The notes under the pieces were generated by a model. That model was not told the DNA's origin and ran no database searches. It saw only the letters and a list, made by a program, of their open reading frames with translations. DNA of 64,000 nucleotides from Methanomassiliicoccaceae archaeon (GTDB lineage: Archaea; Thermoplasmatota; Thermoplasmata; Methanomassiliicoccales; Methanomethylophilaceae): the NCBI GenBank assembly GCA_034928305.1, contig JAYFOZ010000001.1, positions 173,255-237,254 of the forward strand. The letters run 5' to 3'. This document shows, piece after piece, positions 1 to 64,000 of this stretch (position 1 is its first letter; every line of letters begins with the position of its first letter). Both the position numbers and the translations under genes were made by a program.

Positions 1-21
1 GATGCGGCCCGTTCCGCCGCG

Positions 22-483
22 ATGGAATCCATGTCCTCCGACGATCCTCTGAGCGTCCCGATATACTGTGACGAAAAATGGAATTGGAATATGTTCATGG
101 CGGACGACGACAGCTTGGAATGGATGGTCATGGACGATGACGGAAACCTTATCCACAAGGCGTTCGCATCGGCCTCGAAGATACCTCTGAAACCTTTGGA
201 GGGCAGCGGAAGGGATGTGTTGGCACAATACATATCTATTCTCAACCGCAGGGAAAGCTTCATGGGCAACGTTTACAGCAATATCGATGCCGCGGGATAC
301 GAGGACTCCATGACCAACGCATATTACGGAACGCTAGCCGTTTCCGTGATCGACCTTCTCTGGAGAGCTTCCATGCTGGACCACTTCATGGGAACGGGGA
401 TGGGTGCCGAGGGCATCAGGGAAGCGATAATATTCTATGACATGGACCGCTTGGACGCACCTGCCATAGGGGCGTTCATCTGA
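22..483 (+). CDS. hypothetical protein (frame is open back to nt 1, so possibly 5'-truncated by the window edge)
   Basis: 153-aa ORF, acidic and Trp-rich. No motif I recognise. Confidence 0.4.
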   Translation: MESMSSDDPLSVPIYCDEKWNWNMFMADDDSLEWMVMDDDGNLIHKAFASASKIPLKPLEGSGRDVLAQYISILNRRESFMGNVYSNIDAAGYEDSMTNAYYGTLAVSVIDLLWRASMLDHFMGTGMGAEGIREAIIFYDMDRLDAPAIGAFI

Positions 484-549
484 CGTGCTGAAGAAGGTAT
501 TGACAAACCTTCAAATAGTAAACCCCTTATGAACATTCGGTGGCTTTAG

Positions 550-765
550 ATGATGAAACCATTATCTATCCTGGGCAAAGCGGTGAACAACAATGTCATC
601 GTGGTCCTCAGGGGTAAAAGGGAGTACAGGGGCGTCCTCGACGGATACGATCAGTTCATGAACGTAGTGCTGAAGAACGCTGACGAGCTCTTCGAAGGTC
701 AGCCTGTCGCCAAGCACAGAATGGCAATAGTGCGTGGGGACAACATAATTTACATTTCGCCATAA
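550..765 (+). CDS. Sm-like (LSm/SmAP) RNA-binding protein
   Basis: 71 aa with Sm1/Sm2-like sequence (VIVVLRGKREYRGVLDGYDQFMNVVL ... IVRGDNIIYI). Immediately precedes L37e, as is typical in archaea. Confidence 0.9.
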   Translation: MMKPLSILGKAVNNNVIVVLRGKREYRGVLDGYDQFMNVVLKNADELFEGQPVAKHRMAIVRGDNIIYISP

Positions 766-776
766 GGAGTGATACA

Positions 777-947
777 ATGGGAACTGGAACATCGGCAAAG
801 GGGAGACACAACAGCAACAGGACTCACATCCCATGCCGCAGGTGCGGAAAACGCTCGTACCACGTAAGGAAGAGCGCATGCGCTTCCTGTGGATACGGTA
901 AAACCGCCAAGCTCAGGAGCTACACCTGGGCTAAGTGCCACGATTAA
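777..947 (+). CDS. rpl37e: 50S ribosomal protein L37e (56 aa, below ORF-track cutoff)
   Basis: Hand translation: MGTGTSAKGRHNSNRTHIPCRRCGKRSYHVRKSACASCGYGKTAKLRSYTWAKCHD. It has the C4 zinc-ribbon CxxC-x14-CxxC typical of L37e. Confidence 0.9.
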   Translation: MGTGTSAKGRHNSNRTHIPCRRCGKRSYHVRKSACASCGYGKTAKLRSYTWAKCHD

Positions 948-2381
948 GTGAGAAATATGACAGGGCCGAAACACAGTTGCGGTGTTGTAGGAATCAGCTC
1001 CGAAAACAACGTTGTGCCTGCTCTGCAAAAATCTCTCATGATAATCCAGCACCGCGGACAGGAGAGTGCTGGAATATCCGTGTACAATTCTGAAGGTACT
1101 ATAGATACTGTCAAGGACAACGGTCTGGTTCAGACCGCTCTGCCAAAATACATGCTGAGCAAACTCCACGGTAACGTGGGCATCGGTCATGTGAGATATC
1201 CGACCACAGGGTCAAGGATCAACGGCAACGCGCAGCCTCTGACAGCCACTACCGGGTACGGCCCGTTGGCCATCGCGCATAACGGCGATATAACGAATTT
1301 TGATTCTCTAAAGGAGATGTACCTCTCGTCAGGCTGGTCTTTCTTCACGGATTCGGACAGCGAGCTTGTGACAAAGATATTCAGCAAATACTCGGCACAG
1401 TACACCGACCCGGTCAAGGCCCTTAAGGCCACGTGCGGCGACCTCGACGGATCGTTCTCACTGGTCATGCTGGTCGGCAACAGGCTTTTCGGGATAAGGG
1501 ACCCGAGAGGCATGAGGCCGCTGTGCATCGGCAGGATAAGGGACGGATATATGCTGGTCTCCGAATCTGCGGCGATCGATGCGATGAACGGCGAGCTCAT
1601 AAGGGACGTCATGCCCGGCGAGATAGTCGAGATAACCCCTACCGAGATAATCAGCTACCCATACAACACCACGGGCCCCAAGGCCCACTGCATGTTCGAG
1701 TGGGTTTATTTTGCGAGGCCCGATTCTATAATGGACGGCCGCGAGGTCTACGATGTAAGAAGAAAGATCGGCGAGATCCTTGCAAAGGAGAGCCCTGCAG
1801 ACGTCGACCTCATCATGCCGATACCGGACTCAGGGCGTGCACACGCGATCGGTTTCTCGGTAAAATCGAAGATCCCATACGAGGAAGGGTTCATGAAGAA
1901 CCGTTTTGCGGAGCGCACGTTCATTCTGCCCGACCAGAGGCAGAGAGAGGCGGCCGTGTCCACCAAGATGAATCCCATCAAGAGCACGGTCAACGGCAAG
2001 AGGATCCTGATCGTGGACGACAGCATAGTGCGCGGAACGACGCTCAAGAAACTTATCAGCATGCTGAGGAGCGCCGGAGCCAAAGAGGTCCACGTTCGCA
2101 TAGGATGTCCGCCGGTCATCGCTCCGTGCTACTACGGAGTGGACATGAAGACCCGCGACCAGTTCATTGCGACAAACCATTCCGTCGATCAGATATGTCA
2201 GATCATAGGCGCCGACAGCTTGGCGTACATCAGTGTGAAAGGTCTGATCGAAGCGGTCGGCATACCGGAGAGCGATCTGTGCCTGGCATGCGTATGCGGA
2301 AAGTATCCGACGCTCATTCCGGGCGAGGTCCACAGGTACCAGTCCACCCTCGTAGAGGACTTCAACAGCAAAACTGTATGA
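948..2381 (+). CDS. purF: amidophosphoribosyltransferase (glutamine PRPP amidotransferase)
   Basis: N-terminal nucleophile motif SCGVVGI after a short propeptide, and PRPP-binding motif ILIVDDSIVRGTT. The true start is more likely ATG 957 than GTG 948. Confidence 0.9.
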   Translation: MRNMTGPKHSCGVVGISSENNVVPALQKSLMIIQHRGQESAGISVYNSEGTIDTVKDNGLVQTALPKYMLSKLHGNVGIGHVRYPTTGSRINGNAQPLTATTGYGPLAIAHNGDITNFDSLKEMYLSSGWSFFTDSDSELVTKIFSKYSAQYTDPVKALKATCGDLDGSFSLVMLVGNRLFGIRDPRGMRPLCIGRIRDGYMLVSESAAIDAMNGELIRDVMPGEIVEITPTEIISYPYNTTGPKAHCMFEWVYFARPDSIMDGREVYDVRRKIGEILAKESPADVDLIMPIPDSGRAHAIGFSVKSKIPYEEGFMKNRFAERTFILPDQRQREAAVSTKMNPIKSTVNGKRILIVDDSIVRGTTLKKLISMLRSAGAKEVHVRIGCPPVIAPCYYGVDMKTRDQFIATNHSVDQICQIIGADSLAYISVKGLIEAVGIPESDLCLACVCGKYPTLIPGEVHRYQSTLVEDFNSKTV

Positions 2382-2430
2382 TGGCCACTAGGAAACCTTT
2401 AATAGGAACAATTAATCACTGAATCCTACC

Positions 2431-2503
2431 GGGCAGGTAGATCAGTTGGAAGATCGCTACATTGGCATTGTAGAGGTCGCGAGTTCGAATCTCGCCCTGT
2501 CCA
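2431..2503 (+). tRNA. tRNA-Ala (anticodon GGC)
   Basis: Hand-folded cloverleaf: acceptor GGGCAGG/CCTGTCC with the G3:U70 Ala identity pair, anticodon loop TTGGCAT, T-loop TTCGAAT. No encoded CCA. Confidence 0.85.
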
Positions 2504-2564
2504 CTCTTTTCAATATTAGACTGTCAAACTTGAGTTGATATGTTAATACTCACCATGTGGTGAC

Positions 2565-2582
2565 TTAATTTACACGGTGTAA
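2565..2582. promoter_or_regulatory. putative TetR operator overlapping the tetR promoter (TTAATTTACACGGTGTAA, containing the 7-1-7 palindrome TTTACAC-G-GTGTAAA)
   Basis: Perfect inverted repeat at 2569-2583. It is followed by the TATA-like TTTATTA at 2586-2592, about 27 nt before ATG 2619. Related copies lie at 3444-3461 and 3473-3490. Confidence 0.5.
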
Positions 2583-2618
2583 AGATTTATTAGAGCAAAA
2601 CACATCGTAGAGTCTGTC

Positions 2619-3251
2619 ATGGACCTGAAATTCAAAAGGGCACGTAGCAAAGAGAATAAAGAGAAGAGATTCTCAGATATACTCGATGTGTCCGCAGAGC
2701 TGTATGATAAATTGCGTTATCCGGGTCTGACATTTGAAGAAATATCAAAGAAATTGAATATCACGCGCCCTGCAATATACAAATATTTCAAAACGAAAGA
2801 TGAGATCCTCGTAGAGATACTTCTCAGGGATCTCGACGACCTATGCAACGATCTCACGGACAGTTTCGATGTTTCTTCAGAATATACGAAGGAAGAGATC
2901 GCCACATTATGGACAGATGTCATGATGAAGAACAAGAGGATCATGGACGTTATGTCGCTTCATTCTTCATCCATCGAAAAGACGATCTCTGCCGAATACA
3001 ACAGCGGACCGGAAAGTGTTTTAAAAGGATATATCCGGGCAATCAAGGAATTGATAAAACATCTCGTTCCCGGCATCGACGATAACACTGCCGTTGATTT
3101 CGTCTTGTATCAGATATCATTTGCCGTAGGCCTATATCCGTTCATGAAGATTAAAATGAACGATACGGATTCAAACAAGGAGATATTCAGATTCAACAGG
3201 ATATACCGTGAGAATATCCTTATAAAACTAAAATCGATGAACTGTTCGTGA
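2619..3251 (+). CDS. TetR/AcrR-family transcriptional regulator
   Basis: N-terminal HTH signature (TFEEISKKLNITRPAIYKYFKTKDEIL), 210 aa, helical C-terminal domain. Confidence 0.85.
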   Translation: MDLKFKRARSKENKEKRFSDILDVSAELYDKLRYPGLTFEEISKKLNITRPAIYKYFKTKDEILVEILLRDLDDLCNDLTDSFDVSSEYTKEEIATLWTDVMMKNKRIMDVMSLHSSSIEKTISAEYNSGPESVLKGYIRAIKELIKHLVPGIDDNTAVDFVLYQISFAVGLYPFMKIKMNDTDSNKEIFRFNRIYRENILIKLKSMNCS

Positions 3252-3320
3252 GAAAATATCCACGCCGTCGTTCAAACGGCATAGAAAAAGAAAAGGGTTG
3301 AACGCGAAATAGTTTATTCT

Positions 3321-3410
3321 TTACTTTTTCTCTGCTTTTGCCTTTGCTTTCTCTGCTTTCTTTTTTGCGTAGTTGCTTTTCATTTCTGCTATTTTGTTCT
3401 TGAAGCTCAT
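3321..3410 (-). CDS. possible 29-aa lysine-rich micro-protein (MSFKNKIAEMKSNYAKKKAEKAKAKAEKK)
   Basis: Hand-translated ATG..TAA ORF. Its upstream region carries a TATA-like element flanked by two TetR-operator-like motifs. No homology is claimed. Confidence 0.25.
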   Translation of the reverse strand: MSFKNKIAEMKSNYAKKKAEKAKAKAEKK

Positions 3411-3443
3411 TTTTATGCCCCCTTGCATGTTCTGCAAGTTAAG

Positions 3444-3490
3444 TTACACATAGTAATTTAAGTATAAATAGGTTACTTGGTGTAAATTAA
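3444..3490 (-). promoter_or_regulatory. promoter of the 3410 micro-ORF: two operator-like sites flanking a TATA box
   Basis: Read on the minus strand: TTAATTTACACCAAGTAA (3473-3490), TATTTATAC (3462-3470), TTAAATTACTATGTGTAA (3444-3461). Both sites closely resemble the tetR-promoter site. Confidence 0.45.
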
Positions 3491-3613
3491 CAAATAAAAT
3501 CAAAGGCCCATCTTTCAAAGGTTCTAAAATGGCGAATCCGGACAAACCATATGTCGTCTGATGGAAAATTCTAAAAGACGGTCGCAGAAAAATGTGAATT
3601 ATTGATATTTCAG

Positions 3614-3650
3614 TGACAGACTAAGGGATTAAATCCCTTTCAGTCTGTCA
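3614..3650. terminator. strong hairpin (about 15 bp stem with a 2-nt bulge), candidate terminator downstream of the trp operon / 45-aa ORF
   Basis: TGACAGACTAAGGGATT / AATCCCTT(TC)AGTCTGTCA inverted repeat in an AT-rich spacer. Confidence 0.3.
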
Positions 3651-3684
3651 AATGAGAGAAGATATCCTTCAAAGACCAAGCGAT

Positions 3685-3822
3685 TTACCTGATCTTCTTC
3701 TCAAGTTTGGCAAGCTTCTTCTTTGCACCGTTGTCTCCGGAGTTTACCTGCCGAGTAAGTTCCTCCGCTTTTTCTTTCTTAACCTTGTTCTGCTTCGATA
3801 ACTGTTTTTTGCTCATCGCCAT
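3685..3822 (-). CDS. possible 45-aa basic micro-protein (MAMSKKQLSKQNKVKKEKAEELTRQVNSGDNGAKKKLAKLEKKIR)
   Basis: Hand-translated ORF directly downstream of trpA on the same strand. Lys-rich, predicted helical. No homology is claimed. Confidence 0.3.
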   Translation of the reverse strand: MAMSKKQLSKQNKVKKEKAEELTRQVNSGDNGAKKKLAKLEKKIR

Positions 3823-3924
3823 GCAATAGTCACTTGACCCGCCTTGTACCATACTATATTTAGACTTTGGCTTTTCTGTAATCGATTATTTTCGAACGAT
3901 ATTGGAATGTGGACGATTCCGCCC

Positions 3925-4701
3925 TCAAATATCGCGGATCGCATCCTTCATGGACCTCACATATTCACCTATGTGAAAAACAGAGTCTTTACCTTCTTCG
4001 GCAATGATCTTAATGATGGCGCTTCCTACGATGACGCCATCGCTCAGACCGGCCATTTTCGCTGCTTGCTCGGGTTTGGAGATGCCGAACCCCACAGCAC
4101 AAGGAATATTTGTGCTCCTTCTCACCAATTCGACCATGGACCCGATATCGGTCGTTATCTCGGCCCTTGTACCTGTGACTCCCAGTGAGGAAACAATGTA
4201 TACGAATCCCTTGGCCTCTTTGGCTATCATCGATATACGGTCCTCGGATGTGGGTGCGATCAACGATATCAGGTCCAATCCATATTTACGGCATATCGGA
4301 TCGAACTCGTCCTTTTCTTCAAATGGTACATCGGGCAATATCAGGCCGTCAATGCCGATGTCCCTGCATATCGATATGAATCTCTCGGAACCATATGAGA
4401 ACACTACATTCGCATATGTCATGAACACCATTGGCACTTTCACATCGTTACGTATCTCGCGGACCATATCGAAGATATCGTCTGTTGTGACCCCGTTCTT
4501 CAAAGCACGTGCATTGGCAGCCTGTATGGTCGGTCCTTCCGCCGTCGGATCCGAGAACGGGATACCCAGCTCTATCAGGTCCGCACCGTTCATGACCATT
4601 TCCTTTACTGCCTTTTTCGTTGTCTCGAGGTCGGGGTCTCCGCAGGTGATGAATGCAATAAACGCCTTACCGTTGGCAAATGCGTCTCTGATGCTGCTCA
4701 T
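3925..4701 (-). CDS. trpA: tryptophan synthase alpha chain
   Basis: [19 protein letters not shown] motif. 4-nt overlap with trpB. Confidence 0.95.
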
Positions 4702-5885
4702 TCTCTGACATCCTCCCCTCTATATCTTGCGATCGCAGCGCAATCTTTATCTCCGCGGCCTGAAAGCGTGACGACCAATATGTCGTTCCTTCCCATTTCC
4801 GGGGCGATCTTCATTACATGTGCGAGAGCATGTGCCGATTCTATCGCGGGGATTATGCCCTCCATTTTTGAAAGATATTCGAAAGCCTTGACCGCCTCCT
4901 CGTCTGTAACGGGAACATATTCGGCCCGGCGGATATCATATAGCCATGCATGTTCAGGCCCTATGCCCGGATAATCCAATCCCGCCGATATTGAATACAC
5001 GGGAGCGATCTGACCATATTCATCCTGACAAAAATAAGATTTCATTCCATGAAATATCCCGGCACGTCCGGTATTGATCGTAGCGGCCGTCTCGAACGAA
5101 TCTATTCCGCGCCCTGCTGCTTCGCAACCGATCAAACGAACATTATCATCGTTTATGAAATCGTAGAATGAACCGATCGCATTGGAACCTCCTCCCACAC
5201 ATGCTATTATCGCAGTCGGAAGTCTGCCCTCTTTTTCCAATATCTGCTGTTTTATCTCCTTACCGATCACGCTTTGAAAATCTCTGACGATCATGGGGAA
5301 CGGATGAGGGCCCATCACAGATCCGAGACAATAATGGGTGTCCTCAATGCGATTTGTCCATTCGCGCATGGCTTCGGAAACAGCATCCTTGAGCGTTCCT
5401 GTACCCGATCCTACAGATACCACTTCGGCTCCGAGGAGCCTCATCTTGTAAACATTGAGGGCCTGGCGTTCCATGTCGTTGTTGCCCATGAATACTACGC
5501 ATTCCATCCCCATCAGCGCGGCCGCCGTAGCCGTAGCCACCCCGTGCTGTCCGGCTCCGGTCTCGGCTATCAGACGTGTCTTGCCCATCTTTTTGGCCAA
5601 CAGCGCCTGTCCCAGCACATTATTGATCTTGTGTGCGCCGGTATGATTCAGGTCTTCGCGTTTCAAATATATCTTCGCACCGCCCAGATCATTCGACATT
5701 CTTTCTGCGAAATACAATCTGCTGGGCCTTCCTGCATATTCGTTGAGGAGTCTATCCAATTCGGAAACGAATTCCGGATCCGCCTTATAACGGTCATATG
5801 CTTTCTCCAACTCAATGACCGCATTCATCAGGGTCTCCGGTATGTACTGTCCCCCATGTTCTCCGAATCTTCCTTTCTTTGTCAT
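4698..5885 (-). CDS. trpB: tryptophan synthase beta chain
   Basis: [13 protein letters not shown], the PLP-lysine context [11 protein letters not shown], and GGGSNAIG. Confidence 0.95.
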
Positions 5886-6503
5886 TTACTCATCTTCTTC
5901 ATTCGATTTTCTAACAGCATCAATGAACTGTTTTATTTTTTGACGATCTTTGCTCCCATCCGTCTCCACTCCGGAACTGGTGTCGACGGCATATGGGCGG
6001 AACGATCTCACAATGTCATACACGTTGTACGGATCCAACCCTCCGGCAAAGAAAAACGGACGAGACCCCTTGTCAATCAGCGTTCCGTCAAATCGTTCTC
6101 CCGTACCGCCCGTTCCGTTATCCAATAATATGATATCTGCAGAAGACGCGATCGCCCCCTCGAAATCGTTCCTGTTGTTTATTCCGAATGCTTTCATTAT
6201 TGGTACGTCCGTCTGTTTGCGTATGGTTCCGATGAATGCATCGTCCTCGCTGCCATGGAGCTGTATCATTCCGATAGTTCCGTCTTCTACTAATTTTACA
6301 ATAAATTCGTCAGAATGATCGACAAATACTCCGACGCTTGTTATCCTGCGGTCCATCAAAGAACGCAGATGGGCCGCCGTCTCAGGCGTGACATGTCTGC
6401 GGCTTTTGTCAAAGAATACAAATCCTGCATAATCGGGGAGCAGATCATTGATGCATTCCACATCCTCGGGTGTCCTGATACCGCATATCTTGATCTTCGT
6501 CAT
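5886..6503 (-). CDS. trpF: phosphoribosylanthranilate isomerase
   Basis: [16 protein letters not shown]-terminus, about 205 aa, position within the operon. Confidence 0.9.
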   Translation of the reverse strand: MTKIKICGIRTPEDVECINDLLPDYAGFVFFDKSRRHVTPETAAHLRSLMDRRITSVGVFVDHSDEFIVKLVEDGTIGMIQLHGSEDDAFIGTIRKQTDVPIMKAFGINNRNDFEGAIASSADIILLDNGTGGTGERFDGTLIDKGSRPFFFAGGLDPYNVYDIVRSFRPYAVDTSSGVETDGSKDRQKIKQFIDAVRKSNEEDE

Positions 6504-7297
6504 TGGACGCCTTTCAGTTCGTTAAGTCTTTTCTTCTTATCATCAGAACGCATCAATGTTTCTCCGACAAGCACCCCGTCCACCTTGGATGCTCGAAGCA
6601 TATCCACATCATGCGAATTGTTTATTCCGCTCTCGGCTATGAAAAGCACATCTTCCGGTACCATTTTTCTCAGCCTTATGCTGTTCTCGAGATCGACCGT
6701 GAAATCGCTCAAATTCCTATTATTTACGCCGATCATCCTCGCGCCCGCATCTAAGGCAGATGAGATATCATGTTCATCGTGTGCTTCTACCAGTGCGGAC
6801 AGTCCGAGATCATCGCAGATCCCTATGTATCTGTGAAGATCGTCGCTATTCGTGATCGAACATATCAGCAGCACCGCTGAAGCGCCCAGCGTCTTCGCCT
6901 CATAGATCATGTAGTCGTCAACCGTGAAATCCTTTCTCAGACAGGGTACCGATACGGTCCCGGCTATTTTCTTCAGATGTTCATTGTCACCCAAGAACCA
7001 TTTTGGTTCGGTCAATACAGATATGCATGACGCGCCGGCGGACTCGTATTCTCCAGCTATCCTTTCGAAAGGATAATCGGTTACTATCTTTCCTTTGGAC
7101 GGAGAAGCTCGTTTGCATTCGCATATGAAGGACATGTCATCGCTCGATAAGGCCTTCTCGAATGGGAATCCGGTATCACATTCCATAGACGATGCCGAGG
7201 CCCTCATTTCTTCGAAGGAGATGTGCTTTTTCGATTCTTTGACACGAACCTTGGCATATTCCGCTATCGTCTGTAGAATGTCCGTCATGTATCTCAC
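6500..7297 (-). CDS. trpC: indole-3-glycerol-phosphate synthase
   Basis: [22 protein letters not shown] and GVNNRNL motifs. Confidence 0.9.
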
Positions 7298-8310
7298 GCA
7301 CTCGAGGCTTTGATGAATTCTTCCAGTTTAGACGCAGCCGCACCGCTGTCGATGATCTCTGTCGCGAGATCTATCCCCTGACCGATGTTGGCCGCTTTGC
7401 CGGCTACATACAGGGCCGAACCTGCATTGATCAATATGGAATTACGGCGGGCTCCCCCTTCTCCGTCCAGTATAGAACGTGTTATAGCCGCATTCTGAGC
7501 GGGTGTGCCTCCGACAAGTTCTTCTTTTTTACCCATAGGGAGGCCGAAATCCTCAGGGGACATCTCGAATGACCTGTAGTATCCACTTTTTATCTCGCAA
7601 ACCGTAGTCGGAGCGCTTATAGAAATCTCATCTAATCTATCCTGTCCGTATACCACCATTCCGTGTTCTACTCCGAGTTTCATCAGTACCTTTGCCAACG
7701 GTTCCACCAACGATTCGCTGTACACCCCCAGAAGCTGCATGGATGGTGATGCAGGGTTGGTCAGAGGGCCGAGGATATTGAACACGGTACGAAATCCCAG
7801 TTCTTTCCGTATCGAACCGACATACTTCATCGATGTGTGATATTTTTGTGCAAAAATGAAACATATACCCACTTCATCGAGCAGTTCAACGCATCTTTGA
7901 GGCGAGAGGTCTATGTTCACCCCCAACGCCTCCAGACAATCGGCTGTTCCACATCTAGATGAGGCTGCACGGTTGCCGTGTTTTGCAATCTTGACACCTG
8001 CCGCCGCGACCACCAATGCGGACGTCGTCGAGATATTGAAGCTCTGCGACCCGTCACCGCCTGTGCCGACTATATCCATTATTTTCGCATCATGTACGAT
8101 CTTTGTGGAATGTTCTCTCATGGCTGCGGCACAGCCCGTTATCTCGTCAATGGTCTCCGCATTGGTATTCTTCGTGCTCAATGCAGCGAGAAATGCCGCA
8201 TTCTGGATCTGGGTGGTCCGCCCAGTCATGATCTCGTTCATAACCTGATAGGCCTCGTCATACGTGAGGTCCTCTTTGTTGACCGTCTTGATTATTGCTT
8301 CTTTGATCAT
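7294..8310 (-). CDS. trpD: anthranilate phosphoribosyltransferase
   Basis: [26 protein letters not shown] and NILGPLTNP motifs. Confidence 0.95.
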
Positions 8311-8314
8311 GATA

Positions 8315-8890
8315 TCATCTGCCCATTATTTCGAAGAAATTACGCATGATCTGTTCTCCGTCGGGCGTCATTATGGACTCCGGATGGAACTGGACCCCAT
8401 AAACGTCATAACTTCTGTGGCATACGGCCATGACTTCTCTGTCCTCGCTCTTTGCTATAGTTCTGAGACATGCGGGAAGAGTTTCCTGAACAACCGCCAG
8501 AGAATGATAACGTGCTACCGGAACACTTTCCGGGCATCCTCTGAATATCGGGCTTTCGGTGTGTAATTTCACTATGGACTGTTTGCCGTGCATCTGTGTT
8601 TTTGCGTACGATACAGTTGCGCCGTAGGCCTCGCATATGGCCTGATGTCCGAGACAGACCCCCAATATCGGGATGTTCTTTCCGAATGCGCTGACCGCAT
8701 CTACGCATATGCCCGCATCCTCCGGTCTTCCCGGTCCGGGCGACAATACTATTGCATCCGGGTTCATTTTCTCGATCTCATCGAGTGTGATCTTATCATT
8801 TCTGACGACCTTGATGTCAGGGTCTATAGAACCAATCAGCTGATACAGATTATATGAAAAACTATCATAATTATCGATAAGCAATATCAT
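8315..8890 (-). CDS. trpG: anthranilate synthase component II (glutamine amidotransferase)
   Basis: [15 protein letters not shown] start. Triad context GVCLGHQ and VQFHPES. ATG 8888-8890 overlaps the trpE stop (ATGA), so the longer ORF-track start at 8947 is rejected. Confidence 0.9.
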
Positions 8891-10386
8891 TCCGATCCCT
8901 CCGAGATCTTGAGAGCTTTTACCACTGCCGCAGCTTTGTCGATACATTCCTGATATTCTCTCTCAGGTACCGAGTCGGCCACTATTCCTGCGCCTGTTCT
9001 TATGAAGACCTTTCCGTTCTTTTTATATGCTATTCTGATTGCGATACACGTGTCCAGATTTCCGGTGAAATCAATATATCCTATGGCTCCGCCGTATATT
9101 CCGCGTTTATTTTTCTCAATATCGTTTATCAGTTGACACGCTCTTATCTTGGGCGCTCCGGAAAGTGTTCCTGCGGGCAATATGGCATCCAGTACGTCAA
9201 GTGCATCAAAACCGTCACGTATTTCTCCGCATACCGTGGAACCAATGTGCATCACGTGGGAAAAACGCTCCACGGAGTGATATTTCTCCACTTTAACCGT
9301 ACCGAACTTGCTGATCTTACCAACGTCGTTCCTTCCAAGATCTACCAGCATATTGTGTTCTGCAAGTTCTTTGGTATCAGACAGGAGATCCATTTCCAGA
9401 GCTTTGTCTTCCTCTTCCGTCTTTCCCCTGGGGCGTGTACCCGCCAAAGGGAACGTATGCAATATTCCGTCCTTGAGTTTCACCAGTGTCTCGGGAGATG
9501 CACCGGCCACTTCCATGTCCGAACCTGAAAAGTAGAACATATACGGGGAAGGGTTGAGTTTTCTCAGTGCACAGTATGTGTTTAGAAGACTTCCTTCATA
9601 TTCGGTCTCCAAACGATTCGACAGGACCATCTGGAATATGTCCCCTTCCCTGATGTGGTGTTTTGCTGTCTCGACCATGGCGCAATATCTTTCTTTGTCG
9701 AAAAGGGGTTTCAATTCCGTCATCATCTTTCCGGGTTCATTCTTTTTCGGTTTACCGTTGTCAACGAGGTCAACCATCTGCTGCAGATCCAGAACGGCTT
9801 TGTTATAATTCGTATCGGCATCAGAAAGATCGATGTTCACGATGAATACGATCTTGCGGTCAAGGTTATCGAAGGCGATCACCTTATCGAAAAGCATTAT
9901 GTCAACGTCTTTGAATCCTTCAGTATCTTCAGCATCCAGATTTAAAACGGGTTCGGAATATTTCAGATAATCATATGAGAAGTATCCGACAAATCCCCCT
10001 GAAAAGGGAGGAAGATAATCCATACGCGGACTCTTATGCTCGTTCAATATCTGTCTTATATATTTTCCCGGATCGTCGGTCTTGAACGACAGTGAATCCA
10101 CCTTCATGTTTCCGTTCACACATGTTATCGATGTCTTGGGATCATAACCCAGGAAAGTGTATCTTCCCCATGTCGCATCTTTTTCCACCGACTCCAATAT
10201 GTAGCAGTGGCCCGAGATGTTTTTCAGAATGCGAAGTATATCGATCGGTGTCTTCTCGCCCGACGGAATCTCCGTGCTTACGGGAGCTGTTTTATACGCG
10301 CCGTTATTGGCCAATTTCCCTATCTCTTCAATGCTGGGACAGATTACTTTTATCATTTCCTTGACGACATCCGACTTTGCAAACAC
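8887..10386 (-). CDS. trpE: anthranilate synthase component I
   Basis: LESVE, chorismate-binding C-terminal motifs (GTLSGAPK, RGIYGGAIGY), 499 aa. Confidence 0.95.
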   Translation of the reverse strand: MFAKSDVVKEMIKVICPSIEEIGKLANNGAYKTAPVSTEIPSGEKTPIDILRILKNISGHCYILESVEKDATWGRYTFLGYDPKTSITCVNGNMKVDSLSFKTDDPGKYIRQILNEHKSPRMDYLPPFSGGFVGYFSYDYLKYSEPVLNLDAEDTEGFKDVDIMLFDKVIAFDNLDRKIVFIVNIDLSDADTNYNKAVLDLQQMVDLVDNGKPKKNEPGKMMTELKPLFDKERYCAMVETAKHHIREGDIFQMVLSNRLETEYEGSLLNTYCALRKLNPSPYMFYFSGSDMEVAGASPETLVKLKDGILHTFPLAGTRPRGKTEEEDKALEMDLLSDTKELAEHNMLVDLGRNDVGKISKFGTVKVEKYHSVERFSHVMHIGSTVCGEIRDGFDALDVLDAILPAGTLSGAPKIRACQLINDIEKNKRGIYGGAIGYIDFTGNLDTCIAIRIAYKKNGKVFIRTGAGIVADSVPEREYQECIDKAAAVVKALKISEGSE

Positions 10387-10486
10387 AGGTCCTTTACCCC
10401 TTCTTCAATAACCTTAAACCTACATCACGTATATATTTAACTACATTGATGTACATTTTAGTTCATTAATAAACCTTATAGGTGAT

Positions 10487-10741
10487 TTAAAAAACCGGAA
10501 AATAATTTGGCGTTCCAGCATCCGCCGTGCATAAGATCCTTGGCATTCTCCGAATATGTCCGCTAACGTCCGTCCAAAGCGACCATCCTGTCACGATAAT
10601 ATCTTCAAAATGAACAGATGCATCAATCCACGGAAGACTTGAACACATACACTGATGTTGCACATCGCCGTCCCCGTCTGCGCGATGTGCATGTTTTTTA
10701 TCGAAACACGAGGTCCGCAGTTCTTCGCTACCGTTCATCAT
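10487..10741 (-). CDS. hypothetical 84-aa ORF upstream of trpE (doubtful)
   Basis: ORF only. Cys/His-containing, no recognisable motif. Confidence 0.15.
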   Translation of the reverse strand: MMNGSEELRTSCFDKKHAHRADGDGDVQHQCMCSSLPWIDASVHFEDIIVTGWSLWTDVSGHIRRMPRILCTADAGTPNYFPVF

Positions 10742-10812
10742 ACGGGCCCGAAAAATGCAAAGCGATGACTGGCGCTCTCAAAGCTTATAACTGCCGGATA
10801 ATATGACCGTCC

Positions 10813-11400
10813 ATGGACATCGATGCAATGATAGCATCAATCAAAGACCACTCTCCGGAGCTGGTCCTCGTCATCGGAGGTCTGCTTGCGATATTTATCG
10901 TATATCTGTACCTAAAGGACGAGGGATCGACCAAGTATAAGTTTGCTGTTTTCCTGGGGCTGGTGGCCGGCGTAGCGATGATATATATCGCGGCCGTCTC
11001 ATGGTCGGGGCTGGCACTTTCAACGGCAATAATCGTCGCCGTGGGTGGTTTTGCGCTTATCATCAGGCCGTTCCGCGAAGTGCATTTCTCGGTAATACTG
11101 GCACTTTTCGTGATGGTCATCGTTTACATATTGCTGGGCGAACTGGATGGCACGCTGGTCTACGGTATCGAAATATCGTTCCTCGCGTCGGGATACGTAA
11201 GGATAATCATAGCGCTGGTAGCGGGCGCGATAGTGTATATGATCACCAACTTCATCGAGGAGATCATACGTCTTTTCGGTAAGATCCTGAACTGGTGGCC
11301 GTTACTCATGATCCTCGGATTGCTGTGCTTGGTAGAGGGAGCGAGCGTCTTCCTAGGATACGGATCCGTGTACGGAATCTATCTGGATTATACTTCCTGA
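10813..11400 (+). CDS. hypothetical integral membrane protein (about 6 TM segments)
   Basis: 195 aa, strongly hydrophobic with repeated TM-length stretches. Confidence 0.6.
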   Translation: MDIDAMIASIKDHSPELVLVIGGLLAIFIVYLYLKDEGSTKYKFAVFLGLVAGVAMIYIAAVSWSGLALSTAIIVAVGGFALIIRPFREVHFSVILALFVMVIVYILLGELDGTLVYGIEISFLASGYVRIIIALVAGAIVYMITNFIEEIIRLFGKILNWWPLLMILGLLCLVEGASVFLGYGSVYGIYLDYTS

Positions 11401-11462
11401 GAGCCGTTGCGATATCATCTTTATGTAAACCTTTAAATCAGTAAAGGCGTTGTTGGGTGAGT

Positions 11463-11564
11463 GGGCCCGTGGCTTAGCCAGGATATAGCGCTGGCCTTCT
11501 AAGCCAGACGCCTCGGGTTCGAAAGTTTCATAAAAAGGAACCGAAATTCCCGACGGGCCCGCCA
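11463..11564 (+). tRNA. tRNA-Arg (anticodon TCT) with a 24-nt intron in the T-loop (between positions 59/60); CCA encoded
   Basis: Acceptor GGGCCCG/CGGGCCC, anticodon arm CTGGC-CTTCTAA-GCCAG, T-stem TCGGG/CCCGA enclosing 31 nt. Removing 11524-11547 restores the canonical T-loop TTCGAAT. Confidence 0.8.
11524..11547 (+). other. non-canonical tRNA intron defined by a bulge-helix-bulge motif
   Basis: Outer helix is the T-stem. 3'-strand bulge ATT (11546-48). Central 4-bp helix TTCG(11518-21)/CGAA(11542-45). 5'-strand bulge AAA (11522-24). Inner helix GTTTC/GGAAC with a 7-nt loop. Confidence 0.7.
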
Positions 11565-11607
11565 AAGGATGCCGCCCTCGGGGCAGGTGTCCAGGAAGGA
11601 AAATAAC

Positions 11608-11715
11608 ATGAAAAGAAGTTCACGCGCCTGGAAAAAACGCGGCAATCAGCGTTGGAAATGGCGCAAGAAGAAGATGAGAAGGAGAAAGAGAGCAGCTAAG
11701 ATGCGCAAGCAGTGA
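11608..11715 (+). CDS. rpl41e: 50S ribosomal protein L41e (35 aa, below ORF-track cutoff)
   Basis: Hand translation MKRSSRAWKKRGNQRWKWRKKKMRRRKRAAKMRKQ. The KRSSR-WKK..RWKW-KK..RR.KR pattern is typical of archaeal L41e. GGAAGGA lies upstream. Confidence 0.8.
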   Translation: MKRSSRAWKKRGNQRWKWRKKKMRRRKRAAKMRKQ

Positions 11716-11733
11716 TCACAGTCATTCTGACAA

Positions 11734-11904
11734 GGGAGTATAGGCTAACCTGGCAGACTGGCGGGCTCCAGTTATCGAGCGTGATTGAATTGAGGTTGCT
11801 GAAGTTATGATGAATAACTGGAGCGATGACTCAATAATTTCGCGGGGGGTAGCTCCCCCCGTGGTGGAAACCCGCTGACGGGGGTTCAAATCCCTCTGCT
11901 CCCA
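11734..11904 (+). tRNA. tRNA-Trp (anticodon CCA) interrupted by a ~98-nt intron after position 37
   Basis: Acceptor GGGAGTA/TGCTCCC, anticodon stem GCGGG(11761-65)/CCCGC(11871-75), loop CTCCAG|..|A, T-arm GGGGG-TTCAAAT-CCCTC. The D-arm and position-26 region fold imperfectly by hand. Confidence 0.7.
11772..11869 (+). ncRNA. tRNA-Trp intron with C/D-box-like elements and an 11-nt antisense guide to its own anticodon loop
   Basis: GTGATTGA (11781-88), CTGA (11799-802), ATGATGA (11807-13), guide ATAACTGGAGC (11814-24, complementary to 11765-75), then a degenerate D-like ATGA (11826-29). Confidence 0.55.
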
Positions 11905-11928
11905 CCTTGCGTATCTTAGAAGCATCTT

Positions 11929-11946
11929 GCCCCCCGAAAAGGGGGC
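11929..11946. terminator. GC hairpin plus T-rich tract between the convergent tRNA-Trp and DUF2075 gene
   Basis: GCCCCCC-GAAAA-GGGGGC, followed by CTTTCTCTTCTTTTTTCTTCT. Confidence 0.3.
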
Positions 11947-11985
11947 TTAACAACTTTCTCTTCTTTTTTCTTCTGATTGATATCT

Positions 11986-13890
11986 TTATTTTGTTTTCTT
12001 GAATCTGTTTATGCGCATTCTCAAATGTTCCTGCAAGGGCTTGTCCGTGCAGTAGATGTAGCATCCCTTCATTCCACGGGTCATCAGGGTGCGGTAAGTG
12101 TTGCGTATTATACGGTCGGCCACTTTCTCCTGTTCTTCAGGATTCTGGTATTTTTGTCTTAGCCCACGTAGCGACTGGTCCGTCCTGGCCCTTTTCGTGC
12201 GGTCCGTCACGACCTTTCCGTCCCTGTAGGCCAGGTCGTCTCCGATTATTATTCCGACATAATCGAATTCAAGTCCCTGGCACGTATGAATGCATCCGAT
12301 TTCGTGGATGGAGGCCTCATCTATGGCCCATGTGCCGGTGGAACCAAGATTCCAGCTCATTCCGAATTCGAAGTTCGGTATTCTCACATCATGGTATTCC
12401 GGATCGTCTTTTTTGTCCGATCTCCAATCCCAGCAATAACCGGCCACCATGCGCGACCTGTTAGCCGCGAGATTCTTTTCTTCGATGTAATGTCTGAGCT
12501 CGTTGGGATCATCGAACAGCCGGATATCATATTTGAAATCATCAACGGTGTCAAAGTTAGCGGTCTCGCGTATCCCTAATACTTCATCGACCCAGGCCAT
12601 ATAGCCATCCGACCCGTCGCACCTAAACTGCGAATCCAGCTCCATTCTTTTGACGCGAGCGCCCGAGGAACGGGCGGACCTCTCTATATTGTCGACCGTG
12701 CCTATATCGTCTAAAGTCACACGCTGGCTCTCATCGATGAAGAAAATGGATAATTTGGATGCATCGATGATTTCTTTGATCTGGTTCTCTCCTTTGTTCT
12801 TGAACATCCCTGATTTTTCCATCAAACGGTGGGATTCATCGACCAACAAGACATTGAAATCGCTCTTACCGCTGGCGACGAATGCACCCGAACCTTTGAA
12901 CATGTTTTTCACGCTTGTAACGCTGTGCGATAGGTTGCCCTTGCCCTCGCTCAGTTTCCGGAAGTAGACGTTTCTGGGGGCGCTGTTCTTTGTCACATAG
13001 GCGGCCACGTCCCCTTTCTCGGTTAATTTGGCCAGAAGATTGATTGCAAGGACCGATTTTCCCGTACCCGGGCCGCCCTCCACTATAATGACTCTTTTTG
13101 AGGAATCGGTCCTCGACATTTCTGCCTGGTCCAGTATCTCTTCGAAGGCCACTTTCTGTCCGTCTATCATTATGAATTCACGGTTGCCGTTCACAAGAGA
13201 AACTATGCAGTCCTGAAGCGATTTTGACGGGCGCAGCCTTCCGCCGTCTATCATCTCTATTACGTTCCCGCTGTCGCCGTGACGAATATATGTCTGGATA
13301 AACTTTCTGAGCCTGTTTTTATCGTGTATTCCGAACAAAGGGGCCTGGGTCATATAGAAATTATAGGCGGGATCCGTCAAAGGGTCCCTTTCCCCGATAT
13401 CATAGTTATGGAGATAGGCGCAGGGCCGCAATCTCAACTGCCCGTCCTGGACACAGATATTGTAATCGCTTATCACCTGCGCATAAGACCAAGCCTGAAA
13501 AGAGGGGTGCGTCGTTTCGTTCATGGAGCCACCGAGAATGGTCCTCACGATGCCGTCTTTCTCCACAACGGATTCCGCGACCGTCCATTGCTTGAGTTCT
13601 ATGACCACCGCCGAACCGATGCCTTCGTCATCGGTGCCGGTGATGATCATGTCCACTCTTTTTCCGGTGTACGGGATATTGTACTCCACCGCTACGCCCG
13701 CATCCTTCGGGACCTCCGATCTTCCGAGGACGATATACATATCGTTCAACGAGTTCTGCCAAGAGGAGAATTCGGAATGCGGTGTGGACCTTCCCATTTT
13801 TTCGTACACGGCGGCGCTCAGCTTTCCCGTCAACAGGCCGCTGTCGACGTCAGACTCGAAATCTGCCAATGTGCCGCTGTATATGATCAT
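11986..13890 (-). CDS. PD-(D/E)xK nuclease-like N-domain fused to a DUF2075 / SF1 helicase-like P-loop NTPase
   Basis: N-terminal VDMIITG...VVIELKQW (D..ExK). Walker A GGPGTGKS, Walker B LLVDESHRL and FFIDESQRV. C-terminal HTCQGLEFDYVGIIIG and YRTLMTRGMKGCYIY are typical of DUF2075. Confidence 0.7.
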   Translation of the reverse strand: MIIYSGTLADFESDVDSGLLTGKLSAAVYEKMGRSTPHSEFSSWQNSLNDMYIVLGRSEVPKDAGVAVEYNIPYTGKRVDMIITGTDDEGIGSAVVIELKQWTVAESVVEKDGIVRTILGGSMNETTHPSFQAWSYAQVISDYNICVQDGQLRLRPCAYLHNYDIGERDPLTDPAYNFYMTQAPLFGIHDKNRLRKFIQTYIRHGDSGNVIEMIDGGRLRPSKSLQDCIVSLVNGNREFIMIDGQKVAFEEILDQAEMSRTDSSKRVIIVEGGPGTGKSVLAINLLAKLTEKGDVAAYVTKNSAPRNVYFRKLSEGKGNLSHSVTSVKNMFKGSGAFVASGKSDFNVLLVDESHRLMEKSGMFKNKGENQIKEIIDASKLSIFFIDESQRVTLDDIGTVDNIERSARSSGARVKRMELDSQFRCDGSDGYMAWVDEVLGIRETANFDTVDDFKYDIRLFDDPNELRHYIEEKNLAANRSRMVAGYCWDWRSDKKDDPEYHDVRIPNFEFGMSWNLGSTGTWAIDEASIHEIGCIHTCQGLEFDYVGIIIGDDLAYRDGKVVTDRTKRARTDQSLRGLRQKYQNPEEQEKVADRIIRNTYRTLMTRGMKGCYIYCTDKPLQEHLRMRINRFKKTK

Positions 13891-13932
13891 CTGGGTCTGT
13901 AAAGCGATCTGAAGTTATATCGATTGTGAACC

Positions 13933-15297
13933 TCAGTTCCTGAAGCTGTGTATCGGCGCAGGTATCCTTCCGCCCCTGTTAACGAATCCTTCGCAACCGA
14001 ACTTGCTTACGGGCATGATCGGCGCAGAACCCAGCAGTCCTCCGAATTCAGCATGGTCTCCCGGCTTCTTTCCGATGACCGGTATGAGGCGGCATGCGGT
14101 CGTTTTCTGGTTAACCATTCCGATGGCCATCTCGTCCGCTATTATTCCGGATATGGTCTCCGCCGACGTATCGCCCGGTATGGCGACCATATCGAGACCG
14201 ACAGAGCAGACGCATGTCATAGCTTCCAGCTTTTCGATGCACAGCGCACCGCACTCGGCCGCGCGGACCATCGAACTGTCCTCGGATACAGGAATGAACG
14301 CCCCGCTCAGCCCTCCGACGTAAGAAGACGCCATGACCCCGCCCTTCTTGACCTGGTCATTTAGAATGGCCAGCGCCGCAGTCGTACCGGGGGCGCCGGT
14401 CATTTCGATGCCCATCTCTTCGATTATGTCGGCGATGGAATCCCCTATCTCCGGAGTGGGGGCCAAAGAGAGGTCCACGATCCCGAAAGGGACCCCGAGC
14501 CTCGCCGAGGCCTCCTTTGCGACAAGCTGTCCTGCCCTTGTAACTTTGAACGCAGTCCTTTTGATGGTTTCGCAGAGGACCTCGAAGCTCTCGCCCCTGA
14601 CCTTGGATATGGATGTCTTGACCACGCCGGGCCCAGATACGCCAACGTTTATGACGGTCTCCGGCTCGGTGACCCCGTGGAACGCGCCTGCCATGAACGG
14701 GTTGTCGTCGGGCGGATTACAGAAAACCACGAGCTTTGCACATCCGATCGAGTCTCTGTCTTTGGTGAGCTCTGCCGTTTCCAGGATTATGTCGCCCATC
14801 ATCCGTACCGCGTCCATGTTTATGCCTGTCCTCGTGGAGCCTGCAGCGACGGAGCCGCAGACCCTTTCGGTCGACGACAGCGCTTTCGGTATCGATCTGA
14901 TGAGCAGCCTGTCGGCGTTCGTCATTCCCTTTTGTACAAGTGCGGAGTATCCGCCGATGAAGTTTATCCCGATATCCTTGGCCGCCCTGTCGAGGGCTTC
15001 GGCGATCTTCACGAAGTCGTCCGGGGTCTTGCATGCACACGCCCCTACGATCGAGATGGGGGTGACCGAGACCCTCTTGTTCGTTATCGGGATCCCGTAC
15101 TCGAGGCCAATGTCGTCGCCGACGGAAACAAGATCTCTGGCCTTCTCTGTGATCTTTCTGTATATCTTTTCGCAAAGCCTGTCCAGGTCCGGGTCGCAGC
15201 AGTCCATGAGACTGATGCCCATGGTTATCGTTCTGACATCCAGGCTCTCGTCTTTGATCATAGAGTTGGTTTCAAAGATCTCTTCGAAATCGACCAT
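13933..15297 (-). CDS. UPF0210 / DUF711-family protein
   Basis: 454 aa with an N-terminus [12 protein letters not shown].. typical of UPF0210. Preceded in the operon by its usual ACT-domain partner. Confidence 0.75.
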
Positions 15298-15301
15298 GCG
15301 A

Positions 15302-15574
15302 TCAGATCCTGTGCATCATGTTGAAGATATCTTCGTGCTGGGCCTGAATGATGCATCCGACCTTTTCACCCACTGCCTTTAGTCCATCCGAAAGTTCGGC
15401 GAAAGTCTTTCTGTACAGGTCTGTATCGACGATCATCATCATGTTGATGTAATCGCCCACCGTGGTCTGCTTTATGTCCAGGATGTTGATGTTGTTGTCT
15501 GCGAAGAAATTGCACACGGCGGCTATGATCCCGACGTGGTCCCTTCCTACTAATGTGACTATTGTCTTGCTCAT
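15302..15574 (-). CDS. ACT-domain protein (UPF0237 family)
   Basis: 90 aa, [33 protein letters not shown] signature. Canonical pairing with UPF0210. Confidence 0.75.
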
Positions 15575-17139
15575 TTTACAGCCTTCCTTTCGTTGATCAT
15601 TATTGCGTATTCCAGCGAGTCCACGAGCGCTATCAGCGATGCTTCGATGACATTCTGGGAGACACCTACGGTCGTCCAGCTTTCGATGCCGTCGGTGGAG
15701 CGTATTAGGACCCTTACGGCGGCCGCTGTGGCGGCCTTCTCGTCCAGCACCCTGACCTTGTAATCGGAGAGGCGTATGCCGTTCAGTACGGGGTAGAATT
15801 TCGACAGCGCCTTTCTGAGGGCATTATCCATCGCGTTGACCGGACCATCGCCGTCGGATGCGGTATGCTCAATCTCTCCGTCGCTGTTCCTGACCTTGAT
15901 GCTGGCCTCGGAGATCAGCCTGCTGTTTTCAACCTCGTCTATGAACAGTCTGAAGCCTGCGATCGTGAAATAGGGTTTGAAATCGCCCCTGACACGTTTG
16001 ACGAGCAGTTCGAAGCTTGCGTCCGCTCCTTCGAACTGATATCCTCTGGATTCGAACTCTTTCACCGTTTCGGTTATGAGGCCGCTGTCGCTGCCGTCTG
16101 TACCGATCCCGAGCTCGTTCAGCTTCTCCATTATACTGGCCTTGCCTGACAGGTCGGATATGAGGACCCTGCGCTTGTTTCCCACGATCTCGGGCTTTAT
16201 GTGCTCATACGTCCTGGTATCTTTCTTCATTGCCGAAACGTGCATGCCGCCCTTGTGGGCGAATGCCTTCTCCCCTACATATGGCAGCGAAGGCGACGGC
16301 GCGGTGTTGGCGACCTCGCCTACGAACTTCGAAAGGTCCGTAAGCTTCGAAAGGTCCTTTACATTGGTGCTGCGCCCCATTTTAAGCATCAGGTTGGGTA
16401 TGATCGAACAGAGGTTCGCGTTCCCCGTCCTCTCGCCGATGCCGTTTATGCATCCTTGGACCATGGTCGCCCCTGCCCCCACGGCCGCCAGGGAGCATGC
16501 CACCGCGAGGTCTGAATCATTATGGCAGTGTATGCCCACCGCCGTGCCGTATCTGTTGCGCACCGCCTTCACGGCATCGGTGACGCGGTCCGGAAGCGTA
16601 CCTCCGTTAGTATCGCAGAGCACCAGCCACTCGGCGCCCGCGTCCGTTGCGGCCCCGAGCGCCTCCATAGCATACTCCGGATCGGAATAAAAACCATCGA
16701 AGAAGTGCTCGGCATCGAACATCACGCGCATCCCTGATCTCTTCAGGAATCTGACGCTGTCGCCGATCATTGCGAGGTTCTCCTCCTTAGTGGTGTTGAG
16801 CGCATGTACGACCTGGAAGTCCCAGGTCTTACCGAATATGCATGCCCACCCGGCCCCCGACGATACGATGGCCTTCAGGTTCGCATCGTCCTCGGCCTTG
16901 GTGTCGCGCCTGCGGGTGCTCCCGAAGGCCGTCACTTTAGTGTTCTTCAAGTCCATGTCCTTCGCTATGGCGAAGAATTCGTCCGTCATAGGATTGGACC
17001 CGGGCCATCCGCATTCGACGAAATCTATGCCGAATTCGTCCAGCTCGCGCAATACGTCTGCCCTGTCCTGCACCGAGAAAGATATTCCTTCGCTCTGTGC
17101 GCCGTCGCGGAGCGTGGTGTCGTAGATGATAACTGACAT
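15571..17139 (-). CDS. cimA: citramalate synthase / 2-isopropylmalate synthase family (CimA-like)
   Basis: IYDTTLRDGAQSEGISFS, HCHNDSDLAVA, and a C-terminal LeuA-type regulatory domain. The cimA versus leuA assignment is an inference. Confidence 0.7.
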   Translation of the reverse strand: MSVIIYDTTLRDGAQSEGISFSVQDRADVLRELDEFGIDFVECGWPGSNPMTDEFFAIAKDMDLKNTKVTAFGSTRRRDTKAEDDANLKAIVSSGAGWACIFGKTWDFQVVHALNTTKEENLAMIGDSVRFLKRSGMRVMFDAEHFFDGFYSDPEYAMEALGAATDAGAEWLVLCDTNGGTLPDRVTDAVKAVRNRYGTAVGIHCHNDSDLAVACSLAAVGAGATMVQGCINGIGERTGNANLCSIIPNLMLKMGRSTNVKDLSKLTDLSKFVGEVANTAPSPSLPYVGEKAFAHKGGMHVSAMKKDTRTYEHIKPEIVGNKRRVLISDLSGKASIMEKLNELGIGTDGSDSGLITETVKEFESRGYQFEGADASFELLVKRVRGDFKPYFTIAGFRLFIDEVENSRLISEASIKVRNSDGEIEHTASDGDGPVNAMDNALRKALSKFYPVLNGIRLSDYKVRVLDEKAATAAAVRVLIRSTDGIESWTTVGVSQNVIEASLIALVDSLEYAIMINERKAVK

Positions 17140-17140
17140 T

Positions 17141-18139
17141 TCATTCCTCTCTGTCGTCCAGCACGGATATCAGGTCGCTGAGTATCGCCGATGCGGTCTC
17201 CAGACGTCCGGCCCCGCGTCCGGTGATGGTGATCGGGCCGGCGAGGTCGCTGAGTATCTGCGCCGCGTTCAATGTCCCGGTGACAGCAAGCGGGTGCCCC
17301 CTGGGCACGAGTCTCGGTGCCACCTCTAACTTGGTATCGGTAACTTCTCCTATCAGGCGCACGACCATATTGCGCGATTTCGCGAGCGTGATGGCCTCTT
17401 CCGTGATGCCGGTTATCCCGGTTATCGAAACATCGGAGAAAGTGACGTTGCGGCCGAAGACAGAGTTAGCCAGGATCACGACCTTGCATGCGCTGTCGTA
17501 GCCCCCGACATCTCCTGTAGGGTCCGCCTCGGCATAGCCGAGCTGTTGCGCTTCCTTGAGGGCCTGTTCGAACGGCTGCCCGCTGTCCATTTTGCTCAAT
17601 ATATAGTTGCAGGTACCGTTCAGTATGCCGCGTATCGATAGTATCTTCTCTCCGACGAGATTGTCGTGGCAGAGGTTGATTATCGGCATTGCGCCGCCTA
17701 CGGAACCCTCGAACTTCAGCTTGCACCTGTTCTTCCTGGCAAGCGCTATCAGTTCCCCGAACTTCGTTGCAAGGGGCCCCTTGTTGGTGGTTATCACGTC
17801 CTTGCCGTGTTCGAGCGCGTGGACGATGTTCTTCAGACCCTGCCCTCCGGTCTCGTAGTTGGTGGGGCTGACCTCGACAAGTATGTCATAATCCACCGAG
17901 TCCAATATCTCGAGCGCGTCCTTGTACGTCTTGGTGCCGACCCGCTTCGTTTCCATCTTCCTGGACACAAGGTCCATCGGCGCAAGTCCTTCGGGATCGA
18001 CGATATAGGTTTTGGAATCCATCACTCCGACGATCTTCACATTCTCCCCGTAACGTTTCTTGAAGAACATTTCGCGCGACTCCAGCACTTCCGCGAAGCC
18101 CTGCCCCACCGTACCGAATCCGGCTATGAAGATGCGCAT
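17141..18139 (-). CDS. hom: homoserine dehydrogenase
   Basis: MRIFIAGFGTVGQG Rossmann N-terminus and a catalytic domain with FEGSVGGAMPII. Confidence 0.85.
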   Translation of the reverse strand: MRIFIAGFGTVGQGFAEVLESREMFFKKRYGENVKIVGVMDSKTYIVDPEGLAPMDLVSRKMETKRVGTKTYKDALEILDSVDYDILVEVSPTNYETGGQGLKNIVHALEHGKDVITTNKGPLATKFGELIALARKNRCKLKFEGSVGGAMPIINLCHDNLVGEKILSIRGILNGTCNYILSKMDSGQPFEQALKEAQQLGYAEADPTGDVGGYDSACKVVILANSVFGRNVTFSDVSITGITGITEEAITLAKSRNMVVRLIGEVTDTKLEVAPRLVPRGHPLAVTGTLNAAQILSDLAGPITITGRGAGRLETASAILSDLISVLDDREE

Positions 18140-18140
18140 A

Positions 18141-18632
18141 TCAAAGCCCCCTGATATACGTGATAGCGCTTTCCCGGCATGCGTGCCTTAGGAACATGTC
18201 CAACTTATCGAGGTCGTTTTCTTCGCGTACCTTCACAGATATCATCGCTGTGCGCTTCTCGTCATGGTTCTTCGACGAGTACTGGATGTCTACGGAGTCT
18301 ATCATGACCGCATGAGAGGCCTCGTCCATGAGCTGTTCGATGTACGAAGCTGTGATACGCCCTATCAGGAGATATTCCATCGAGAACGTGCTGTATACGG
18401 AACCTATGCTGGATATTATGATGTCCCTGGATTTCCATATGTCCTCCAGTCTTTTGAGCTGCGTCGTGTCCTCGACCTCGAAAGTGACGTTGAGCGAAAT
18501 CCTGTGATTGACTATCTGCTCGCGGTCGTGGACGACGCCCATGATGTTCCCGTCGACCATGGATATCGGTTCGAGGGAACCCACGAGCTGACCGGGGAGG
18601 TCTTTGACGTACAGTTCTGCGTTCACTATCAT
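18141..18632 (-). CDS. ACT-domain amino-acid-binding protein (co-transcribed upstream of hom)
   Basis: 163 aa, beta-alpha-beta-beta-alpha-beta-like repeats, 1-nt spacing to hom. Weak motif-level call. Confidence 0.55.
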   Translation of the reverse strand: MIVNAELYVKDLPGQLVGSLEPISMVDGNIMGVVHDREQIVNHRISLNVTFEVEDTTQLKRLEDIWKSRDIIISSIGSVYSTFSMEYLLIGRITASYIEQLMDEASHAVMIDSVDIQYSSKNHDEKRTAMISVKVREENDLDKLDMFLRHACRESAITYIRGL

Positions 18633-19054
18633 TTTTATCTGCTGAATATATGCCCCTCGTTAATTATATTATCGTCCGCGTGCGCGAAAAACGGGAATCC
18701 GCGACAAAACGGTCTGCAGAGCTGCAGCCTCTCGGCACCTATGCACGGTTTCGAGGTCGGACGTCTCTTCGCCGCAGGTCGGGGTCGGACGGCCTGCAGA
18801 GCAATATCTGGTAATTCAGGACCGCCGTACAGTGTTCATACTGTCCCATCGAAAATACCGGTGGCCGAACAACGCCCTGTCTCGTTTGTTCCGCCGGAGG
18901 CAAAGAATTTACTTTGCCATTCAAAGGTCCAGGCTGTTCAGGATCGCAGCTCGGTCGCAATGCCGCATTCTCTTGGAGAGGATAGGCCCCCTACCGGAAA
19001 GTACGCTCAGAGACGTTTGAGGTTTTAGGGAATGACCCAGTTCTTCAGTAGAGG

Positions 19055-19071
19055 ATGGATGATATATCCAA
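19055..19071. promoter_or_regulatory. 17-nt palindromic operator copy (ATGGAT-GATAT-ATCCAA) abutting a TATA-like AAATTATATA
   Basis: Lies 42 nt upstream of the NifH-like start at 19113. Same motif as at 24233, 24293, 24341, 32493, 32575 and 45847. Confidence 0.55.
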
Positions 19072-19112
19072 TAAATTATATAGGCTTCTGTCAATCTGGA
19101 TGCCGGCCGGAA

Positions 19113-21260
19113 ATGTATCAGATAGCATTCTACGGGAAAGGAGGAATAGGAAAGTCGACCATGGCCGCAAACATATCGGTCGCCCTAGCGGGCAAGGGAG
19201 CCAGGGTGATGCAGATAGGGTGCGACCCCAAGCACGACTCGACAAGACTTCTTCTCGGGGGGCGGGTCCAGACGACGGTACTGGACTACGTGCGTGAAGT
19301 ACCGGCAGGAAAGAGAAAGATCGAAGATGTGATGATGAAAGGCACATCCGGGATACTGTGCATCGAGGCGGGAGGTCCCGAACCAGGCATAGGATGCGCG
19401 GGGCGCGGTATACTGACGGCGTTTGATACGCTGAAGAAACTGGGCGCAGACGACTACGACGTCGAAGTGAAGATTTACGACGTCCTCGGGGATGTGGTGT
19501 GCGGTGGTTTTGCAGTCCCGCTGAGGGGAGAGTATGCCGACGGAATAGTGCTGGTCACATCCGGCGAGTTCATGTCGTTATACGCCGCCAACAACATAAT
19601 GAAGGGGCTGACCAACTTTGACACAGGCAAACCCAGATTGATAGGAATCATACTCAATTCGCGCGGAGTGGAGGGGGAAGAGGAAACCGTCAGGCGGTTC
19701 GCCGAAGCCGCGGGGACCAAGATAATAGCGGTCATCCCCCGCCATAGGCTGTTCTATGAGGCCGAATCATCCGGCCATACGGTCCGCGAGATGTTCCCGA
19801 GTTCAAAGTTATCAGAAACGATGGATTCAGTGGCACAGTACGTCATCGACGTTCGCGATGGGAAGAACCAGGCGTCGTTTTCCCATCCGCTCAACGACGA
19901 CCAGATGTCGGACCTTGCGGCAGGACGCGAAATACGCAGAGGAACATGCGGAGAAGCACTGCGACCCAGATGTACGACGTGCAATCCCAGGACTTCTATC
20001 AAAGAATCGAAGATAATGAGCTCTTGCGCCGCATACGGGGCCGCAGCAGCATATCTCAAAATGAACGACGTGGCCGTAGTCCTCCACGGGCCGCTGAGCT
20101 GCGCGTATCTCATGGACACGGCGCGCGCCAAAGCAGTTCTCGAACTTTATGCGGGCGGAATATATTCTACGGATCCGAACCACAATCTTAGGTGCACGAT
20201 GATGGACGACAGCTCCTCCATATTCGGAGGGGTCGGGAACCTCGAAAGGACCCTGAGAGATACAATTGGGGAGGGATACAGGAAAATCGCAGTGGTAACA
20301 ACGTGTATGCCCGGCATCATCGGCGATGACAGTCTGACGGTGATAAAAAAGGTGATCGGGGATAACCCCGGGGTCAGCATCCATTATGTCCCGGCAGATG
20401 GGGACGTCAACGGCGAATTCACAGACGGATTCATGATGGCCGTCGAAAAAATAACGGAGACCATGGACACCTCGTTGGAGAAGGAGCGGGGCACGGTGAA
20501 CATCATAGGTACGTCATTTTTCGATCTTCATTCACTCAGGAACGCGAAAGAGGTGGAAAGGTTATTCTCCGCTTTCGGCCTAAAAGAGAACTGCAGGTTT
20601 CTGGACGAGACATCTTCGGAAGCTGTGGCAGGCTTTTGCAGAGGTCACATAGATCTGATGGTCAACGACTCCGCCACAACGAGGGAAATGGCCTCTATAA
20701 TAGAATCGAAGACCGAGAGGGTGGCGCTGTCCGTGCCGTTGCCAGTCGGTCTCCACGACTATGTGGAGTGGGTTCGCCAGATAGGAAAGATGATGGATCT
20801 GGAAGAGGAAGCGGAAAGAGAGATCGAACGGGCAGAATCGGATCACGAGGAGTTCATAGAGGCGCACAGTCGCCATTTCAGAGGCAGAAAGGTCATCGTA
20901 ATGAACAGGACGTCGCAGAATATCGATTGGCTGATCGACATGCTGATCTGGTTAGGAGCGGAAATTTGCAGGGTGGGATGTGTTCCCAGCGCTCGCAAGT
21001 CCGGGTCGAGATCCGCATCCCGCCACTCGGACATCATAATGTCGGATTACGACACGGACGACCTCAGACGTGACCTGGCTAACATGGACCCAGACCTTAT
21101 CATCGGTGAATTCACCGGGCCTATAGGGAGCAGGTGCCGTATATCCAGGATCGGAAAGATAGGCATAGGCATTCTCCCGACCAAAGAGTACGTCGAGTAC
21201 CTGGAAAATATAATGAGGCTTCCCCGGGAGGAAGGTTGGAAGGAGGGAAGGAAAGTATGA
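19113..21260 (+). CDS. nitrogenase-superfamily fusion: NifH/BchL/CfbC-like ATPase domain + NifD/BchN-like 'component 1' domain
   Basis: MYQIAFYGKGGIGKST, CDPKHDSTR, GGPEPGIGCAGRGI and DVVCGGFAVPLR, then in the same frame SSCAAYGAA, LHGPLSCAY and TTCMPGIIGDD. The ORF-track start 19032 adds 27 non-homologous residues and is rejected. Confidence 0.8.
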   Translation: MYQIAFYGKGGIGKSTMAANISVALAGKGARVMQIGCDPKHDSTRLLLGGRVQTTVLDYVREVPAGKRKIEDVMMKGTSGILCIEAGGPEPGIGCAGRGILTAFDTLKKLGADDYDVEVKIYDVLGDVVCGGFAVPLRGEYADGIVLVTSGEFMSLYAANNIMKGLTNFDTGKPRLIGIILNSRGVEGEEETVRRFAEAAGTKIIAVIPRHRLFYEAESSGHTVREMFPSSKLSETMDSVAQYVIDVRDGKNQASFSHPLNDDQMSDLAAGREIRRGTCGEALRPRCTTCNPRTSIKESKIMSSCAAYGAAAAYLKMNDVAVVLHGPLSCAYLMDTARAKAVLELYAGGIYSTDPNHNLRCTMMDDSSSIFGGVGNLERTLRDTIGEGYRKIAVVTTCMPGIIGDDSLTVIKKVIGDNPGVSIHYVPADGDVNGEFTDGFMMAVEKITETMDTSLEKERGTVNIIGTSFFDLHSLRNAKEVERLFSAFGLKENCRFLDETSSEAVAGFCRGHIDLMVNDSATTREMASIIESKTERVALSVPLPVGLHDYVEWVRQIGKMMDLEEEAEREIERAESDHEEFIEAHSRHFRGRKVIVMNRTSQNIDWLIDMLIWLGAEICRVGCVPSARKSGSRSASRHSDIIMSDYDTDDLRRDLANMDPDLIIGEFTGPIGSRCRISRIGKIGIGILPTKEYVEYLENIMRLPREEGWKEGRKV

Positions 21261-22528
21261 GGACCCTGCCCGACGGTTTCAACGGTGCCATCATGGCGGT
21301 AGAGAGCATAACCGACGCCATAGCTTTCCTGCACGGCCCAGGAGGATGCAGGGTAAGGCACATGGTCCATTCGACAGCCGTCTTTCCCCGCGAGGACCCT
21401 GGAGACAAGGATGGGTACGACATACCATATTTCTACAGCTACCCGAGGGTGCCAGCAACATATCTCGACGAATATGATTACATAAACGGTGCGGCGTATA
21501 AGTTATCGGAAGGACTGCATATAGTTTCATCCAAGAAGCCGGCCCTCGTAGTGATCATCGATTCACCGGGCGCGGGGCTCATCGGCGATAATCACGAAAA
21601 GGCCGTGTGGGAGCTCGGACTTGAATCCAAGGTCGTATGCATGGACGAATCCCTCATATCTATGCCGTTCACCATTTGCTACGGCCACACGCTCAGAGCA
21701 GTAGTGGAGAAGCTCGGACCGGAAAGAGGCCGCCGGGAGAAGAATACGGTCAATATAATCGGCCTGACCATCATGGATAAGGACTGGAGGGCCGCCGCGG
21801 ACGAGCTGCGGGGGCTGGTCGAGTCCATGGGCCTGAAAGTAAAGTCCGTTCCCGGTGCTGGAGCTTCCACCTCGGAGCTCCGCGACTCCGTTAATGCGGA
21901 ATACAGCATCGTGGTGTGCCCGGAGGCGTGTGCCGGCCTGTCCGAGCTTTACGAATCATATGGGGTGAAAGTGGTGCGCTCGGATGCGGGCGCCCCCGTA
22001 GGATTCGATGCCACCGAGAGATGGATAACGTCGATAGCGGAGGCTACGGGCAGGGACCCGACGTCGGCGCTGGGGTCCGTCCGCAGGGCGAAGGAGAGAG
22101 TATATGAGAAATTTGTCGGTACGAAGTATAATTCGCTGCGCATAAAAGGAATGTCATTTTCCGCAGCCGGCACGGCATCGGTCATAAGGTCGCTGACAGA
22201 GTGGCTCTATCATTATCTGGCCATGGCGCCGGTCGCGGTATCGGTAGATCCCGGGGCCGATAAAGACGAGGTCGAGGCGCTTAAGGTATTTTTGGATTCG
22301 GCAGGATACCCCGAATCTTTTGGCCGGGAACCGAGAGAAGGTTCGGGCGCAGTCTTCTGCGAAGGCATAACCGCCTACACGATGCTATTGAACGGCGGGT
22401 GCAGGATCGGAGTGCCCATCGGATATTCCTCGATGGGCCTTGACGACGTGATTTCTCGCCCGGTGTACGGGGTACAGGGCGCGATGTACATACTGGATGA
22501 GATCCTGCACGGCGTAAGGGGAAATTGA
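21257..22528 (+). CDS. NifK/BchB-like 'nitrogenase component 1' subunit
   Basis: ATGA overlap with the upstream stop. AVESITDAIAFLHGPGGC and VVIIDSPGAGLIGDN motifs. 423 aa. Confidence 0.7.
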   Translation: MRTLPDGFNGAIMAVESITDAIAFLHGPGGCRVRHMVHSTAVFPREDPGDKDGYDIPYFYSYPRVPATYLDEYDYINGAAYKLSEGLHIVSSKKPALVVIIDSPGAGLIGDNHEKAVWELGLESKVVCMDESLISMPFTICYGHTLRAVVEKLGPERGRREKNTVNIIGLTIMDKDWRAAADELRGLVESMGLKVKSVPGAGASTSELRDSVNAEYSIVVCPEACAGLSELYESYGVKVVRSDAGAPVGFDATERWITSIAEATGRDPTSALGSVRRAKERVYEKFVGTKYNSLRIKGMSFSAAGTASVIRSLTEWLYHYLAMAPVAVSVDPGADKDEVEALKVFLDSAGYPESFGREPREGSGAVFCEGITAYTMLLNGGCRIGVPIGYSSMGLDDVISRPVYGVQGAMYILDEILHGVRGN

Positions 22529-22594
22529 CCCAGTATCCCCGTCGCATAACAAAAATCCCTTCCCGGCGGTTCCTGGGGAGGGGGGAAAAGGGTT

Positions 22595-23350
22595 TCAGAT
22601 CTTTCTCGTCTTCAGCAGATAGTAGTCCAAAGCGAAGAATGCCAGACTGAACGCGGCCAACACCATCAGCGAAATCCATGGGAAATCCAAATAGCCGGGT
22701 AGCGCCGCGGCCCTTATGCACTCGCTGGCATGGGTCAGCGGAAGGCAATACAGCACTCCCTGGAAAATCGGGGACAGAGAAGAAACCGAAAAGAACGTTC
22801 CGCACAGAAATGTCATCGGAAGTATGATCAGGCTGTTGAAGGTCGCGAGGCTCTGATGAGATTTGGCCAGCAGCGCCGCGGACATGCCGAGGAAAGAGAA
22901 GGCCAGGCAGGACAAGATCACGCACAGCGCAAATAACGGCGAAAGTACGAGTTCCGGCGCCAGAAACAACCCGAGGGCGTAAATCAGGACACAGCTCATC
23001 AATCCCCTGAATATCCCAAGCACAGATTTTCCGAAAATAATGGCGGGAAGGCTCAAAGGGCACATCATCATTTCGTCAAAACTCTTGTAGTAGAGCCTCT
23101 GGACGTTCATTCTTGTGGACGTCGACGAGAATGACGACGAGAGGGAAGAGAGTGCAACGATACCCGGTATTACGAACGCAACGTACGATACTCCGATATC
23201 GGTCGTCCCCGTCCTGAGCCCGTATCCGAACGCGATAAGATACAGCAAGGGGCTCATGACGCTCATAACCAGAATGTTCAGGAAATTGTGCTTGATGAAC
23301 ATGAGGTCTCCCCAGGCAACGTAATACGTCTGCTTAAGGAAGCTGATCAT
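22595..23350 (-). CDS. ABC-2 type transporter permease
   Basis: 251 aa, 6 TM segments, 4-nt overlap with the upstream ATPase. Confidence 0.75.
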   Translation of the reverse strand: MISFLKQTYYVAWGDLMFIKHNFLNILVMSVMSPLLYLIAFGYGLRTGTTDIGVSYVAFVIPGIVALSSLSSSFSSTSTRMNVQRLYYKSFDEMMMCPLSLPAIIFGKSVLGIFRGLMSCVLIYALGLFLAPELVLSPLFALCVILSCLAFSFLGMSAALLAKSHQSLATFNSLIILPMTFLCGTFFSVSSLSPIFQGVLYCLPLTHASECIRAAALPGYLDFPWISLMVLAAFSLAFFALDYYLLKTRKI

Positions 23351-24207
23351 TTCTGTGCCCCCACGCTCTTTCCGGTGAGTTCTACGAATACGTCCTCAAG
23401 GTTGATGTTCCTTATCAGTACATTCTCTTCGCTATCGAGGGATGAGACGAAAGCCTTGGCCTCGTCCCTGCTCCGGAAATACTTATACTGGGTCCTTTTT
23501 TCGGCCATGTACTCGACCGCCGTCGAACCCATGGCATCGCAGAGCTTTTTGGGCTCATCCAATGCTATTACTTTGCCCTGGTCTATGATTCCGACCCTGT
23601 CGCACAGAGCCTCCGCCTCTTCTATGTAGTGAGTGGTCAGGAAGATCGTCGTGCCCTTTCGGTTGAGGGATCTGACTACATCCCATAGGAGGCGCCTTGC
23701 GTTGATGTCGAGGCCGGACGTGGGCTCGTCCAGGAACAGGACCTTCGGTTCATGCAAGACGGCGCAGACTATAGCCACTCTTTTCTTCCAACCTCCGGAA
23801 AGCGAATCAACGGGCATTCCGAGATATTCTTTTAGACCGAAGTAGTCCGAGAGCTCCTTGATTTTTTCGTTTCTCTCTTTCTTCGGCATCATATGGTACA
23901 TTGCGTGGGAGACCATGTTCTCCATAACGGTAAGGTCCTTGTCAAGGGAGATCTGCTGCTGTATGACCCCCATCCGATTCTTTGCCTCTGTCGGGTCCCT
24001 CTTGATATCGAAACCATCGACTGTGATGGTACCAGAATCATATCCGGTCAGTGTGGCGATGCACCTTACCGTCGTCGTCTTTCCGGCGCCGTTGGGCCCC
24101 AGGAATCCGAATAGCTCTCCGTGGCGGATCCTCAGATTCAAATGATCTACAGCCGTTTTCTCCCCGAATTTTTTGACAAGATCGTCAATGATGATGATAT
24201 CATTCAT
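23347..24207 (-). CDS. ABC transporter ATP-binding protein (ABC-2/DrrA-like)
   Basis: Walker A GPNGAGKTT, signature LSGGWKKR, Walker B LFLDEPTSGLD. Confidence 0.9.
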   Translation of the reverse strand: MNDIIIIDDLVKKFGEKTAVDHLNLRIRHGELFGFLGPNGAGKTTTVRCIATLTGYDSGTITVDGFDIKRDPTEAKNRMGVIQQQISLDKDLTVMENMVSHAMYHMMPKKERNEKIKELSDYFGLKEYLGMPVDSLSGGWKKRVAIVCAVLHEPKVLFLDEPTSGLDINARRLLWDVVRSLNRKGTTIFLTTHYIEEAEALCDRVGIIDQGKVIALDEPKKLCDAMGSTAVEYMAEKRTQYKYFRSRDEAKAFVSSLDSEENVLIRNINLEDVFVELTGKSVGAQK

Positions 24208-24232
24208 TTAATCAACTCGGGACAAAACATAG

Positions 24233-24249
24233 TTGGATTATATATCCAT
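24233..24249. promoter_or_regulatory. operator copy TTGGAT-TATAT-ATCCAT
   Basis: In the divergent intergenic region between the ABC-2 ATPase (24207) and the binding protein (24366). Confidence 0.5.
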
Positions 24250-24292
24250 ATCCTTTGCGTATTAGGTTAATCTAGAATACCGATTATTCGAT

Positions 24293-24309
24293 TTGGATGT
24301 ATAATCCAT
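24293..24309. promoter_or_regulatory. operator copy TTGGAT-GTATA-ATCCAT
   Basis: Same intergenic region. The central GTATA is identical to the copy at 32493. Confidence 0.5.
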
Positions 24310-24340
24310 CATTATTAAATACAATTTACATTATGTCGTA

Positions 24341-24357
24341 TTGGATGATACATCCAA
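24341..24357. promoter_or_regulatory. operator copy TTGGAT-GATAC-ATCCAA (perfect half-sites)
   Basis: Lies 9 nt upstream of ATG 24366 and downstream of the TATA-like ATTATTAAATA (24311-21). Confidence 0.55.
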
Positions 24358-24365
24358 GTGATCGA

Positions 24366-25694
24366 ATGGATATGAAAATCAAGATAATCACAATAGTCGC
24401 CGCGACGGCCGTCGTGGTCGGGGCGATTGGAGCGTATGCACTTCTCAACGACGCGGACGACGACAGCGTCTATGTCGATGCATCACTGGCGATAATGGGG
24501 AATGCCAATGAAGATTCTAAGATCGACCAGGACGACCTTGACATTATTGAAGAAATAATCAGTGGCGAGACGGACCCCGCCGACCACCCATTGGCCGACG
24601 CGAACAACGACGGAGACGTCGACCAGGAAGACGCGGACCTTCTTCGCGACATGATCGACCATAAATCCGGCATAACGATAAACGTGGTCTGTTCCAATGC
24701 CGACGGGACCCCGTATGTACAGGATATAACATATCCGCTCAGAAGCACGGTTGTCGTTGGGACGAACCTTCTCTCTACATGCATCCAGGTAGGCGCGGCA
24801 GACTATATCGTCGGTTACACAAAGACAAATTACGGTGTCGCCCACGCACCCGTGATAGATAACGCGACGTGCATCGGAGGGTCAATCTTCGATCTGAACA
24901 CTGACACCTCAATAACAAACTTCCAGAATCTAGACGCACAAAAGGGGATTGATGCAGTGATTACGATGCCCTCAGTTTCATATCTCAAGACGTCTGCGGC
25001 GTACATCTCCGGCGCGGGGATACCCATCCTCAGGATTGATTCCTCGGACGGAATGGATTCTGTCGGCGGAGCGCTCACAATCGGATACATCTACGGAAGC
25101 GAGACCGAGAAAACCTCTTACGAATTCGCCGAGCTCAGCTATGCGGTGCTGGAAGAAATCACAGAAAGAGTGAGTGGATTGGAAGAATCGGAGAAGAAGA
25201 CCTTCATGGCAATCACAATGGGATACTATATCAGCCAGACCGACTCCGCGTATACAGGGGTTTGCGAGTACGCAGGCGGAAGCACGGTGACGACGCTGGA
25301 GGGCACTGGTTCGGTCAAGATAAACGACGGCGACGAATATTATCTCAACTGGAGCCCCGACTACATAATCAGCTTCAGGACGCTGGATTATTCGATTGAC
25401 TACACCGATATCTCAAGCAACAGCACGAAGACCCCGCAGGAAACATGGGACCAGTATTCCGGTTATTTCGACATGATGGGAGAGTCGTATGAAAACCTGG
25501 TGTACATCAACACCAGCATGCCTGTGACTTGCAGGATGGCATACATCGCCGAGATATTCTACCCAGACCTCTTTGAAGAGGGGTACGGGGACAGCGTGCA
25601 CCAGCAGTTTGTGGACAATTATATGGGGTATCTCGGTGACTTCGATGTCACCAAGGACATGACCACGATGATAACCTATGCGGATGTGTCATAA
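24366..25694 (+). CDS. membrane-anchored substrate-binding protein of a type-II ABC importer (Fe-siderophore/B12/heme class) with an N-terminal dockerin-like module
   Basis: TM anchor KIKIITIVAATAVVVGAIGAYALL. Two Ca-binding-type repeats: NANEDSKIDQDDLDIIEEII and DANNDGDVDQEDADLLRDMI. The remainder resembles Peripla_BP_2. Start chosen at MDMKIK. Confidence 0.65.
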   Translation: MDMKIKIITIVAATAVVVGAIGAYALLNDADDDSVYVDASLAIMGNANEDSKIDQDDLDIIEEIISGETDPADHPLADANNDGDVDQEDADLLRDMIDHKSGITINVVCSNADGTPYVQDITYPLRSTVVVGTNLLSTCIQVGAADYIVGYTKTNYGVAHAPVIDNATCIGGSIFDLNTDTSITNFQNLDAQKGIDAVITMPSVSYLKTSAAYISGAGIPILRIDSSDGMDSVGGALTIGYIYGSETEKTSYEFAELSYAVLEEITERVSGLEESEKKTFMAITMGYYISQTDSAYTGVCEYAGGSTVTTLEGTGSVKINDGDEYYLNWSPDYIISFRTLDYSIDYTDISSNSTKTPQETWDQYSGYFDMMGESYENLVYINTSMPVTCRMAYIAEIFYPDLFEEGYGDSVHQQFVDNYMGYLGDFDVTKDMTTMITYADVS

Positions 25695-25731
25695 ATGGGA
25701 GTATTCCCCCTCTTTTTTTGAGAGTGATCAC

Positions 25732-26529
25732 ATGGAGATGAAGGCCGTCGATCTGGGTTTCAGGTATTATGATAATGTGATATTGAGCGATGTCAACGTA
25801 GACCTCGAAGGCAACAAAATGGTGTCGATAATAGGTCCCAACGGAGTCGGAAAGACCACGCTCATTCACTGCTTCAGTAAGATACTGAAGCCCACAGACG
25901 GACGGGTGTATGTAAACGGAAAAGATATCGAAGATTACAAACTGAAGGAACTGGCTAAAATAATCGCATACGTCCCGTGCACTTCGCTGGACACATTCCC
26001 CCTGACCGTAACGGACACGGTTCTTTTGGGAAGAAATCCCCACAGTAAATGGGGGTCCCTGAACAGGGACCTGGAGAAGGTGCAGGAGACATTGCGGCTG
26101 CTGGGGATCGAGGATCTTGCCATGAGACCTTTCAACGAGCTTTCGGCAGGGCAACGTCAAAAAGTGGTGCTCGCCAGAGGGCTCGTGCAAGAGTCCCAGA
26201 TATTGCTTCTGGACGAACCCACGGCGAACCTGGACATCAAACACCAAATGGGCGTTACCAGATTGCTGCGTGACTACTCGCACAAGCAGGGCATAATGGT
26301 GATAATGATCAGCCATGACCTCAACATCGCTGCAAAGTATTCTGACGAAGTCATCATGTTGTACGGGGGGAACATATTCGCCAAGGGGTCGCCGAAGGAC
26401 ACAATCAATCCGGAGAACATAGAGGCTGTGTACGGTGTCAGGTCGAAAACCGTCATCAATAACGGTCGGCCGCATGTGATCCTCGAAGATGACGACGACC
26501 CGAAAACAAACATCTGCGCGGGTGCTTGA
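25732..26529 (+). CDS. ABC importer ATPase (FepC/BtuD-like)
   Basis: GPNGVGKTT, LSAGQRQKVVLARGL, LLLDEPTANLD, and the H-loop ISHDL. Confidence 0.9.
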   Translation: MEMKAVDLGFRYYDNVILSDVNVDLEGNKMVSIIGPNGVGKTTLIHCFSKILKPTDGRVYVNGKDIEDYKLKELAKIIAYVPCTSLDTFPLTVTDTVLLGRNPHSKWGSLNRDLEKVQETLRLLGIEDLAMRPFNELSAGQRQKVVLARGLVQESQILLLDEPTANLDIKHQMGVTRLLRDYSHKQGIMVIMISHDLNIAAKYSDEVIMLYGGNIFAKGSPKDTINPENIEAVYGVRSKTVINNGRPHVILEDDDDPKTNICAGA

Positions 26530-27607
26530 ATTGCCTGACGAAAAGGGGCTCGTCGAGGCATACCGTCACAATCTGTTCCTCAAAGTCGTTTTCATAATAT
26601 CATGCTTCGCCGTGCTTATGCTGGTCATAGGTTACTCCCTGGCGGTCGGCCAGGGAATCACCGTGTCAGAGTCGTACGAGATAATGATGAAACATCTTGC
26701 CGGAGAGATATATCCGCTCAGGTCCGAAATGTGGTGGAAGGACTACTTCATCTGGAACAATGTGATGCCTCGCGTGGTCGTCGGAATAATAGGCGGCTGC
26801 GGTCTGGCTGCATGTGGAGCCGTCATGCAGAGCATCATGAGCAATCCTCTGGCCGATCCCTACACCACGGGGATATCTTCAGGTGCCTGCTTCGGTGCGG
26901 TGGCATCCCTGATAGCAGGAGTCTCGTTCGCATCGCTGGGCAGCGGATACACCACCGTGACCAATGCTTTCATAGGCGCATTGGTTCCGACTATGATCGT
27001 CATACTGATAAGCAGGCGCATAAACGCGACCCCCGCAACACTGATTCTGATAGGGGTCGCGATATCTTACTTCTTCAATGCGGCCGTGACTCTCATGATG
27101 GTTACTGCGACCGCCGAGGATCTGCAGGCCGCATATCTCTGGCAGGTCGGAACCCTGACAGGCATGACATGGAGCAGCGTACCGCTGATGCTGGTCATAA
27201 CGGCGGCGGGTTCCGCCGTGGCGATGCTGTTTTCCAAAAACATGAATCTGCTCACGATGGGAGAGAACAGCGCAAAGAGCATGGGTCTGGACGTTGAACA
27301 GTTCAGAATGCTGTGCTTGATTATGGTGGCGGTAATGACGGCTGCCATCGTGAGTTTCACAGGCATACTGGGTTTTGTAGGTCTCATATCCCCTCACATC
27401 ACCAGGCTGGTGATAGGTTCGGACAACAGGGTGGTCATTCCCGCTTCCATGATTGTCGGCGCGCTGATGCTGGTCTCATGCGATCTCATCTCGCGTTTGG
27501 TGTCAAATATTACAGACATCCCCGTTGGCGTGGTCCTGTCCTTGCTGTGCAGCCCGATATTCCTGCTGATGGTGACCGGATTAAAGAGAGGGAGGGGCGT
27601 GTACTGA
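26489..27607 (+). CDS. FecCD/BtuC-family permease, subunit 1
   Basis: 372 aa, about 10 TM segments. Motifs RVVVGIIGGCGLAACGAVMQ and NPLADPYTTGISSGA. Confidence 0.85.
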   Translation: MTTTRKQTSARVLELPDEKGLVEAYRHNLFLKVVFIISCFAVLMLVIGYSLAVGQGITVSESYEIMMKHLAGEIYPLRSEMWWKDYFIWNNVMPRVVVGIIGGCGLAACGAVMQSIMSNPLADPYTTGISSGACFGAVASLIAGVSFASLGSGYTTVTNAFIGALVPTMIVILISRRINATPATLILIGVAISYFFNAAVTLMMVTATAEDLQAAYLWQVGTLTGMTWSSVPLMLVITAAGSAVAMLFSKNMNLLTMGENSAKSMGLDVEQFRMLCLIMVAVMTAAIVSFTGILGFVGLISPHITRLVIGSDNRVVIPASMIVGALMLVSCDLISRLVSNITDIPVGVVLSLLCSPIFLLMVTGLKRGRGVY

Positions 27608-28674
27608 TGGTTCATGAGCAGATCTATGGATTCGTGGAGAAGTATTGCCACGAGAATCACAAGAAAATCGTTTTTACAATAACCTGTCTGATACTAGCCA
27701 TATTTGTCTTTTTCCTGACAATCTCCATCGGAAAATACGAGCTGTCTTTCGGCGAGTCGTATAGGATATTTGTCGACAATCTTTTCGGAAACGGTCAGGC
27801 TACAACAGAGAACATGATCATCTGGGAATACCGTGTCCCCCGAGCCCTCATGGGCATATTCGTCGGGGCATCGCTGGCAGTGGGCGGCGCGGTCATGCAG
27901 AACCTGATGATGAACCCGCTTGCGGAACCGTATACCATGGGCATTTCGTCCGGTGCCTTCCTCGGTGCCGTGCTGTCGATAACATGCGGTATATCCATCA
28001 TCCCGTTCCTCGGCGGAGACGACGCCACGGTATTGAACGCATTCATCCTTTCGCTCGCGCCGGTATTTCTGATCGTAGCAATATCCAAATTCAGAAAGAC
28101 CACGCCTACGACCATGATACTGTGCGGGGTGGCCATAATGTACGCATTCAGTTCGGTATCGACGATGCTGATGGTCTTGGCGGACCCTGAGCATCTCTCG
28201 GACGCATATTCGTGGCGCGTCGGAGTCCTCGGTAAGGCCTCGTGGGACAGCCTGATGCTGGTAACTCCCTCGATGACGATCCTCATTGCGATATTGTTAC
28301 TCTTCGCGGGAAAGATCAATACGATGTCCATAGGAGACAAGGGAGCAATCTCGCTGGGCACAGACCCATACCGGACCAGGCTCGTCTGCCTGGTCCTGGT
28401 CGCGTTGCTTACGGCATTCGCTGTCAGCTTCACCGGCACGATCGGATTCGTCGGCCTCGTGGCCCCACATATAGTCAGGACGTTCATTGGATCGAACAAC
28501 ACGTATCTTCTGCCGGCATGTGCGGGATTCGGAGGCATATTCCTCCTTGTGATGGACTCAATAGCCAAAGTGATAAGCGAGACCGGGCTACCCGTAGGTG
28601 TCATATCCGCGATGGTCGGGGGCCCCCTCTTCATATACATACTGGTACAGAGGAAGCGCAGGATATGGTACTGA
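27607..28674 (+). CDS. FecCD/BtuC-family permease, subunit 2
   Basis: TGATG overlap start (MVHEQIYG..). Motifs RALMGIFVGASLAVGGAVMQ and NPLAEPYTMGISSGA. The ORF-track start 27313 is rejected. Confidence 0.85.
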   Translation: MVHEQIYGFVEKYCHENHKKIVFTITCLILAIFVFFLTISIGKYELSFGESYRIFVDNLFGNGQATTENMIIWEYRVPRALMGIFVGASLAVGGAVMQNLMMNPLAEPYTMGISSGAFLGAVLSITCGISIIPFLGGDDATVLNAFILSLAPVFLIVAISKFRKTTPTTMILCGVAIMYAFSSVSTMLMVLADPEHLSDAYSWRVGVLGKASWDSLMLVTPSMTILIAILLLFAGKINTMSIGDKGAISLGTDPYRTRLVCLVLVALLTAFAVSFTGTIGFVGLVAPHIVRTFIGSNNTYLLPACAGFGGIFLLVMDSIAKVISETGLPVGVISAMVGGPLFIYILVQRKRRIWY

Positions 28675-28685
28675 TCATCCAACGT

Positions 28686-28720
28686 CCGGGGAAAAGCGGG
28701 GCAATGGCCCCGTACCCCGG
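28686..28720. terminator. nested GC hairpin between the convergent permease and cobN
   Basis: CCGGGG...GGGGC-AATG-GCCCC...CCCCGG. Confidence 0.3.
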
Positions 28721-28740
28721 ACGGCCACATATATACAGGC

Positions 28741-31700
28741 TCAGCGGTCGTTGACCTCTTCGATACGCTCTTCCAGGCCCAGGAATATTTCCTTCATTTT
28801 CTCGAGTGTTTTCGGGTCGGCGTCCCACATACCCCTGTCGCAGGCCTCCATGAGGCGGTTCATCATGTCCATCATGGCGTGAGGATTTTCGTCCTTCATC
28901 CATTCGCGCGTATCGTCGTCGAACAGATACTTCTCGGCAAGCTTCTCGTACATCCAGTCATCTACTGTTTCGGAAGTGGCGTCCCATCCGAACATGTATT
29001 CAGTAAGGTTGGCTACCTCTGCAACCCCCCTGTAACCGTGCCGTTTCAACCCCTCTATGAATTTCGGATTTAGCACTTTGCTCCTGAAAACGAACTGAAG
29101 CTCTTCTCTGGTGCTTCTCAACCTAACCTTGTCGGGATTCGAACCGTCGCCGATCAAAGATATCGCGTCCTTTTTGCCGTATGCTCTCACAAAAGAGTTG
29201 AGCCCTCCGAGATACCCGTACACATCATCCATGTCCAGCACGTCGATCTCCCTGTCCGGCATATTCTTCACGGTCACGCCGACCTTGCCGAACCTCTTGA
29301 CGAACTGGTCCCTCATGCTCTCTCCGGTCATGCCGCGCCCGTAAGCATAGCTCCCCCAGGTGATGTAGATGTCAGCAAGGTCCTGCACGGTCTTCCAATC
29401 GCCAGTTTCCACGGCGTGGTTAACGCCAGGGCCATACCCTCCCGGCGGGCAGCCGAAAATGCGCACAAGGCCCTCCTTTTTGACCTGTTCCGCCGGCAGT
29501 CCCTTCTCTATTCCCTCTACGATATCTCTGCGCAGGTTCGCCGCTAGGTAGTTTTCTTCTTCGGACTCGTCCAGGCCGGCCGCCATTTTTACTGCGTCGT
29601 CTATCAGGTCGATAAGGTTAGGGAAAGTATCCCTGAACAATCCCGTGATGCGGACGGTCACGTCTATGCGTGGTCTCCCCAGCTCAGACAGGGGAACGGG
29701 CTCCAGCCCGACGACCTGCCCGCCAACATTGGACCACACGGGCCTTATGCCCATCAGCCATAGTATATAAGCGACGTCGTCGCCGTTGGTCTTCATGGTA
29801 TCGGTCGCCCATATGATGAAACCGACCTCGCGGGGATAGTGCCCCGTTTCGTCAATATAGCGTTCGACCATCTGGTCGGCCATCTTTTTACCGATCTCCC
29901 AAGAGGAAGGCGGAGGGACGATGTCCGGATCGATGCCGTAATAATTCCTGCCCATCGGAAGTATATGGGCGTTCCCCCTGGTTGGGGCTCCAGAAGGGCC
30001 CGGGAGGACGTAACCTCCGTTACACCCATGGATAAGATTGTCCATTTCGTCAGTCATCCTCATGATGTTCCTTGCCAGGGAATCGCAGATATAGGCTATC
30101 GAAGACCCGAAGCCAGGTGACATGCCTCCGGCCGCCTCTTCCGCAAGTCTCATGCAGCTGTCCTTTTCATAATCAGCGCATCTCATTGCGGTCAGCAGGT
30201 CAAGCAGGTCTTTTTCCAGAGAATCGATAACAACGGAGTTCAGCTCGCCCTCGCGGACCTCGGATGGATTGTCGAGAAGGACATCCATATTGTATCCCCG
30301 TACCTCTGCAAAAGAATCTCTGAGCGAGGGGACGTCTCCGTTTTTCAATCTCATGATGGAATATATCATCTCGTCGAAACGGTCTCCTTCCGGGGCCCTC
30401 CCCAGTATATGGAGCCCGTCCCGGATCAACGCATCTCTGATATCCGTAAGATATGCGTGCAGATCGTCGAGGCGGCCTTCGAATTCCTCCGCAGAAATGT
30501 TTTCGGAAATATCCAGGTCCCCAAACATTTTGGCTTCGCGGACGCCGTTCAAAACACGCTCTACAAGCGCCATTCTCTTTCCGTCGCTGGAATTCCTCGC
30601 TTTGAAGTATTCCTGCAGAGCGTTATCAATCGCGGACAACTCGTCGTACGAGCCCGCCCGAGCCATCGCAGGGCACATGTGCCCTATAAGCACGGCCTCA
30701 GAACGCCTCTTGCACTGAATTCCTTCTCCAGGATCGTCGATGATGTATGGATAGATGTGCGGGATCCCGTCGAGCACGATGTCCGGAAAGCATTTCGAAG
30801 ACAATCCGACACTCTTGCCAGGGAGCCACTCCAGAGTTCCGTGCGTCCCCATATGAAAGACGATGTCCGTTCCAAAGTCGAACTTGAGCCATCTGTAAAA
30901 CATCAGATATTGATGGGGCATCGGCACCACGGGATCATGATAAACAGACTCCATCTGGTTGGCCCAAGATCTCAGGGGCTGATAACCGATGAATATGTTG
31001 CCGTTCAGCAGGCCGGGGATAACGAATTTGCCGTCTTCGACGCATATAGTTCCGGGAGGCTTTCCCCAATTTTCTTCCATCAGCCGTCTGTTGAACTCGG
31101 ACAGTTCCGAGTAGTACCGCCTATATTCCCTCAGGTCGGCCATGTCTGCAGCCTTTTCCCTCACTCTTTCGGGGGAAGACCATTCAAGGTCGTTCGTGAT
31201 ATTGTCCAAAATCTCATCGATAAGGGCCCTTCCGTTCAGGGGCACGTGATTCACGGTATAGCCCTGCCTGTCGAATCTTATGAGCATGTCGTTCACACTT
31301 TCGATGGTGTCGAGGCCCGCAGCGTTCCCTATGCGCCCCGATTCCGGACGGGATTGATACATCAGAATTGCAACCTTACGCTCGGAGGCTGGTTTCATGG
31401 ACAGTTTGGCCCAGCATTTTACTGCGTTGGAAAGATGCTCTATCCTGTCCTCTACCGGAGAATACCTCTTCGTTCCGCCCAGGCATCCCTCGTTGCTACC
31501 GATCGGCACGGTGATGATCTGACCGTCGACCTCCGGCCAGACCACGCTCATCTTCAGTTCGCCGTTGCTCAGTCCGGAAGCGCTCTCTTCGTAATCTGAA
31601 AAGTGGCCGCCCACCGTCATGGCCTGTATGACCGGGACGTCCGTCAGGTAATGATAGAAGTTCTGTTCATCGGGAGTGTAGATGCCCGTGCAGTCTCTGG

Positions 31701-32481
31701 AGTTATTGAGCTGTGAGAACGGGGTTGCCATTATAATTGCGTTCACCCTGCACTTTTTTCCGTCCATAAGATATTTTTCAACCACCGAAAGAGTGCCCCC
31801 GCTCCCCTCGGAGCTGCTGACCCTCGTGCTGAAGAAAACCGGGATGACGTTGACCTCTATTGATTCAAGCTTTCTGATGAGCATATCGATATGCTCCTGA
31901 TTGTTGTATATCCACAGATTAGATGTGTACAGTATCCCGACGGTAGGACGGCCGGGGACCAGATGTTCCAGATAATCCTTCAGGTCCACGTCTCTGGAAT
32001 AATCCGGATGATATATGCCGTCCTCTCTGTTTTTAATCGGTTCCGGGACGGCCCCATCGCCGGTAAGCTTGTTGTTCAGCCATTGCAGGATGCCCTTGTC
32101 GTTCTCTCTGCCCCTGTTTCCGATATATTCCCCCAACAGTTTGAAATCTTCATCGGAGCCCTTGAACAAATCGCGATACATGAGGCGCACTTCTACGTTC
32201 CCGGCATAGGACATGACATAGCCGGGGCATTCTCTGAGCACATTTTCAAATTGGGCGAATCTCTTCATCCGTGACGGTTCGGCCATGGATCTAATTATTG
32301 TCAGATCTGCAACTTTGGACCTGCGTACAAGTTCCTGGTACAACAGCGGATCATCGTCCACATCTTCCCCGTTAACGCAGAACAGTTCTATGTCCCATTT
32401 TCTCTCCAGGGATATTTCCCTTGCGGGCTCTTCCATATTGTGGGCGTCCGAACTCTGAATTGATATATAAACGACTTTCAT
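28741..32481 (-). CDS. cobN: CobN/ChlH/BchH-family large chelatase subunit
   Basis: 1246 aa. Length and architecture fit the class I chelatase large subunit (FHMGTHGTLEWLPGK, GNAHILPMGRNYY and similar). Divergent from the chlI/chlD-like genes. Confidence 0.85.
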   Translation of the reverse strand: MKVVYISIQSSDAHNMEEPAREISLERKWDIELFCVNGEDVDDDPLLYQELVRRSKVADLTIIRSMAEPSRMKRFAQFENVLRECPGYVMSYAGNVEVRLMYRDLFKGSDEDFKLLGEYIGNRGRENDKGILQWLNNKLTGDGAVPEPIKNREDGIYHPDYSRDVDLKDYLEHLVPGRPTVGILYTSNLWIYNNQEHIDMLIRKLESIEVNVIPVFFSTRVSSSEGSGGTLSVVEKYLMDGKKCRVNAIIMATPFSQLNNSRDCTGIYTPDEQNFYHYLTDVPVIQAMTVGGHFSDYEESASGLSNGELKMSVVWPEVDGQIITVPIGSNEGCLGGTKRYSPVEDRIEHLSNAVKCWAKLSMKPASERKVAILMYQSRPESGRIGNAAGLDTIESVNDMLIRFDRQGYTVNHVPLNGRALIDEILDNITNDLEWSSPERVREKAADMADLREYRRYYSELSEFNRRLMEENWGKPPGTICVEDGKFVIPGLLNGNIFIGYQPLRSWANQMESVYHDPVVPMPHQYLMFYRWLKFDFGTDIVFHMGTHGTLEWLPGKSVGLSSKCFPDIVLDGIPHIYPYIIDDPGEGIQCKRRSEAVLIGHMCPAMARAGSYDELSAIDNALQEYFKARNSSDGKRMALVERVLNGVREAKMFGDLDISENISAEEFEGRLDDLHAYLTDIRDALIRDGLHILGRAPEGDRFDEMIYSIMRLKNGDVPSLRDSFAEVRGYNMDVLLDNPSEVREGELNSVVIDSLEKDLLDLLTAMRCADYEKDSCMRLAEEAAGGMSPGFGSSIAYICDSLARNIMRMTDEMDNLIHGCNGGYVLPGPSGAPTRGNAHILPMGRNYYGIDPDIVPPPSSWEIGKKMADQMVERYIDETGHYPREVGFIIWATDTMKTNGDDVAYILWLMGIRPVWSNVGGQVVGLEPVPLSELGRPRIDVTVRITGLFRDTFPNLIDLIDDAVKMAAGLDESEEENYLAANLRRDIVEGIEKGLPAEQVKKEGLVRIFGCPPGGYGPGVNHAVETGDWKTVQDLADIYITWGSYAYGRGMTGESMRDQFVKRFGKVGVTVKNMPDREIDVLDMDDVYGYLGGLNSFVRAYGKKDAISLIGDGSNPDKVRLRSTREELQFVFRSKVLNPKFIEGLKRHGYRGVAEVANLTEYMFGWDATSETVDDWMYEKLAEKYLFDDDTREWMKDENPHAMMDMMNRLMEACDRGMWDADPKTLEKMKEIFLGLEERIEEVNDR

Positions 32482-32492
32482 ATCTTCAAATA

Positions 32493-32509
32493 TTGGATGT
32501 ATAAGCCAA
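32493..32509. promoter_or_regulatory. operator copy TTGGAT-GTATA-AGCCAA (cobN side of the divergent promoter)
   Basis: Lies 12 nt upstream of the cobN start 32481, between it and the TATA-like TTTATTTATAT (minus strand). Confidence 0.5.
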
Positions 32510-32574
32510 TATAAATAAATTTAATGTTCCAGTTAGAATCATTCATTATCGGATAAAGGTTTATTATAGGTAAA

Positions 32575-32591
32575 TTGGATATATGAGCCAA
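32575..32591. promoter_or_regulatory. operator copy TTGGAT-ATATG-AGCCAA (chlI side)
   Basis: Lies 17 nt upstream of ATG 32608, just after the TATA-like TTTATTATA. Confidence 0.5.
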
Positions 32592-32607
32592 CCAGTTGGG
32601 AATTATC

Positions 32608-33633
32608 ATGGACAGATTACTTTTCCCGTTCGTCTCGATCGTAGGTCAAAAAGAAATGAAAAAAGCACTGCTGCTCAACGTTGTGGACCCGAGCATCGGA
32701 GGCGTACTCATAAAGGGTGAAAAGGGAACGGCGAAATCGACGGCCGTCAGATCGCTTTCGCAGATCCTTCCCTGGCGTATGTCGGCGGAGGGATGCGCGT
32801 TCAACTGCGACCCTTCGTTGCCCGGCAGGCTGTGCCCCTACTGCAAAGAGAAGATCCTTTCAGGAAAGGACCTGAGGTCCGTAAATGTCAGAATGAGGGT
32901 TGTGGAACTCCCTCTGAGCGCCACGGAGGATCGAGTCTCGGGCACTCTGGATATCGAACACATCCTCAAGACGGGGGAAAGGAAGTTCGATCCCGGAGTA
33001 CTTGCACAGGCCAACGGGAATGTGCTCTATATAGACGAGGTGAACCTTCTGGACGACCACATCGTAGATCTATTGCTCGATTCAGCGGCAATGGGAGTCA
33101 ATTATGTGGAAAGAGAAGGGGTCTCCTTCTCTCATCCTTCTAGATTTATTCTGGTTGGTACGATGAATCCGGAGGAGGGGGACCTCAGACCGCAGCTTTT
33201 GGACAGGTTCGGGTTGTCCGTCGAAGTAAAAGGGGACAGAGACACCGACGAACGCATGGAGGTCGTCCGAAGAAGGCTTGAGTTCGACACAAACCCGGAA
33301 AAATATACTGAAAAATACGGGGCAGAGTCGGAACAGCTGACGTCCAGGCTGTCAAAGGCCCGGGAAATCCTTCCGGACGTTTCGGTGGACGACGATGTTC
33401 TGAGAGCGATAGTGAACATGACGATAAACCTGGGCATCGATGGCCACAGGGCAGATATCACAATGGTTAAAGCGAGCAAGGCCAACGCTGCCATGGACGG
33501 GAGGGTCCGCGTAACCAAAGAGGACGTCAGGGAGGCGGCCCCTCTGGCACTTTCTCATCGTATGCGGCGGCGCCCGTTCGAGGAAGAAGCATTCGACAAA
33601 GAGGAACTCGACAGATGTATGCAGACTATATGA
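32608..33633 (+). CDS. chlI: ChlI/BchI-like AAA+ chelatase subunit
   Basis: FPFVSIVGQKEMKKALLLNVVDPSIGGVLIKGEKGTAKST, Walker B LYIDEVNLLDDHIVD, GTMNPEEGDLRPQLLDRFG. Confidence 0.9.
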   Translation: MDRLLFPFVSIVGQKEMKKALLLNVVDPSIGGVLIKGEKGTAKSTAVRSLSQILPWRMSAEGCAFNCDPSLPGRLCPYCKEKILSGKDLRSVNVRMRVVELPLSATEDRVSGTLDIEHILKTGERKFDPGVLAQANGNVLYIDEVNLLDDHIVDLLLDSAAMGVNYVEREGVSFSHPSRFILVGTMNPEEGDLRPQLLDRFGLSVEVKGDRDTDERMEVVRRRLEFDTNPEKYTEKYGAESEQLTSRLSKAREILPDVSVDDDVLRAIVNMTINLGIDGHRADITMVKASKANAAMDGRVRVTKEDVREAAPLALSHRMRRRPFEEEAFDKEELDRCMQTI

Positions 33634-35510
33634 GCGGGCTTCCTTTCACTGCCATATATGGCATGGACGACCCGAAAAAAGCAGTGCTTTGCTCCATGGT
33701 CAACCCCCGCATACGTACGGTTCTGATAATGGGATGTTCGGGATCTGCAAAGACTGCTCTTTCCAGGGCGACGGGCGCCCTGATGGGCAGGGAGGTCGTG
33801 AACGTGCCACTCAATGTTACAGAGGAGCAGCTGTTTGGCGGAATGGACATCGAGGCCACCCTCAGAGAGGGAAGGCCCGTGGTACAGAATGGGATCATGC
33901 ACCGGGCAGACGGGAAGATACTGTACGTAGATGACATAAATCTCCTAGATCAGAAGATCGCCGCGGCACTGACCGACTGCATACTGAACGGAAAGGTGGT
34001 TCTGGAAAGAGAAGGAATATCCGCCGAGTACGAATGCAAAATCACCCTGATCGCAACGATGAACCCGCTGGGTCCCGAAATGAGCTCGCATCTGACCGAC
34101 CGTTTCGATCTGTGCGCATACTCTGTCTTTCCCGAGGATGAGAGCGGAAGAAAAGAGGTGCTCCGCAGGAATATAGAATATCAAAAAGGAGCCGCATCGT
34201 TCTCCGAAATGTACGGGGATGAGGAATCTTTGCTCAGGTCTAAGGTCGAGAGGGCCCAATCTATTCTTCCCATCGTAAAGATGTCCGACGACCTTTTGGG
34301 CGTAATCGTCGAGCTCGCCGCAAAGGTATCCGCAGAAGGTTTCCGCGGCGACCTGGCAATAATCAACGCCTCCATGGCTCTGGCAGCCCTCAACGGACGG
34401 GACGAGGTAACCAGAAAGGATGTGGAAGAGGTGGCGGCACTGTGCCTGGTTCACCGCCGCAATACTTCTCCCGAACCTCCGGAGCGGCGGGAGCAGGAGC
34501 AGGAGCAGGAGGGACAAGATGAAGAAAGGGAGCCTCGCAGAGACGAAGGGCAGCGGCAGGAAAGCAATGGAGAGGGACAAGATCACGGGGCCGAAGAACC
34601 GCCCGATCGGGGTGAGAGCTCCGACTCCGAGGAACCGGGCCCCGAACGGACGGCAGAGGATATCCTTTTCGAAGTCGGAGAGCAGTTCAGAGTTATCGAC
34701 TATATTCACGGGACCGGTCGCAAGGTCCGAAAGACATCTAGCAGAAAGGGCCGCAGAGAGGCCGCAGAAAGTTCGGACACGACAGGAAGATACATATGTT
34801 CCAGGTGTCCGGAAGGGAAAGCCAAGGACATTGCGTTAGATGCAACCATTCGTGCTGCGGCACCGTATCAGAGGTCCAGAGATCATGGAGATCTTGCGAT
34901 ATCGATAAATGGCCAGGATATCAGAGAGAAGGTTCGTGAAAGGCAATCCGGATGCACGATATTATTCCTTGTCGACGCCAGCGGTTCTCTGGGCGTCAGA
35001 AAGAGAATGTCAGCGGTAAAGGGCGCAGTCCTCTCGATGCTTCAGGACAGCTATGTAAAAAGGGACAAGGTGGGGCTGATGGCGTTCAGACGTGATTCTG
35101 CCGAGTTGATACTGCCGCCTACCAGGTCCGCGGAGTACGGGTATAGGAAACTGGCGGAGATGCCCACCGGGGGGAAGACCCCGCTCGCCGAGGCCCTGGT
35201 TTCGGCCGGAAAGGTCATGACATCGTATTCCAGGTCGCACCCAGGGGAGATGTGTTACATCGTGGTCATCACAGACGGCCGCGCCAACGTTCCGATCGAT
35301 CGGGGCGCCGACGCCAACGAAGAGGTGATCAAACTGGCATCGAAGATGTCCATACCCCAGGTGGACTGGATCGTAATCGATGCCGGCTCCGGATATGTCC
35401 GTTTTGATAACGCCGAAAAGCTGGCAATGGAACTCGAGGGCACATACTTCAGGCTGGACGATCTGAACTCGGACAGGCTGGCAGAGAATATCAGAGCGGT
35501 CATCAGATAA
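33615..35510 (+). CDS. chlD: ChlD/BchD-like chelatase subunit (degenerate AAA+ domain, acidic/Pro linker, vWA domain)
   Basis: Degenerate P-loop GCSGSAKT. Linker PEPPERREQEQEQEGQDEEREP...SDSEEPGPE. vWA MIDAS motif LFLVDASGSLG. Confidence 0.85.
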   Translation: MYADYMSGLPFTAIYGMDDPKKAVLCSMVNPRIRTVLIMGCSGSAKTALSRATGALMGREVVNVPLNVTEEQLFGGMDIEATLREGRPVVQNGIMHRADGKILYVDDINLLDQKIAAALTDCILNGKVVLEREGISAEYECKITLIATMNPLGPEMSSHLTDRFDLCAYSVFPEDESGRKEVLRRNIEYQKGAASFSEMYGDEESLLRSKVERAQSILPIVKMSDDLLGVIVELAAKVSAEGFRGDLAIINASMALAALNGRDEVTRKDVEEVAALCLVHRRNTSPEPPERREQEQEQEGQDEEREPRRDEGQRQESNGEGQDHGAEEPPDRGESSDSEEPGPERTAEDILFEVGEQFRVIDYIHGTGRKVRKTSSRKGRREAAESSDTTGRYICSRCPEGKAKDIALDATIRAAAPYQRSRDHGDLAISINGQDIREKVRERQSGCTILFLVDASGSLGVRKRMSAVKGAVLSMLQDSYVKRDKVGLMAFRRDSAELILPPTRSAEYGYRKLAEMPTGGKTPLAEALVSAGKVMTSYSRSHPGEMCYIVVITDGRANVPIDRGADANEEVIKLASKMSIPQVDWIVIDAGSGYVRFDNAEKLAMELEGTYFRLDDLNSDRLAENIRAVIR

Positions 35511-36030
35511 TGATATGATAATTTCTACTCCGTGTGTGAAAAAAGACTTGCTGGAATCGCGGCTTACTGGTTCACATCACGGATTGTTGTTTTGTGCGGT
35601 AAATCTGTCTGAAGATCATCTTAGTGAGCCGTCGTCCATTATGTAACGCCAGACTTTCATGTCATTCCCCTCTGTGCTTACAACGGGGCCCCGAATACCG
35701 CGTGGCGGCCGAGAAGAAATTTCCCATGCCGATCGAGTTATGGAAACAGAGGAACAAGGAAGAAGCCTTGAAACCCGAGGATGCGCCCATCGTTCCAGAG
35801 GATCAGAGGCCGGACCCTTTATGAAGTTGTCATCGGCTCGAATCTGCGTCGTATATCGAGGTCAACGGAATATCTTCGAGGGCACATATTCTGAGATCTC
35901 TTTAATTTCACAGATGCAGGGCATTTTTGGCGATTAAATCATACTAAGTCGATAGGAAAACAATAGATTAATATACCGTGCAACCAATCTATACCCAATC
36001 GATTGAAATAACGGTAAACGGAGACAAGAT

Positions 36031-37227
36031 ATGAGCAAAAAAATCTACTTGGACAACGCGGCGACGACGGAGGTGCACCCGGAAGTGCTGGAGGCAATGC
36101 TCCCCTATCTGAAGGACTATTATGGAAATCCGTCCAGCATCCATGGGTTGGCCAAGTACGCGAGGGACGCGCGCGAACATGCCAGAGCATCGGTGGCAGA
36201 GTTGATCAACGCCGGACCGAAGGAGATATATTTCACGGCCGGAGGGACCGAATCCGACAATTGGGCCCTGAAGTCCGTCGCATTCGGCAACCGCTCCAAA
36301 GGGAATCACATCATAGTTTCGAAGATCGAACATCATGCGGTAATGAACACATGCGAGTTCCTCGGGAAGAACGGCTTCGACATCACATATCTGGATGTCG
36401 ACGAGTTCGGAAGGGTGAACCCCGAGGATGTCGAGAAGGCCGTCAGGCCGGAGACGATCCTCATATCCGTCATGTATGCAAACAACGAGATAGGGACGAT
36501 CGAACCTATCGCCGAGATAGGAAAAATCGCAAGAGAGCACGGGGTCCTATTCCACACTGACGCTGTGCAGGCGTTCGGCCATGTGCCGATAGACGTAAAG
36601 GCAGAGAACATAGATCTCTTGAGTGCCAGCGGCCATAAGGTATATGGTCCCAAGGGGGTCGGGGCGCTCTACATAAGAGACGGCGTAAAGCTTGAGCCGC
36701 TAATGCACGGAGGTGCGCAGGAAAGAGGAATCCGTGCAGGTACCGAGAACATCCCGGGAATAGTCGGCATGGGAAAAGCGGCCGAGATAGCGAAGAGGGA
36801 CATGGATAAGCACATAGCCAGGGAGACAGAGCTGAGAGACCACATGATGAATCGTCTTCTCACAGAGGTGCCATTCACAAAGCTTAACGGACACAGGTCC
36901 GAGAGGCTCTCCGGCAACGTCAACATAGCTTTCAGGTTCGTCGAAGGCGAGAGCGTGTTGATGCTTCTGAACCACAGGGGCGTATTCGTATCCACAGGTT
37001 CGGCATGCGCGTCCGGGTCCCTGGACCCATCCCACGTGCTTCTGGCCATAGGATTGAAACACGAAGTGGCCCACGGGTCGGTAAGGTTCACGCTCTCTTA
37101 CAAGACGACAGAGGGCGATATCGATGAGGCGGTAGATGCGGTCAAGGAATCAGTGGCCAGGCTCAGGGAGATGTCTCCTCTGTACGCAGACCACATAAAG
37201 AACGGGACCAACAAAAAGGAGGTATGA
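36031..37227 (+). CDS. nifS: cysteine desulfurase (NifS/IscS class)
   Basis: IYLDNAATT, PLP-lysine context SASGHKVYGPKG, active-site loop GSACASG. Confidence 0.9.
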   Translation: MSKKIYLDNAATTEVHPEVLEAMLPYLKDYYGNPSSIHGLAKYARDAREHARASVAELINAGPKEIYFTAGGTESDNWALKSVAFGNRSKGNHIIVSKIEHHAVMNTCEFLGKNGFDITYLDVDEFGRVNPEDVEKAVRPETILISVMYANNEIGTIEPIAEIGKIAREHGVLFHTDAVQAFGHVPIDVKAENIDLLSASGHKVYGPKGVGALYIRDGVKLEPLMHGGAQERGIRAGTENIPGIVGMGKAAEIAKRDMDKHIARETELRDHMMNRLLTEVPFTKLNGHRSERLSGNVNIAFRFVEGESVLMLLNHRGVFVSTGSACASGSLDPSHVLLAIGLKHEVAHGSVRFTLSYKTTEGDIDEAVDAVKESVARLREMSPLYADHIKNGTNKKEV

Positions 37228-37231
37228 CGAG

Positions 37232-37675
37232 ATGTACGACGGAGTATACAGCGAGGAAGTGATGGATCACTTCACAAACCCGAGAAACGTAGGGGAGATC
37301 GAGAATGCCAGCGGCATAGGCACTGTCGGTAACGCCAAGTGCGGGGACATAATGAGAATTTTTCTCGATATAGATGAAAATCATATCATCCGGGACGTCA
37401 AGTTCAAGACTTTTGGATGCGGGGCCGCGGTGGCCAGCAGCAGTATGGCGACCGAGATGGTGAAGGGCAAGACGATAGACGAGGCGCTTCAAATCACCAA
37501 CAAGGCCGTGACCAAGGCCCTGGGCGGACTGCCGCAGGTCAAACTGCACTGTTCGCTGCTTGCCGAGCAGGCGATCCGCGCGGCCCTTTGGGATTACGCG
37601 GAGAAGAACGGCGTCGTGATAGAAGGGCTCAAAAAGCCCAAGTCGGACATAGGCGACCACGAAGATTCCGAATAA
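37232..37675 (+). CDS. nifU: Fe-S cluster scaffold protein (IscU/NifU N-terminal type)
   Basis: GNAKCGD, FGCGAAVASSS and LHCSLLA, giving the three conserved Cys. Confidence 0.9.
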   Translation: MYDGVYSEEVMDHFTNPRNVGEIENASGIGTVGNAKCGDIMRIFLDIDENHIIRDVKFKTFGCGAAVASSSMATEMVKGKTIDEALQITNKAVTKALGGLPQVKLHCSLLAEQAIRAALWDYAEKNGVVIEGLKKPKSDIGDHEDSE

Positions 37676-37739
37676 AAGAGCCAGACAGCAAAATTTAGCT
37701 TTAAAATATCGAATGTTTCAGATCGGAGAAGGACAAAAA

Positions 37740-38672
37740 ATGGCAAAAATTTACAATAATATGGGCGAGCTGGTGGGGAGGACCCCGCTGGTCAGATTCA
37801 GCAGGATGGAGAAATTACACGGAACCAAAGGCAGGCTCATCGTAAAAATGGAGATGTTCAATCCGTCTGGCTCTGTGAAGGACAGGATATCTTTGGCCAT
37901 GGTCGAAGAGGCAGAGAAAAGAGGCGTCCTTAAAGGTGGGTCCGTCATCATCGAGCCGACCTCCGGTAACACGGGAATAGGCCTCGCGATGGTGGGAGCT
38001 GCGAAAGGGTACAGGGTAATATTGACGATGCCAGAGACGATGTCCGCAGAAAGACGGAACATCCTCAGGTCGTACGGTGCTGAACTGGTATTGACAGAAG
38101 GCAGCAAGGGGATGAAAGGCGCAATAGTGAGGGCCGACGAGCTCGTGAAAGAGATCGAAGGAAGCGTCATCCCAGGTCAGTTCGTGAATTTGGTCAACCC
38201 GGAAATACACCGCAGGACCACCGGCCCGGAGATATGGGAGGACACCGGAGGGGACGTCGACGTACTGGTCGCCGGAATAGGGACCGGTGGCACCATAACC
38301 GGTGCGGGTGAGTTCCTTCGAACCAAGAATCCGGGCCTCAAGATAATCGCGGTGGAGCCGGCCGGTTCCCCAGTCCTTTCAGAGGGCCGCAGCGGAGTTC
38401 ATAAGATACAGGGTATCGGGGCCGGTTTTGTCCCGGACGTATTGAACACGGGGATCTACGACGAGATCATCGCCGTCACGGACGAGGATGCATTCGTAAC
38501 GGGAAGGGAGATAGCCAAGGTCGAGGGCGCACTGGTGGGAGTATCCACGGGCGCGGCGATATGGGCGGCCATCAAGGTGGCATCCAGGCCGGAATTCGAA
38601 GGAAAGAACATAGTGGTCATATCGGCGGACAGCGGAGATAGATACCTGTCTACGCCCATGTTCGCATTTTGA
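37740..38672 (+). CDS. cysK: cysteine synthase (O-acetylserine sulfhydrylase)
   Basis: NPSGSVKDR (PLP Lys), EPTSGNTGIGLA, GIGTGGTITG. Start chosen at MAKIYNN after GGAGAAGG. Confidence 0.9.
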   Translation: MAKIYNNMGELVGRTPLVRFSRMEKLHGTKGRLIVKMEMFNPSGSVKDRISLAMVEEAEKRGVLKGGSVIIEPTSGNTGIGLAMVGAAKGYRVILTMPETMSAERRNILRSYGAELVLTEGSKGMKGAIVRADELVKEIEGSVIPGQFVNLVNPEIHRRTTGPEIWEDTGGDVDVLVAGIGTGGTITGAGEFLRTKNPGLKIIAVEPAGSPVLSEGRSGVHKIQGIGAGFVPDVLNTGIYDEIIAVTDEDAFVTGREIAKVEGALVGVSTGAAIWAAIKVASRPEFEGKNIVVISADSGDRYLSTPMFAF

Positions 38673-38723
38673 AAAAGTAATTACTTGGATCAAACTAAAA
38701 AAATGAAAATGAGAGGTATAAAA

Positions 38724-40043
38724 ATGACAAAAAAAGACAATGTGCCGAAAGGACCGGGTAACAGCGGCGGATACAAATTCGAAACGTTGCAGCTGCATGT
38801 TGGTCAGGAGCAGCCCGATCCGACCACGGATTCACGTGCAGTTCCGATATATCTTACCACGTCGTATGTTTTCAAAAACACCGACCACGCAGCGGCAAGA
38901 TTCAGCCTGTCGGATGCGGGCAACATATACGGGAGGCTCACTAATCCCACACAATCCGTGTTCGAGACCAGGATCGCGGCCCTGGAGGGCGGGTCCGCCG
39001 CGTTGGCGTTGGCCACCGGGGCAGCCGCAATAACATACACTGTTCAGACTCTTGCGGGAAGCGGGGACAACATCATATCGTCCAAGCAGATATACGGGGG
39101 GACGTACAACCTCCTGGAACACACGTTGAGAAGATACGGTATCGACACAACTTTCGTAGATTACGACGACGTAAAGGGATTCGAGAAGGCGATAGATGGG
39201 AACACAAAGGCGATCCTGGTCGAGACCATCGGCAATCCTAACGCATCGATCCCGAACATCGAGAAACTTGCGGAGGTCGCACACAGGCACAAGATACCGC
39301 TGATTGTGGACAATACGTTCGCAACACCTTATCTTTTCAGGCCTCTCGAGCACGGGGCCGACATAGTTGTCGAAAGCGCGACAAAATTCATTGGCGGCCA
39401 TGGTACCGTTCTCGGCGGAGTCATAATCGAAGCGGGAAGATTCGATTGGAAGGAAAGCGGAAAATTCCCCCACATAGCCGAGCCAGATCCCAGCTATCAC
39501 GGCATAAGCTTTGCCGATGCATTGGGCCCTGCGGCGTTCGTGACCAAGATCAGGGCGACCCTGCTTCGCGATACGGGGGCGACCATCTCGCCGTTCACTG
39601 CTTTCATACTGTTGCAGGGCCTCGAGACCCTCTCGCTGAGGGTCGAGCGTCATGTTGAGAACACAAAGAAGGTCGTGGAATTCCTCAGGGACCATCCTAA
39701 GGTCGAGAAAGTAAATCATCCCTCTCTCCCCGACCACCCGGACAGAGCGCTTTATGATAAGTATTTCCCGGAGGGCGGAGCGTCGATATTTACCTTCGAC
39801 ATCATAGGGGGGAAGGAGGAGGCCAGGAAGTTCGTCGACAGCCTGTCTATGTTCTCTCTGCTGGCAAACGTCGCCGACGTAAAGTCTTTGGTGATACATC
39901 CTGCCAGCACAACACACTCGCAGCTCAGCGAAAAAGAGCTGAGGGAACAGGAGATCCACTCTAACACGGTCCGCCTGTCGATCGGTACGGAACACATCGA
40001 CGACATACTGGCAGACCTGTCCCAGGCATTGGACAAGATCTGA
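38724..40043 (+). CDS. metY: O-acetylhomoserine (thiol)-lyase / sulfhydrylase
   Basis: FETLQLHVGQ, SATKFIGGHG (PLP Lys), IHPASTTHSQL. Start chosen after GAGAGGT; upstream in-frame ATG/TTG alternatives exist (38685-38709). Confidence 0.85.
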   Translation: MTKKDNVPKGPGNSGGYKFETLQLHVGQEQPDPTTDSRAVPIYLTTSYVFKNTDHAAARFSLSDAGNIYGRLTNPTQSVFETRIAALEGGSAALALATGAAAITYTVQTLAGSGDNIISSKQIYGGTYNLLEHTLRRYGIDTTFVDYDDVKGFEKAIDGNTKAILVETIGNPNASIPNIEKLAEVAHRHKIPLIVDNTFATPYLFRPLEHGADIVVESATKFIGGHGTVLGGVIIEAGRFDWKESGKFPHIAEPDPSYHGISFADALGPAAFVTKIRATLLRDTGATISPFTAFILLQGLETLSLRVERHVENTKKVVEFLRDHPKVEKVNHPSLPDHPDRALYDKYFPEGGASIFTFDIIGGKEEARKFVDSLSMFSLLANVADVKSLVIHPASTTHSQLSEKELREQEIHSNTVRLSIGTEHIDDILADLSQALDKI

Positions 40044-40134
40044 TCTCCGATCCCGGCAAGCCTCCGTCGGGAAAAACTTTTCAAACCATTTCCAGCAATC
40101 TCCATAGGATTAATAAAGATACCAGGATAACACC

Positions 40135-40590
40135 ATGGGCATGCAGATTTCTACCAAAGGAAGGTACGCCATGAGGCTGATGCTCGACATTGCCAAATAT
40201 GGCAGGGGCGAGACGGTCAAGATCAAGGACATAGCCGACAGGCAGGATATTTCCCCGAAATATCTGGAGCAGATAATTTCGGAATTGAACCGTGCGGGGC
40301 TCGTCAAGAGCACGAGGGGACCGCAGGGAGGATATTCTCTTGTAAAATCGCCCGAAGAATACACTGTCGGTTCTATACTCAGGGTCATGGAGGGAGATCT
40401 CTCCGTCGTACAATGCGTCAAAGACGGCGAGGATTTTTGTGACAGGTACGACACCTGCACCACCGTCAGGCTATGGGCGAGGGTCAGCGATGCGATATCG
40501 TCGGTCGTCGACAACGTGACGTTAGCGGACCTTCTCAGATGGGAGGTCGAGAAGGATATTATCTCCATAGACGGTTCCGAGAAAGAATGA
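40135..40590 (+). CDS. Rrf2-family (IscR-like) transcriptional regulator
   Basis: MQISTKGRYAMRLMLDIA wHTH N-terminus. Three-Cys cluster motif C-x7-C-x5-C (VQCVKDGEDFCDRYDTC). Confidence 0.85.
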   Translation: MGMQISTKGRYAMRLMLDIAKYGRGETVKIKDIADRQDISPKYLEQIISELNRAGLVKSTRGPQGGYSLVKSPEEYTVGSILRVMEGDLSVVQCVKDGEDFCDRYDTCTTVRLWARVSDAISSVVDNVTLADLLRWEVEKDIISIDGSEKE

Positions 40591-40643
40591 CAGGGAATTC
40601 ATTCGGCTTAAGGAAGATATCCTGATGAAAATGAAGGTAAAAA

Positions 40644-40730
40644 TGGCGCCGAGAGGGAGATTCGAACTCCCGAGGCGAAATCGCCACGAGCTTTCCAGGC
40701 TCGCGCCTTACCGGGCTGGGCCATCTCGGC
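40644..40730 (-). tRNA. tRNA-Ser (anticodon GGA), long variable arm, CCA encoded
   Basis: Reverse complement folds as GCCGAGA/TCTCGGC acceptor, CGAGC-CTGGAAA-GCTCG, variable arm GGCGATTTCGCC, T-arm GGGAG-TTCGAAT-CTCCC. Confidence 0.85.
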
Positions 40731-40756
40731 TACCGACAGAACATTTTGTCCTTGCA

Positions 40757-41548
40757 TTAATATCTTTCTAAGGATTCGATATCATTCCAGTCGATATCTT
40801 TGCGTGCATCCGAAATATGATGTCTTATGTTTCGAAATTTTGAAAGAGCCACGTCGCTAAACGTAGCTTCGCAGGAACCTTCGCCCTCGTCCAAGGAACA
40901 CATCACATCTCCGAACGGGCTTAAAATTCTGGATCCTCCGAACATCAAGGTGCCAGCCATCTCTCCGGAGTTGTTCGCGAAAACAGTATAGCTGACATTT
41001 TCCAGTGCCCTTGCTGGGAGGACGGTCTCAAGAAAAGTCTTAGACTGCCATGCGGAAGCCGAGATACATATGTTAACGACAGATCCGGCCAGAGTACAAG
41101 ACCTGAGGACTTCCGGAAAGAAAATATCGTAACAGATGCAGAGTCCGAACTTCACTCCGCGGAACTCTCCGATAACGGGGGAACTGCCGGAAGCAAAACC
41201 GTCCTCCGAGTATACGCCGAAACGTGCCAGATGGATCTTTCTATAAACTCTGGTATCGTCAGGAGTGACAAAGTAAAGAGAATTGAATATTTTTTCGCCT
41301 TCATAGCAGGGGCCTCCAAAGACCGCGGCCTTCCCCGTATCCCGGCACGCCTCCTCAATACGTTTTATCGCAATTCCTGTCTTTTTATCCATAGACGAAC
41401 AGTCCTTTCCGTACCCTGTTAGGAACATCTCCGGAAAAATCAGAACATCTGGGCATTCGGAATCCAACTCCCTGGCAATGCGTTCCGAGTTCCGTTCGGG
41501 ATCTGCTGGAACGGGGCGGTATTGGCATACCTTGAGGTTGAGCTCCAC
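40757..41548 (-). CDS. carbon-nitrogen hydrolase (nitrilase superfamily)
   Basis: FPEMFLTGY (Glu), KIHLA (Lys), GLCICYDIFFPE (Cys) catalytic triad contexts. Confidence 0.8.
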   Translation of the reverse strand: MELNLKVCQYRPVPADPERNSERIARELDSECPDVLIFPEMFLTGYGKDCSSMDKKTGIAIKRIEEACRDTGKAAVFGGPCYEGEKIFNSLYFVTPDDTRVYRKIHLARFGVYSEDGFASGSSPVIGEFRGVKFGLCICYDIFFPEVLRSCTLAGSVVNICISASAWQSKTFLETVLPARALENVSYTVFANNSGEMAGTLMFGGSRILSPFGDVMCSLDEGEGSCEATFSDVALSKFRNIRHHISDARKDIDWNDIESLERY

Positions 41549-41624
41549 GTGATGCGATATGCATTTTGTAACATAAAAAACCCCTGTCCGATATGTTTAA
41601 TAGCATCGTACGTGTTCATGAGAT

Positions 41625-43145
41625 ATGCAGGACAATAGGACCGCGGCTGTATCCAAATCTCTCAATGTAGGTTTTGACAATCAGAAGTATATCGACCTTC
41701 AGTCCGCACAGATCAAGGAGCGTATCTCCAAGTTCGGCGGGAAACTTTATTTGGAGTTCGGCGGAAAGCTTTTCGATGATTTCCACGCTTCCCGTGTTCT
41801 TCCAGGGTTCCTCCCGGACAGCAAAGTGAACATGCTGGTAAGCATCAAGGACGTCGCCGAGATCGTCATAGCCATAAGCGCCTATGATATCGAGAAGAAC
41901 AAGCTCAGGAGCGATATAGGCATAACTTATGACCTGGAGGTTCTGCGTCTCATCGATTCGTTCCGCGACCGGGGATTGTACGTCAGCTGTGTCGTCGTGA
42001 CGCATTACAGCAATCAGAAGTCCGCGGATGCATTCTGCAACAGGCTCAGGTCTCTGAGCGTACGCGTCTACAAGCATTATCTGATCGACGGATACCCGTC
42101 CGACATCGACCTGGTGGTGAGCGAAGAAGGCTATGGGAAGAACGACTACGTTGAGACCACGAGGTCGCTGGTGGTCGTCACGGCGCCCGGTCCCGGCAGC
42201 GGCAAGATGGCCGTCTGCCTGTCACAGCTGTACCACGACAATGAGAGGGGAACACATTCCGGTTACGCAAAGTTCGAGACGTTCCCGATATGGAACCTGC
42301 CCCTGAAGCATCCTGTCAACATCGCCTACGAGGCGGCAACCGCAGACTTAGACGATGTGAACATGATCGATCCGTTCCATCTCGAAACCTATGGTAGGAC
42401 GGCCGTGAACTACAACCGCGACATAGAGATATTCCCTGTTCTGAAGGCCATATTCGAAGGCATCCACGGCGAATCGCCCTATAAGTCGCCCACAGATATG
42501 GGCGTGAACATGGCCGGCTATTGCATTACGGACGACGAGACGGTAGTGCGGGCCGCCAAGGACGAGATAATCCGCCGCTACTACTGGACGCTGTGCGACC
42601 GCAAGCGCGGCGCGGCCTCGGATAACAGCGTAAGGAAGATGGAACTTCTCATGAAGCAGGCCGGAGTGGGCACAGAGGACCGCAAGGTCGCAATGGCGGT
42701 ACATTCGCACCCCAGCGTCCAGGAGATGCCCGTTGTTGCGATATCCCTGCCCGACGGGACGATAGTCACCGGAAAGACGTCTGCTCTCCTGGCGGCGACG
42801 TCGGCTATGATGCTTAACGCCTTGAAGAATCTCGCAGGCATCAACGATTCGATGCATCTGATATCGCCGTCCGTGATAGAGCCGGTCCAGGATCTGAAGA
42901 CCAAGTATCTCGGGGACAGGGGCGCGAGCCTCCACGCATCCGAGATGCTCATCGCGCTGTCGGTATGCGCCACGACCAATCCTGTCGCCACCGCTGTGCT
43001 GGAGCGCCTGCCGGAACTCAGGGGATGCGAGGCCCATTCCTCGGTCATACTTCCGGACGACGACGAAGAGCTCATGAGGAAGCTCGGCATCCACGTCACA
43101 TGCGATCCCAAGTACGGGAGCGACAGGCTTTTCCAGGGCAGATGA
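41625..43145 (+). CDS. UPF0371 / DUF1846-family protein
   Basis: 506 aa. N-terminus GFDNQKYIDLQSAQIKERI..GGKLYLEFGGKLFDDFHASRVLPGF is typical of DUF1846. Confidence 0.7.
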   Translation: MQDNRTAAVSKSLNVGFDNQKYIDLQSAQIKERISKFGGKLYLEFGGKLFDDFHASRVLPGFLPDSKVNMLVSIKDVAEIVIAISAYDIEKNKLRSDIGITYDLEVLRLIDSFRDRGLYVSCVVVTHYSNQKSADAFCNRLRSLSVRVYKHYLIDGYPSDIDLVVSEEGYGKNDYVETTRSLVVVTAPGPGSGKMAVCLSQLYHDNERGTHSGYAKFETFPIWNLPLKHPVNIAYEAATADLDDVNMIDPFHLETYGRTAVNYNRDIEIFPVLKAIFEGIHGESPYKSPTDMGVNMAGYCITDDETVVRAAKDEIIRRYYWTLCDRKRGAASDNSVRKMELLMKQAGVGTEDRKVAMAVHSHPSVQEMPVVAISLPDGTIVTGKTSALLAATSAMMLNALKNLAGINDSMHLISPSVIEPVQDLKTKYLGDRGASLHASEMLIALSVCATTNPVATAVLERLPELRGCEAHSSVILPDDDEELMRKLGIHVTCDPKYGSDRLFQGR

Positions 43146-43184
43146 TGGAACAATTCTTTAAGGTCGCCCGTCTATCTGTCCACC

Positions 43185-43958
43185 ATGGTGGGAAGGATCC
43201 CCAAGGTAACCAGCGACGACGTTCAGAACCTGAGGAGTTTCATAAGGGACAGTGTCGAGAGCACCAAGTGCTCGGGCATAGTCATAGGGCTGAGCGGGGG
43301 CATAGATTCTGCAGTAGTGACCAAGTTGGCGGCGGACACCATGGATCCGGAGAGGATATTGAACGTCTTCATGCCTTCCCGTGTCACTCCTGCGGCCGAT
43401 TATAAGACGACCAAGGACCTGAGCCAGAAATGGGGGACCGAATACAAGATCGTCGACATCCAGCCGGCGGTGGACGCATTGACCTCGGTGCTTCTTTCAG
43501 ACATCGAAGCACCGTTGGAGAGGGGGAACATCTCTGCGAGATGCAGGATGATCGTACTGTACAACCTGGCGAAGAAGCGGAACTACATCGTGGCAGGCAC
43601 TTCTAACCAGAGCGAGCTGATGACCGGCTATTTCACAAAGTTCGGGGACGGGGCATGCGATTTCACGCCGCTTGCCAGCACGTACAAGACCGAGGTGAAG
43701 CAGATCGCCGCCATGATAGGCATACCTCAGGAGATAATCGATAGGCCCCCATCGGCCGGATTCTGGGAGGGACAGACGGACGAGTCGGAGATGGGTATAT
43801 CCTATGACGATTTGGACGCCATCCTTTATGATATGGACCTTGATTTCGACGATGACGAGATCTCCGAAGATCTGGGCATCCCGAAGGAGAAGGTCAGGGA
43901 GGTCCGGGGGCTCGTTGCATCCATGGAGCACAAGCGCCTTCAGCCTCTGCGTCCCTGA
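43185..43958 (+). CDS. nadE: NH3-dependent NAD+ synthetase
   Basis: PP-loop GLSGGIDSAV, GTSNQSELMTGYFTKFGDG. Confidence 0.9.
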   Translation: MVGRIPKVTSDDVQNLRSFIRDSVESTKCSGIVIGLSGGIDSAVVTKLAADTMDPERILNVFMPSRVTPAADYKTTKDLSQKWGTEYKIVDIQPAVDALTSVLLSDIEAPLERGNISARCRMIVLYNLAKKRNYIVAGTSNQSELMTGYFTKFGDGACDFTPLASTYKTEVKQIAAMIGIPQEIIDRPPSAGFWEGQTDESEMGISYDDLDAILYDMDLDFDDDEISEDLGIPKEKVREVRGLVASMEHKRLQPLRP

Positions 43959-44036
43959 AAAAGTCCTGGTCAGGCGCCAGAATCGGCTTGGTTCCGCACA
44001 AATTATATTAATGACTTAGTAATCAAGGCTTTAACA

Positions 44037-44109
44037 GCTCCTGTAGTGTAGCGGCCAATCATGAAGCCCTCTCGAGGCTTCGACTCGGGTTCAAATCCCG
44101 ACGGGAGCA
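44037..44109 (+). tRNA. tRNA-Glu (anticodon CTC)
   Basis: GCTCCTG/CGGGAGC acceptor, D-arm GTGTAGCGGCCAATCAT, AAGCC-CTCTCGA-GGCTT, T-arm TCGGG-TTCAAAT-CCCGA. Confidence 0.85.
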
Positions 44110-44349
44110 CTAATTTTATTATCCATCGGTCGTTTTTAAAAAGTCAATAGTTCGGCTATTGAATTTTTTATGGATCGGTAACGACTACCGAGGTATATTG
44201 CGCCCGGACCCATGCAGAGGAATCGAGCACGAGACTGGCGATATCGGCGGGGATTCCACGATGATCGGCCATCAGGGCCGGACATCATTTCTTTACCATT
44301 TCTGGTATTCTAAAATCTTCGACGACTATTAATACAGATTCACCGCGAT

Positions 44350-44856
44350 ATGTTTTCAGGGGGCATCGGAACGGATATCGAACTTTATCACGATTCGAAA
44401 TACGGAAACGGAGTCAGGGTGGCGGAGGAGTTCAAGAGGCTCATGGAGGCCGAGGGCAACCATGTCAACGTACGCAACATCAGAGAAGCGAGCCCGAGGG
44501 ATCTGCCGCAGGCCGACCTATACGTTTTCGGTTCTCCGACGCATTTCGGGAAGGCTACCAGAGGCATGGTACATTTCGTCAAGAAAGTGGCTTTGCCATC
44601 AGGGGCTAAGTATGCGGTTTTCGCCACGTTCAGCGCAGCAAGGCCTGACAAGAAGACCGGTAAGATGCCGTCGGAAGAAGAGTTGGAAAAATGGCGTCGC
44701 ACGATACCAATGATCGATGAACAGCTCAAGGCCAGGGGCATGATGAAGGTGGCAGAAATGAAGGCTTTTGTCGAACCTGAAAATCTGAAAGGGCCCCTGG
44801 AAGAGGGCTGGCAAAAGACGGTAGAGATATTCGTTACCGCCATCCTCGGCAGGTAA
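44350..44856 (+). CDS. flavodoxin-like fold protein
   Basis: LYHDSKYGNG (phosphate-loop-like), LYVFGSPTHFGKA, YAVFATF. The start is uncertain. Confidence 0.55.
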   Translation: MFSGGIGTDIELYHDSKYGNGVRVAEEFKRLMEAEGNHVNVRNIREASPRDLPQADLYVFGSPTHFGKATRGMVHFVKKVALPSGAKYAVFATFSAARPDKKTGKMPSEEELEKWRRTIPMIDEQLKARGMMKVAEMKAFVEPENLKGPLEEGWQKTVEIFVTAILGR

Positions 44857-45047
44857 AGACAAATCGATTATCCGTCGGCTCCGATGTCAAATTCGCAGAT
44901 CATGGTAAACGATGGTTGGATTTTTATTATCCGCGGTTTTTCTGTCAAACATCCTTTCCGATATACCGGTCATTTGCCGGTCGAGCGGTGACGATGGATA
45001 AATAGGCGGGCCAAGGATTATATCGAAGAATAAAATCCACCTTTTCT

Positions 45048-45422
45048 ATGAACTGGGATATGCTGACCATCGTAGCATGCGTTGCCGCAGGAGGTGCGAT
45101 AGGAGCGGTACTGAGGTACTTGGTCGGGCATTATATGGGCACGTCCGCATTTCCCTGGAGTACGTTCCTTATAAATATCATCGGATGCACGCTACTGACG
45201 TTCATCGCATTCTCATTCAGCGGCCACATGTCGAAAAATACCGTATTTTTCCTGTTCACCGGAGTGTTCGGTGCATTCACTACAATGTCGACCTTCACAT
45301 CGGAAACGGTATATCTGTTCTACGACAACGAAATTATGAAGGCCGCTTGGAACGTAGTCCTCAATGGAGGAGGATGTCTCCTCGGAGCGTTCATCGGAAG
45401 GGCCCTGTCGCTTCTGATGTAA
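45048..45422 (+). CDS. crcB: fluoride ion channel CrcB/FluC
   Basis: 124 aa, 4 TM segments, GGAIGAVLRY and GAFTTMSTF motifs. Confidence 0.9.
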   Translation: MNWDMLTIVACVAAGGAIGAVLRYLVGHYMGTSAFPWSTFLINIIGCTLLTFIAFSFSGHMSKNTVFFLFTGVFGAFTTMSTFTSETVYLFYDNEIMKAAWNVVLNGGGCLLGAFIGRALSLLM

Positions 45423-45846
45423 TCATTTTTTTATAAGGCGGGCGTGGCACTCCGACATCCGCAGTACACCCGTCGGTGCATTGCCCGGTATGTCTTTCAA
45501 TGAACAATCTATCGTCGACCCAGCCATATCCGATTCTCCGGATCAGAGCACCGTCTTTGGTTACACGTAAATGTCATTACGACCAGTATTTAGATAGGAC
45601 ATTATGGCTGCAACGGTAGTTTCGCATCTATTTCGCAACTTGTTTTTTGTGGCCATAAATCAGCAGAACCTTATGGTACCAGGCGACGGAAAAAACGCTC
45701 TTCTGCCATCATGGATATCTCTATTGTCAGATCAAGACAACCGGACGTCACGATCTCCCCCGTCAATAAACCGAAAGCAAATTTCCCCTCTGAAACCGAA
45801 AAACATATGTTGCGAATCAAGGAAGAACAAGTTACAATTCATCAGG

Positions 45847-45863
45847 TTGGATGATTCATCCAA
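45847..45863. promoter_or_regulatory. operator copy TTGGAT-GATTC-ATCCAA (perfect half-sites) abutting the TATA-like GGTATAAAT
   Basis: About 60 nt upstream of the DUF4430-like gene. Differs from the 24341 copy at 2 of 17 positions, both within the 5-nt spacer (GATTC versus GATAC). Confidence 0.55.
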
Positions 45864-45922
45864 AGGTATAAATCGGCAAGCGTCTTATATTCCGTCAGTC
45901 AAAATCGAGATAGGTGTTCAAC

Positions 45923-46699
45923 ATGCAAAACAAAACGATGGCCCTGATAGCCGCGGCGATTATAGTCGTGGCCGTTGCCGGCGCGGGAGTCTATTATTAC
46001 TACGGAGGAGACGAAACTCAGGAAGGAACCAAGATCCTCGTTCAAGACAACGAAGGAGTGTATTTCTGGATCGAGGGAGACGGTGACAATGAGTTGACAG
46101 CTCTTACGGATGCATGTGAAAAATATGACATCGAAGTTGTATTCGCCAACGGCTGGATAGACAGTCTTTTTTCACTCGGAATGGTGGGACCGGATGCAGA
46201 TAACAACTGGATCTATTGGAGCCAATACAGCTACACAGACGGAGCATGGGTCCTGAACGATTACAACATGGACCAGTACAATACTTCCGATGTAGAGGCC
46301 ATGGCCGTAGTATATTCTGATGGATCCGAAGTGCCCGCTGTCGACCCGGACGATGCAAAGGTCTGGAACCACAGCACGGATGGAACGGTATTCACCATCG
46401 AGTCCAAGTCTGGAGTGAGCTTTAAGATAAACGGCACCGGCGAAACGGCCATCGAGGCGTTGATCGATGCAACCGACAGATACGCAGTGCCCTTCGTCCC
46501 ATCGGGTAACCCGGCGAACGGGGTCGAGTCACTGTTCGGAATAACATACGCATACGAGGGCGGCCAATGGTCGTGGTGGATACAGAAGGTGCCGACCGGC
46601 GACGGGACCGGGTGGGAAACCAGCACGCTGATGATGGACGAGATGCCAACCTCCGAAACGCACAGCATGAAGCTGGTATACGGCACCGAGACCATGTAA
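45923..46699 (+). CDS. membrane-anchored extracytoplasmic protein with two DUF4430-like (transcobalamin beta-domain-like) repeats
   Basis: N-terminal TM ALIAAAIIVVAVAGAGV. Two repeats end in W-x-Y/W...W...hydrophobic-VY (NNWIYWSQYSYTDGAWV..AMAVVY; GQWSWWIQK..GWE..MKLVY). The family call is an inference. Confidence 0.5.
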   Translation: MQNKTMALIAAAIIVVAVAGAGVYYYYGGDETQEGTKILVQDNEGVYFWIEGDGDNELTALTDACEKYDIEVVFANGWIDSLFSLGMVGPDADNNWIYWSQYSYTDGAWVLNDYNMDQYNTSDVEAMAVVYSDGSEVPAVDPDDAKVWNHSTDGTVFTIESKSGVSFKINGTGETAIEALIDATDRYAVPFVPSGNPANGVESLFGITYAYEGGQWSWWIQKVPTGDGTGWETSTLMMDEMPTSETHSMKLVYGTETM

Positions 46700-46750
46700 T
46701 CCATTAATAAACGGAATAAACCCTTTACTGAATTTTAACAAGGTGTACAA

Positions 46751-48136
46751 TTGGAAAAAACCGTGAGGATCAAGACGGTGCTGTCCGCGGCGATCATTGT
46801 ATCATGTGTAATGTTCACGGTGCTTGCCGCATCGGGCCAGACAAACGCCCAGGGGACAGATGGCCTCATCATCGATTTCGGCGGGGGTGAAACGTATTTC
46901 GGAACGATCGCCGACAGCGAGGACCCCGATGCGAAAGAATGGCTCGACGTAACTTGTACGATTTTCGGTTTCGATGCCGTGTGGGACGGCGAAGAAGTAG
47001 TCTCGATCGATTCATCGGTTTCCGGGACGGACGGCAGGACATGGGCACTTTATGTTGTGGAAAAGCCCGTATCGGACATTCAGGAAACATACTCGTGGGT
47101 GAAGACATCTACAAATCCGCAAGACGTGAAAATCAAAGATTACGCCGCGGTCGCATGGGCATACTGCTCTGAAGGAGGAAACCCCTCGAGAGCCGTAGAT
47201 GCCACGGGGAAGTGCTTCTACGGATACGGGCACCCGTCCAGAATTGTTTCGATGGCACCTTCGTGCACCGAGATGATCTGTTCGGTAGGCGGAGAGCGCA
47301 AATTGGTCGGTACCGATGAATACAGCAACTATCCAGGGTCCGTAGAATCGGCTAGGTCGTCAGGCGAAATAGCAAGCATAGGCGGATTCACGAATCCCAG
47401 CTATGAGTCTATCGTAATGACCAACCCGGACCTGGTAGTGTGCATCAATAGTCAATATTCTCATCTCAACATGGCGGAGAGGCTCCGTTCCGCCGGCATC
47501 AACGTAGTGGTGGTCGATGGAGGAGAGGACGTAAGTTCGATATTGGAAAGCATAATGATGGTCGGGACGGCCATGGGGATAAGGGAGACGGCCGACAATA
47601 CCGTTGACGGCATAGCTGCAGAGATCTTCAACATCGAGAGCATAGTCGACGGCAACTCCTCTGCGCCGAAGAACGGCATGATCGCGTTATCGACGGACAA
47701 ATCCCCGTGGACTTCAGGATCGTACACGTATGCTTCCGACATATTGAACATTATATCGGTAGGCAACAGCTTCGGCGACCTTGGTGGATGGGTGATGGTG
47801 AACTCCGAGTCGCTGGTAAAAGAGGATATTGATTTTATTGTGATAATCGCCTCCGACGGCCCCAGCACCCAGAGGGAGTACGACAAGGTTCTGGATTCAT
47901 TGGGAGACGAATGGAAACGTACAGACGCGTACAAAAACGGGAAAATATATTTCTTGACGGATTCGGCAGCCGACCTCGCATCCCGTGCCGGCCCCAGGGT
48001 CGCCCAGTTCACCGAGCTGATGGCGCGCATCATTCAGGACACGGCGTTCGATGGCGATATGCCTATGTATATCGGGGACGACTACAGGGACTATATTTCA
48101 CTGACTAAGGACCCGGTAACGGAGGGATTTGCATGA
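46751..48136 (+). CDS. BtuF/FhuD-class substrate-binding protein with an N-terminal DUF4430-like module
   Basis: RIVSMAPSCTEMICSVGGERKLVGTDEYSNYPG...NPDLVVC is the Peripla_BP_2 pattern. The N-terminal roughly 130 aa repeat the W..Y..W..AWAY module. The start may be GTG 46763. Confidence 0.75.
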   Translation: MEKTVRIKTVLSAAIIVSCVMFTVLAASGQTNAQGTDGLIIDFGGGETYFGTIADSEDPDAKEWLDVTCTIFGFDAVWDGEEVVSIDSSVSGTDGRTWALYVVEKPVSDIQETYSWVKTSTNPQDVKIKDYAAVAWAYCSEGGNPSRAVDATGKCFYGYGHPSRIVSMAPSCTEMICSVGGERKLVGTDEYSNYPGSVESARSSGEIASIGGFTNPSYESIVMTNPDLVVCINSQYSHLNMAERLRSAGINVVVVDGGEDVSSILESIMMVGTAMGIRETADNTVDGIAAEIFNIESIVDGNSSAPKNGMIALSTDKSPWTSGSYTYASDILNIISVGNSFGDLGGWVMVNSESLVKEDIDFIVIIASDGPSTQREYDKVLDSLGDEWKRTDAYKNGKIYFLTDSAADLASRAGPRVAQFTELMARIIQDTAFDGDMPMYIGDDYRDYISLTKDPVTEGFA

Positions 48137-51009
48137 GGAAGGCATTTTTGACATTGTTGGTAGTAACCTCGGCCCTTTTGGCTCCGCTATCGATGGTTTA
48201 TGCCAGCGACGAATCTTCTGCCGCCAGCGACCGATACGTACTGATCGATTTCGGTAACGGCCAAACCGAGTGGGTTGAAGCGGATGCTTCCCAGGATACG
48301 ATCTCCGGTCTACTGGGTACTGCCGTTGGCGGAATCGGCGGAACGTACGACGACGCCGGTGCCGATATTATCGTCAATGGGATATCTGCCAGGTCCTCGC
48401 CTGTTACAGTATCCTGGAGGTATTTCGTTTGGACGGATGCCGGTTGGGAGGACGGTACGGCATCTTTTGACGGTAATGCGGCATCTCCGACGACATCGGT
48501 GGCGCTGGCCTACTATCCGGGCGGAACGGCCCCTGTCGAGACGCCATCGAACAGATCATCCTGGACATGTATCAGGGGCAGTTCGGAATCCGAAGGGCAC
48601 CAGGATGCGGACCTGAGCGGAGAAAATGTCGCGGGCTGGACCCAATCGTACGGGGAAGGCAACTTTGTCAACTCGGCCGTCCTGGTCGCAGGGGACAGGG
48701 TCTTCGTGAACGCCGGCGGTACAAGCAATATGGGTACAACCTCGGGCGCTCCCCAAAAACCGACGCTTTACTGTTATGATCGGACCACGGGAGAAGAGCA
48801 GTGGAGTTATGAATACGATGTCGGAGCGGGTTACGAGACGGCCACAGGCGTCATAGTCGGCGATTTCATATATGTTCCAGCCACGAACGGACACATTTAT
48901 AAAATTCCGTTGTCGGGACCGAACGAAGGCGGTTCAAACGTTACGGTAAGCGGGGACGGGGTTTTCGGTTCCGTCAGAGACGGCACGGACTCTCCGTTGG
49001 AAGGGATCATATGGGCGACGGGGCCGGCATCAATCGTTTATTATTCCGGGGCGCTGTACTTCGGAACCGCCGCCGGATATATCTTCTGTACAGATTTGGA
49101 TCTTAATGTTTTGTGGAAGGGCACAGTCGACGGCACAGTGTACTTCAACGCGCCGACCGTACAGGACGGAAGGCTTTTCATAGGAGCACTCGACGGCTCG
49201 ATGTACGTATTCGATGCGTTCAGCGGCGATGCGATATGTAACGAGTCGGTATACAGCGTTGAGGCATATGGGAAGATGTGCGGCTTCGTATCGAACATCC
49301 TGCAGGTCGAAGACCGTCTGATCTTCTCATTCAACGACGGCAAGGGCATGAATGCCACAAGCGGAGGTTATGCAGTCTACAAGTTCGACGGCACAAGCCT
49401 CAGCAAAATAAGTAAAGTAACAGAGCTGGGTCTTTCGTCTTCATACATGATCAAGTCCGACAGCTCGTTCAGCGGAGCATATTCATTCACCTCCGACGGC
49501 CTGGTCAAAATATATCTGGACGGAAGCTACGAGCTCATAAATGGCAATATCCGCAATGTACGTGCGCCCGGAATCCTCGTCAACGATGAATACATCGTCG
49601 CATCGGAATACGACAGAAAAGGGCACATGTACATAATAGGTACCGACGGCAGCCTTCTGGGACAATACGAGCAGCCGGAATCGGTGGCCGAATATGTCAT
49701 GTCTCCGCCGGTGATAGTAGATAACTGGATATACTCCGGAACCGACGGTGGAGTCTATTCTTTCTCCGGAGGGTTCCTGCCGATACCCTCGGCCGTCCAA
49801 CAGGAGAAAAACATTATCCTATGGGCCGTCTCTGTGCTGGTAGCAATACTTGCAGCCTTCCTGGCATATTGCGTGTATGTCCGAAAGAAGTTGGACGTTC
49901 CGCCGATCCCGTACATCAGGGGAAAGATATCCGAGAAGCTCGGAAGCAATTCCGAGAGCAGATCAAAGATCAAACGCAACAAGAAACGGCTGTTCTGGGT
50001 TCTGGTTCTGGGTACGGTGGCGTCCGCGGTTATGTTCCTGCTATGCCTGGCATTCGGCCCCTCCGGAAATTACTCTATGTCCGAAACGTTCAGCCTTCTC
50101 GGATCTGCGATATCGAAGGGCGGGCACGGCCTGACGGGCGACGAGACGATAATATTCGATTCAAGGCTCCCGAGGGCGCTGGCTGCATTTGCGGTGGGGA
50201 TCGGGCTCTCGATGGCCGGTGCGGTGTACCAGGCCATAATAAGGAATCCCCTGGTGGACCCATATATTATGGGAGTTTCCGCCGGCGCCGGAACGTTTGC
50301 AGTTGCAACGATTTCTGCAGGTTTCACATTCTTCGGAGTCTTCAGCACTGTTACATATTCACTGCCTTTGATGGCGATGGCAGGAGGCCTCATAGCTTTC
50401 GGAGCAACGATGATCATAGCGGAGAAGGCCGGCGGTTCGTCCACCAATTACGTTCTGGCAGGAGTTATAGTGGGCCTCGGGTTCGGTGCGGTGCAGACCT
50501 TATTGCTCTACAGCGCCGGAGATAAGATACACAGTGCCATGACGTGGCTTTTCGGAAGTTTCACAAGCATAGACTGGGGCAACATATGGCTGGTGCTCAT
50601 TCCCGCCATTCTGCTTGCTCTCGTACCGCTCATATGGGCCAAGGAGTTCAATCTCGTTCTGCTCGGCGAGGACCAGGCCCAAGAGATGGGTCTGGACGTA
50701 AGGAAGTTCAACAGGGCGATGCTCATACTGGCGTCCGTCCTGACGGCCGTGTGCGTAGCTTTCGTGGGCACCATAGGGTTCGTGGGACTTGTAGTCCCCC
50801 ATCTTTGCCGTATGATCCTGGGCGGGGACCACAGACTGGTGATGCCGTCCTCGATAGTGCTCGGCGGTTTGCTCATGATGGCTGCCGATTTCGTGGCCAA
50901 GATGCTTATCGCCCCCATCGAGCTTCCGGTCGGTGCGATAACAACCATCATCGGAGCGCCGGTTTTCGTCTATCTCATAATGAAGAAAGGGAGGATGTAC
51001 GGTGACTGA
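48133..51009 (+). CDS. tri-modular fusion: DUF4430-like module + PQQ-like beta-propeller repeats + FecCD/BtuC permease
   Basis: ATGA overlap start. Propeller motifs LYCYDRTTGEEQWSY, GHIYKI, GYIFCTDLDLNVLWKG, GSMYVFDAFSGDAI. TM at about 49811. C-terminal roughly 340 aa (from about 49984) has RALAAFAVGIGLSMAGAVYQ and NPLVDPYIMGVSAGA. Confidence 0.75.
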   Translation: MRKAFLTLLVVTSALLAPLSMVYASDESSAASDRYVLIDFGNGQTEWVEADASQDTISGLLGTAVGGIGGTYDDAGADIIVNGISARSSPVTVSWRYFVWTDAGWEDGTASFDGNAASPTTSVALAYYPGGTAPVETPSNRSSWTCIRGSSESEGHQDADLSGENVAGWTQSYGEGNFVNSAVLVAGDRVFVNAGGTSNMGTTSGAPQKPTLYCYDRTTGEEQWSYEYDVGAGYETATGVIVGDFIYVPATNGHIYKIPLSGPNEGGSNVTVSGDGVFGSVRDGTDSPLEGIIWATGPASIVYYSGALYFGTAAGYIFCTDLDLNVLWKGTVDGTVYFNAPTVQDGRLFIGALDGSMYVFDAFSGDAICNESVYSVEAYGKMCGFVSNILQVEDRLIFSFNDGKGMNATSGGYAVYKFDGTSLSKISKVTELGLSSSYMIKSDSSFSGAYSFTSDGLVKIYLDGSYELINGNIRNVRAPGILVNDEYIVASEYDRKGHMYIIGTDGSLLGQYEQPESVAEYVMSPPVIVDNWIYSGTDGGVYSFSGGFLPIPSAVQQEKNIILWAVSVLVAILAAFLAYCVYVRKKLDVPPIPYIRGKISEKLGSNSESRSKIKRNKKRLFWVLVLGTVASAVMFLLCLAFGPSGNYSMSETFSLLGSAISKGGHGLTGDETIIFDSRLPRALAAFAVGIGLSMAGAVYQAIIRNPLVDPYIMGVSAGAGTFAVATISAGFTFFGVFSTVTYSLPLMAMAGGLIAFGATMIIAEKAGGSSTNYVLAGVIVGLGFGAVQTLLLYSAGDKIHSAMTWLFGSFTSIDWGNIWLVLIPAILLALVPLIWAKEFNLVLLGEDQAQEMGLDVRKFNRAMLILASVLTAVCVAFVGTIGFVGLVVPHLCRMILGGDHRLVMPSSIVLGGLLMMAADFVAKMLIAPIELPVGAITTIIGAPVFVYLIMKKGRMYGD

Positions 51010-51817
51010 AGGCACGCCGCTTCTTGAGCTGAGGAAGCTCAACAAATATTACAATAACGGGTTCCACGCCGTGAAAGACGTGTCCTTCAGCATAGACTCG
51101 GGCAAGCTTGTCGGTCTGATAGGGCCGAACGGGTGCGGTAAATCCACCATGATGAAGTGCATCAACAAGCTCCACAATATTTCGTCCGGGGACATACTTA
51201 TAGATGGCGAATCGGTCAGGAAGAAGACCCCTGCGGAACTGGCCAGGAGCGTGGCGAACGTTCCGGCGCAGCTTAGGAACAACTTTGGCCTTACGGTGTA
51301 CGAAACCGTGATGATGGGGCGCTACCCATTCCTGAAGAACATATGGTGGGAGACCGAGAAGGACGAGTCTTTCGTGATGGAGACCATGGAGAAGTTCGGC
51401 GTGAAGGGCCTTCAGGACAATCAGCTGAACACGCTTTCCAGCGGCGAAATGCAGAGGGTGCTGATAGCCAAGGCGTACGTGCAGGAACCGAAGCTCATGC
51501 TCGTGGACGAGCCGACATCACACCTGGATATGAAATATAAGCTGGAGGTGATGGAATATCTTAACGCCATGGTGCGGAAAGACATGTCCATATTGGTGGC
51601 AGAGCATGACATTTCGCTCATGGCGAGGTACTGCGACCTTTGCATCATAATGAAGCAGGGAAGCATAGTCGAAATCGGCCGCCCGAAAGAGATCATAACG
51701 TCAGAGCTGATCGAAGACGTGTACGGCGTTTCAGCATCGGTGGGATTCGACAAGGACGGCGAGCTGTTCGTACTGCCTAAGAGATACAGGGCAGAATCCG
51801 AGCACGGGCGCATCTGA
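51002..51817 (+). CDS. ABC importer ATPase (BtuD/FepC-like)
   Basis: GPNGCGKST, LSSGEMQRVLIAKAY, MLVDEPTSHLD, AEHDI. GTG start overlaps the permease stop. Confidence 0.9.
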   Translation: MTEGTPLLELRKLNKYYNNGFHAVKDVSFSIDSGKLVGLIGPNGCGKSTMMKCINKLHNISSGDILIDGESVRKKTPAELARSVANVPAQLRNNFGLTVYETVMMGRYPFLKNIWWETEKDESFVMETMEKFGVKGLQDNQLNTLSSGEMQRVLIAKAYVQEPKLMLVDEPTSHLDMKYKLEVMEYLNAMVRKDMSILVAEHDISLMARYCDLCIIMKQGSIVEIGRPKEIITSELIEDVYGVSASVGFDKDGELFVLPKRYRAESEHGRI

Positions 51818-51842
51818 AATCAGACAAACGTGCCGACCGAAC

Positions 51843-52778
51843 TCAGGGAATCATTTCCTTCTGTTTTTCCTTCTTTCCGGACATTATCGATGCAACTATC
51901 GTTACTGCCAGGACCGAAATGATGATGGACAGGGATTGGACTATGTCGAACTCGTAATATTCGGCAATCAGCATCTTTAATCCTACGAATATCAGGATTA
52001 TCCCGAGGCCGTACTTCAGGTATTTCAGGTGGGTGAGCGAACCTCTGATCGCGAAGTATAGGGACCTCAGTCCCAGGACCGCGAATATATTGGACGAGTA
52101 GACTACGAACTTGTTGGTCGTTATTCCTAGGATCGCAGGTATCGAGTCGAGGGCAAACACAATGTCGGTGAATTCTATTACGATTATGCACAGCAGCAAA
52201 GGGGTGATCATCCTGACGCCGTCCCTGTGCGTGAAGAATTTGTTTCCGTCAAGCTCCGGCGAGACGTTCATATGTTTGGACAGGAGGGTCGCGATCTTAT
52301 TGCTAGACCCAGAGCCCTCTTTGCTCAACATGGTCTTTATGGCCGCGTATATCAGGAAGAACCCGAAGATATACATCACGAAGTGGAATCTCAGCAGGAG
52401 CTCGGATCCGGCGAATATGAACAACAGGCGGAACAATATCGCGCCGATTACCCCGTAGAAGAGGGCTTTGTGCTGATAGTCGTCCGGTATCGCAAACATT
52501 GCGAATATCAGTATGAACACGAACATGTTGTCTACGCTCAGCGCCTCTTCGATGACGTATCCTGCGTAGAATTCCATGCCCACCGTGGCGCCGCGCGTCA
52601 TCCATATGTATATGCCGAAGATCATCGCGATGGCTATCCATCCAGCTGTCTGCAGCAGGGCTGATTTTGTGGTAATGTGTTTAGAACCGCGGTTGATGAC
52701 AAATATATCCAAGGCTAGAAGTACGATGAGTATGAGGAAAAGACCTGCCCACTCAATCGGTTCGGCATCCGCGATCAT
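51843..52778 (-). CDS. TerC-family integral membrane protein
   Basis: 311 aa, ALSVDNMFVF motif and its second-half duplicate FALDSIPAI. Confidence 0.8.
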   Translation of the reverse strand: MIADAEPIEWAGLFLILIVLLALDIFVINRGSKHITTKSALLQTAGWIAIAMIFGIYIWMTRGATVGMEFYAGYVIEEALSVDNMFVFILIFAMFAIPDDYQHKALFYGVIGAILFRLLFIFAGSELLLRFHFVMYIFGFFLIYAAIKTMLSKEGSGSSNKIATLLSKHMNVSPELDGNKFFTHRDGVRMITPLLLCIIVIEFTDIVFALDSIPAILGITTNKFVVYSSNIFAVLGLRSLYFAIRGSLTHLKYLKYGLGIILIFVGLKMLIAEYYEFDIVQSLSIIISVLAVTIVASIMSGKKEKQKEMIP

Positions 52779-52897
52779 AGAGTATTGTGAGTATCAAGCA
52801 TTATAAAAAGCTGACTTACATTCCACGGAAAATATGATTTTATGAATTGTTATATTTTTTGAATAAAGTTAATAACATGGGGCACTGTCCTCCTTCC

Positions 52898-53281
52898 ATG
52901 GCAATAATAAGCGTTTCGCTGGACGGCGAAAGCATGGCGACGCTCGAGGCGATACAGGAGGCCTATTCCCTCGCGGGGCGCAGCGAGGCCGTCCGCCTGT
53001 CGATAAAGGCGGCAGGGTCCAAGGTGAAGGAGATCGAGGAGCTCAGCGGGTTCATCGAAGGCGTATTGATCATCGTGAGACGGGACCATGTCGATCCGTG
53101 GATGAGCCTTATACAGGCCAAGCACGAGGAGTCCATAAAAACACAGATGCATTCGCATCTCCTCAATCATAAGTGCCTCGAAGTAATGGTCATATCCGCA
53201 GAAGCAGACAAGATAAAATCGATGTTGAGGGAGATCCAATCCGTTGCAAAAGCGGACTATGTAAAATTCGTAAAAAGCTGA
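52898..53281 (+). CDS. nikR: NikR-type nickel-responsive regulator (RHH + ACT-like metal-binding domain)
   Basis: RHH N-terminus MAIISVSLDGESMATLEAI. The C-domain H-x-H-x5-C-LE motif (MHSHLLNHKCLEV) matches the E. coli NikR high-affinity Ni site pattern HVHINHDDCLEI. The start could be 52877. Confidence 0.8.
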   Translation: MAIISVSLDGESMATLEAIQEAYSLAGRSEAVRLSIKAAGSKVKEIEELSGFIEGVLIIVRRDHVDPWMSLIQAKHEESIKTQMHSHLLNHKCLEVMVISAEADKIKSMLREIQSVAKADYVKFVKS

Positions 53282-53347
53282 TGAATTTAGCATCATCTAT
53301 ATCATTTTATATTGCGTAAAGCATATTGAAAAACGGATGGGATAGGC

Positions 53348-55096
53348 ATGGGTATAAACTCAGGCAGAAACAGCGGTAGCACTCTAAAGGTATCCTTTAA
53401 GCGGCGCCTCTTTGGAAAAAACACAGAGGGGGTTGAGGATGAAAACGAAGGGTCGGGCAACGGACGCGACTACAAGAGGCCCTCTTCCGATCAGTCGGTA
53501 AGGAGCTTCGAAGGTAACGGGTACGTGAAATACAGTCTCGGCGCAGGCACGGACGTCTATATTTCGGCGTCGAGCGAGGATCCGTTCATCGATTTCGACG
53601 AGCCGAAGGGAGAAAAGACAGGAGGGAGGTTCCTCAGCGGACTGCTCTCCGTTCCAGCGGCCACTGCGAGGCAGTCATATAAGCCCGCATCCGGTAAGAT
53701 CAACGAGCCGAGCATGGTGTTCAATAACGCCCTGCCGGAGATTAAATTCAGCAAATCCGATTTCGAGGAGAAGGTCATCGTCAAAGAGGAGTCCGACATG
53801 ATGTCATTCTCTATGCCTTTTGCGCAGACGGCCATGACGTCGTCCTCCGTATCGGCGCCCGACACCAATTCTTCGAACATAATCGGGTTCGAGTCGGAAT
53901 ACAGCGTTGAGGTCGAGCACATCGGAGCCCCCAGATCCGACGATAACAATATCATGGGGACAGAAGTCGAACGCCTTCCGCCGGCGCCCGTCCATGCGGA
54001 ACGCCTCCCGGCAGCACGCCATGTGCCCAAAGAGGAAAAGTCAATAGCTCCGGAGATGCCCGAAGAAGTAGTGGCGACGGCCGTCGAAGTTCCGGAGGTC
54101 CCAGAGATCCCGGTCGCGCTCGCACAGCCCATCGCAATCATGGCGCTCCCGGCATCATCCAGTTTGCTGGCCGTTGCTCCGCCCGCAGCCATGCTGATGC
54201 TCTCCGAGGCTGTGCAGGCATCCGAGGAGGAAGTCAAGGCCGCTCTCGAGGGGACAGAGGAGTCGGCCCTCGCGGCCATGGCGCATCTCCCGTCGGGACT
54301 TTACGCTGAAGGCGTCGAACCCATCGCCGATGCCGTCGCCGCCGAGGAAGAAGTGATATCGTCCAGCGCAGGATGCACATGCCAGTTGGCAGAAACTTCG
54401 TCCGCCGCCGCGATCAGAACCACGCCGATCGTGGAATATTCGGATTACGCAGGATATGACTTCCTGCCGCCTGTAACGGAGCCAGTAAGGCGCAAGCCCA
54501 GGGAGATCGTCCCGGAAGCCCGTACGATCTCGCAGATGCCCGAGTACGTCGAGATCGAAGACGAGGTCAGCGGTATGATGAAGCTTACCGTCGCTGGCAT
54601 GTCCAGCGACGAGATGGAGTACTCCGACGCGGCATCGATACAGGAATCGGACATTCCCGAGGACGGGATGGAGGAACTATGCCTGATCGTCGACCGGGAG
54701 AGAGAGTACCTGTCAAATTTGATCGAGCTCGCGGATGCAACCGAAACGTCCGTGGCGCAGGAGCCTGAAACGGTATCCGTTGCAGATATCCAGGCGATCG
54801 AAGTCGAGCCGATGATCGAAGAGGCGGTAAGGGCGGTCAACGCAGTGTCCGGAGCTATTTGCGAAAAAGAAGCATCGGAAGCGGCGGGACCGAATACGCT
54901 TTACACGCTGACGCCCGAGGACGAGACAGAGATCAACGAAATGGTCAGAACGCTGATCGAGATGATATCTGCGCCCGAAGCGGAAGAAGTGAAGGCCGTC
55001 GATACAGAAGAGATTCCGGAGCCCGAGGCTCCCAGGCCGCTGATTTCGTTCGTTTTCGGCAGTGGCGGTTCCGAGTCAATACACAGCTTCTATTGA
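53348..55096 (+). CDS. hypothetical highly acidic, low-complexity protein
   Basis: 582-aa ORF rich in E/A/S/P/V, with a basic N-terminal roughly 25 aa. No recognisable domain. Confidence 0.5.
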   Translation: MGINSGRNSGSTLKVSFKRRLFGKNTEGVEDENEGSGNGRDYKRPSSDQSVRSFEGNGYVKYSLGAGTDVYISASSEDPFIDFDEPKGEKTGGRFLSGLLSVPAATARQSYKPASGKINEPSMVFNNALPEIKFSKSDFEEKVIVKEESDMMSFSMPFAQTAMTSSSVSAPDTNSSNIIGFESEYSVEVEHIGAPRSDDNNIMGTEVERLPPAPVHAERLPAARHVPKEEKSIAPEMPEEVVATAVEVPEVPEIPVALAQPIAIMALPASSSLLAVAPPAAMLMLSEAVQASEEEVKAALEGTEESALAAMAHLPSGLYAEGVEPIADAVAAEEEVISSSAGCTCQLAETSSAAAIRTTPIVEYSDYAGYDFLPPVTEPVRRKPREIVPEARTISQMPEYVEIEDEVSGMMKLTVAGMSSDEMEYSDAASIQESDIPEDGMEELCLIVDREREYLSNLIELADATETSVAQEPETVSVADIQAIEVEPMIEEAVRAVNAVSGAICEKEASEAAGPNTLYTLTPEDETEINEMVRTLIEMISAPEAEEVKAVDTEEIPEPEAPRPLISFVFGSGGSESIHSFY

Positions 55097-55148
55097 GGCT
55101 CCATCAAACCTCTTAAACTTATTATATTAGTTTTTCTTTGGTTCGACC

Positions 55149-56468
55149 ATGGATCTGTTCTCCATCCTCGCGATGTTGGTCGTATTGTATGTTCTGGCTG
55201 TCATCGGTTCAGAGGTCTTTGAGCGTTTCGGTGTTCCCGGCCTCATCGGAGAGATATTCGTCGGAATAATACTGGTAAATCTGATATGGGACGGTTCCGC
55301 ATTCTCGGGCATTCTTAGCAGCGGCAGTTTCCTCGGAATGCTGGACGTCGAAGTGGCATTCAACGGCTTCGACGGTTCGTTCAACTATCAGTTCCTATTC
55401 CTGGTGGCCGAGATAGGGGCGATGTTTCTACTTTTTTCGGTGGGACTCGAGACCCGCGTATGCGAGCTGATGTCAGTAGGTAAGGCAGCATTGACCGTGG
55501 CTATACTGGGTGTCGTATTCCCGTTCGCCGCAGGTATGACGGTTTACTTTTACGATTACAATATGACCCATGCGATGTACATGGCGGCAGCCATGGTCGC
55601 GACGAGCGTGGGCGTGACTGCCAAAGTAATAATGGACATGCGCGCCTCGGACACGAAGGAAGCACGCATAATAGTCGGTGCCGCCGTAATAGACGACGTT
55701 CTGGGAATGATAGTCCTGGCAATAGTGGCAGGAATGGCTTCCGCGGACGGCACGAGCATACTTGGGATCGCAAGGATAATATTCATCTCGGTCTCGTTCG
55801 TACTCGCGGTGTTCTTCTTCTGCAACTCGTGCACCCCACGCATCGCCTCATGGTACGGCAAGAAGAAGGAATGCAAGCCTCCAACCGAGAAAGAGGCCCG
55901 CAAGCTGGACAAGATGATGATCGCCATCGCCGTGTGCCTCTTCATGGCAGCGGCATCCGAGGCACTCGGGCTGGCCGCGATAATCGGTGCGTTCCTTGCG
56001 GGAATGATACTTGCAGATTACGCCAAGAAATGGAACCTCAAGCCAAAGGTGGAAGCCATAACCACGTTCTTCCTTCCTTTGTTTTTCCTCAACGTCGGAC
56101 TGCAGGTCAAACTGTCATCGCTCACCAATGCCAACGTACTGATGCTGGCAGCGTATATCATAGTCCTTGCGGTAGTCACAAAGTACCTGGGATCTTACTT
56201 GGGAGCAAGGCTCGCGGACAAGAAGATAGATAAAAGCTCTGCAAAAATCATAGGAATAGGTATGATTCCGAGGGCGGAGGTCGGAATAATAATAGCATCG
56301 ATCGGTCTTGTATCGGGACACCTTACTCCTGACATGAATGCAACTATAGTCTTGATGTCGGTGATAACAACTGTCATAGCGCCCCCGTTGCTTTCGCGCG
56401 CCTATAAGAAAAAGTACCCTGACGGAATACCCGAAAACCCCGCAATCTCATGCTGGGAAGAGCCCTGA
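55149..56468 (+). CDS. monovalent cation:proton antiporter (CPA2 / Kef-NapA type)
   Basis: 439 aa, about 12 TM segments, N-terminus VFERFGVPGLIGEIFVGIIL typical of Na_H_Exchanger. Confidence 0.8.
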   Translation: MDLFSILAMLVVLYVLAVIGSEVFERFGVPGLIGEIFVGIILVNLIWDGSAFSGILSSGSFLGMLDVEVAFNGFDGSFNYQFLFLVAEIGAMFLLFSVGLETRVCELMSVGKAALTVAILGVVFPFAAGMTVYFYDYNMTHAMYMAAAMVATSVGVTAKVIMDMRASDTKEARIIVGAAVIDDVLGMIVLAIVAGMASADGTSILGIARIIFISVSFVLAVFFFCNSCTPRIASWYGKKKECKPPTEKEARKLDKMMIAIAVCLFMAAASEALGLAAIIGAFLAGMILADYAKKWNLKPKVEAITTFFLPLFFLNVGLQVKLSSLTNANVLMLAAYIIVLAVVTKYLGSYLGARLADKKIDKSSAKIIGIGMIPRAEVGIIIASIGLVSGHLTPDMNATIVLMSVITTVIAPPLLSRAYKKKYPDGIPENPAISCWEEP

Positions 56469-56636
56469 TCAGACGGGGAAGAATACCTGTGCCACAATAA
56501 CTATGGCGACCAAGGCTATGGCAATGCCGATGACGGCCTTGGGTGTGATTTTTATCCCCTTGTCGGTCTCCGAGTCAAAATATCTCATGAGCCCGGCCGA
56601 AGACTGGAATCCGCTGTCGTTCTTTTTCTGTGCCAT
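56469..56636 (-). CDS. secG: preprotein translocase subunit Sec61-beta (archaeal SecG), 55 aa, below ORF-track cutoff
   Basis: Hand translation MAQKKNDSGFQSSAGLMRYFDSETDKGIKITPKAVIGIAIALVAIVIVAQVFFPV. SAGLMRYFD plus a C-terminal TM is the family signature. Confidence 0.8.
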   Translation of the reverse strand: MAQKKNDSGFQSSAGLMRYFDSETDKGIKITPKAVIGIAIALVAIVIVAQVFFPV

Positions 56637-56736
56637 CGGACTTACAATTATGGGTCTATATAAAAAGGTTATCCGTTTCGTTCGTTCAGCTTGGAAAATG
56701 TCTTAATAGAGCGTGGCTGTTGATGCTCCGATTCGA

Positions 56737-58281
56737 ATGCATTGGGCGGACGTAATTGCTAAGGACATCGCAGAAAGTTGCGAGAAGCCACTCATAGCCA
56801 CGGGCATCAGTCCCACGGGCATCATCCACGTAGGCAGCCTCAGGGAGGCCATCACCGGTGAGTCTGTGCGAAGCGCAGTTGAGGGCTTGGGCAAGGAAGT
56901 TAGATTGATATATCTCATCGATTCCTTCGACCCGCTCCGCAAACGTTATGATTTTCTGCCTCCGGAGTTCGAAAAGTACGTCGGAATGCCGATATCAAGG
57001 ATACCCTGTCCCTGCGGCAAGCACAAGAACTATGCCCATCACTTCGTCCAGCCGTTCCTTGACGCCGTGGACTCGCTGGGCGTCCAGTGCGAGATAATAT
57101 GGACCCACGAACTATACGACGAAGGAAAGTTCGCCAAAGCCGTAGACATGTCTATGAAGAAGAGGGATCAGGTCATAAGGATAATGACGGACGTCACAGG
57201 CAAGGCCGAGAACTCGGAATATGCCCCATACAATCCCCTGTGCTCGGCCTGCGGAAGGTTCACTAAGCCTGTCTTCGAAACCTATGAATTCCCATATATG
57301 GAGTACGAATGTACATGCGGAAATCACGGGAAGGCGGACGTACGCAAGGCAGAAGGAAAGCTTACATGGAGGCTCGAGTGGCCTGCCAAGTGGATGATTT
57401 TCGGCACGTCGGCCGAGCCGTTCGGAAAGGACCATGCGGCCGCCGGCGGCTCTTACGACACGGGCAAGAGGATAGTGGACGAGATCTTCGGCGGAAATGC
57501 ACCCTATCCTATTCCGTACGAGTTCGTACAGCTGAAGGGAGTGGGGCAGATGCACAAATCGCTCGGATGCCCGGTTACGGGGCTCGATGCGATCAATATG
57601 ACTCCCCCAGAAGTTTTGAACTATCTTTTCCTAAGGGTAAATCCTTCCAGGGCGATCGATTACGACTCCGGCCTGGGGACATTGGATATCGCCGACGAGT
57701 ACGACCGTATGGAAAAGCTTTACTTCGGAGGTGAATGGGCCGAAGCCGAGGACAGCTCCGTACAGGCATACGTGATCGCGCAGCATAATCATATTCCGAC
57801 TCGTCTTCCGCATCAGATTTCATACAGGCATCTGGTCAACGTGGCACAGATGGCCCCAACATTCGAAGGGGTTGTGGAGATCCTCGAACGTACTGACGAC
57901 CTTTCCGACATGACCGAAAGCGACAGGAAAAGGCTGTCGCGCCGTATAGATTGTGTCAGATACTGGCTCAACGGTTTTGCACCCGACAGCGTCAAATTTT
58001 CGGTCAGCAGCACCGTTCCGTCCGGTATCGAGCTTTCGATGAACGAGAAGGTCTTCCTGAAAGCCCTGTCTGTTAAGATGTACGACTGCAATTGGGATCC
58101 CGATTCCATCGGGTCCACTATAGCGGACACGGCCAAGGATTCCCCGCTGGGACTCAAGGGAGGGTATGGCGCCATGTACCGGATATTCATAGGCAAGAAG
58201 GCCGGACCCAGATTGGGTACGTTCTTGGCCAGCATGGACAAGAGCTTCGTGATCAACAGGATAATTCAGGCTTCCAATTGA
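56737..58281 (+). CDS. lysK: lysyl-tRNA synthetase, class I
   Basis: MHWAD start typical of class I LysRS, HIGS-type motif GIIHVGSLRE, Zn-finger-like C..C..C.C. The upstream GTG 56713 is an alternative start. Confidence 0.9.
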   Translation: MHWADVIAKDIAESCEKPLIATGISPTGIIHVGSLREAITGESVRSAVEGLGKEVRLIYLIDSFDPLRKRYDFLPPEFEKYVGMPISRIPCPCGKHKNYAHHFVQPFLDAVDSLGVQCEIIWTHELYDEGKFAKAVDMSMKKRDQVIRIMTDVTGKAENSEYAPYNPLCSACGRFTKPVFETYEFPYMEYECTCGNHGKADVRKAEGKLTWRLEWPAKWMIFGTSAEPFGKDHAAAGGSYDTGKRIVDEIFGGNAPYPIPYEFVQLKGVGQMHKSLGCPVTGLDAINMTPPEVLNYLFLRVNPSRAIDYDSGLGTLDIADEYDRMEKLYFGGEWAEAEDSSVQAYVIAQHNHIPTRLPHQISYRHLVNVAQMAPTFEGVVEILERTDDLSDMTESDRKRLSRRIDCVRYWLNGFAPDSVKFSVSSTVPSGIELSMNEKVFLKALSVKMYDCNWDPDSIGSTIADTAKDSPLGLKGGYGAMYRIFIGKKAGPRLGTFLASMDKSFVINRIIQASN

Positions 58282-59373
58282 TCAGAGTATTCCCATGTCG
58301 GTGAGCTTCTCAGGAAGGTAAGTGTCGGTAACGAAGTCCAGGCCGTACTTGGCCAAGGCCTGCTGTTCTGCCTTTTTCTTCATTCCCAGCATGGCTTGGA
58401 TCTCGTTCTCCCAGAACTCGTCCTTGAAGCGCGGGTCCGAAAGTTCGGCATTGAGGGCCCCCACGTCCTTTTCCGAGAGGCTGTCGGTCGGCAGGTCGTA
58501 GTTTAGAATGTCGGATGGAGTTATACCTATGAACTGGGCAGAAGGTGTCGCCAGGTAATCGGATATGTGGGCGGTCTTTATCGCGCCGTATGCGACCGAC
58601 GCGAATATCCTGAACGACCAGGGGTCGCCGTCGGTGAACACCGTGACGGGCAGGCGCAGTTCCTCGTTGACCCTTTTTATGAAACGTCTTGTGCTTCTCG
58701 TAGGTTGCCCTTTGAGATGTACCAGCAGTACATCGTACTTCTCCGGGAATCCGTTCTCCACGAGCCTGTCGAACATACCTCCCGTCTCTATTGCCATGAC
58801 AAATTTCGCGCCGCAATCCTTGAAATCGATCTTGTCGGGCCCGACGTTGTAAGGTATGCCGTATCCCGAATCTCCGACATCGTCGATGCAGTTGATCTTT
58901 TTCTTCTCGCCCTTGCGGGTAAGTTCCGTGAGCGTAAGGTCACCGTAGACCCTGGCGCCGTCCTCTTCGGGGCGGAGTTTGAATTCTTCCCTCATACATC
59001 CGGTTATGACCTCCAGGTCCTCTGCCAGAATGTTGCTCTCGTCCTGACTGTGGAACTTTGCGTTGTTCCATCCTTCGGAGATATAGTACATCTCCCTCAG
59101 GGTCGAGGACTTGTTGGCGTTAAGCATGCTCTTTATGAAGTCTGCGGTGTAGACGGTCCTGAGCAGCATGAGGGCTCCCTTGACGGTCTTTGCCGTACGG
59201 ACAGATTTCTGGTCGCCGTACTTCCAAACGCTGGACTTCGGATCGAATTCGATGTTCCTCTTCGATCTGAGGGAAATGTTCATTGCAGGCACGTTTCCGT
59301 TGTCTATATTGTCGTATAGACCTTCGACGATTTTGGTGAGGCTTTCTATCGTGTTCTCTTTTTTATCTGTCAT
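58282..59373 (-). CDS. top6A: DNA topoisomerase VI subunit A (Spo11-like)
   Basis: [10 protein letters not shown] (catalytic Tyr context) and Toprim [20 protein letters not shown]. Start set at MTDKKEN, just after the top6B stop; the 59448 ORF-track start overlaps top6B and is rejected. Confidence 0.9.
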
Positions 59374-59374
59374 T

Positions 59375-61417
59375 TCAGTCAGCCTCCTTTTCGAATTCCT
59401 CTTCCTCGAGTTCTTCCTCTTCCTCTTCAGAGGTGTCTTCTTCGGCAAGGATATCCTCTTCCTCTGTGATTTCCATGCCCTTTATGCCCCAGTCTCCGGG
59501 CAGTGGCTCCGCGCCCATGATTATCGCGGGGTTGATTCCCGAAACGTAAACGTCTTCCTGCGAAAAGGTATCTGCCATCTCCCCGCTCAGCTCGAACGAA
59601 ACGATGGTCGATTTCGATGGTTGCAGGTCCCTTATCTCCCAATAGGCCTTTCCGTCTTCGCTGAGCTCTACGAAAGAAGGGTTCATGAAAAGTGCCAGAT
59701 TAACGGATTCCTTAGGAACCTGTGCGTGCAGGCCGAAGTTTCTCACGGTGTTCGTGTAGTTGTATATCATGTAGGTGTATTTGCGCTCTTTTTTGCTGAG
59801 CTTTTCCATCGCTGGTTCGATCCACACCACGTTCATTATTTTGGTGATGGTCCTTTCCAAGGACGGCATCGGCCTTCCCAGGTAATCGGCCGACTTTTTT
59901 GCCAGGTCAGGCAGGATCTCCTGAACGATCTCGAACTTGGCATGTGTTTTCGTGCGTCTCTCCAGTTTGTTCAAGTGGCTTTTAAGGTTCCTTGCGCACA
60001 GTCTAAGGGCGGCAGATACCTCGCTAAGTATCTCCGGATAGCTGGCTATGGCCTCTTTTCCCTCGGATGTGAACGGCACTTTCGTGGAGGCTACATGCAC
60101 AAGTATTATCGCAGGCCCATATGGGATCCCCTTTCCGCCCCTCTGTTCCAGGCCATAACGCCTCCAATCCATATCGGATATCGCCTTGGTGATCGCGCAT
60201 GCTCCCTGCTGATACAGCAACGGGACGCGGTTCGCGAACCTCAGTATATTCACCTGGCCATCCGAAGGGATGTCCCCACCGTAAACGATGCCCGCCTCGA
60301 CCACGAACGGGTTCCCGTTGGCGGTCTTGGGAGGTCTGGTCACAGGCGTTGCATAATAATCAGGACGCAGCCCCTCCATAACATGCATGAGCCCCTTTTT
60401 GATGAGCGTGTCCCCTATAGGCGACAGACAGTCTGTCTGAGGTGCCATGATCTTAACTTTACCGATAGCATCGATCATTGCGGCGCATTGATCCCTCGTA
60501 AGGTCCTGGGGCGAAATCATCGGGTCGATCTTCGACAGTTGCAGTATATCGTCCGCTATGCGTCCCGTAACCCTTGAGAAATCTTCTTTGAGGAAAGATC
60601 TGACGTTTTTCTGTTTGCTGCCGTGGGCGAATTTTATGATGTCGCCGATCTCCATTCCCTCAGGGTGCGGTTTGATTTCCTTCGGTCTCGGAGGAATGAT
60701 CTCTGTTGCTTTCTCGAACGTCCATTTCTTACCATCTGGGTCATGGAATATTACGGATGCGTGGGGATTCACGATCGCAGTGTTCTTCAGATATTCGAAA
60801 ATAGATTGTTTGCCGGTTACATATCTGCCCTTGATGGTAAATTCTATGCTTGTCCCGTGTTCGCGGTCCCAGGTGAAAGCCCTCTCTTTTGTAACGAGAG
60901 GACGGTTAGTCTTGGTGTCTATGACAATATCCATCTCCCAGGCGACCTCATCGTCGCCCGATATCTTGGATATTACATGAGCCGGTTTTCCTGTAGTGAG
61001 ATAGCCGTACATGACGGTCGCAGATATACCGATCCCCTGTTGGCCCCTTGACTGCCTGAGGGCGTGAAACCTGGATCCGTACAGAAGGCGGCCGTACACG
61101 TTTTTAATCGCGTTGTGAACTATGCCAGGTCCGTTGTCTTCGACGGTTATTTTATAGTCGTCATCGTCAAGACGTTCTATCCTGACGGATATCTCAGGAG
61201 GTATCTCCGCTTCCTCGCATGCATCGAGCGAGTTATCTACGGCCTCCTTTATGCCCATCAGAAGAGATTTCGAACGCGAATCGAATCCGAGTATCTGTTT
61301 GTTCTTCTCGAAAAATTCGGCGACCGATATCTCCTGCTGTTTGTCCGCTAATTTGTACGCTATGGACCTGCCATTGGCCTTCGGTCCCGAATCGGTAACA
61401 TCTTCTGTAGAGCGCAT
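59375..61417 (-). CDS. top6B: DNA topoisomerase VI subunit B (GHKL ATPase) with an acidic C-terminal tail
   Basis: Bergerat-fold motifs EAVDNSLDA, DNGPGI and GQQGIGIS. Tail EEDILAEEDTSEEEEEELEEEEFEKEAD. Confidence 0.9.
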   Translation of the reverse strand: MRSTEDVTDSGPKANGRSIAYKLADKQQEISVAEFFEKNKQILGFDSRSKSLLMGIKEAVDNSLDACEEAEIPPEISVRIERLDDDDYKITVEDNGPGIVHNAIKNVYGRLLYGSRFHALRQSRGQQGIGISATVMYGYLTTGKPAHVISKISGDDEVAWEMDIVIDTKTNRPLVTKERAFTWDREHGTSIEFTIKGRYVTGKQSIFEYLKNTAIVNPHASVIFHDPDGKKWTFEKATEIIPPRPKEIKPHPEGMEIGDIIKFAHGSKQKNVRSFLKEDFSRVTGRIADDILQLSKIDPMISPQDLTRDQCAAMIDAIGKVKIMAPQTDCLSPIGDTLIKKGLMHVMEGLRPDYYATPVTRPPKTANGNPFVVEAGIVYGGDIPSDGQVNILRFANRVPLLYQQGACAITKAISDMDWRRYGLEQRGGKGIPYGPAIILVHVASTKVPFTSEGKEAIASYPEILSEVSAALRLCARNLKSHLNKLERRTKTHAKFEIVQEILPDLAKKSADYLGRPMPSLERTITKIMNVVWIEPAMEKLSKKERKYTYMIYNYTNTVRNFGLHAQVPKESVNLALFMNPSFVELSEDGKAYWEIRDLQPSKSTIVSFELSGEMADTFSQEDVYVSGINPAIIMGAEPLPGDWGIKGMEITEEEDILAEEDTSEEEEEELEEEEFEKEAD

Positions 61418-61475
61418 CCGATGGTACGAATGCCTGGGCCGTTTTTACCTTTATCGGTATGGTGGCCTGCCCAGG

Positions 61476-62612
61476 TCATTTCTTGCTTTCGAACCTTTTT
61501 CCGCAACTTGGACAGAACTCCGATGCGCTGGGGACATCCTCTCCGCACTCGGGGCATTCGAAGGTCGAATCAGACAATTCAATGGTGCCGTCAGCGTGCT
61601 GTATCTCCAATTCGATATCATCGTCGAAACCCGCACCGCACTTAGGGCACTTCTTTGCATCATCTGGAACTTCAGCGCCGCAGTCCGAACATATAAAGGA
61701 ATCCTTCTTATCGGGCTTTATCTCCTGGGGCACGTCGATGTACGATCCGCATTTGCGGCACTTAACCTCGCCGGGGAGCACTATCGAATTGCACTGTTTG
61801 CACCTTCCGTATCCCGGAGGGTATAGGCGGCCCTGCTTGACCATCTTGTCGCGGGTCTTATTGGCGCTGGACCTCATTCCGTAGGTCAGGAACAATATCA
61901 TGAAGTAGAGCAACATGCACAGTCCCAGGTAATATGCCGTACCGGTCCAGTAAACCGAGTTTTTGGCTGAGCTGGAGGTCAGCTCGTCCAAAAAGAAAGT
62001 GACGGACTGGGAATTACTCAATTTCGAGTCGGAGTTCGCTGTGTCGGCCATGTAGAAATATATTATGTACAGTTCGTTGTCGACCGGGACGTCGAAAGTC
62101 GCAGTACCGCTGGCCTGATCGTAAGAAACAGGCTGCAGGGTCCTCTCCGAACCGGAAACCCCATACGTGCTGGAATATCCGACCATGTCGATCATGGAGA
62201 CAAAGGCCAAGGGCTTGTGGTCGGAATCCGTGTCGGTATAGGTCACGGTGAATTGATAGGTGTCGGATGAGACAGTATAGGTCGCTGCGGTGAAATCGCC
62301 GCTCTCCTCGAAATCGTCGTTCGCACCTACATAGGCGGGCGAAGAGTACAGGCTTCCGGCAAGTAATGCGACCACGGCAAAAACCACGCCGTGGAATACA
62401 AACACTTTGACGTTTTTGACCTTAAGCAGGTGGGGCACCATGTAAAGGACTGCGGCCACTATGATCATGGCGAAGCAGCTGAACATCATGTATATCCCCG
62501 ACATGAGGATGAATAGTGTCAGCACAAAACTTGCGGCGAGGCCCGCCAGCTGTTTTGTGGTTAATTCTATCTTCTTTTTATCTGCCGATTTCTCGGTGTT
62601 CTCTATGGCCAT
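61476..62612 (-). CDS. membrane protein with three C-terminal zinc-ribbon motifs
   Basis: N-terminal 3 TM segments, an extracytoplasmic roughly 150 aa, one TM, then CKQC..CRKC, CSDC..CPKC, CPEC..CPSC. Confidence 0.6.
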   Translation of the reverse strand: MAIENTEKSADKKKIELTTKQLAGLAASFVLTLFILMSGIYMMFSCFAMIIVAAVLYMVPHLLKVKNVKVFVFHGVVFAVVALLAGSLYSSPAYVGANDDFEESGDFTAATYTVSSDTYQFTVTYTDTDSDHKPLAFVSMIDMVGYSSTYGVSGSERTLQPVSYDQASGTATFDVPVDNELYIIYFYMADTANSDSKLSNSQSVTFFLDELTSSSAKNSVYWTGTAYYLGLCMLLYFMILFLTYGMRSSANKTRDKMVKQGRLYPPGYGRCKQCNSIVLPGEVKCRKCGSYIDVPQEIKPDKKDSFICSDCGAEVPDDAKKCPKCGAGFDDDIELEIQHADGTIELSDSTFECPECGEDVPSASEFCPSCGKRFESKK

Positions 62613-62706
62613 CGGGCCTGTAACGGGTTCGTTAATTAAAAAGTATCTAAGTAGTTTTTCGTGCCAACTCTAATATAACCTTTCACTATCAAGGAACGGG
62701 AAACAA

Positions 62707-63807
62707 TTGGCGACCATCGAGGAGCAGATTAAGGAATTGGAGGAACAGATCTCCAATACGAAATACAACAAGGCCACCGAAGGTCACATCGGAAAGCTTA
62801 AGGCAAAGATCGCCAAGCTCTCCGCAGAGGAGGAAAAAAGGCGCTCTTCCAAAGGACCCACTAAAGGATTCTATGTAAAAAAGGCAGGAAATGCGACTGT
62901 GGCACTGGTCGGATTCCCCTCCGTGGGTAAATCAACTCTCCTTAACCAGCTTACAGATGCCAAATCCGAGATCGGCGCATATCACTTCACAACGCTGGAC
63001 GTTGTGCCAGGTATCTTGGAGTACAACCATGCGAAAATCCAGATACTCGACATGCCGGGACTGATCAAGGACGCTTCCCGCGGAAAGGGGCGCGGGCGCG
63101 AGGTCATCGCGGCGGCCAGAGCTTCAGACATAATCCTTTTCGTGGTCGATGTTTTCAATCCCAGCATCGATGTCCTTTTCAACGAGTTATATACTTCCGG
63201 AGTACGTTTGGACCAGAAGGCCCCGGACGTGGTCATAACTCCGACGGGCCAGGGCGGCGTCCTTATAAAGCCCACACTTAAACTGACCAAGACCACGGAG
63301 GAAGTGATCAAGGATATGACCATAGCATATGGGCACATCAACGCTACCGTGGTCGTCCGCGAGGACATCAATGTAGAGCAGATGCTTGACGTTTTGTCAG
63401 GAAACAGAGTTTACATAAAATCGCTAATGGCGGTCAACAAGATCGATCTGGCTCTGCCCGGGCAGCTCGAGGCCGTAAAGGAAAAGCACAACGAATTCCG
63501 CACGGTGCCTCTATCGGCAGCCACAGGTGCCGGGATAGAGGACCTGAAGCAGGCGCTGTACGACACCATCGACATGATACGCGTATACCTCAAGCCCCAG
63601 GGACAGGAGGCCGACATGGATGTGCCTTTGATCGTCAAGAGGGGAAACAATGTCGGCGACGTGTGCGAGCTCATCCATAGGGATTTCAGGAATCAGTTCA
63701 GATATGCGATGGTATGGGGAAAAAGCGCCAAGTTCCCGGGTCAGACGGTGGGTATGGACCACGTCATGGAGGACGAGGATATTCTTTCCATAATCGTAAG
63801 GCGCTGA
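62707..63807 (+). CDS. OBG-class GTPase of the DRG family (with C-terminal TGS domain)
   Basis: G1 GFPSVGKST, G3 DMPGL, G4 NKID. N-terminal coiled region IEEQIKELEEQI. TTG start. Confidence 0.85.
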   Translation: MATIEEQIKELEEQISNTKYNKATEGHIGKLKAKIAKLSAEEEKRRSSKGPTKGFYVKKAGNATVALVGFPSVGKSTLLNQLTDAKSEIGAYHFTTLDVVPGILEYNHAKIQILDMPGLIKDASRGKGRGREVIAAARASDIILFVVDVFNPSIDVLFNELYTSGVRLDQKAPDVVITPTGQGGVLIKPTLKLTKTTEEVIKDMTIAYGHINATVVVREDINVEQMLDVLSGNRVYIKSLMAVNKIDLALPGQLEAVKEKHNEFRTVPLSAATGAGIEDLKQALYDTIDMIRVYLKPQGQEADMDVPLIVKRGNNVGDVCELIHRDFRNQFRYAMVWGKSAKFPGQTVGMDHVMEDEDILSIIVRR

Positions 63808-63886
63808 ATCATCGGGGCGCTGGCATTAAATGCCGGTTGGCCCTTACCTACACCAGGATTTCCGCCTCTTTAGGCAGGGTGTGAAA

Positions 63887-64000
63887 ATGAACAGCAAAAC
63901 TAAGATCATGTTGGTCGCGGTCCTGGCCCTTTCCGCGGCGGCATTCGGAGCCGTCGTCTACGAGGCCGAGGAGGCCGACGCAGCCCATCCTGAGTACCTC
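63887..64000 (+). CDS. hypothetical secreted/membrane protein, 3'-truncated by the window edge
   Basis: MNSKTKIMLVAVLALSAAAFGAVVY signal/TM-like start. The ORF runs off the window. Confidence 0.35.
   Translation, partial: MNSKTKIMLVAVLALSAAAFGAVVYEAEEADAAHPEYL

Follow-up and report, generated by a model that had tools for sequence, protein, structure and literature searches.

Several described systems resemble the arrangement reported here. In the F430 pathway of methanogens, CfbCD pairs an ATP-dependent NifH-like reductase with a NifD-like core that carries a simple [4Fe-4S] cluster, and a sirohydrochlorin-derived metallo-tetrapyrrole is first formed by chelation and then reduced. DPOR and COR, which work with BchHID, likewise follow class I chelation with nitrogenase-like reduction of the ring of the metallated tetrapyrrole, and they have a three-component architecture (H, D-like and K-like) with an inter-subunit [4Fe-4S] cluster ligated in a 3+1 manner. 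Corrinoid operon-2 of Dehalobacter restrictus and its Acetobacterium woodii counterpart join FepBCD/BtuCD-like type II importers to CobN and Mg-chelatase-like subunits. HmuS and BtuS, from gut anaerobes of the Bacteroidota, are CobN-superfamily proteins that carry the HxGxHG motif, need a reductant, and are encoded beside metallo-tetrapyrrole uptake genes. The Group VI nitrogenase-like (NFL) proteins of Elusimicrobia are uncharacterized, lack FeMo-co ligands, have fewer Cys residues, and were given a proposed tetrapyrrole role from genome context alone. A gene cluster from a Methanomassiliicoccales methanogen resembles each of these systems in the respects just listed, and departs from each of them in others.

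This cluster lies within the window, by which we mean the entire 64-kb stretch of DNA analyzed. The eleven genes named in an initial annotation were all located where it had placed them or within a few codons, and the short spacers it had reported between these contiguous genes measure -41 to +158 nt. The first is a single plus-strand ORF (19113-21260) encoding a NifH::NifD-like fusion (H::D; Pfam Fer4_NifH, 2.8e-86; Oxidored_nitro, 1e-54). We take the ATG at 19113 to be its real start because the homologues, which fall into more than 120 clusters, are ~715 amino acids long. The NifK/N-like partner subunit (K; 21257-22528, plus strand; Oxidored_nitro, PF00148, 1e-38) begins within the stop of H::D, the two overlapping by 4 nt (ATGA). 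An H::E-like fusion was noted in 2012 and was left out of phylogenies (PMC3464626).

Within H::D, a NifH-like ATPase/[4Fe-4S] domain (residues ~1-278) is followed by a linker that carries a CxxC motif (~279-304) and a NifD/E-like domain (~305-715); the AlphaFold model has two confident domains joined by this disordered linker. Across 26 homologues, the H-domain motifs GKGGIGKS, CAGRGI (Cys97 equivalent) and VVCGGF (Cys132 equivalent) show little or no variation, as is typical of the NFL superfamily with its NifH-type P-loop ATPase and two cluster Cys residues. The D-like and K-like Oxidored_nitro proteins correspond to NFL component 1, with profile matches to NifE, NifD and the 9d9u chains. 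The D domain has Cys at the three positions equivalent to NifD C62, C88 and C154, K has a single family-invariant Cys (in LHGPGGC), and Ser or Asp occupies the NifD-C275/NifE-C250 cofactor-ligand position throughout the H::D family. H::D-K forms a separate fused-H::D clade that has four predicted cluster Cys residues, three of them in D and the fourth in K, and lacks the cofactor ligand, a pattern in keeping with NFLs that bind a simple [4Fe-4S] cluster, such as the tetrapyrrole reductases. By profile comparison, the D domain is closest to NifE/NifEN (189 and 152 bits, within a NifE/NifD range of 150-190) and scores 53 bits against BchN, while the best PDB match for K is 9d9u_C (130 bits). D and K are thus nearer to NifE/NifD and 9d9u than to BchN/BchB, so that it is the ligand pattern and the gene context, not closest homology, that suggest an analogy with tetrapyrrole reductases.

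Membership in several known NFL classes was considered and rejected. A true nitrogenase (Nif/Vnf/Anf) is defined by a P-cluster with 3+3 Cys ligands and by the FeMo-co ligands Cys275 and His442 of NifD, whereas H::D-K has the Asp/Ser substitution and the lone invariant Cys of K, and its NifD, NifK and NifE equivalog scores fall far below cutoff. As the initial annotation had anticipated, the enzyme is also not an ordinary CfbCD: NCBIfam scores are 318 for CfbC (cutoff 402) and 27.7 for CfbD (cutoff 268), H is fused to D and accompanied by a separate K whereas CfbD is a homodimer, the H domains fall in distinct clades, and relatives keep a separate CfbC-like and CbiX pair (as in L003; see also PMC4153887). 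Moreover, the chelatase of the locus is of class I (CobN-ChlID) rather than CfbA, and an importer and an exporter are attached. Assignment to DPOR/COR (Group V) fails on scores against the BchL/X/N/B/Y/Z models (H at most 190 bits, D and K at most 65 bits, against cutoffs of 331-529). The fused H::D, a non-phototrophic host, control that is B12-linked rather than pigment-linked, and a Cys as fourth cluster ligand where DPOR uses Asp are further differences. MAR is excluded by the absence from D of the Cys that ligates the L-type cluster; moreover, the locus contains neither a NifB gene (MAR has a NifB-like MarB) nor a radical-SAM gene, and neither is a recurrent neighbor in archaea. Group VI proteins, compared by description only, occur in radical-SAM-rich contexts and are not described as fused or as chelatase- or importer-linked (10.1101/765248).

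The chelatase genes complete a class I (ATP-dependent) cobalt-type set of CobN, an AAA+ I subunit and an AAA+/vWA D subunit, with metal specificity assigned by homology only. The CobN-type large subunit (28741-32481, minus strand; TIGR02257, 916 bits, cutoff 822) carries the motif HMGTHG at residue 543; it lacks both a signal sequence and TM segments and is predicted to be cytoplasmic. The ChlI/BchI-like AAA+ motor (32608-33633, plus strand; TIGR02442, 501 bits; TIGR02030, 431 bits) and the ChlD/BchD-like AAA+ plus vWA subunit (33615-35510, plus strand; TIGR02442, 546 bits; TIGR02031, 429 bits; Pfam VWA_2) both match TIGR02442 'putative cobaltochelatase' best, yet below the cutoff of this fused model. 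Against PDB sequences, CobN scores 674 bits with M. tuberculosis CobN, 463 with ChlH and 355 with HmuS. HmuS is tethered to the membrane on its periplasmic side, whereas the CobN of the locus is soluble, is accompanied by ChlI and ChlD motors and lies nearer to true CobN, and we therefore rejected its assignment as an HmuS/BtuS dechelatase. Nor does the chelatase belong to an aerobic-type B12 pathway, since Methanomassiliicoccales use the anaerobic route (PMC10804542).

At lower coordinates than the chelatase genes lies a type II ABC importer of the BtuCD/FecCD/HmuUV class. Its membrane-anchored substrate-binding protein (SBP; 24366-25694, plus strand) consists, from its translation and predicted fold, of a TM anchor, a dockerin-like repeat and a class III (TroA/BtuF/FhuD-type) domain. 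The SBP in the window has no Pfam match, and its homologues carry PF00404 or PF01497. Its AlphaFold model (pLDDT 89.3) finds class III SBPs as best Foldseek matches (E ~1e-14; TM-score up to ~0.7, target-length normalized), a fold that does not separate B12 from heme, siderophores or metal chelates as ligand. The two FecCD-family permeases (26489-27607, Pfam FecCD 1.8e-80; 27607-28674, 3.9e-83; both plus strand) follow an ATPase of heme/FecE/corrinoid type (25732-26529, plus strand) whose NCBIfam matches, all below cutoff, are slightly better for heme (NF010068, 218 bits) than for FecE (203 bits) or the corrinoid ATPase (186 bits). Both the permissive fold and the order of these scores count against a specifically corrinoid function. 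On the minus strand, between K and the importer, are an ABC-2 type exporter permease (22595-23350; Pfam ABC2_membrane, 5.8e-21; six predicted TM segments in a TM scan) and its DrrA/NodI-like ATPase (23347-24207; TIGR01188, 281 bits).

The stretch from 24366 to 35510 represents the same module as Dehalobacter operon-2. That operon (FecCD-type genes, CbiZ, CobN and Mg-chelatase) is under riboswitch control and is induced 346-fold by corrinoid starvation (PMC4285132). As described, it has CbiZ paralogues and lacks a nitrogenase-like enzyme and an ABC-2 exporter, and this bacterial riboswitch has as its archaeal counterpart a putative protein operator.

This operator-like element is a 17-bp palindrome, TTGGAT-N5-A(T/G)CCAA (second half AKCCAA), with seven sites in the window. 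Twelve strand-matches were seen against 0.39 expected, and none of 100 shuffled sequences gave twelve. Each promoter region of the locus carries the element, and all sites lie at promoter regions: one (TGGATGATATATCCA, 19056-19070) precedes the start codon of H::D by 43 bp, three (24234-24248, 24294-24308 and 24342-24356) occupy the divergent exporter/importer promoter region (24234-24356), and two (32494-32508 and 32576-32590) lie in the divergent CobN/ChlI promoter region (32494-32590). The seventh (45848-45862) precedes a second importer operon (45914-51817, plus strand), which, from its Pfam content and this upstream site, is a probable further member of the regulon. It comprises a 261-aa ORF without assigned function, a Peripla_BP_2 binding protein (46751-48136), a beta-propeller::FecCD permease (48133-51009) and an ABC ATPase (51002-51817), all on the plus strand. 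Among 91 related archaeal loci, 33 of the 42 palindrome sites fall at most 250 bp upstream of genes of this system, with a modal distance of ~47 bp to the H::D start, and most of the others precede further class III binding proteins. No copy was found at the IscSU, CysK and MetY genes in a motif scan of the 64-kb window. From this distribution, the parts of the locus are predicted to be co-regulated through a protein operator.

Gene content is also conserved. Of 38 related metagenome loci with a length of 11 kb or more, 22 have an ABC-2 exporter next to H::D-K, 18 a FecCD permease and 21 a chelatase subunit. Gene order is shuffled: FecCD-ATPase-ChlI-ChlD-CobN-ABC2-H::D-K, all on one strand, in L003; ChlI-ChlD-FecCD-FecE-H::D-K-CobN in L156 and L160; and H::D-K embedded inside an importer operon in L006. 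In both domains the NFL genes repeatedly have a chelatase beside them, whether of the CobN or the CbiK class. The association of these genes exceeds chance, as evident by the recurrence of rearranged synteny in relatives and by the operator motif common to their promoters. The proposal that the parts form one functional unit is thus borne out by both lines of evidence, the block being kept across archaea and, in variant form, in bacteria; the alternatives on which it might have foundered, lack of synteny or assignment to ordinary CfbCD and an aerobic-type B12 chelatase, do not apply.

The bacterial relatives indicate what the substrate may be. In two bacterial loci, the fused H::D-K genes are directly preceded by a cobalamin riboswitch (L013, 54.7 bits; L169, 109.9 bits). 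Others stand 5′ of an unfused H-D-K-SBP-FecCD-CobN-rSAM-CbiZ operon in Phascolarctobacterium (L037, 102 bits) and, in L170, 5′ of a CbiK-SBP-FecCD-ATPase operon that diverges from H::D-K. In total, the 357 kb of test loci contain nine such riboswitches, and conventional nif loci totaling 131 kb contain none. A RACo_C_ter gene is immediately upstream of H::D-K in Sporobacter (L164), and L169 also encodes methylmalonyl-CoA mutase and MeaB. Together, the riboswitches and the CbiZ, CbiK, RACo and methylmalonyl-CoA mutase neighbors point to corrinoids and not to Ni/F430, Mg or heme. Methanomassiliicoccales rely on corrinoid methyltransferases and have unusually many clades of BtuC (PMC10804542). 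The reading of the locus as a tetrapyrrole uptake and remodeling system remains the best one, and the metal and ligand, which had been left open, are narrowed to the B12 family by this bacterial evidence.

We therefore favor, at a probability of about 55%, a co-regulated system for acquisition and processing of corrinoids (the vitamin B12 family). The BtuFCD-like importer, with its surface-anchored class III SBP, would take up a corrinoid or related cobalt tetrapyrrole, and the cytoplasmic CobN with its ChlI/ChlD motors would insert cobalt into a metal-free or precursor macrocycle. In the nitrogenase-like enzyme, probably (H::D)2K2, ATP hydrolysis by the fused NifH-like domain would drive low-potential electrons through the single inter-subunit [4Fe-4S] cluster to the cobalt tetrapyrrole. 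The ring might be reduced, for instance in a conversion of cobalt-factor II/III to cobalt-precorrin that would parallel the action of CfbCD on Ni-sirohydrochlorin diamide, or Co(II) might be reduced to Co(I) before adenosylation. What the reductase acts on, in which order the steps follow and in which direction chelation runs are inferences in this scheme. Several observations run against it. A riboswitch is directly 5′ of the NFL genes in only two of nine bacterial fused loci with enough upstream sequence (L011, L019 and L165-L168 have none), and archaea, the window included, have none. By sequence, D and K resemble NifE/NifD and 9d9u more than BchN/BchB, and the CfbD score is very low. No obvious pathway gap calls for H::D-K, because cultured Methanomassiliicoccales already possess CbiJ, CbiT and CbiC (PMC7617358) and most of the anaerobic pathway. 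The ABC-2 exporter, although tightly linked, has no role in the scheme.

Among the readings considered, that exporter finds a natural job only if the locus pirates iron, an explanation we judge unlikely. Heme or another metalloporphyrin would be imported, CobN-ChlID would run backward and use ATP to remove the metal, like HmuS of gut Bacteroidota, electrons from the NFL would reduce the heme iron or ring and thereby loosen the metal, and the ABC-2 proteins would export the metal-free porphyrin. HmuS, from the CobN family, does dechelate heme and requires a reductant, with the role of archaeal homologues declared unknown (PMC12583661), and the host lineage dwells in gut and rumen. Agreeing with this view, and counting against a corrinoid function, are the heme model as best match of the importer ATPase and the Fe-S and iron genes nearby (IscS/IscU in the window, SufBD in 10 loci, ferritin and rubrerythrin in L165). 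However, the CobN of the locus is unanchored and far closer to true CobN than to HmuS, which needs no ChlI/ChlD motors. Bacterial operons of NFL genes only, placed directly under cobalamin riboswitches, and the corrinoid-related neighbors are unexpected for iron acquisition, and IscSU, CysK and MetY lack the palindrome.

Less probable still is an assembly scaffold, in which the H::E-like and N-like proteins would act as NifH plus NifEN to mature a metal cluster or metallocofactor, with importer and chelatase supplying metal. A coupling of metal transport with cofactor assembly has been proposed by Dos Santos et al. for NFLs linked to ABC transporters (PMC3464626), and both the NifE/NifEN profile scores and the Fe-S assembly genes nearby agree with this. 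However, the cofactor-ligand position holds Ser/Asp, a NifB-like gene or client enzyme is absent from the locus and none recurs in its neighborhoods, CobN-type chelatases act on tetrapyrroles rather than clusters, and B12 riboswitch control would go unexplained.

B12 riboswitches commonly control B12-independent isozymes, and the NFL might be switched on, like metE, when B12 is scarce and perform non-tetrapyrrole chemistry, for example MAR/ISR-like C-S cleavage for methionine or cysteine synthesis, with chelatase and importer as mere neighbors in a B12 island. The best PDB match of K, 9d9u_C, favors such a role, and ISR, an NFL predicted to have only a [4Fe-4S] cluster, cleaves C-S bonds (PMC13474568). 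In the window, genes for a cysteine-synthase-like protein and an O-acetylhomoserine sulfhydrylase are found 2-5 kb downstream, and in L019 and L124 K is directly adjacent to a CysK-like gene. Yet sulfur-gene neighbors occur in only 3 of ~100 loci, the L-cluster Cys is absent, archaeal NFL genes sit inside importer operons (L006), either chelatase recurs beside them across domains, and the operator-like motif is common to NFL, CobN, ChlID and binding-protein genes but not sulfur genes, which leaves this role very improbable.

To our knowledge, the DK-type cores of all characterized NFLs bind small substrates at the subunit interface. This speaks against a last reading, similarly improbable, in which the enzyme would do the job of RamA/RACo and return inactive corrinoid methyltransferase proteins from Co(II) to Co(I), rather than act on the free cofactor: such a job requires an ATP-coupled low-potential reductase, Methanomassiliicoccales live entirely by corrinoid-dependent methyl transfer (PMC10804542) and the Sporobacter RACo_C_ter gene is suggestive, but repression by B12 riboswitches is opposite to what an activase of B12-loaded proteins needs, and the linkage to importer, chelatase and CbiZ would be unexplained.

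The initial annotation knew of no described pathway with this composition. The fusion (PMC3464626) and the importer-CobN-chelatase-CbiZ module (PMC4285132) are in fact known, and the literature searched holds no description of that module combined with a nitrogenase-like enzyme, nor a function for the combination. Together with its riboswitch-controlled bacterial relatives, the locus points to a step in acquiring or making B12 that has not been described, one that would use an unstudied fused reductase.

All eleven genes that the initial annotation placed in this locus are present in the window. In one 715-aa ORF (19113-21260), hereafter H::D, a complete NifH-like domain is continuous with a NifD/E-like one, and the K/N-like gene that follows (K; 21257-22528) overlaps the H::D stop codon by 4 nucleotides. 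Convergent to this pair, on the minus strand, are the genes for an ABC-2 permease and for its DrrA-like ATPase (22595-24207). Next come a membrane-anchored importer binding protein (24366-25694), an importer ATPase (25732-26529) and two FecCD permeases (26489-28674), then CobN (28741-32481, minus strand), which scores 916 bits with TIGR02257 versus a cutoff of 822, and finally the ChlI-like (32608-33633) and ChlD-like (33615-35510) subunits. The flanks carry housekeeping genes, namely the trp operon, homoserine dehydrogenase, IscS/IscU, a cysteine-synthase-like gene and O-acetylhomoserine sulfhydrylase. By its best named homologues, the organism belongs to Methanomassiliicoccales. One other ORF (18264-19028, plus strand) is probably not a gene, as it matches no family and does not resemble the conserved gene of unknown function located upstream of H::D in relatives. 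Elsewhere in the window, a weak partial tRNA match (11463-11521; 31 bits, with no call by ARAGORN) adjoins a Schlafen-group-3 helicase-like gene (11986-13890), and the two may represent a defence gene or what remains of an integrated element.

The conserved residues of the reductase suggest a simple metallocluster content. The H domain retains its P-loop and both cluster cysteines, the D domain retains three cysteines that align with C62, C88 and C154 of NifD, and K has one family-invariant cysteine. We infer that these four residues at the D/K interface would hold a single [4Fe-4S] cluster, as in DPOR and CfbD and unlike the P-cluster plus M- or L-cluster arrangement. The position of the cofactor ligand (NifD Cys275 or NifE Cys250) is occupied by Asp or Ser in the D domain. 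In an AlphaFold model of H::D, a disordered tether of ~26 residues connects two domains that are predicted with confidence. This tether (residues ~279-304) includes a near-invariant CxxC (C287, C290), and the D domain carries a family-specific invariant cysteine, C494 (VNCRFLD), neither of which has a counterpart in characterised nitrogenase-like enzymes (NFLs).

Several observations set the reductase apart from ordinary CfbCD. NCBIfam scores fall under the cutoffs for CfbC (318 versus 402) and CfbD (27.7 versus 268), and likewise for NifH, BchL/X and every D/K equivalog. Canonical CfbCD is separately present in Methanomassiliicoccales (PMC4153887), and one relative locus (L003; L numbers denote loci fetched from other genomes and metagenomes) carries a NifH-like and CbiX pair alongside H::D-K. 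In a crude neighbour-joining tree of H domains without support values, a single clade holds 38 of the 39 fused sequences, apart from conventional NifH, CfbC-like proteins, Negativicutes H-D-K linked to CobN, and gut-Firmicutes H-FecCD-FecE proteins. Profile searches against solved structures place D nearest to NifE/NifEN, 9p1x_A, 9d9u_A and NifD (145-189 bits; BchN reaches 53 bits), and K nearest to 9d9u_C (130 bits).

Other NFL sets were encountered near or beside this family. A separate gut-Firmicutes clade has the order H-FecCD-ATPase-...-D/K-like (L036, L041, L042, L046, L053, L065 and L079); its H domains are sister to the CfbC-like clade in the same crude tree, and no riboswitch lies directly upstream of these genes in the seven loci. 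The Peptococcaceae locus L013 carries a second, unfused set in D-K-H order (7492-10828), with a tRNA pseudouridine synthase gene between it and the fused pair.

Among 1.84 billion clusters formed at 50% identity, the K family has ~105 representatives at E<=1e-30 and 200 at <=1e-10. The H::D fusion occurs in more than 120 archaeal clusters and in a bacterial set of similar size, whose hosts include Sporobacter, Thermincola, Aminipila, Oscillospiraceae, Anaerovoracaceae and Coriobacteriales. This clade has stayed out of view because it was explicitly left out of the phylogenies behind the current group scheme. Dos Santos et al. noted the H::E-like fusion in 2012 and then removed these sequences from their phylogeny by filtering (PMC3464626), and Borrel et al. 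(2014) named a 'fused nifH/nifE' solely as a map landmark. A 2026 Chem Rev review of NFLs covers Nfa, DPOR, COR, CfbCD, MAR, ISR and the uncharacterised Group VI, and the words 'fused', 'fusion' and Methanomassiliicoccales are absent from it. The described context of Group VI has radical-SAM gene links and no chelatase or importer.

The block of H::D-K, chelatase and FecCD genes proved to be conserved elsewhere in rearranged form. In L003, whose fusion is 54% identical to that of the window, the order is FecCD-ATPase-ChlI-ChlD-CobN-isochorismatase-ABC2-H::D-K on a single strand. The importer operon encloses H::D-K in a Methanomassiliicoccaceae MAG (L006), the order is SBP-FecCD-ATPase-H::D-K-ABC2 (SBP, substrate-binding protein) in a Bathyarchaeia MAG (L014), and three distant metagenome loci (L142, L156 and L160) share ChlI-ChlD-FecCD-FecE-H::D-K-CobN. 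An initial genome scan with the whole fusion as query was dominated by generic NifH motifs. Of 38 metagenome loci that were anchored on K and reach 11 kb or more, an ABC-2 exporter is present in 22, a FecCD permease in 18 and a chelatase subunit in 21, and these counts are lower bounds because many contigs are incomplete. The K-based scan retained mostly archaeal loci, and the bacterial sample is therefore small.

Two further arrangements were observed in archaeal relatives. The methanogenic archaeon ISO4-G1 (CP013703.1; L001 and L002) has two paralogous H::D fusions in one genome. The first is accompanied by K and an ABC-2 exporter; the second lacks K, and while ChlI and ChlD are 2 kb upstream of it, Peripla_BP_2-FecCD-ATPase come directly after it. 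In 18 loci of a rumen clade (L086-L125), a divergent gene 650-900 bp upstream of H::D encodes a ~245-aa protein without a Pfam match (e.g. L093:2983-3705, minus strand), and no homologue of it was detectable in the window.

A palindrome, TTGGAT-N5-A(T/G)CCAA, is common to all three promoter-bearing intergenic regions of the locus. One copy of this candidate operator precedes the H::D start by 43 bp, the exporter-importer interval contains three, and the interval between CobN and ChlI another two. The window holds seven sites, giving 12 strand-matches where 0.39 are expected, and none of 100 shuffles reached 12. In 1.0 Mb of related archaeal sequence (91 loci) there are 42 exact sites, of which 33 are no more than 250 bp upstream of a gene of the system (H::D, 17; ABC-2 ATPase, 7; CobN, 5; ChlI, 2; SBP, 1; FecE, 1), with a modal distance of ~47 bp to H::D, and most of the remainder are upstream of further class III binding proteins. 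No site was found at the neighbouring Fe-S and sulfur genes of the window. This distribution is direct sequence evidence for a single predicted regulon. The clustering of the locus is thus meaningful on two independent grounds, rearranged synteny and the common operator, and the locus is a new, fused, unclassified NFL variant within a conserved regulon that includes a cobalt-type chelatase and B12-type transporters. A winged-helix (MarR/HTH_24) and DUF7839 regulator gene located ~230 bp from an operator copy in L159 (2546-3355, minus strand) is a candidate autoregulated repressor. As the regulator of the system itself it was set aside, since it has no homologue in the window or the other fetched loci.

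The seventh operator site precedes a second importer operon at 45.9-51.8 kb (45848-51817 overall), which encodes Peripla_BP_2, a beta-propeller::FecCD protein and an ATPase. Its 958-aa permease (48133-51009) is unusual in that a PQQ-like beta-propeller domain is fused to the FecCD domain, and a 261-aa ORF without known function (45914-46699) directly follows the operator site. The binding protein of the first importer (24366-25694) has no match in Pfam searches or in sequence searches against the PDB. Its predicted fold is class III/TroA-like (AlphaFold pLDDT 89.3; Foldseek E ~1e-14), preceded by a transmembrane anchor and then a dockerin-like repeat. An attempt to read its ligand from this fold failed, as Foldseek placed it nearest to MolA, YiuA and uncharacterised SBPs from Veillonella and Eubacterium. 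The repeat resembles calcium-binding dockerin type I, with PF00404 scored by several homologues, which hints at cohesin-dockerin-type docking on the methanogen cell surface.

Evidence for the cofactor comes mainly from bacterial relatives. To our knowledge, riboswitches are generally absent from archaea, and a search of the window found none. Same-strand cobalamin riboswitches are located directly 5′ of fused H::D-K in L013 (54.7 bits, ~170 nucleotides upstream), directly 5′ of a small ORF that itself precedes H::D-K (L169, 109.9 bits), and directly 5′ of an unfused H-D-K-Peripla_BP_2-FecCD-CobN-radical SAM-...-CbiZ operon in Phascolarctobacterium faecium (L037). In L170, an operon of a CbiK-type chelatase, Peripla_BP_2, FecCD and an ATPase carries a cobalamin riboswitch and is divergent from H::D-K; the triad of chelatase, importer and NFL thus recurs with another chelatase class. 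Nine cobalamin riboswitches occur in 357 kb of H::D-K family loci and chelatase/importer-linked relatives, versus none in 131 kb of conventional nif loci. No riboswitch is close by in six (L011, L019 and L165-L168) of the nine bacterial fused loci with enough upstream sequence, and scanning four bacterial leaders against Rfam at permissive settings gave no additional examples. Neighbours of H::D-K include a RACo_C_ter gene in Sporobacter, methylmalonyl-CoA mutase with MeaB in L169, and in L167 a free-standing PF04071 Cys-rich domain, which is present also at the N-terminus of archaeal CbiH. The initial proposal of a metallo-tetrapyrrole uptake and remodelling system is supported in part, and the riboswitch and neighbour evidence narrows it to corrinoids.

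Some features of these loci stand on their own. L169 (1-18202) has four cobalamin riboswitches within 18 kb, one of which is upstream of the methylmalonyl-CoA mutase/MeaB operon on the same strand, an atypical placement for a B12-dependent enzyme. In L170, a 79-bit cobalamin riboswitch aptamer (10646-10871, minus strand) lies antisense to H::D in the 835 bp that separate H::D from K, genes that overlap as a rule. A ~345-aa radical-SAM protein encoded right after CobN is conserved in Negativicutes H-D-K-CobN operons (Dialister and Phascolarctobacterium; L022:17563-18612 and L037:19107-20144).

We propose, with a probability of roughly one in three, that fused H::D-K represents a further functional class of NFL, an ATP-driven cobalt-tetrapyrrole reductase partnered by CobN-ChlID as the long-unexplained cobaltochelatase of archaea and anaerobes, within one B12-responsive regulon of gut and rumen methanogens. 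The enzyme would supply a low-potential step to which nothing is assigned in either B12 salvage or the anaerobic B12 pathway. In the broader reading of the locus as a corrinoid acquisition and processing system, which is slightly more likely than not, the importer would bring in a corrinoid or related cobalt tetrapyrrole, CobN-ChlID would insert cobalt, and the NFL would pass ATP-coupled low-potential electrons onto the cobalt macrocycle. One chemically attractive option is that the enzyme reduces cobalt-factor II/III, bringing it to precorrin oxidation level ahead of CbiH. In B. megaterium, CbiH60 reportedly includes an Fe-S domain of its own and requires a reductant. A JBC review from 2020 draws the change from 'factor' to 'precorrin' before CbiH and names no reductase. 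Also chemically attractive is reduction of Co(II) to Co(I) preceding adenosylation, for which we know of no dedicated enzyme in archaea. CobR performs this step in the aerobic pathway (JBC 2020 review). Plausible electron donors are the FMN-reductase/flavodoxin and 2x[4Fe-4S] ferredoxin proteins that recur as neighbours in 12 and 10 loci, respectively, and the flavodoxin of the window. A precedent for the importer, CobN and Mg-chelatase-subunit module is operon-2 of Dehalobacter restrictus, which adds CbiZ paralogues, is riboswitch-controlled and is induced 346-fold under corrinoid starvation (PMC4285132). The idea that H::D-K is a non-orthologous replacement for missing CbiJ/CbiK (from PMC10804542) is weakened by the presence of CbiJ, CbiT and CbiC in cultured Methanomassiliicoccales (PMC7617358).

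The tightly linked ABC-2 exporter is left without explanation by the cobalt-tetrapyrrole model. Piracy of heme iron by a heme dechelatase would account for it, as well as for the iron and Fe-S neighbours, and was considered seriously. However, the window CobN is soluble and CobN-like rather than HmuS-like, and the riboswitch data favour B12, such that we now regard this explanation as unlikely. The missing cofactor ligand makes a NifEN-like scaffold role for H::D-K quite improbable. Slightly less probable again is a B12-independent bypass enzyme, such as one with Mar- or Isr-like sulfur chemistry, which would suit riboswitch control and a few CysK-like neighbours but fits poorly with the operator regulon and the recurrent chelatases. 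A RACo-like activase role, equally improbable, suits one neighbour and does not fit repression by B12.

The known functions of NFLs are very few, comprising N2 fixation, chlorophyll, F430 and two sulfur-salvage reactions, and every addition has brought unusual chemistry. The fused clade, which amounts to about 100-200 clusters at 50% identity, is widespread in methanogens and in bacteria that are anaerobic or live in the gut. Nath et al. (2025) called the archaeal use of HmuS/CobN/ChlH homologues unclear (PMC12583661). The proposed link to B12 offers a concrete hypothesis both for the function of the CobN/ChlID homologues of archaea and anaerobes and for the origin of the low-potential reductions in anaerobic corrinoid synthesis and salvage. 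B12 handling by Methanomassiliicoccales has been suggested as a means of influencing methane from ruminants, and all energy metabolism in this order needs corrinoid methyltransferases, so a co-regulated module for B12 acquisition would also be of applied interest for methane mitigation.

Follow-up and report, generated by a model that had tools for sequence, protein, structure and literature searches.

Genes and palindromic sites in the window

The stretch of DNA analysed here (the window, 64 kb in length) comes from a gut methanogen and carries six transcription units whose core promoters are covered by seven copies of one palindrome. The units are as follows, with the basis of each assignment in brackets.

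19113..22528, plus strand: operon 1, NifH+NifD-like fusion (715 aa) and NifK/BchB-like protein (Pfam)
22595..24207, minus strand: operon 2, ABC-2 type transporter, ATPase at 23347-24207 and permease at 22595-23350 (Pfam)
24366..28674, plus strand: operon 3, 442-aa secreted binding-type protein, ABC ATPase and two FecCD permeases, a BtuCD-type importer (Pfam, conserved synteny)
28741..32481, minus strand: gene 4, CobN-type large chelatase subunit, 1246 aa (Pfam)
32608..35510, plus strand: operon 5, ChlI-like and ChlD-like AAA+/vWA chelatase subunits (Pfam)
45923..51817, plus strand: operon 6, the second importer, 258-aa secreted protein, BtuF-like protein (Peripla_BP_2), beta-propeller-FecCD permease fusion and ABC ATPase (Pfam, NCBIfam)

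Judged from its sequence, operon 1 encodes a nitrogenase-like reductase of an uncharacterised clade; the NifH+NifD-like fusion falls below the NCBIfam cut-offs for both CfbC and NifH, and the second subunit is closest to BchB of DPOR. The CobN-type subunit exceeds the cut-off of the NCBIfam model TIGR02257, cobaltochelatase CobN (916 vs 822 bits), and the best NCBIfam model for ChlI/ChlD is TIGR02442, 'putative cobaltochelatase'. The 442-aa protein of operon 3 belongs to no Pfam family. The propeller region of operon 6 is homologous (E 2e-26) to the propeller protein of an ECF/DUF4430 operon located beside a DUF4443 gene in the Methanomassiliicoccales locus L168, and the 258-aa protein has weak similarity (E 0.003) to secreted proteins adjoining DUF4443 genes. 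The labels given by the first-pass annotation could be kept for the reductase, the ABC-2 transporter, the importers, CobN, ChlI/ChlD and the BtuF-like protein; the DUF4430 label of the 258-aa protein could not, as no such match was found in Pfam even at E 0.05.

The seven sites are distributed over these promoters as follows.

Site 1, 19055..19071: ATGGATGATATATCCAA, 23.6 bits, promoter of the nifH-nifD fusion gene; it abuts the TATA-like TAAATTATATAG from upstream (BRE side), with 41 nt between its end and the ATG (19113)
Site 2, 24233..24249: TTGGATTATATATCCAT, 21.6 bits, promoter of the ABC-2 ATPase/permease operon, 25 nt upstream of its ATG (24207, minus strand); the TATA box may be the TATATA of its own spacer or TAACCTAATA farther upstream
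Site 3, 24293..24309: TTGGATGTATAATCCAT, 23.3 bits, promoter of the binding-protein/importer operon, immediately 5' of its TATA-like ATTATTAAATAC
Site 4, 24341..24357: perfect TTGGATGATACATCCAA, 26.1 bits, between the same ATTATTAAATAC and the start codon (ATG, 24366), which it precedes by 8 nt, and on the expected transcription start
Site 5, 32493..32509: TTGGATGTATAAGCCAA, 24.8 bits, cobN promoter, minus strand, in the order TATA (AATTTATTTATA), site directly, 11 nt, ATG (32481)
Site 6, 32575..32591: TTGGATATATGAGCCAA, 19.3 bits, chlI-chlD promoter, in the order TATA (TTTATTATAG), 14 nt, site, 16 nt, ATG (32608)
Site 7, 45847..45863: perfect TTGGATGATTCATCCAA, 28.0 bits, promoter of the second importer operon; it abuts the TATA-like AGGTATAAAT from upstream, and the ATG (45923) follows after 59 nt

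Seven copies of the 17-base palindrome TTGGAT-N5-ATCCAA, more than chance would give, had been noticed by eye, and our scan confirmed them: each has zero or one mismatch, compared with 0.26 copies expected from dinucleotide shuffles (shuffle maximum 2), and all are intergenic, non-coding DNA making up only about 9-10% of the window. Allowing two mismatches over the 64 kb scanned gained no further copy. The consensus could be refined to R-TTGGAT-K-WWW-M-ATCCAA-Y, which is better written as the 7-3-7 palindrome TTGGATG-WWW-CATCCAA. With a 19-nt weight matrix (training set of 57 distinct sites) the seven sites score 19-28 bits, while block shuffles give 0.66; the 64-kb window holds no other match of 10 bits or more, and the motif never falls within confirmed coding sequence. 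The sequence flanking the copies is near random, no Rfam family matches the palindrome, and the window has no cobalamin riboswitch. The claim that the motif marks all promoters of the reductase, importer and chelatase genes and of the second importer thus holds. The Fe-S and cysteine genes at 36-40 kb have no site, nor does a third FecCD importer just past the window, which indicates that the motif is not a general feature of importers.

The position of the sites relative to the TATA box, which was assigned by eye and from AT content without mapping of transcription starts, is not uniform: those at 19055, 24293 and 45847 abut it from upstream, those at 24341, 32493 and 32575 lie between it and the start codon, and that at 24233 is ambiguous. 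The first-pass placing of the cobN and chlI sites between TATA and start codon, one per direction, was borne out.

Sites at related loci

Orthologous promoters of the cobN, chlI, nifHD-like, ABC-2 and binding-protein operons retain the motif in most of the Methanomassiliicoccales loci fetched, with 23 of 37 CobN-type, 13 of 16 chlI and 12 of 16 binding-protein promoters bearing a site; these denominators take in paralogues, operon-internal genes and loci from outside the order. Across the 37 CobN-centred loci the weight matrix gave about 100 matches, and of those with no more than one mismatch, the 50 that were mapped all fall between genes if ORF starts called too far upstream are disregarded. 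The geometry is gene-specific. At cobN the site ends a median of 11 nt before the ATG (23 promoters), with AT-rich DNA 5' of it; at chlI the median is 15 nt (13 site-bearing promoters); at the nifHD-like genes it is 41 nt, and the 12 nt 3' of the site are 78% AT. In the latter case the order of site and then TATA is conserved in the window and in L004, L005, L006 and L014, as well as in L036, which was left out of the geometry count because its flank is too short. An equivalent of site 2 precedes the ABC-2 genes in L006, L011, L022 and L033, and two sites stand ahead of a BtuF461 homologue in L053. Such phylogenetic footprinting supports the earlier proposal of a dimeric transcription factor that joins these operons into one co-regulated system.

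Three points go beyond that proposal, the third being the candidate regulator discussed below. The first is that the motif belongs to an order, not to the gene cluster: four Methanomicrobiales/Methanospirillum loci (L024-L026, L031) have no site despite the same CobN-NifK-NifHD-ABC-ChlDI cluster, so that the motif tracks the lineage, and hence the regulator, and not the genes. The second is the corrinoid content of the regulon. In relatives the site-bearing genes include those of vitamin-B12 synthesis, salvage and uptake: one site lies between cbiD-cbiG and a tetrapyrrole methylase-cbiK pair (L033), three sites precede cobD-cbiB-cbiZ-cobS-cobY (L077), and further sites precede operons of DUF4430, beta-propeller and ECF (CbiQ, S component) proteins (L137, L148, L168-170). 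From the cbi/cob and DUF4430/ECF operons we infer that the regulon concerns corrinoids, not nickel.

The candidate regulator and alternative readings

The regulator is most likely a member of the uncharacterised DUF4443 family encoded outside the window, a candidate absent from the previous list (NikR, Rrf2, generic wHTH proteins). The arguments are as follows. In seven loci of Micrarchaeota type a perfect palindrome lies at the start of a DUF4443 gene. Three of them (L059, L096, L140) came from the motif scan and have it 10-25 nt before the gene; the other four (L162, L163, L164/165, L175/176) were picked purely by protein homology, and each has exactly one site, of 28.5-29.5 bits, at the 5' end of the gene. 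The gene divergent from DUF4443 in L162 encodes an alpha/alpha-toroid + DUF4430 protein, which we take to be the two-domain layout of transcobalamin. In two Methanomassiliicoccales lineages (L137 and L168-170) the DUF4443 gene is immediately upstream of a site-bearing uptake operon, and the HTH segment GxGEGxxRT is invariant between the Micrarchaeota-type and Methanomassiliicoccales proteins. The structure model (pLDDT 89) has an N-terminal CggR/MarR-like wHTH and a C-terminal domain of about 100 aa with a fold like the GAD insertion of AspRS, which presumably binds the effector. In the CobN loci, about 0.6 Mb together, no site has another transcription factor gene next to it.

There are also observations that do not fit so easily. 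Neither the window, with its 8.6-kb extension, nor any of the 37 CobN loci yielded a DUF4443 gene; those matches that carry a name belong to Methanomassiliicoccaceae or unclassified Methanomassiliicoccales, and none could be shown for the Methanomethylophilaceae-type lineage, to which the window apparently belongs. In most Methanomassiliicoccales loci (L158-161, L171-172) the gene follows metK and has no site near it. In Thermococcales it precedes pyrF, also with no site nearby, and its HTH signature is identical, so that HTH conservation alone is no proof of the same DNA specificity; the family may have several functions.

Considering all this, we give a probability of about 0.6 to the palindrome being the operator of a homodimeric winged-helix repressor, most likely DUF4443, that controls a regulon for corrinoid (cobamide, vitamin-B12-type) acquisition in Methanomassiliicoccales. 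A dimer bound at the downstream sites (cobN, chlI, proximal binding-protein site) would block recruitment of RNA polymerase, and one at the BRE-side sites (nifHD-like, second importer) would block binding of TFB, which is why the factor is inferred to be a repressor. A signal of corrinoid sufficiency would then switch off all six units of the window, i.e. the nitrogenase-like reductase, the ABC-2 exporter, the two BtuCDF-type importers, CobN and ChlID; the operons for cbi/cob biosynthesis and salvage and for ECF/DUF4430 uptake in relatives would respond likewise. A corrinoid is the most economical guess for the effector, which is entirely inferred, and the GAD-insertion-like fold, giving no hint of a corrinoid site, counts against it; the alternatives are cobalt or a SAM-related signal, the latter because in Methanomassiliicoccales metK and the DUF4443 gene usually share a transcript.

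The same operator and repressor could instead answer to a metal (cobalt, iron or nickel), the regulator then being a sensor of metal, whether a DUF4443 protein that has a metal site or a protein of another family, and CobN/ChlID acting as chelatases or de-chelatases that harvest metal from, or insert it into, imported tetrapyrroles. We consider this unlikely, but not negligible. FecCD/BtuF-type importers transport heme, siderophores or B12; the cobaltochelatase gene cbiK is a target; and in gut Bacteroidota the CobN-like HmuS/BtuS are heme de-chelatases for iron supply, the role of archaeal CobN homologues being stated as unknown (PMC12583661, PMC6460266). However, the targets cbiZ, cbiB, cobS, cobY and cobD (nucleotide loop and salvage) and the DUF4430 proteins are corrinoid-specific and have no metal substrate, and the absence of sites from the Fe-S/cysteine genes and the third FecCD importer speaks against a metal as well. 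To our knowledge, without scoring, the palindrome also has no likeness to the 19-bp IdeR/DtxR or Fur boxes.

As to the sign of regulation, repression is inferred from site position only, and the upstream sites abutting TATA (nifHD-like, second importer) could instead activate. A dual regulator like TrmBL1/Tgr or SurR, repressing from downstream of TATA and activating from just upstream of it, would place the nitrogenase-like reductase under control opposite to that of the chelatase. The rule of position-dependent activation and repression is established for TrmBL1/Tgr, whose TGM motif is also 6-5-6, and here the order of site and then TATA at nifHD-like genes recurs in at least five lineages, that of TATA and then site at cobN/chlI in many more. 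Nevertheless we find this somewhat harder still to accept: the upstream sites cover the BRE, since only 0-4 nt separate them from TATA, and such cover normally keeps TFB out instead of bringing it in. Furthermore, sites of both kinds occur on the binding-protein promoter, and genes that always cluster would, less economically, have to be controlled in opposite directions.

Binding of the palindrome by the NikR-like protein (gene at 52898-53281), with nickel as the signal of the regulon, is very improbable. Its gene is in the same window, 1 kb from the second importer, and the protein has a NikR_C domain (Pfam); it is, however, below all NCBIfam NikR cut-offs, its own promoter has no copy of the motif, no known nickel gene is among the targets, and the Micrarchaeota loci have the identical palindrome beside DUF4443, while in those with Pfam annotation none of the called genes is of the NikR family. 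NikR operators resemble our sites in being palindromic and in serving a metal-homeostasis regulon, and a nikR-like gene is close by in our case, but they are inverted repeats of 27-28 bp (7-N13/14-7) whose half-sites are 13-16 nt apart (PMC545781), against 17 bp, 3-5 nt and half-site centres 10-11 bp apart here, so the first-pass objection to NikR on grounds of spacing was correct.

Finally, action of the palindrome in RNA (as a 7-bp hairpin serving as attenuator, processing or protein-binding site) or its origin as a mobile or recombination element is hardly tenable: the 7-3-7 palindrome could fold into a hairpin, several copies lie between TATA and start codon, and an unrelated metagenome contig (L114) has eight copies in a regular array, but three window sites and all nifHD-like sites are upstream of TATA and hence not transcribed with the gene, a single site serves both directions in divergent regions, half-site sequence is conserved with single changes (AGCCAA vs TTGGAT) that disrupt complementarity, and conserved flanks and an Rfam match are both lacking.

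Comparison with known systems

The protein closest to the candidate regulator is PH0730 of Pyrococcus horikoshii (PDB 2P8T), a structural-genomics protein with no published function, which belongs to the same DUF4443 family (E 2.6e-25 by sequence), is the top fold match and shares the HTH signature GEGSVRT; it differs in that the Thermococcales genes stand before pyrF with no TTGGAT palindrome near. As for the archaeal repressors acting at the core promoter (MDR1, LrpA, Phr, NrpR, TrmB), their operators likewise lie between TATA and transcription start or on the BRE, with tandem sites on several promoters and presumed steric exclusion of RNA polymerase or TFB; none of them is known to recognise the present sequence, and DUF4443 has no characterised member.

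In form the nearest parallel is the Thermococcales glycolytic motif (TGM), TATCAC-N5-GTGATA, bound by TrmBL1/Tgr. It is also a 17-bp 6-5-6 palindrome that recurs at numerous promoters of a single metabolic regulon within one archaeal order, and its position relative to BRE/TATA varies by target gene and is constant for each gene. The half-site is different, the binder is of the TrmB family and not DUF4443, and the regulon concerns sugars instead of corrinoids.

In gene content the parallel is the bacterial cobalamin riboswitch regulon (RF00174), which comprises cbi/cob biosynthesis and salvage, BtuFCD and ECF uptake, DUF4430 and CobN-like proteins, a list reportedly drawn in part from the comparative genomics of Rodionov and co-workers. 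Matching kinds of genes are under common control in both cases. The bacterial control element is a leader RNA, whereas the one described here is a palindrome in promoter DNA, through which a protein most likely exerts the control by B12.

The palindrome and the genes that it precedes

Seven matches to the palindrome TTGGAT-N5-ATCCAA, none with more than one mismatch, occur in the window, against a mean of 0.26 and a maximum of two matches in dinucleotide-preserving shuffles of the window, and allowing two mismatches added no further window site, against about four expected by chance. A 19-nt weight matrix was built from 57 distinct sites, taken both from the window and from related loci; its consensus, R-TTGGAT-K-W-W-W-M-ATCCAA-Y, corresponds to a 7-3-7 palindrome, TTGGATG-WWW-CATCCAA. 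The seven window sites score 19-28 bits by this matrix, and no other position in the 64 kb reaches 10 bits. The copies noticed by eye in the first-pass annotation (19055, 24233, 24293, 24341, 32493, 32575 and 45847) are thus confirmed by pattern search, shuffles and matrix, and the occurrence of the motif elsewhere in coding or intergenic DNA of the window, which would have spoken against that annotation, was not found by the computed scan. Non-coding DNA makes up 9-10% of the window, and all seven sites lie inside this fraction. The occurrence of the motif is real and far above chance. The site is 17 bp long, with half-site centres 10-11 bp apart, and six transcription units bear it:

Unit 1 (site 19055; start 19113): fusion of NifH and NifD homologues with a NifK/BchB-like partner
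Unit 2 (divergent from unit 3 across sites 24233, 24293 and 24341): ABC-2 transporter
Unit 3 (24366-28674): binding protein, ABC ATPase and two FecCD permeases
Unit 4 (site 32493): cobN
Unit 5 (site 32575): chlI-chlD
Unit 6 (site 45847; 45923-51817), the second importer: 258-aa secreted protein, BtuF-like protein, beta-propeller-FecCD fusion and ATPase

The content of the window marks it as archaeal (class I lysyl-tRNA synthetase, topoisomerase VI, TATA-type promoters), and its CobN has its relatives among Methanomassiliicoccales MAGs of gut and rumen origin; the best match, at 91% identity, is in the MAG UBA72. CobN scores above the NCBI cobaltochelatase equivalog cut-off, and the nearest NCBIfam model for ChlI and ChlD is 'putative cobaltochelatase'. 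As to the nifHD-like system, it is predicted to be a nitrogenase-like reductase of an uncharacterised clade (for the context of such enzymes see PMC13474568), since its NifH-like part falls under the CfbC and NifH cut-offs and its second subunit is nearest to the DPOR B subunit; its substrate is probably a tetrapyrrole. The fusion of the NifH and NifD homologues (window 19113-22528, 715 aa) is kept in relatives, including Methanospirillum. The listed NifK-like ORF overlaps the end of the fusion gene by 127 nt, and its true start therefore probably lies further downstream than listed. The DUF4430 label originally given to the 258-aa protein of the second importer has no Pfam support.

Two further stretches of the window deserve mention. 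Between 24200 and 29100 the importer operon and the 3' end of cobN show about 100% DNA identity to the UBA72 contig DAVO01000030.1, whereas both flanks are only 77-91% identical; the block is either a recent recombination or importer transfer between two species-level lineages or the mark of a chimeric MAG contig. At 11463-11521, a weak and short tRNA-like match (31 bits, just over the Rfam cut-off, not called by ARAGORN) adjoins two genes, one for a Schlafen-type helicase and one for a membrane protein whose family is unknown; possibly it is a fragment of a tRNA that marks where an element integrated.

Promoter position and lineage distribution of the sites

Relative to the TATA-like boxes, which are rich in AT, two classes of site can be told apart. 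In the first (cobN, 32493; chlI, 32575; proximal binding-protein site, 24341) the site comes after TATA and ends 8-16 nt ahead of the start codon, 11-16 nt in the case of cobN and chlI. In the second (nifHD-like gene, 19055; distal binding-protein site, 24293; second importer, 45847) it directly adjoins TATA on the upstream, BRE side. In 23 CobN-type promoters with a site, the median distance from the site end to ATG is 11 nt, and in three CobN loci the ATG overlaps the last bases of the site (...CCAATG). The layout of the window is matched by 13 of 16 chlI promoters, and in five nifHD-like promoters (a sixth, in L036, was left out of the count as too near the locus end) the site stands about 41 nt before ATG and is followed by a stretch with 78% AT. 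From this geometry, which is kept gene by gene across relatives, we infer that every site overlaps the core promoter. The position typical of a promoter-occluding repressor operator, i.e., overlapping BRE/TATA or lying between TATA and the start, is met as judged from sequence and AT profile, the transcription starts being themselves inferred. Repression by binding at these sites is likewise an inference, there being no transcription data, and for the BRE-side sites repression and activation cannot be told apart from sequence. Upstream of the nifHD-like gene and the second importer there are long non-coding stretches of 370 nt (18660-19030, G+C-rich by eye) and about 425 nt (45422-45846), in neither of which a convincing ORF or an Rfam match was found.

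The comparison set of 37 loci around CobN relatives (0.6 Mb) contains about 100 matrix sites, which precede cobN, chlI, nifHD-like, ABC-2, binding-protein and ABC-ATPase genes; the mapped subset of them is intergenic after over-extended ORF starts are discounted. Phylogenetic footprinting, proposed in the first-pass annotation as a check, thus bears it out: the motif is retained before orthologous genes in most of the Methanomassiliicoccales CobN loci. Loci of Methanomicrobiales and Methanospirillum with the same cluster (CobN, NifK-like, NifHD-like, ABC, ChlD, ChlI) have zero sites, and since the cluster is kept there without the site, the motif tracks lineage, as the specificity of a regulator would, rather than genes. 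Nor is the motif a general feature of FecCD-type importers, because a third binding-protein/FecCD/ABC importer has no TTGGAT site. This importer lies beyond the right end of the window, at 3337-6460 of a public contig (L173) that is 100% identical to window 51476-64000 and reaches 8.6 kb further. The promoter of the third importer is AT-rich, with repeated GTTAC/GTTAA words reminiscent of NikR-type half-sites (GTGTTAC), and the importer may be a target of the nearby NikR-like protein. The original inference that a dimeric factor co-regulates the marked operons as one system is supported and extended, and we consider it highly likely that the palindrome is a transcription-factor operator.

DUF4443 proteins and other candidate regulators

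In the CobN loci no regulator gene adjoins any site, the unannotated neighbours being Sel1-repeat, BspA-LRR and binding proteins, cbi genes and AAA ATPases. Scanning public metagenomes with TTGGATGWWWCATCCAA, the perfect 7-3-7 form, gave 120 loci. About 20 were informative, the majority being fortuitous matches or falling in coding sequence that is conserved in abundant bacteria, such as the 'WMKHP' of HSP90. Eight palindrome copies spaced by 63 or 126 nt in one metagenome contig (L114 2407-4343, GC 0.35) are a repeat array in an unrelated low-GC contig that contains the motif by happenstance. In the scan locus L137, the gene directly upstream of the site encodes a protein of 195 aa in which a CggR-like winged helix is joined to a DUF4443 domain. 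Homologues of this protein were found by tblastn in three loci previously taken for chance matches (L059, L096, L140), where the DUF4443 gene starts 10-25 nt after the palindrome and is divergent from a gene for a secreted protein. A profile search yielded 388 family members, Micrarchaeota and Methanomassiliicoccales proteins among them. As a prospective test, four Micrarchaeota-type members were picked by homology alone and 9-17 kb of flanking DNA was taken for each; all four loci (L162, L163, L164/165, L175/176) contain exactly one site, of 28.5-29.5 bits, at the 5' end of the DUF4443 gene. The product of the divergent gene in L162 combines an alpha/alpha-toroid with DUF4430, which we take to be the two-domain layout of transcobalamin. 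In Methanomassiliicoccales (L168-170) the DUF4443 gene comes after metK and is followed by an intergenic region with sites of 24.7 and 12.8 bits, beyond which lies an operon for beta-propeller, DUF4430, CbiQ, ABC and ECF-S proteins, arranged as in L137. The palindrome is physically linked to DUF4443 genes, both in the Methanomassiliicoccales loci L137 and L168-170 and in the Micrarchaeota-type ones, L059, L096 and L140 from the scan as well as the four picked by homology.

Both lineages share the HTH segment GxGEGxxRT without variation. In the AlphaFold model (pLDDT 89) a wHTH resembling those of CggR and MarR is accompanied by a small C-terminal domain of alpha/beta type, and a crystal structure exists for a family member, PH0730 (PDB 2P8T, structural genomics). 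The only fold-search resemblance of the C-terminal domain, to the GAD insertion of AspRS, is uninformative as to the effector, and no function for DUF4443 was found in the searchable literature. The gene is absent from the window, its 8.6-kb extension and the 37 CobN loci, the rest of the genome not being covered; the named matches belong to Methanomassiliicoccaceae or unclassified members of the order, and the family is generally present in Methanomassiliicoccales.

Linkage of all members to the motif, or autoregulation throughout the family, has to be rejected. Most Methanomassiliicoccales DUF4443 genes come after metK and have no site near; among the loci inspected, those of L158-161 and L171-172 have none nearby (all but L171-172 adjoin metK), and neither do the Thermococcales genes located before pyrF, despite an identical HTH signature. 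Since the metK-linked and Thermococcales genes lack a nearby site, the family probably has more than one role. In Thermococcales (Thermococcus kodakarensis, L166; Pyrococcus abyssi, L167) pyrF, a PUA-domain gene and a cytidylyltransferase-like gene invariably come after the DUF4443 gene (PH0730 family), which in P. abyssi lies near pyrB/pyrI; this hints at a different, possibly pyrimidine-related, role of this branch.

As for other candidates, an HTH_3-CBS regulator encoded beside metK-DUF4443 is missing from the Micrarchaeota loci and has a conserved palindrome of its own. The latter, TATTCATATGAATA, lies between the divergent HTH_3-CBS gene and metK in Methanomassiliicoccales (L137 1964-2128, L158 4668-4799, L160, L161, L168) and is probably the operator of that regulator. 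Nor does any of the three regulators encoded in the window fit, NikR and Rrf2 from the initial proposal among them: TetR (2619), Rrf2 (40135) and the NikR-like protein (52898) have no site on their own promoters, nor were alternative palindromes found there. The Rrf2 gene comes after a nifS-nifU-cysK operon and its product scores as CymR/IscR-like. The NikR-like protein (52898-53281), with 50 bits, is below every NCBIfam NikR cut-off (83-175) and is therefore a divergent member whose metal specificity is open. A MEDS-PAS protein beside the sites of L053 lacks a DNA-binding domain and occurs only once. The link between DUF4443 and the operator is strong in Micrarchaeota and good, if indirect, in Methanomassiliicoccales; in the absence of binding data, we moderately favour a DUF4443 protein as the binder of the palindrome in this organism.

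Corrinoids, metals and known regulatory systems

Several targets in other loci bear directly on corrinoids. In L033, a site of 26 bits separates cbiD-cbiG from a gene pair for a tetrapyrrole methylase and cbiK, and in the metagenome scan three sites were found ahead of cobD-cbiB-cbiZ-cobS-cobY, a corrinoid salvage and nucleotide-loop operon (L077), and a site ahead of genes for secreted proteins (beta-propeller and DUF4430) and for an ECF transporter (L126, L137, L148). Because of these cbi, cob and ECF targets and the cobaltochelatase-type CobN, we consider it likely that the regulon concerns corrinoids, namely their acquisition, and not nickel or iron. Genes of the same kinds form the B12-riboswitch regulon in bacteria; no cobalamin riboswitch (RF00174) was found in the window, where an Rfam scan at gathering threshold gave tRNAs only. 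Sel1-repeat and BspA-type leucine-rich-repeat surface proteins, recurrent targets in three lineages (L015 14218, L028 14184, L012 6950 and 16205), are unexpected members of a corrinoid regulon. A regulon for metal harvest is disfavoured because the salvage and loop-assembly genes have no metal substrate, but it is kept alive by the bacterial CobN-like proteins HmuS/BtuS, which strip iron from heme, the role of archaeal CobN homologues being unknown (PMC12583661, PMC6460266). The corrinoid reading is preferred. What the sequences show is a palindrome that is specific and conserved, that sits on the core promoters of genes related to corrinoids, and that is physically linked to DUF4443 genes.

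In the mechanism that we infer, a DUF4443 dimer would occupy the 17-bp site, whose half-site centres are spaced by one turn of the helix, and would exclude RNA polymerase where the site lies between TATA and the start and TFB where it covers BRE. Occupancy would be set by an effector in the C-terminal domain, and uptake, salvage, synthesis and the CobN/ChlID/nitrogenase-like module would be switched together. A corrinoid is the simplest choice of effector, though its direct action is no more than a tentative proposal; the alternatives are cobalt or, in view of the metK linkage, a SAM-linked signal. The joint reading, according to which the DUF4443 proteins found in Methanomassiliicoccales and Micrarchaeota act as repressors that sense corrinoids directly, an archaeal protein counterpart of the bacterial B12 riboswitch, is rather unlikely as a whole (probability roughly 0.3).

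To our knowledge, archaea are without B12 riboswitches, and their corrinoid control has been unresolved since the first comparative-genomic surveys; no archaeal corrinoid-responsive regulator is described in the literature that we searched. The present analysis offers a defined operator, a named candidate regulator with a crystal structure (2P8T), and a regulon that lends itself to genome-wide read-out in an order whose members, methanogens of gut and rumen, depend on corrinoid methyltransferases for growth. Guilt by association places in corrinoid metabolism the archaeal CobN/ChlID paralogues and the nitrogenase-like enzyme, whose function is called unknown in recent reviews (PMC12583661, PMC13474568). 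If DUF4443 proteins do sense corrinoids, this assignment would follow, with such roles as late cobalt insertion or the reduction or remodelling of salvaged corrinoids. The operator beside transcobalamin-like surface proteins in DPANN Micrarchaeota suggests how archaea with reduced genomes tune vitamin scavenging.

Among known systems, NikR operators are inverted repeats of about 27-28 bp, with half-sites of 6-7 nt and 11-16 nt between them, 13-16 nt in the operators described (PMC545781), and with two DNA turns between the half-site centres in the reference layout. The 17-bp site, with centres 10-11 bp apart, does not meet this architecture, and its targets are cobaltochelatase-type, corrinoid and importer genes rather than nickel-uptake or nickel-enzyme genes and, often, nikR; the early doubt about NikR as the binder was well placed. 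The TGM of Thermococcales shares the 6-5-6 layout, but its TGM/TrmB half-site is TATCAC / GTGATA, in contrast to TTGGAT(G) here, so that membership in this operator family is rejected. A DtxR/IdeR or Fur box, compared by eye, is a 19-bp palindrome of TTAGGTTAGCCTAACCTAA or GATAATGATAATCATTATC type. A literature search for the half-site strings gave only primers and unrelated matches. The operator belongs to none of the NikR, TGM and riboswitch classes, as it lacks features that define each of them and for which it was checked. It would work in the same way as operators of archaeal promoter-occluding repressors; we propose a new operator-regulator pair that is familiar in kind, and its interest lies in what is controlled and in a function for an uncharacterised family.

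Follow-up and report, generated by a model that had tools for sequence, protein, structure and literature searches.

Positions 19032 to 21260 on the forward strand of the window, the 64,000-nucleotide stretch of archaeal DNA analysed here, form a single uninterrupted open reading frame. The gene within it (HD; 19113–21260, 715 aa) encodes a complete NifH-type ATPase (H), a linker of about 30 aa predicted with low confidence, and a NifE/NifD-like domain (D). Its true start codon is most likely the Met codon at 19113, as relatives are 712–720 aa long and a TATA-like box, AAATTATATA, can be read directly from the same strand at 19074–19083, about 30 nt 5' of the ATG; this candidate archaeal promoter would imply a leaderless or short-leader mRNA. 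Pfam recognizes Fer4_NifH (aa 3–269, E = 2e-86) and Oxidored_nitro (aa 305–666, E = 9e-55) in the one chain, which bears out the in-frame fusion described in an earlier note on this DNA. The same single-chain architecture occurs in more than 110 clusters at 90% identity, drawn from independent assemblies that include one complete genome, and in 68 further representatives at ≤50% identity; a missed stop codon or frameshift therefore cannot explain it, and the assembly artefact against which the note had cautioned is refuted. The fusion is real and widespread, and we have little doubt that it represents a fused nitrogenase-like (NFL) reductase with simple clusters. In this gut-type methanogen, the ATP-driven electron donor is permanently joined to the catalytic subunit.

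The H domain (aa 1–270; 19113–19922, forward strand) is a P-loop ATPase of the NifH type, with the motifs GKGGIGKS (aa 8–15) and, in switch I, CDPKHDSTR (aa 37–45). Cys95 (GIGCAGRG; nt 19395–19397) and Cys130 (DVVCGGFA; nt 19500–19502) are the two ligands of a subunit-bridging [4Fe-4S] cluster and, like the P-loop and switch I, are invariant in 69 divergent fused proteins (≤50% identity). By phmmer the domain scores 236 bits against NifH and 151 bits against BchL. An AlphaFold2 model of HD has two confident domains, of which H superposes on NifH structures with a TM score of 0.9 and an rmsd of 1.6–2.4 Å. Between them, the linker (aa 271–303; 19923–20021, forward strand) has low predicted order (pLDDT <50 over aa 279–303) and varies in length and sequence across the family, the span from the conserved PL(T/N)D motif to the first D cysteine ranging from 32 to 93 aa with indels. 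It contains Cys279, Cys287 and Cys290; the CxxC pair (nt 19971–19982) is nearly invariant in the window's own subfamily and is kept, as CxxCxxC in some members, in relatives of at least 47% identity.

The D domain (aa 304–715 plus the stop codon; 20022–21260, forward strand) is of the alpha type of 'nitrogenase component 1' (Pfam Oxidored_nitro). In an alignment to VnfD, Cys305 (SSCAAYGAA; nt 20025–20027), Cys330 (LHGPLSCAY; nt 20100–20102) and Cys398 (TTCMPGIIGDD; nt 20304–20306) take the positions of NifD Cys62, Cys88 and Cys154, and Asp519 that of NifD Cys275. Cys330 and Cys398 are present in all 69 fused proteins and Cys305 in 55 of the 69; no member of the HD family has a cysteine at the Cys275 position. 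The motifs quoted for HD in the note (P-loop, switch I, the H-part cysteine pair and the three D-part cysteines) are thus all present. The second gene (K; 21257–22528, forward strand, 423 aa) encodes a beta-type component-1 protein, again recognized as Oxidored_nitro (E = 8e-39). As had been noticed, it begins by an ATGA overlap with the end of HD, its start at 21257 lying inside GTATGAGG, an arrangement that should couple its translation to that of HD. Cys31 of K (FLHGPGGC; nt 21347–21349) stands at the position of NifK Cys95 and BchB Asp36, and an invariant Asp6 at that of NifK Cys70; where NifK has Cys153, K has Pro104 in IDSPGAGLIGDN, which agrees with the absence of a cysteine from the xxCxxxxIGDD-equivalent remarked on before. 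Among K-like proteins adjoining fused genes, Cys31 is found in 39 of 39 and Asp6 in 34 of 34, and both are invariant in nine diverse members. Three cysteines from D and one from K, the interface set predicted earlier, imply a simple inter-subunit [4Fe-4S] cluster rather than a P-cluster or FeMo-co, and the ligands of FeMo-co are absent from the D/K set. A K-like gene follows within 310 nt at most fused loci with downstream flank; it is about 570 nt away at L075 and absent at L002. The family is not uniform, as L075 carries an H-H-D triple fusion and L002 a K-less paralogue, and several paralogues may occur in one genome (L001/L002; L005/L036).

The D-family profile is nearest NifE (E = 3e-62 to 2e-49), NifD, MarD and VnfD, over a range reaching 3e-45, and matches BchN only at 2e-19, so that D is not 'BchN-like' as first described. 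The K-family profile is nearest MarK (9d9u_C, 6e-33), followed by NifEN (8e-27) and BchB (2e-25). Proximity to NifE, together with the name 'NifEH' given to the proteins by annotators, would suit a NifEN-like scaffold or maturase, in which D/K is a platform for the assembly of a metallocluster or metal cofactor and H acts as a NifH-like insertase. We consider this very improbable: the window has no nifB or radical-SAM partner, the Cys275-equivalent position lacks its cysteine, only four interface cysteines are conserved, the surrounding genes include no nitrogenase or other client enzyme, and the context is one of tetrapyrroles, not of cluster biogenesis. Nitrogenase, CfbCD, DPOR and COR were each considered as identities for HD/K and rejected, as the window protein, like 16 diverse D parts, falls far short of the cut-off of every curated NCBIfam model. 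For CfbC the H part reaches 318 bits against a cut-off of 402, and for CfbD the D part reaches 28 against 268, which speaks against the variant of CfbCD that the note had held out as the simpler alternative.

Convergent with K, on the reverse strand, is an ABC-2 type exporter (22595–24207; permease 22595–23350, ATPase 23347–24207; Pfam ABC2_membrane and ABC_tran) that is DrrA/DrrB/NodIJ-like by NCBIfam. Throughout the window's subfamily such an exporter accompanies the reductase pair: at nearly all loci of at least 52% identity with enough flank, an ABC-2 permease lies 1.3–2.8 kb from the fusion. Beyond it on the forward strand, a FecCD/BtuCD-type ABC importer (24297–28674; Pfam ABC_tran, and FecCD twice) consists of a binding protein with a dockerin-like segment (24297–25694; a weak dockerin match only), an ATPase (25678–26529; ABC_tran) and two FecCD permeases (26489–27607 and 27613–28674). 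A second FecCD-type set at 46751–51817 makes two in 64 kb; as these importers are dense in this genome, proximity to one of them in the window counts for little. CobN, the large subunit of an ATP-dependent chelatase of class I, follows on the reverse strand (28741–32481; Pfam CobN-Mg_chel, 1199 bits) and passes the NCBIfam model for cobaltochelatase CobN (TIGR02257; 916 bits, cut-off 822). The AAA+/VWA motor subunits, ChlI-like (32596–33633) and ChlD-like (33615–35510), are on the forward strand and were recognized by both Pfam and NCBIfam. We know of no substrate for a CobN-type chelatase in strictly anaerobic archaea, and this counts against a corrinoid reading. Among all scanned window ORFs of at least 150 aa there are no nifB/E/N, radical-SAM, cfb or cbi genes, in keeping with the earlier remark on missing nif maturation genes; nor was an adenosyltransferase or a riboswitch found in the window.

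Farther along the window, at 36031–40043, are genes resembling those for cysteine desulfurase, cysteine synthase and O-acetylhomoserine sulfhydrylase. Genes of this kind are often linked to group IV NFLs (PMC3464626, PMC13474568), and D and K have MarD and MarK among their nearest relatives of solved structure, so that a Mar/Isr-type reductase, cleaving C–S bonds of organosulfur compounds for cysteine and methionine synthesis, has to be weighed. It appears most unlikely. The sulfur genes are 13.5–17.5 kb off, past the transporter and chelatase genes, and the Pfam annotation of the loci retrieved by protein look-up shows no CysK-, MetY- or NifS-type family (the tblastn query panels for neighbours were made up without sulfur-metabolism genes). 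Moreover, MAR relies on a P-cluster and on an L-like cluster with Cys275 as ligand; HD/K has no such cysteine and fills only four of the six P-cluster cysteine positions.

In several lineages, the operon partners of the family are ChlI, ChlD and CobN, BtuFCD-type importers and ABC-2 exporters, with CbiA, CbiC, CbiK, CbiZ and corrinoid adenosyltransferases as further partners, and some bacterial members lie behind or beside cobalamin riboswitches. CobN is found within 10 kb of the fusion at nine further loci and is directly adjacent at L192 (HD-K beside CobN) and L197 (HD-K-ChlI-ChlD-CobN); ChlI/ChlD are operonic or adjacent at L069 (ChlI-ChlD-HD-K), L197, L002, L010, L045 and L076. At L072 the order is CbiC-ABC-ABC-2-HD-K, in which the ABC ATPase, ABC-2, HD and K are co-directional with a 9-nt gap, and CbiK is convergent. 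At L076, from a Desulfococcaceae genome (34% identity over the full length; HD E = 2e-133, K E = 4e-76), one same-strand string runs from a cobalamin riboswitch (RF00174, 43 bits) through a TonB receptor, a CobA/BtuR adenosyltransferase (211 bits, cut-off 168), a TIM-barrel protein, Peripla_BP_2 and FecCD to HD, K and a radical SAM gene, with ChlD, ChlI and CbiZ upstream and CbiK downstream. At L080, CbiA overlaps the fused gene, K and then a PduO-type adenosyltransferase lie behind, and HD-K adjoins a riboswitch-controlled TonB/BtuF/FecCD operon. At 21 other loci, belonging to the family or related to it, the search for riboswitches was negative; many of these loci are archaeal or sit on short contigs. 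In Firmicutes, a distinct NFL clade without the fusion has operons of H-D-K-BtuF-like-FecCD-ATPase with a cobalamin riboswitch upstream on the operon's strand at all seven loci tested (63–114 bits), directly before the NifH-like gene at five of these; as pairwise searches detect no similarity between these systems and the window's D part, they serve as an analogy only.

This context suggests that HD/K is linked to B12/corrinoid or cobalt-tetrapyrrole metabolism, which we hold to be probable without being confident of it; the tetrapyrrole substrate anticipated in the earlier note is in this way supported and sharpened. It is the gene neighbourhood that points to cobalt in the substrate. We give about even chances to the reading that HD/K is a reductase powered by ATP whose substrate is a cobalt tetrapyrrole, possibly reduced from Co(II) to Co(I) before adenosylation; the specific assignment to the Co(II) to Co(I) step is more doubtful. 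In this two-gene NFL reductase, where the Fe-protein (H) is covalently tethered to an alpha-type D and paired with a beta-type K, two HD chains would pair through their H domains, sharing one [4Fe-4S] cluster held by Cys95 and Cys130 of each. ATP binding and hydrolysis at the intact P-loop and switch regions would drive docking of the H pair onto D/K by way of the flexible linker of about 30 aa, and each cycle would deliver one low-potential electron to the single inter-subunit [4Fe-4S] cluster, whose ligands are Cys305, Cys330 and Cys398 of D and Cys31 of K, with no P-cluster, FeMo-co or L-cluster. These three steps are modelled on the conserved residues and on the workings of NifH, DPOR and CfbCD. 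For the last step, gene context suggests that a cobalt tetrapyrrole (corrinoid), bound between D and K, may accept the electron. The best fit would be that cob(II)yrinic acid a,c-diamide or salvaged corrinoids are reduced from Co(II) to Co(I), enabling adenosylation, since the neighbours stand for the steps on either side of Co(II) reduction: CobB/CbiA for amidation, CobN-ChlID for cobalt insertion and CobA/PduO for adenosylation. The adjacent chelatase and both transporters, the importer of BtuFCD type and the ABC-2 exporter, would serve in the supply or handling of this molecule. In aerobes, CobR fills the slot between cobalt insertion and adenosylation, and the anaerobic B12 route has no known dedicated Co(II) reductase (PMC7242693). 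Against the proposal, it is not obvious why a metal-centred reduction by one electron should require a D/K scaffold, and there is one H per D/K unit here as against two in nitrogenase.

To our knowledge, all characterized tetrapyrrole NFLs (DPOR, COR and CfbCD) reduce the macrocycle, which counts against Co(II) reduction and favours a reductase that delivers electrons and protons to a C=C bond of a Co- or Ni-tetrapyrrole a,c-diamide. The metal would be inserted by the neighbouring CobN-ChlID, and the enzyme would make or remodel a hydrogenated cofactor, either a modified F430-like or a corrinoid-like one. The set of three cysteines plus one matches the logic of DPOR/COR. At L080, the overlap of CbiA with the fused gene parallels F430 synthesis, in which CfbB comes before CfbCD; L069 and L197 have the class I chelatase in one operon with the reductase; and the paralogues within one genome could mean different substrates. 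We nevertheless consider ring reduction unlikely, because corrinoid synthesis has no known unexplained ring-reduction step, the adenosyltransferase and CbiZ neighbours imply none, and the L080 amidase is CobB/CbiA by its score and does not reach the cut-off for CfbB; the members behind B12 riboswitches in non-methanogenic bacteria also argue against an F430-type product there. The embedding of reductase genes in importer operons (L032, L075 and L076) could instead indicate that an inert metal chelate imported by FecCD (a metallophore, heme or unusable corrinoid) is reduced by HD/K, freeing Co, Fe or Ni for the chelatases while the ABC-2 pump exports the spent ligand. The tight association of the exporter, the adjoining chelatases, which need free metal, and a Firmicutes binding protein resembling Ni-(His)2-binding CeuE, molybdate-binding HI_1472, BtuF and heme binders are consistent with this, and a coupling of metal transport to cofactor assembly was proposed by Dos Santos et al. 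(PMC3464626). Such a role is improbable, though, as the superfamily has no known reductase of this kind, with CbiA, adenosyltransferase and CbiZ as neighbours the substrate looks to be an intact corrinoid, and corrinoid uptake is the usual target of B12 riboswitches.

Among enzymes that would share the preferred function, CobR, a flavoprotein, and the RACE/RamA-type activators also reduce corrinoid Co(II) to Co(I), with ATP as the driving force in the RACE enzymes; they have no sequence relationship to HD/K and are functional analogues only. The RACE enzymes belong to the ASKHA-type ATPases, and their substrates are protein-bound corrinoids. Like HD/K, CfbCD combines a NifH-type ATPase with a component-1 protein in which the only cluster is a simple [4Fe-4S] one, and its substrate is the product of a CbiA-family a,c-diamide synthase, as we suppose here. 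CfbC has been reported in a persistent complex with CfbD (PMC13474568), and a covalent fusion would make a complex of this type permanent. Unlike HD/K, which has a distinct K, CfbD is homomeric without one, and the HD family also occurs in non-methanogenic bacteria. DPOR (BchLNB) and COR (BchXYZ), of NFL group V, are heteromeric alpha/beta enzymes with one inter-subunit [4Fe-4S] cluster held by three alpha cysteines and one beta residue, the latter being, at the HGPxG(C/D) position, Asp36 in BchB and Cys31 in the window's K. They too have a class I chelatase partner (BchHID; here CobN-ChlID) and a tetrapyrrole substrate, which is probable here; their reductase is a free L2 or X2 dimer whereas ours is fused, and profile similarity is weak (BchN 2e-19, BchB 2e-21 to 2e-25), with the Bch models far below cut-off. 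The group VI NFLs of Elusimicrobia, for which a role in making tetrapyrrole cofactors has been proposed (PMC13474568), resemble the family in lacking nifB and the Cys275/His442 ligands, in filling at most four of the six P-cluster cysteine positions and in occurring with or without K. One Elusimicrobia NFL subunit (L044) is the best pairwise match of the window's D part and of many family members among the reference proteins compared, but group VI proteins are unfused and the similarity to the window is low (38 bits).

We found no functional study of the H-D fusion family in the literature, where the fusion is mentioned in passing in 2012 (PMC3464626), in 2014 as 'fused nifH/nifE' in Ca. Methanomassiliicoccus intestinalis (Borrel et al., PMC4153887) and in 2024 as fusion cluster 443 (mSystems, PMC11237513). 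These reports noted the co-location with an ABC transporter and did not extend to phylogeny (fused sequences were filtered out), ligand analysis or function. Methanomassiliicoccales also have a separate nflD-murF-like-nifH-like cluster and, elsewhere, canonical cfbCD (PMC4153887). The architecture, called unusual in the earlier note, is so relative to characterized enzymes but is widespread and was already on record. The window locus is a member of the published fused NifH/NifE systems and differs in nothing, with identical architecture and gene order and a matching range (Methanomassiliicoccales, other methanogens and Deltaproteobacteria); what is new here, the fusion as an observation being already known, is the gene context of the H-D family.

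One uninterrupted open frame on the forward strand (19032-21260) encodes both a NifH-type ATPase part (H) and a NifE/NifD-like part (D). The start codon of the fused gene is likely Met 19113, as relatives are 712-720 aa long and a TATA-like AAATTATATA lies about 30 nt upstream. The 715-aa product carries a Fer4_NifH domain at aa 3-269 (PF00142, E = 2e-86) and an Oxidored_nitro domain at aa 305-666 (PF00148, E = 9e-55). The gene for the beta-type partner (K; 21257-22528, forward strand) starts within GTATGAGG, by ATGA overlap with the fused gene, and encodes a second Oxidored_nitro protein of 423 aa (PF00148, E = 8e-39). All three Pfam matches exceed their gathering scores; they bear out the in-frame fusion described in the earlier note, and each motif quoted there was found where it had been placed. 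The system belongs to the nitrogenase superfamily, since it joins component 1 (Oxidored_nitro) proteins to an ATPase of the NifH family that has both [4Fe-4S]-bridging Cys residues, and a single-ORF H-D fusion (HD) with a K-like gene directly next to it places it in the fused NifH-NifE-like plus NifN-like class of Dos Santos et al. (2012). The same order, single-ORF HD and then a K-like gene, is found at more than 40 related loci. The window is archaeal, and its nearest public relative is the syntenic Methanomassiliicoccales MAG UBA72 (82-100% DNA identity).

Searched against 5.8 billion proteins, the fused protein matched more than 110 clusters (90% identity level). The clustered relatives are 700-740 aa long and 47-99% identical to it across 95-100% of the query, and both Pfam domains are present in all of them; one source of the fusion is the complete genome of the methanogenic archaeon ISO4-G1, which has two copies. 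The earlier note had raised the prospect of an assembly artefact. An artefact or frameshift is ruled out as the origin of the fusion, because hundreds of independent assemblies, this complete genome included, have it. With the D part alone as query, an exhaustive search found 548 relatives, the best 150 of which are mostly 690-770 aa long, with D beginning near residue 290-345 and identity down to 23%. An N-terminal NifH domain is present in 69 D relatives, one of which has two. The P-loop, switch I, Cys95 and Cys130 of H are invariant in the window protein and 68 divergent fused proteins; Cys330 and Cys398 of D are likewise invariant (69 of 69 fused proteins), and Cys305 is kept in 55 of the 69. 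To judge from these residues, the family is under purifying selection for a working ATPase and working Fe-S sites. HD-K is thus a real, conserved and uncharacterised variant of the nitrogenase-like (NFL) reductases.

A scan with a degenerate DNA pattern yielded 120 loci, mostly true nif clusters, about a dozen of which are members of the fused family. An archaeal-type HD-K-ABC-2 cluster whose HD is 58-59% identical to the window's also occurs in records under the names Firmicutes CAG:194, Dialister hominis, Prevotella hominis and Lachnospiraceae (loci L015, L017, L018 and L038), most likely through binning contamination; L015 and L017 have CobN as well, at 70% identity.

As an observation the fusion is not new, and it has never been studied. 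Dos Santos et al. mentioned the fused class without showing data and removed such sequences from their tree (PMC3464626), Borrel et al. (2014) named a 'fused nifH/nifE' gene in a table (PMC4153887), and a NifH-NifD/E fusion is entered for Methanomassiliicoccales in a survey of archaeal fusions from 2024 (PMC11237513). Fusions go unmentioned in a Chemical Reviews article of 2026 on NFL enzymes, which describes most group IV and VI systems as being of unknown function (PMC13474568). Our literature search found no functional study of the fused HD class and no paper tying NFL proteins to cobamides or B12 riboswitches. The earlier note's description of the locus and its reading, with a tetrapyrrole as likely substrate, stand, but it overstated the novelty of an architecture already on record; what is new, as far as the literature searched shows, is the comparative tie to corrinoid metabolism.

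The H domain scores 236 bits against NifH and 151 bits against BchL, and its AlphaFold2 model superposes on NifH structures (TM 0.9). In the AlphaFold2 model of the single fused chain, which informs on each domain by itself, the domains are good, the pTM is 0.59 and the linker is disordered (pLDDT <50 at aa 279-303). Linker length differs among family members, from about 32 to 93 residues, and indels occur. In the window protein the linker contains Cys279 (nt 19947-19949) and a CxxC motif (Cys287 and Cys290, nt 19971-19982). Relatives at 47% identity or more almost all keep the CxxC, some of them as CxxCxxC with up to four Cys, whereas remoter members of the family do not have it. The motif could be an additional site for a metal or Fe-S cluster, stapling one chain to another.

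In D, Cys305, Cys330 and Cys398 align with NifD Cys62, Cys88 and Cys154, and Asp519 falls at the FeMo-co ligand position Cys275 (VnfD alignment); none of the 69 family members has a Cys in the column equivalent to NifD Cys275. In K, Cys31 takes the position of NifK Cys95 (BchB Asp36) and Pro104 that of NifK Cys153. Asp6 of K (nt 21272-21274), exactly 25 residues upstream of Cys31, takes the position of NifK Cys70. Both Asp6 and Cys31 are invariant in the K-like proteins beside fused genes, and Asp6 could serve as a fifth or alternative cluster ligand. Four of the six P-cluster Cys positions are occupied, three on D and only Cys31 on K. Since the interface offers 3 + 1 Cys, one [4Fe-4S] cluster is predicted there, and neither a P-cluster nor an M- or L-cluster. 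No nifB, nifE, nifN or radical-SAM genes were found within the window. A further K residue, Cys382 (nt 22400-22402), is kept in 39 of 41 sequences of the archaeal subset and not in bacterial members.

In Methanomassiliicoccales, a convergent ABC-2 exporter (22595-24207, reverse strand, in the window) comes after HD-K in nearly all cases, and a FecCD-type importer (24297-28674, forward) and CobN (28741-32481, reverse) are very often near. The window's CobN passes the cobaltochelatase model cut-off. The only candidate B12 genes of the window itself are CobN, ChlI and ChlD (the latter two at 32596-35510, forward) and the FecCD importer, within 14 kb; cbi genes, cobA/btuR and a cobalamin riboswitch were not found in the window, and a search for regulatory RNA upstream of the fused gene gave no Rfam match at E up to 10. 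The nearby importer is weak evidence, because the window has a second FecCD set 20 kb away. This second importer (46751-51817) has a 958-aa permease with a fused N-terminal PQQ-like beta-propeller. The binding protein of the first (24297-25694, 465 aa) has, besides an N-terminal membrane anchor, a dockerin/EF-hand-like stretch (aa 65-119), and Peripla_BP_2 models gave no match to it. Over the importer cassette and the 3' end of cobN (24300-29100), DNA identity to the UBA72 contig is about 100%, with flanks on both sides at only 82-87%; the pattern suggests that two lineages exchanged this block horizontally or recombined very recently, or else that the assembly or bin is chimeric.

Operon-level links are stronger than proximity and recur in unrelated lineages. 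They include the orders binding protein-ATPase-HD-K-FecCD-FecCD (L032), Peripla_BP_2-FecCD-FecCD followed by an H-H-D triple fusion (L075), ChlI-ChlD-HD-K (L069), HD-K-ChlI-ChlD-CobN (L197), HD-K with CobN at a distance of 58 nt (L192), and CbiC-ABC ATPase-ABC-2-HD-K with a convergent CbiK (L072). The triple fusion (L075, 10001-13246) is a 1081-aa protein with two NifH domains and then a component-1 domain; a free PQQ-propeller protein is encoded near it. The second ISO4-G1 copy (L002, 10001-12145) is an HD fusion without a K-like gene, with ChlI and ChlD before it on the opposite strand and Peripla_BP_2-FecCD-ATPase directly after it. Several genomes have at least two divergent HD paralogues, such as L005 and L036, which come from one MAG.

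The most informative loci are two bacterial ones. In a Desulfococcaceae member (L076), HD and K are each 34% identical to those of the window over their full length (E = 2e-133 and 4e-76). They lie within a same-strand string that starts with a cobalamin riboswitch and continues with a TonB-dependent receptor, a CobA/BtuR adenosyltransferase scoring above the curated cut-off, a BtuF-like protein and FecCD; ChlD, ChlI and CbiZ are just upstream of the string, and CbiK is downstream. In the second (L080), the gene of a CbiA-type amidase and the fused gene share 4 nt; next come K and a PduO-type adenosyltransferase, and a TonB/BtuF/FecCD operon under riboswitch control runs divergently from this cluster. 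At 21 other family or related loci, the riboswitch search found none.

Unfused NFL genes of a Firmicutes clade form operons of the type H-D-K-binding protein (BtuF-like)-FecCD-ATPase. All seven loci tested (L048, L049, L051, L053, L057, L058 and L065) have a cobalamin riboswitch upstream of these genes and in their orientation, directly before the NifH-like gene in five and before intervening transporter genes in L048 and L049. The hosts are Propionispora, Desulfosporosinus, Clostridium, Thermincola, Aminipila and Eubacterium callanderi, and we found no published description of these riboswitch-linked operons. They are not counted as direct relatives, as their D proteins have no pairwise match to the window D, and the operons serve as a supporting analogy only. 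Among Desulfobacterales (L042, L045, L046 and L068), two tandem NifH-like genes adjoin D-like/K-like genes, upstream only in L045. One of these MAGs also encodes, upstream of its D-like/K-like/H/H' cluster, a 276-aa protein with a NifB-like N-terminus (HPCF...ARVHLPVAPxC; L042, 5822-6652), and for this reason its clade may use a more complex cluster.

Taken together, the neighbours would surround one B12 step, with a,c-amidation (CobB/CbiA) and cobalt insertion (the class I chelatase CobN with ChlI/ChlD) on one side and adenosylation (CobA/PduO) on the other; the step between insertion and adenosylation would be the reduction of Co(II) to Co(I). The importer and riboswitch links would be accounted for as well, since salvaged corrinoids must undergo this reduction too before they can be acted on by CobA and CbiZ. 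The slot would suit a one-electron donor of very low potential that is driven by ATP and whose D/K pocket is tetrapyrrole-sized, and on that ground we tentatively propose, as the leading specific hypothesis, that HD-K is a corrin Co(II)-to-Co(I) reductase. More broadly, the neighbouring genes make it probable that HD-K works on a cobalt tetrapyrrole within B12 metabolism. Reductive metal release by HD-K is a less likely reading. Co(II) reduction is carried out in aerobes by the flavoprotein CobR; a recent review gives no enzyme dedicated to it in the anaerobic route (PMC7242693). The HD-K family may be the long-missing dedicated ATP-driven corrin reductase of anaerobic B12 synthesis and salvage, with its Fe protein permanently tethered.

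How such a tethered reductase might work is suggested by its stoichiometry. In nitrogenase there is an H2 dimer per D/K pair, and the Fe protein binds and leaves once per electron. As the fusion supplies a single H for each D/K unit, two chains would have to bring their H domains together, with one H2 at most for every two D/K units. Alternatively D may pair with D, as CfbD does; ISO4-G1 has a paralogue without K. Two H domains per catalytic unit appear to be used in the family as well, according to the H-H-D fusion and the tandem H/H' genes of Desulfobacterales. In HD-K, the flexible linker of about 30 residues would permit docking and undocking without release. If this is true, turnover in the nitrogenase superfamily would not depend on component dissociation. 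A natural, ancient and widespread H-D fusion offers a ready-made test of the need for Fe-protein dissociation. If the corrinoid link holds, the place of a dedicated Co(II) reductase in anaerobic B12 synthesis and salvage, for which none is known, would be filled, and the puzzling CobN-ChlID chelatases of strict anaerobes would gain a role. Methanomethylophilaceae are methyl-reducing methanogens of the human and animal gut whose energy metabolism relies on corrinoid methyltransferases, and these hosts have several HD-K paralogues beside many BtuCD-type importers.

Family placement was by curated NCBIfam HMM scores relative to their cut-offs and by profile-to-PDB comparison. All scores fell far under the cut-offs: CfbC (NF033200), 318 bits (cut-off 402); NifH, 308 (394); BchX, 192 (331); BchL, 190 (345); NifE, 67 (505); NifD, 47 (654); BchN, 33 (324); CfbD (TIGR03282), 28-29 (268); and, for the K part, BchB, 66 (490). 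The D parts of 16 diverse family members are likewise far under the curated cut-offs, with a best CfbD E-value of 1e-12. The D family profile is closest to NifE (3e-62 to 2e-49), then to NifD (1e-50), MarD of methylthio-alkane reductase (structure 9fmg; 3e-45) and VnfD, with BchN at only 2e-19; the K profile is closest to MarK (6e-33), then to NifEN (8e-27) and BchB (2e-25).

Nitrogenase proper (Nif/Vnf/Anf) is rejected on the Asp519 at Cys275, the four of six P-cluster Cys, the scores under cut-offs and a window without nifB/E/N. A NifEN-like scaffold role for D/K accords with the rank of NifE and NifEN among the profile matches and is less likely than the corrin reductase, the same window genes being absent. 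In the window, cysteine desulfurase-like (Aminotran_5), cysteine synthase-like (PALP) and O-acetylhomoserine sulfhydrylase-like genes stand in a row at 36031-40043. Sulfur-gene neighbourhoods of this kind accompany Mar-type NFLs elsewhere; the link is probably coincidental here, at a distance of at least 13.5 kb from the reductase. Membership of MAR/ISR (groups IV-C and IV-F) is excluded by that distance, the missing Cys275 equivalent and the four of six P-cluster positions. MAR has P-like and L-like clusters. MarD and MarK are nevertheless among the closest solved relatives; Mar-like sulfur chemistry is a less likely reading. Group VI NFLs (Elusimicrobia) were compared by pairwise scores to one Elusimicrobia locus only.

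The main rival to Co(II) reduction is reduction of the ring of a metallated tetrapyrrole, as carried out by CfbCD and DPOR. DPOR/COR (group V) is itself rejected, with BchL, BchX, BchN and BchB scores all under cut-offs; the likeness, at the level of sequence only, lies in three alpha-type ligands (D Cys305, Cys330 and Cys398) plus one beta-type (K Cys31). A variant CfbCD (F430 reductive cyclase) is likewise rejected, on model scores under cut-offs and on the distinct K partner coupled to the fusion. The catalytic subunit of CfbCD is homomeric and clustered with cfbB/cfbE (murF-like), whereas the fused system has K; neither cfbB nor murF-like genes were found within the window. Nor does HD-K appear to be the lone CfbCD variant that the earlier note had considered, given the separate nflD-murF-like-nifH-like (cfb) cluster that Borrel et al. 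reported for Methanomassiliicoccales (PMC4153887). CfbC is nevertheless reported to stay bound to CfbD (PMC13474568), a persistent binding that would match the linker-tethered docking of HD.
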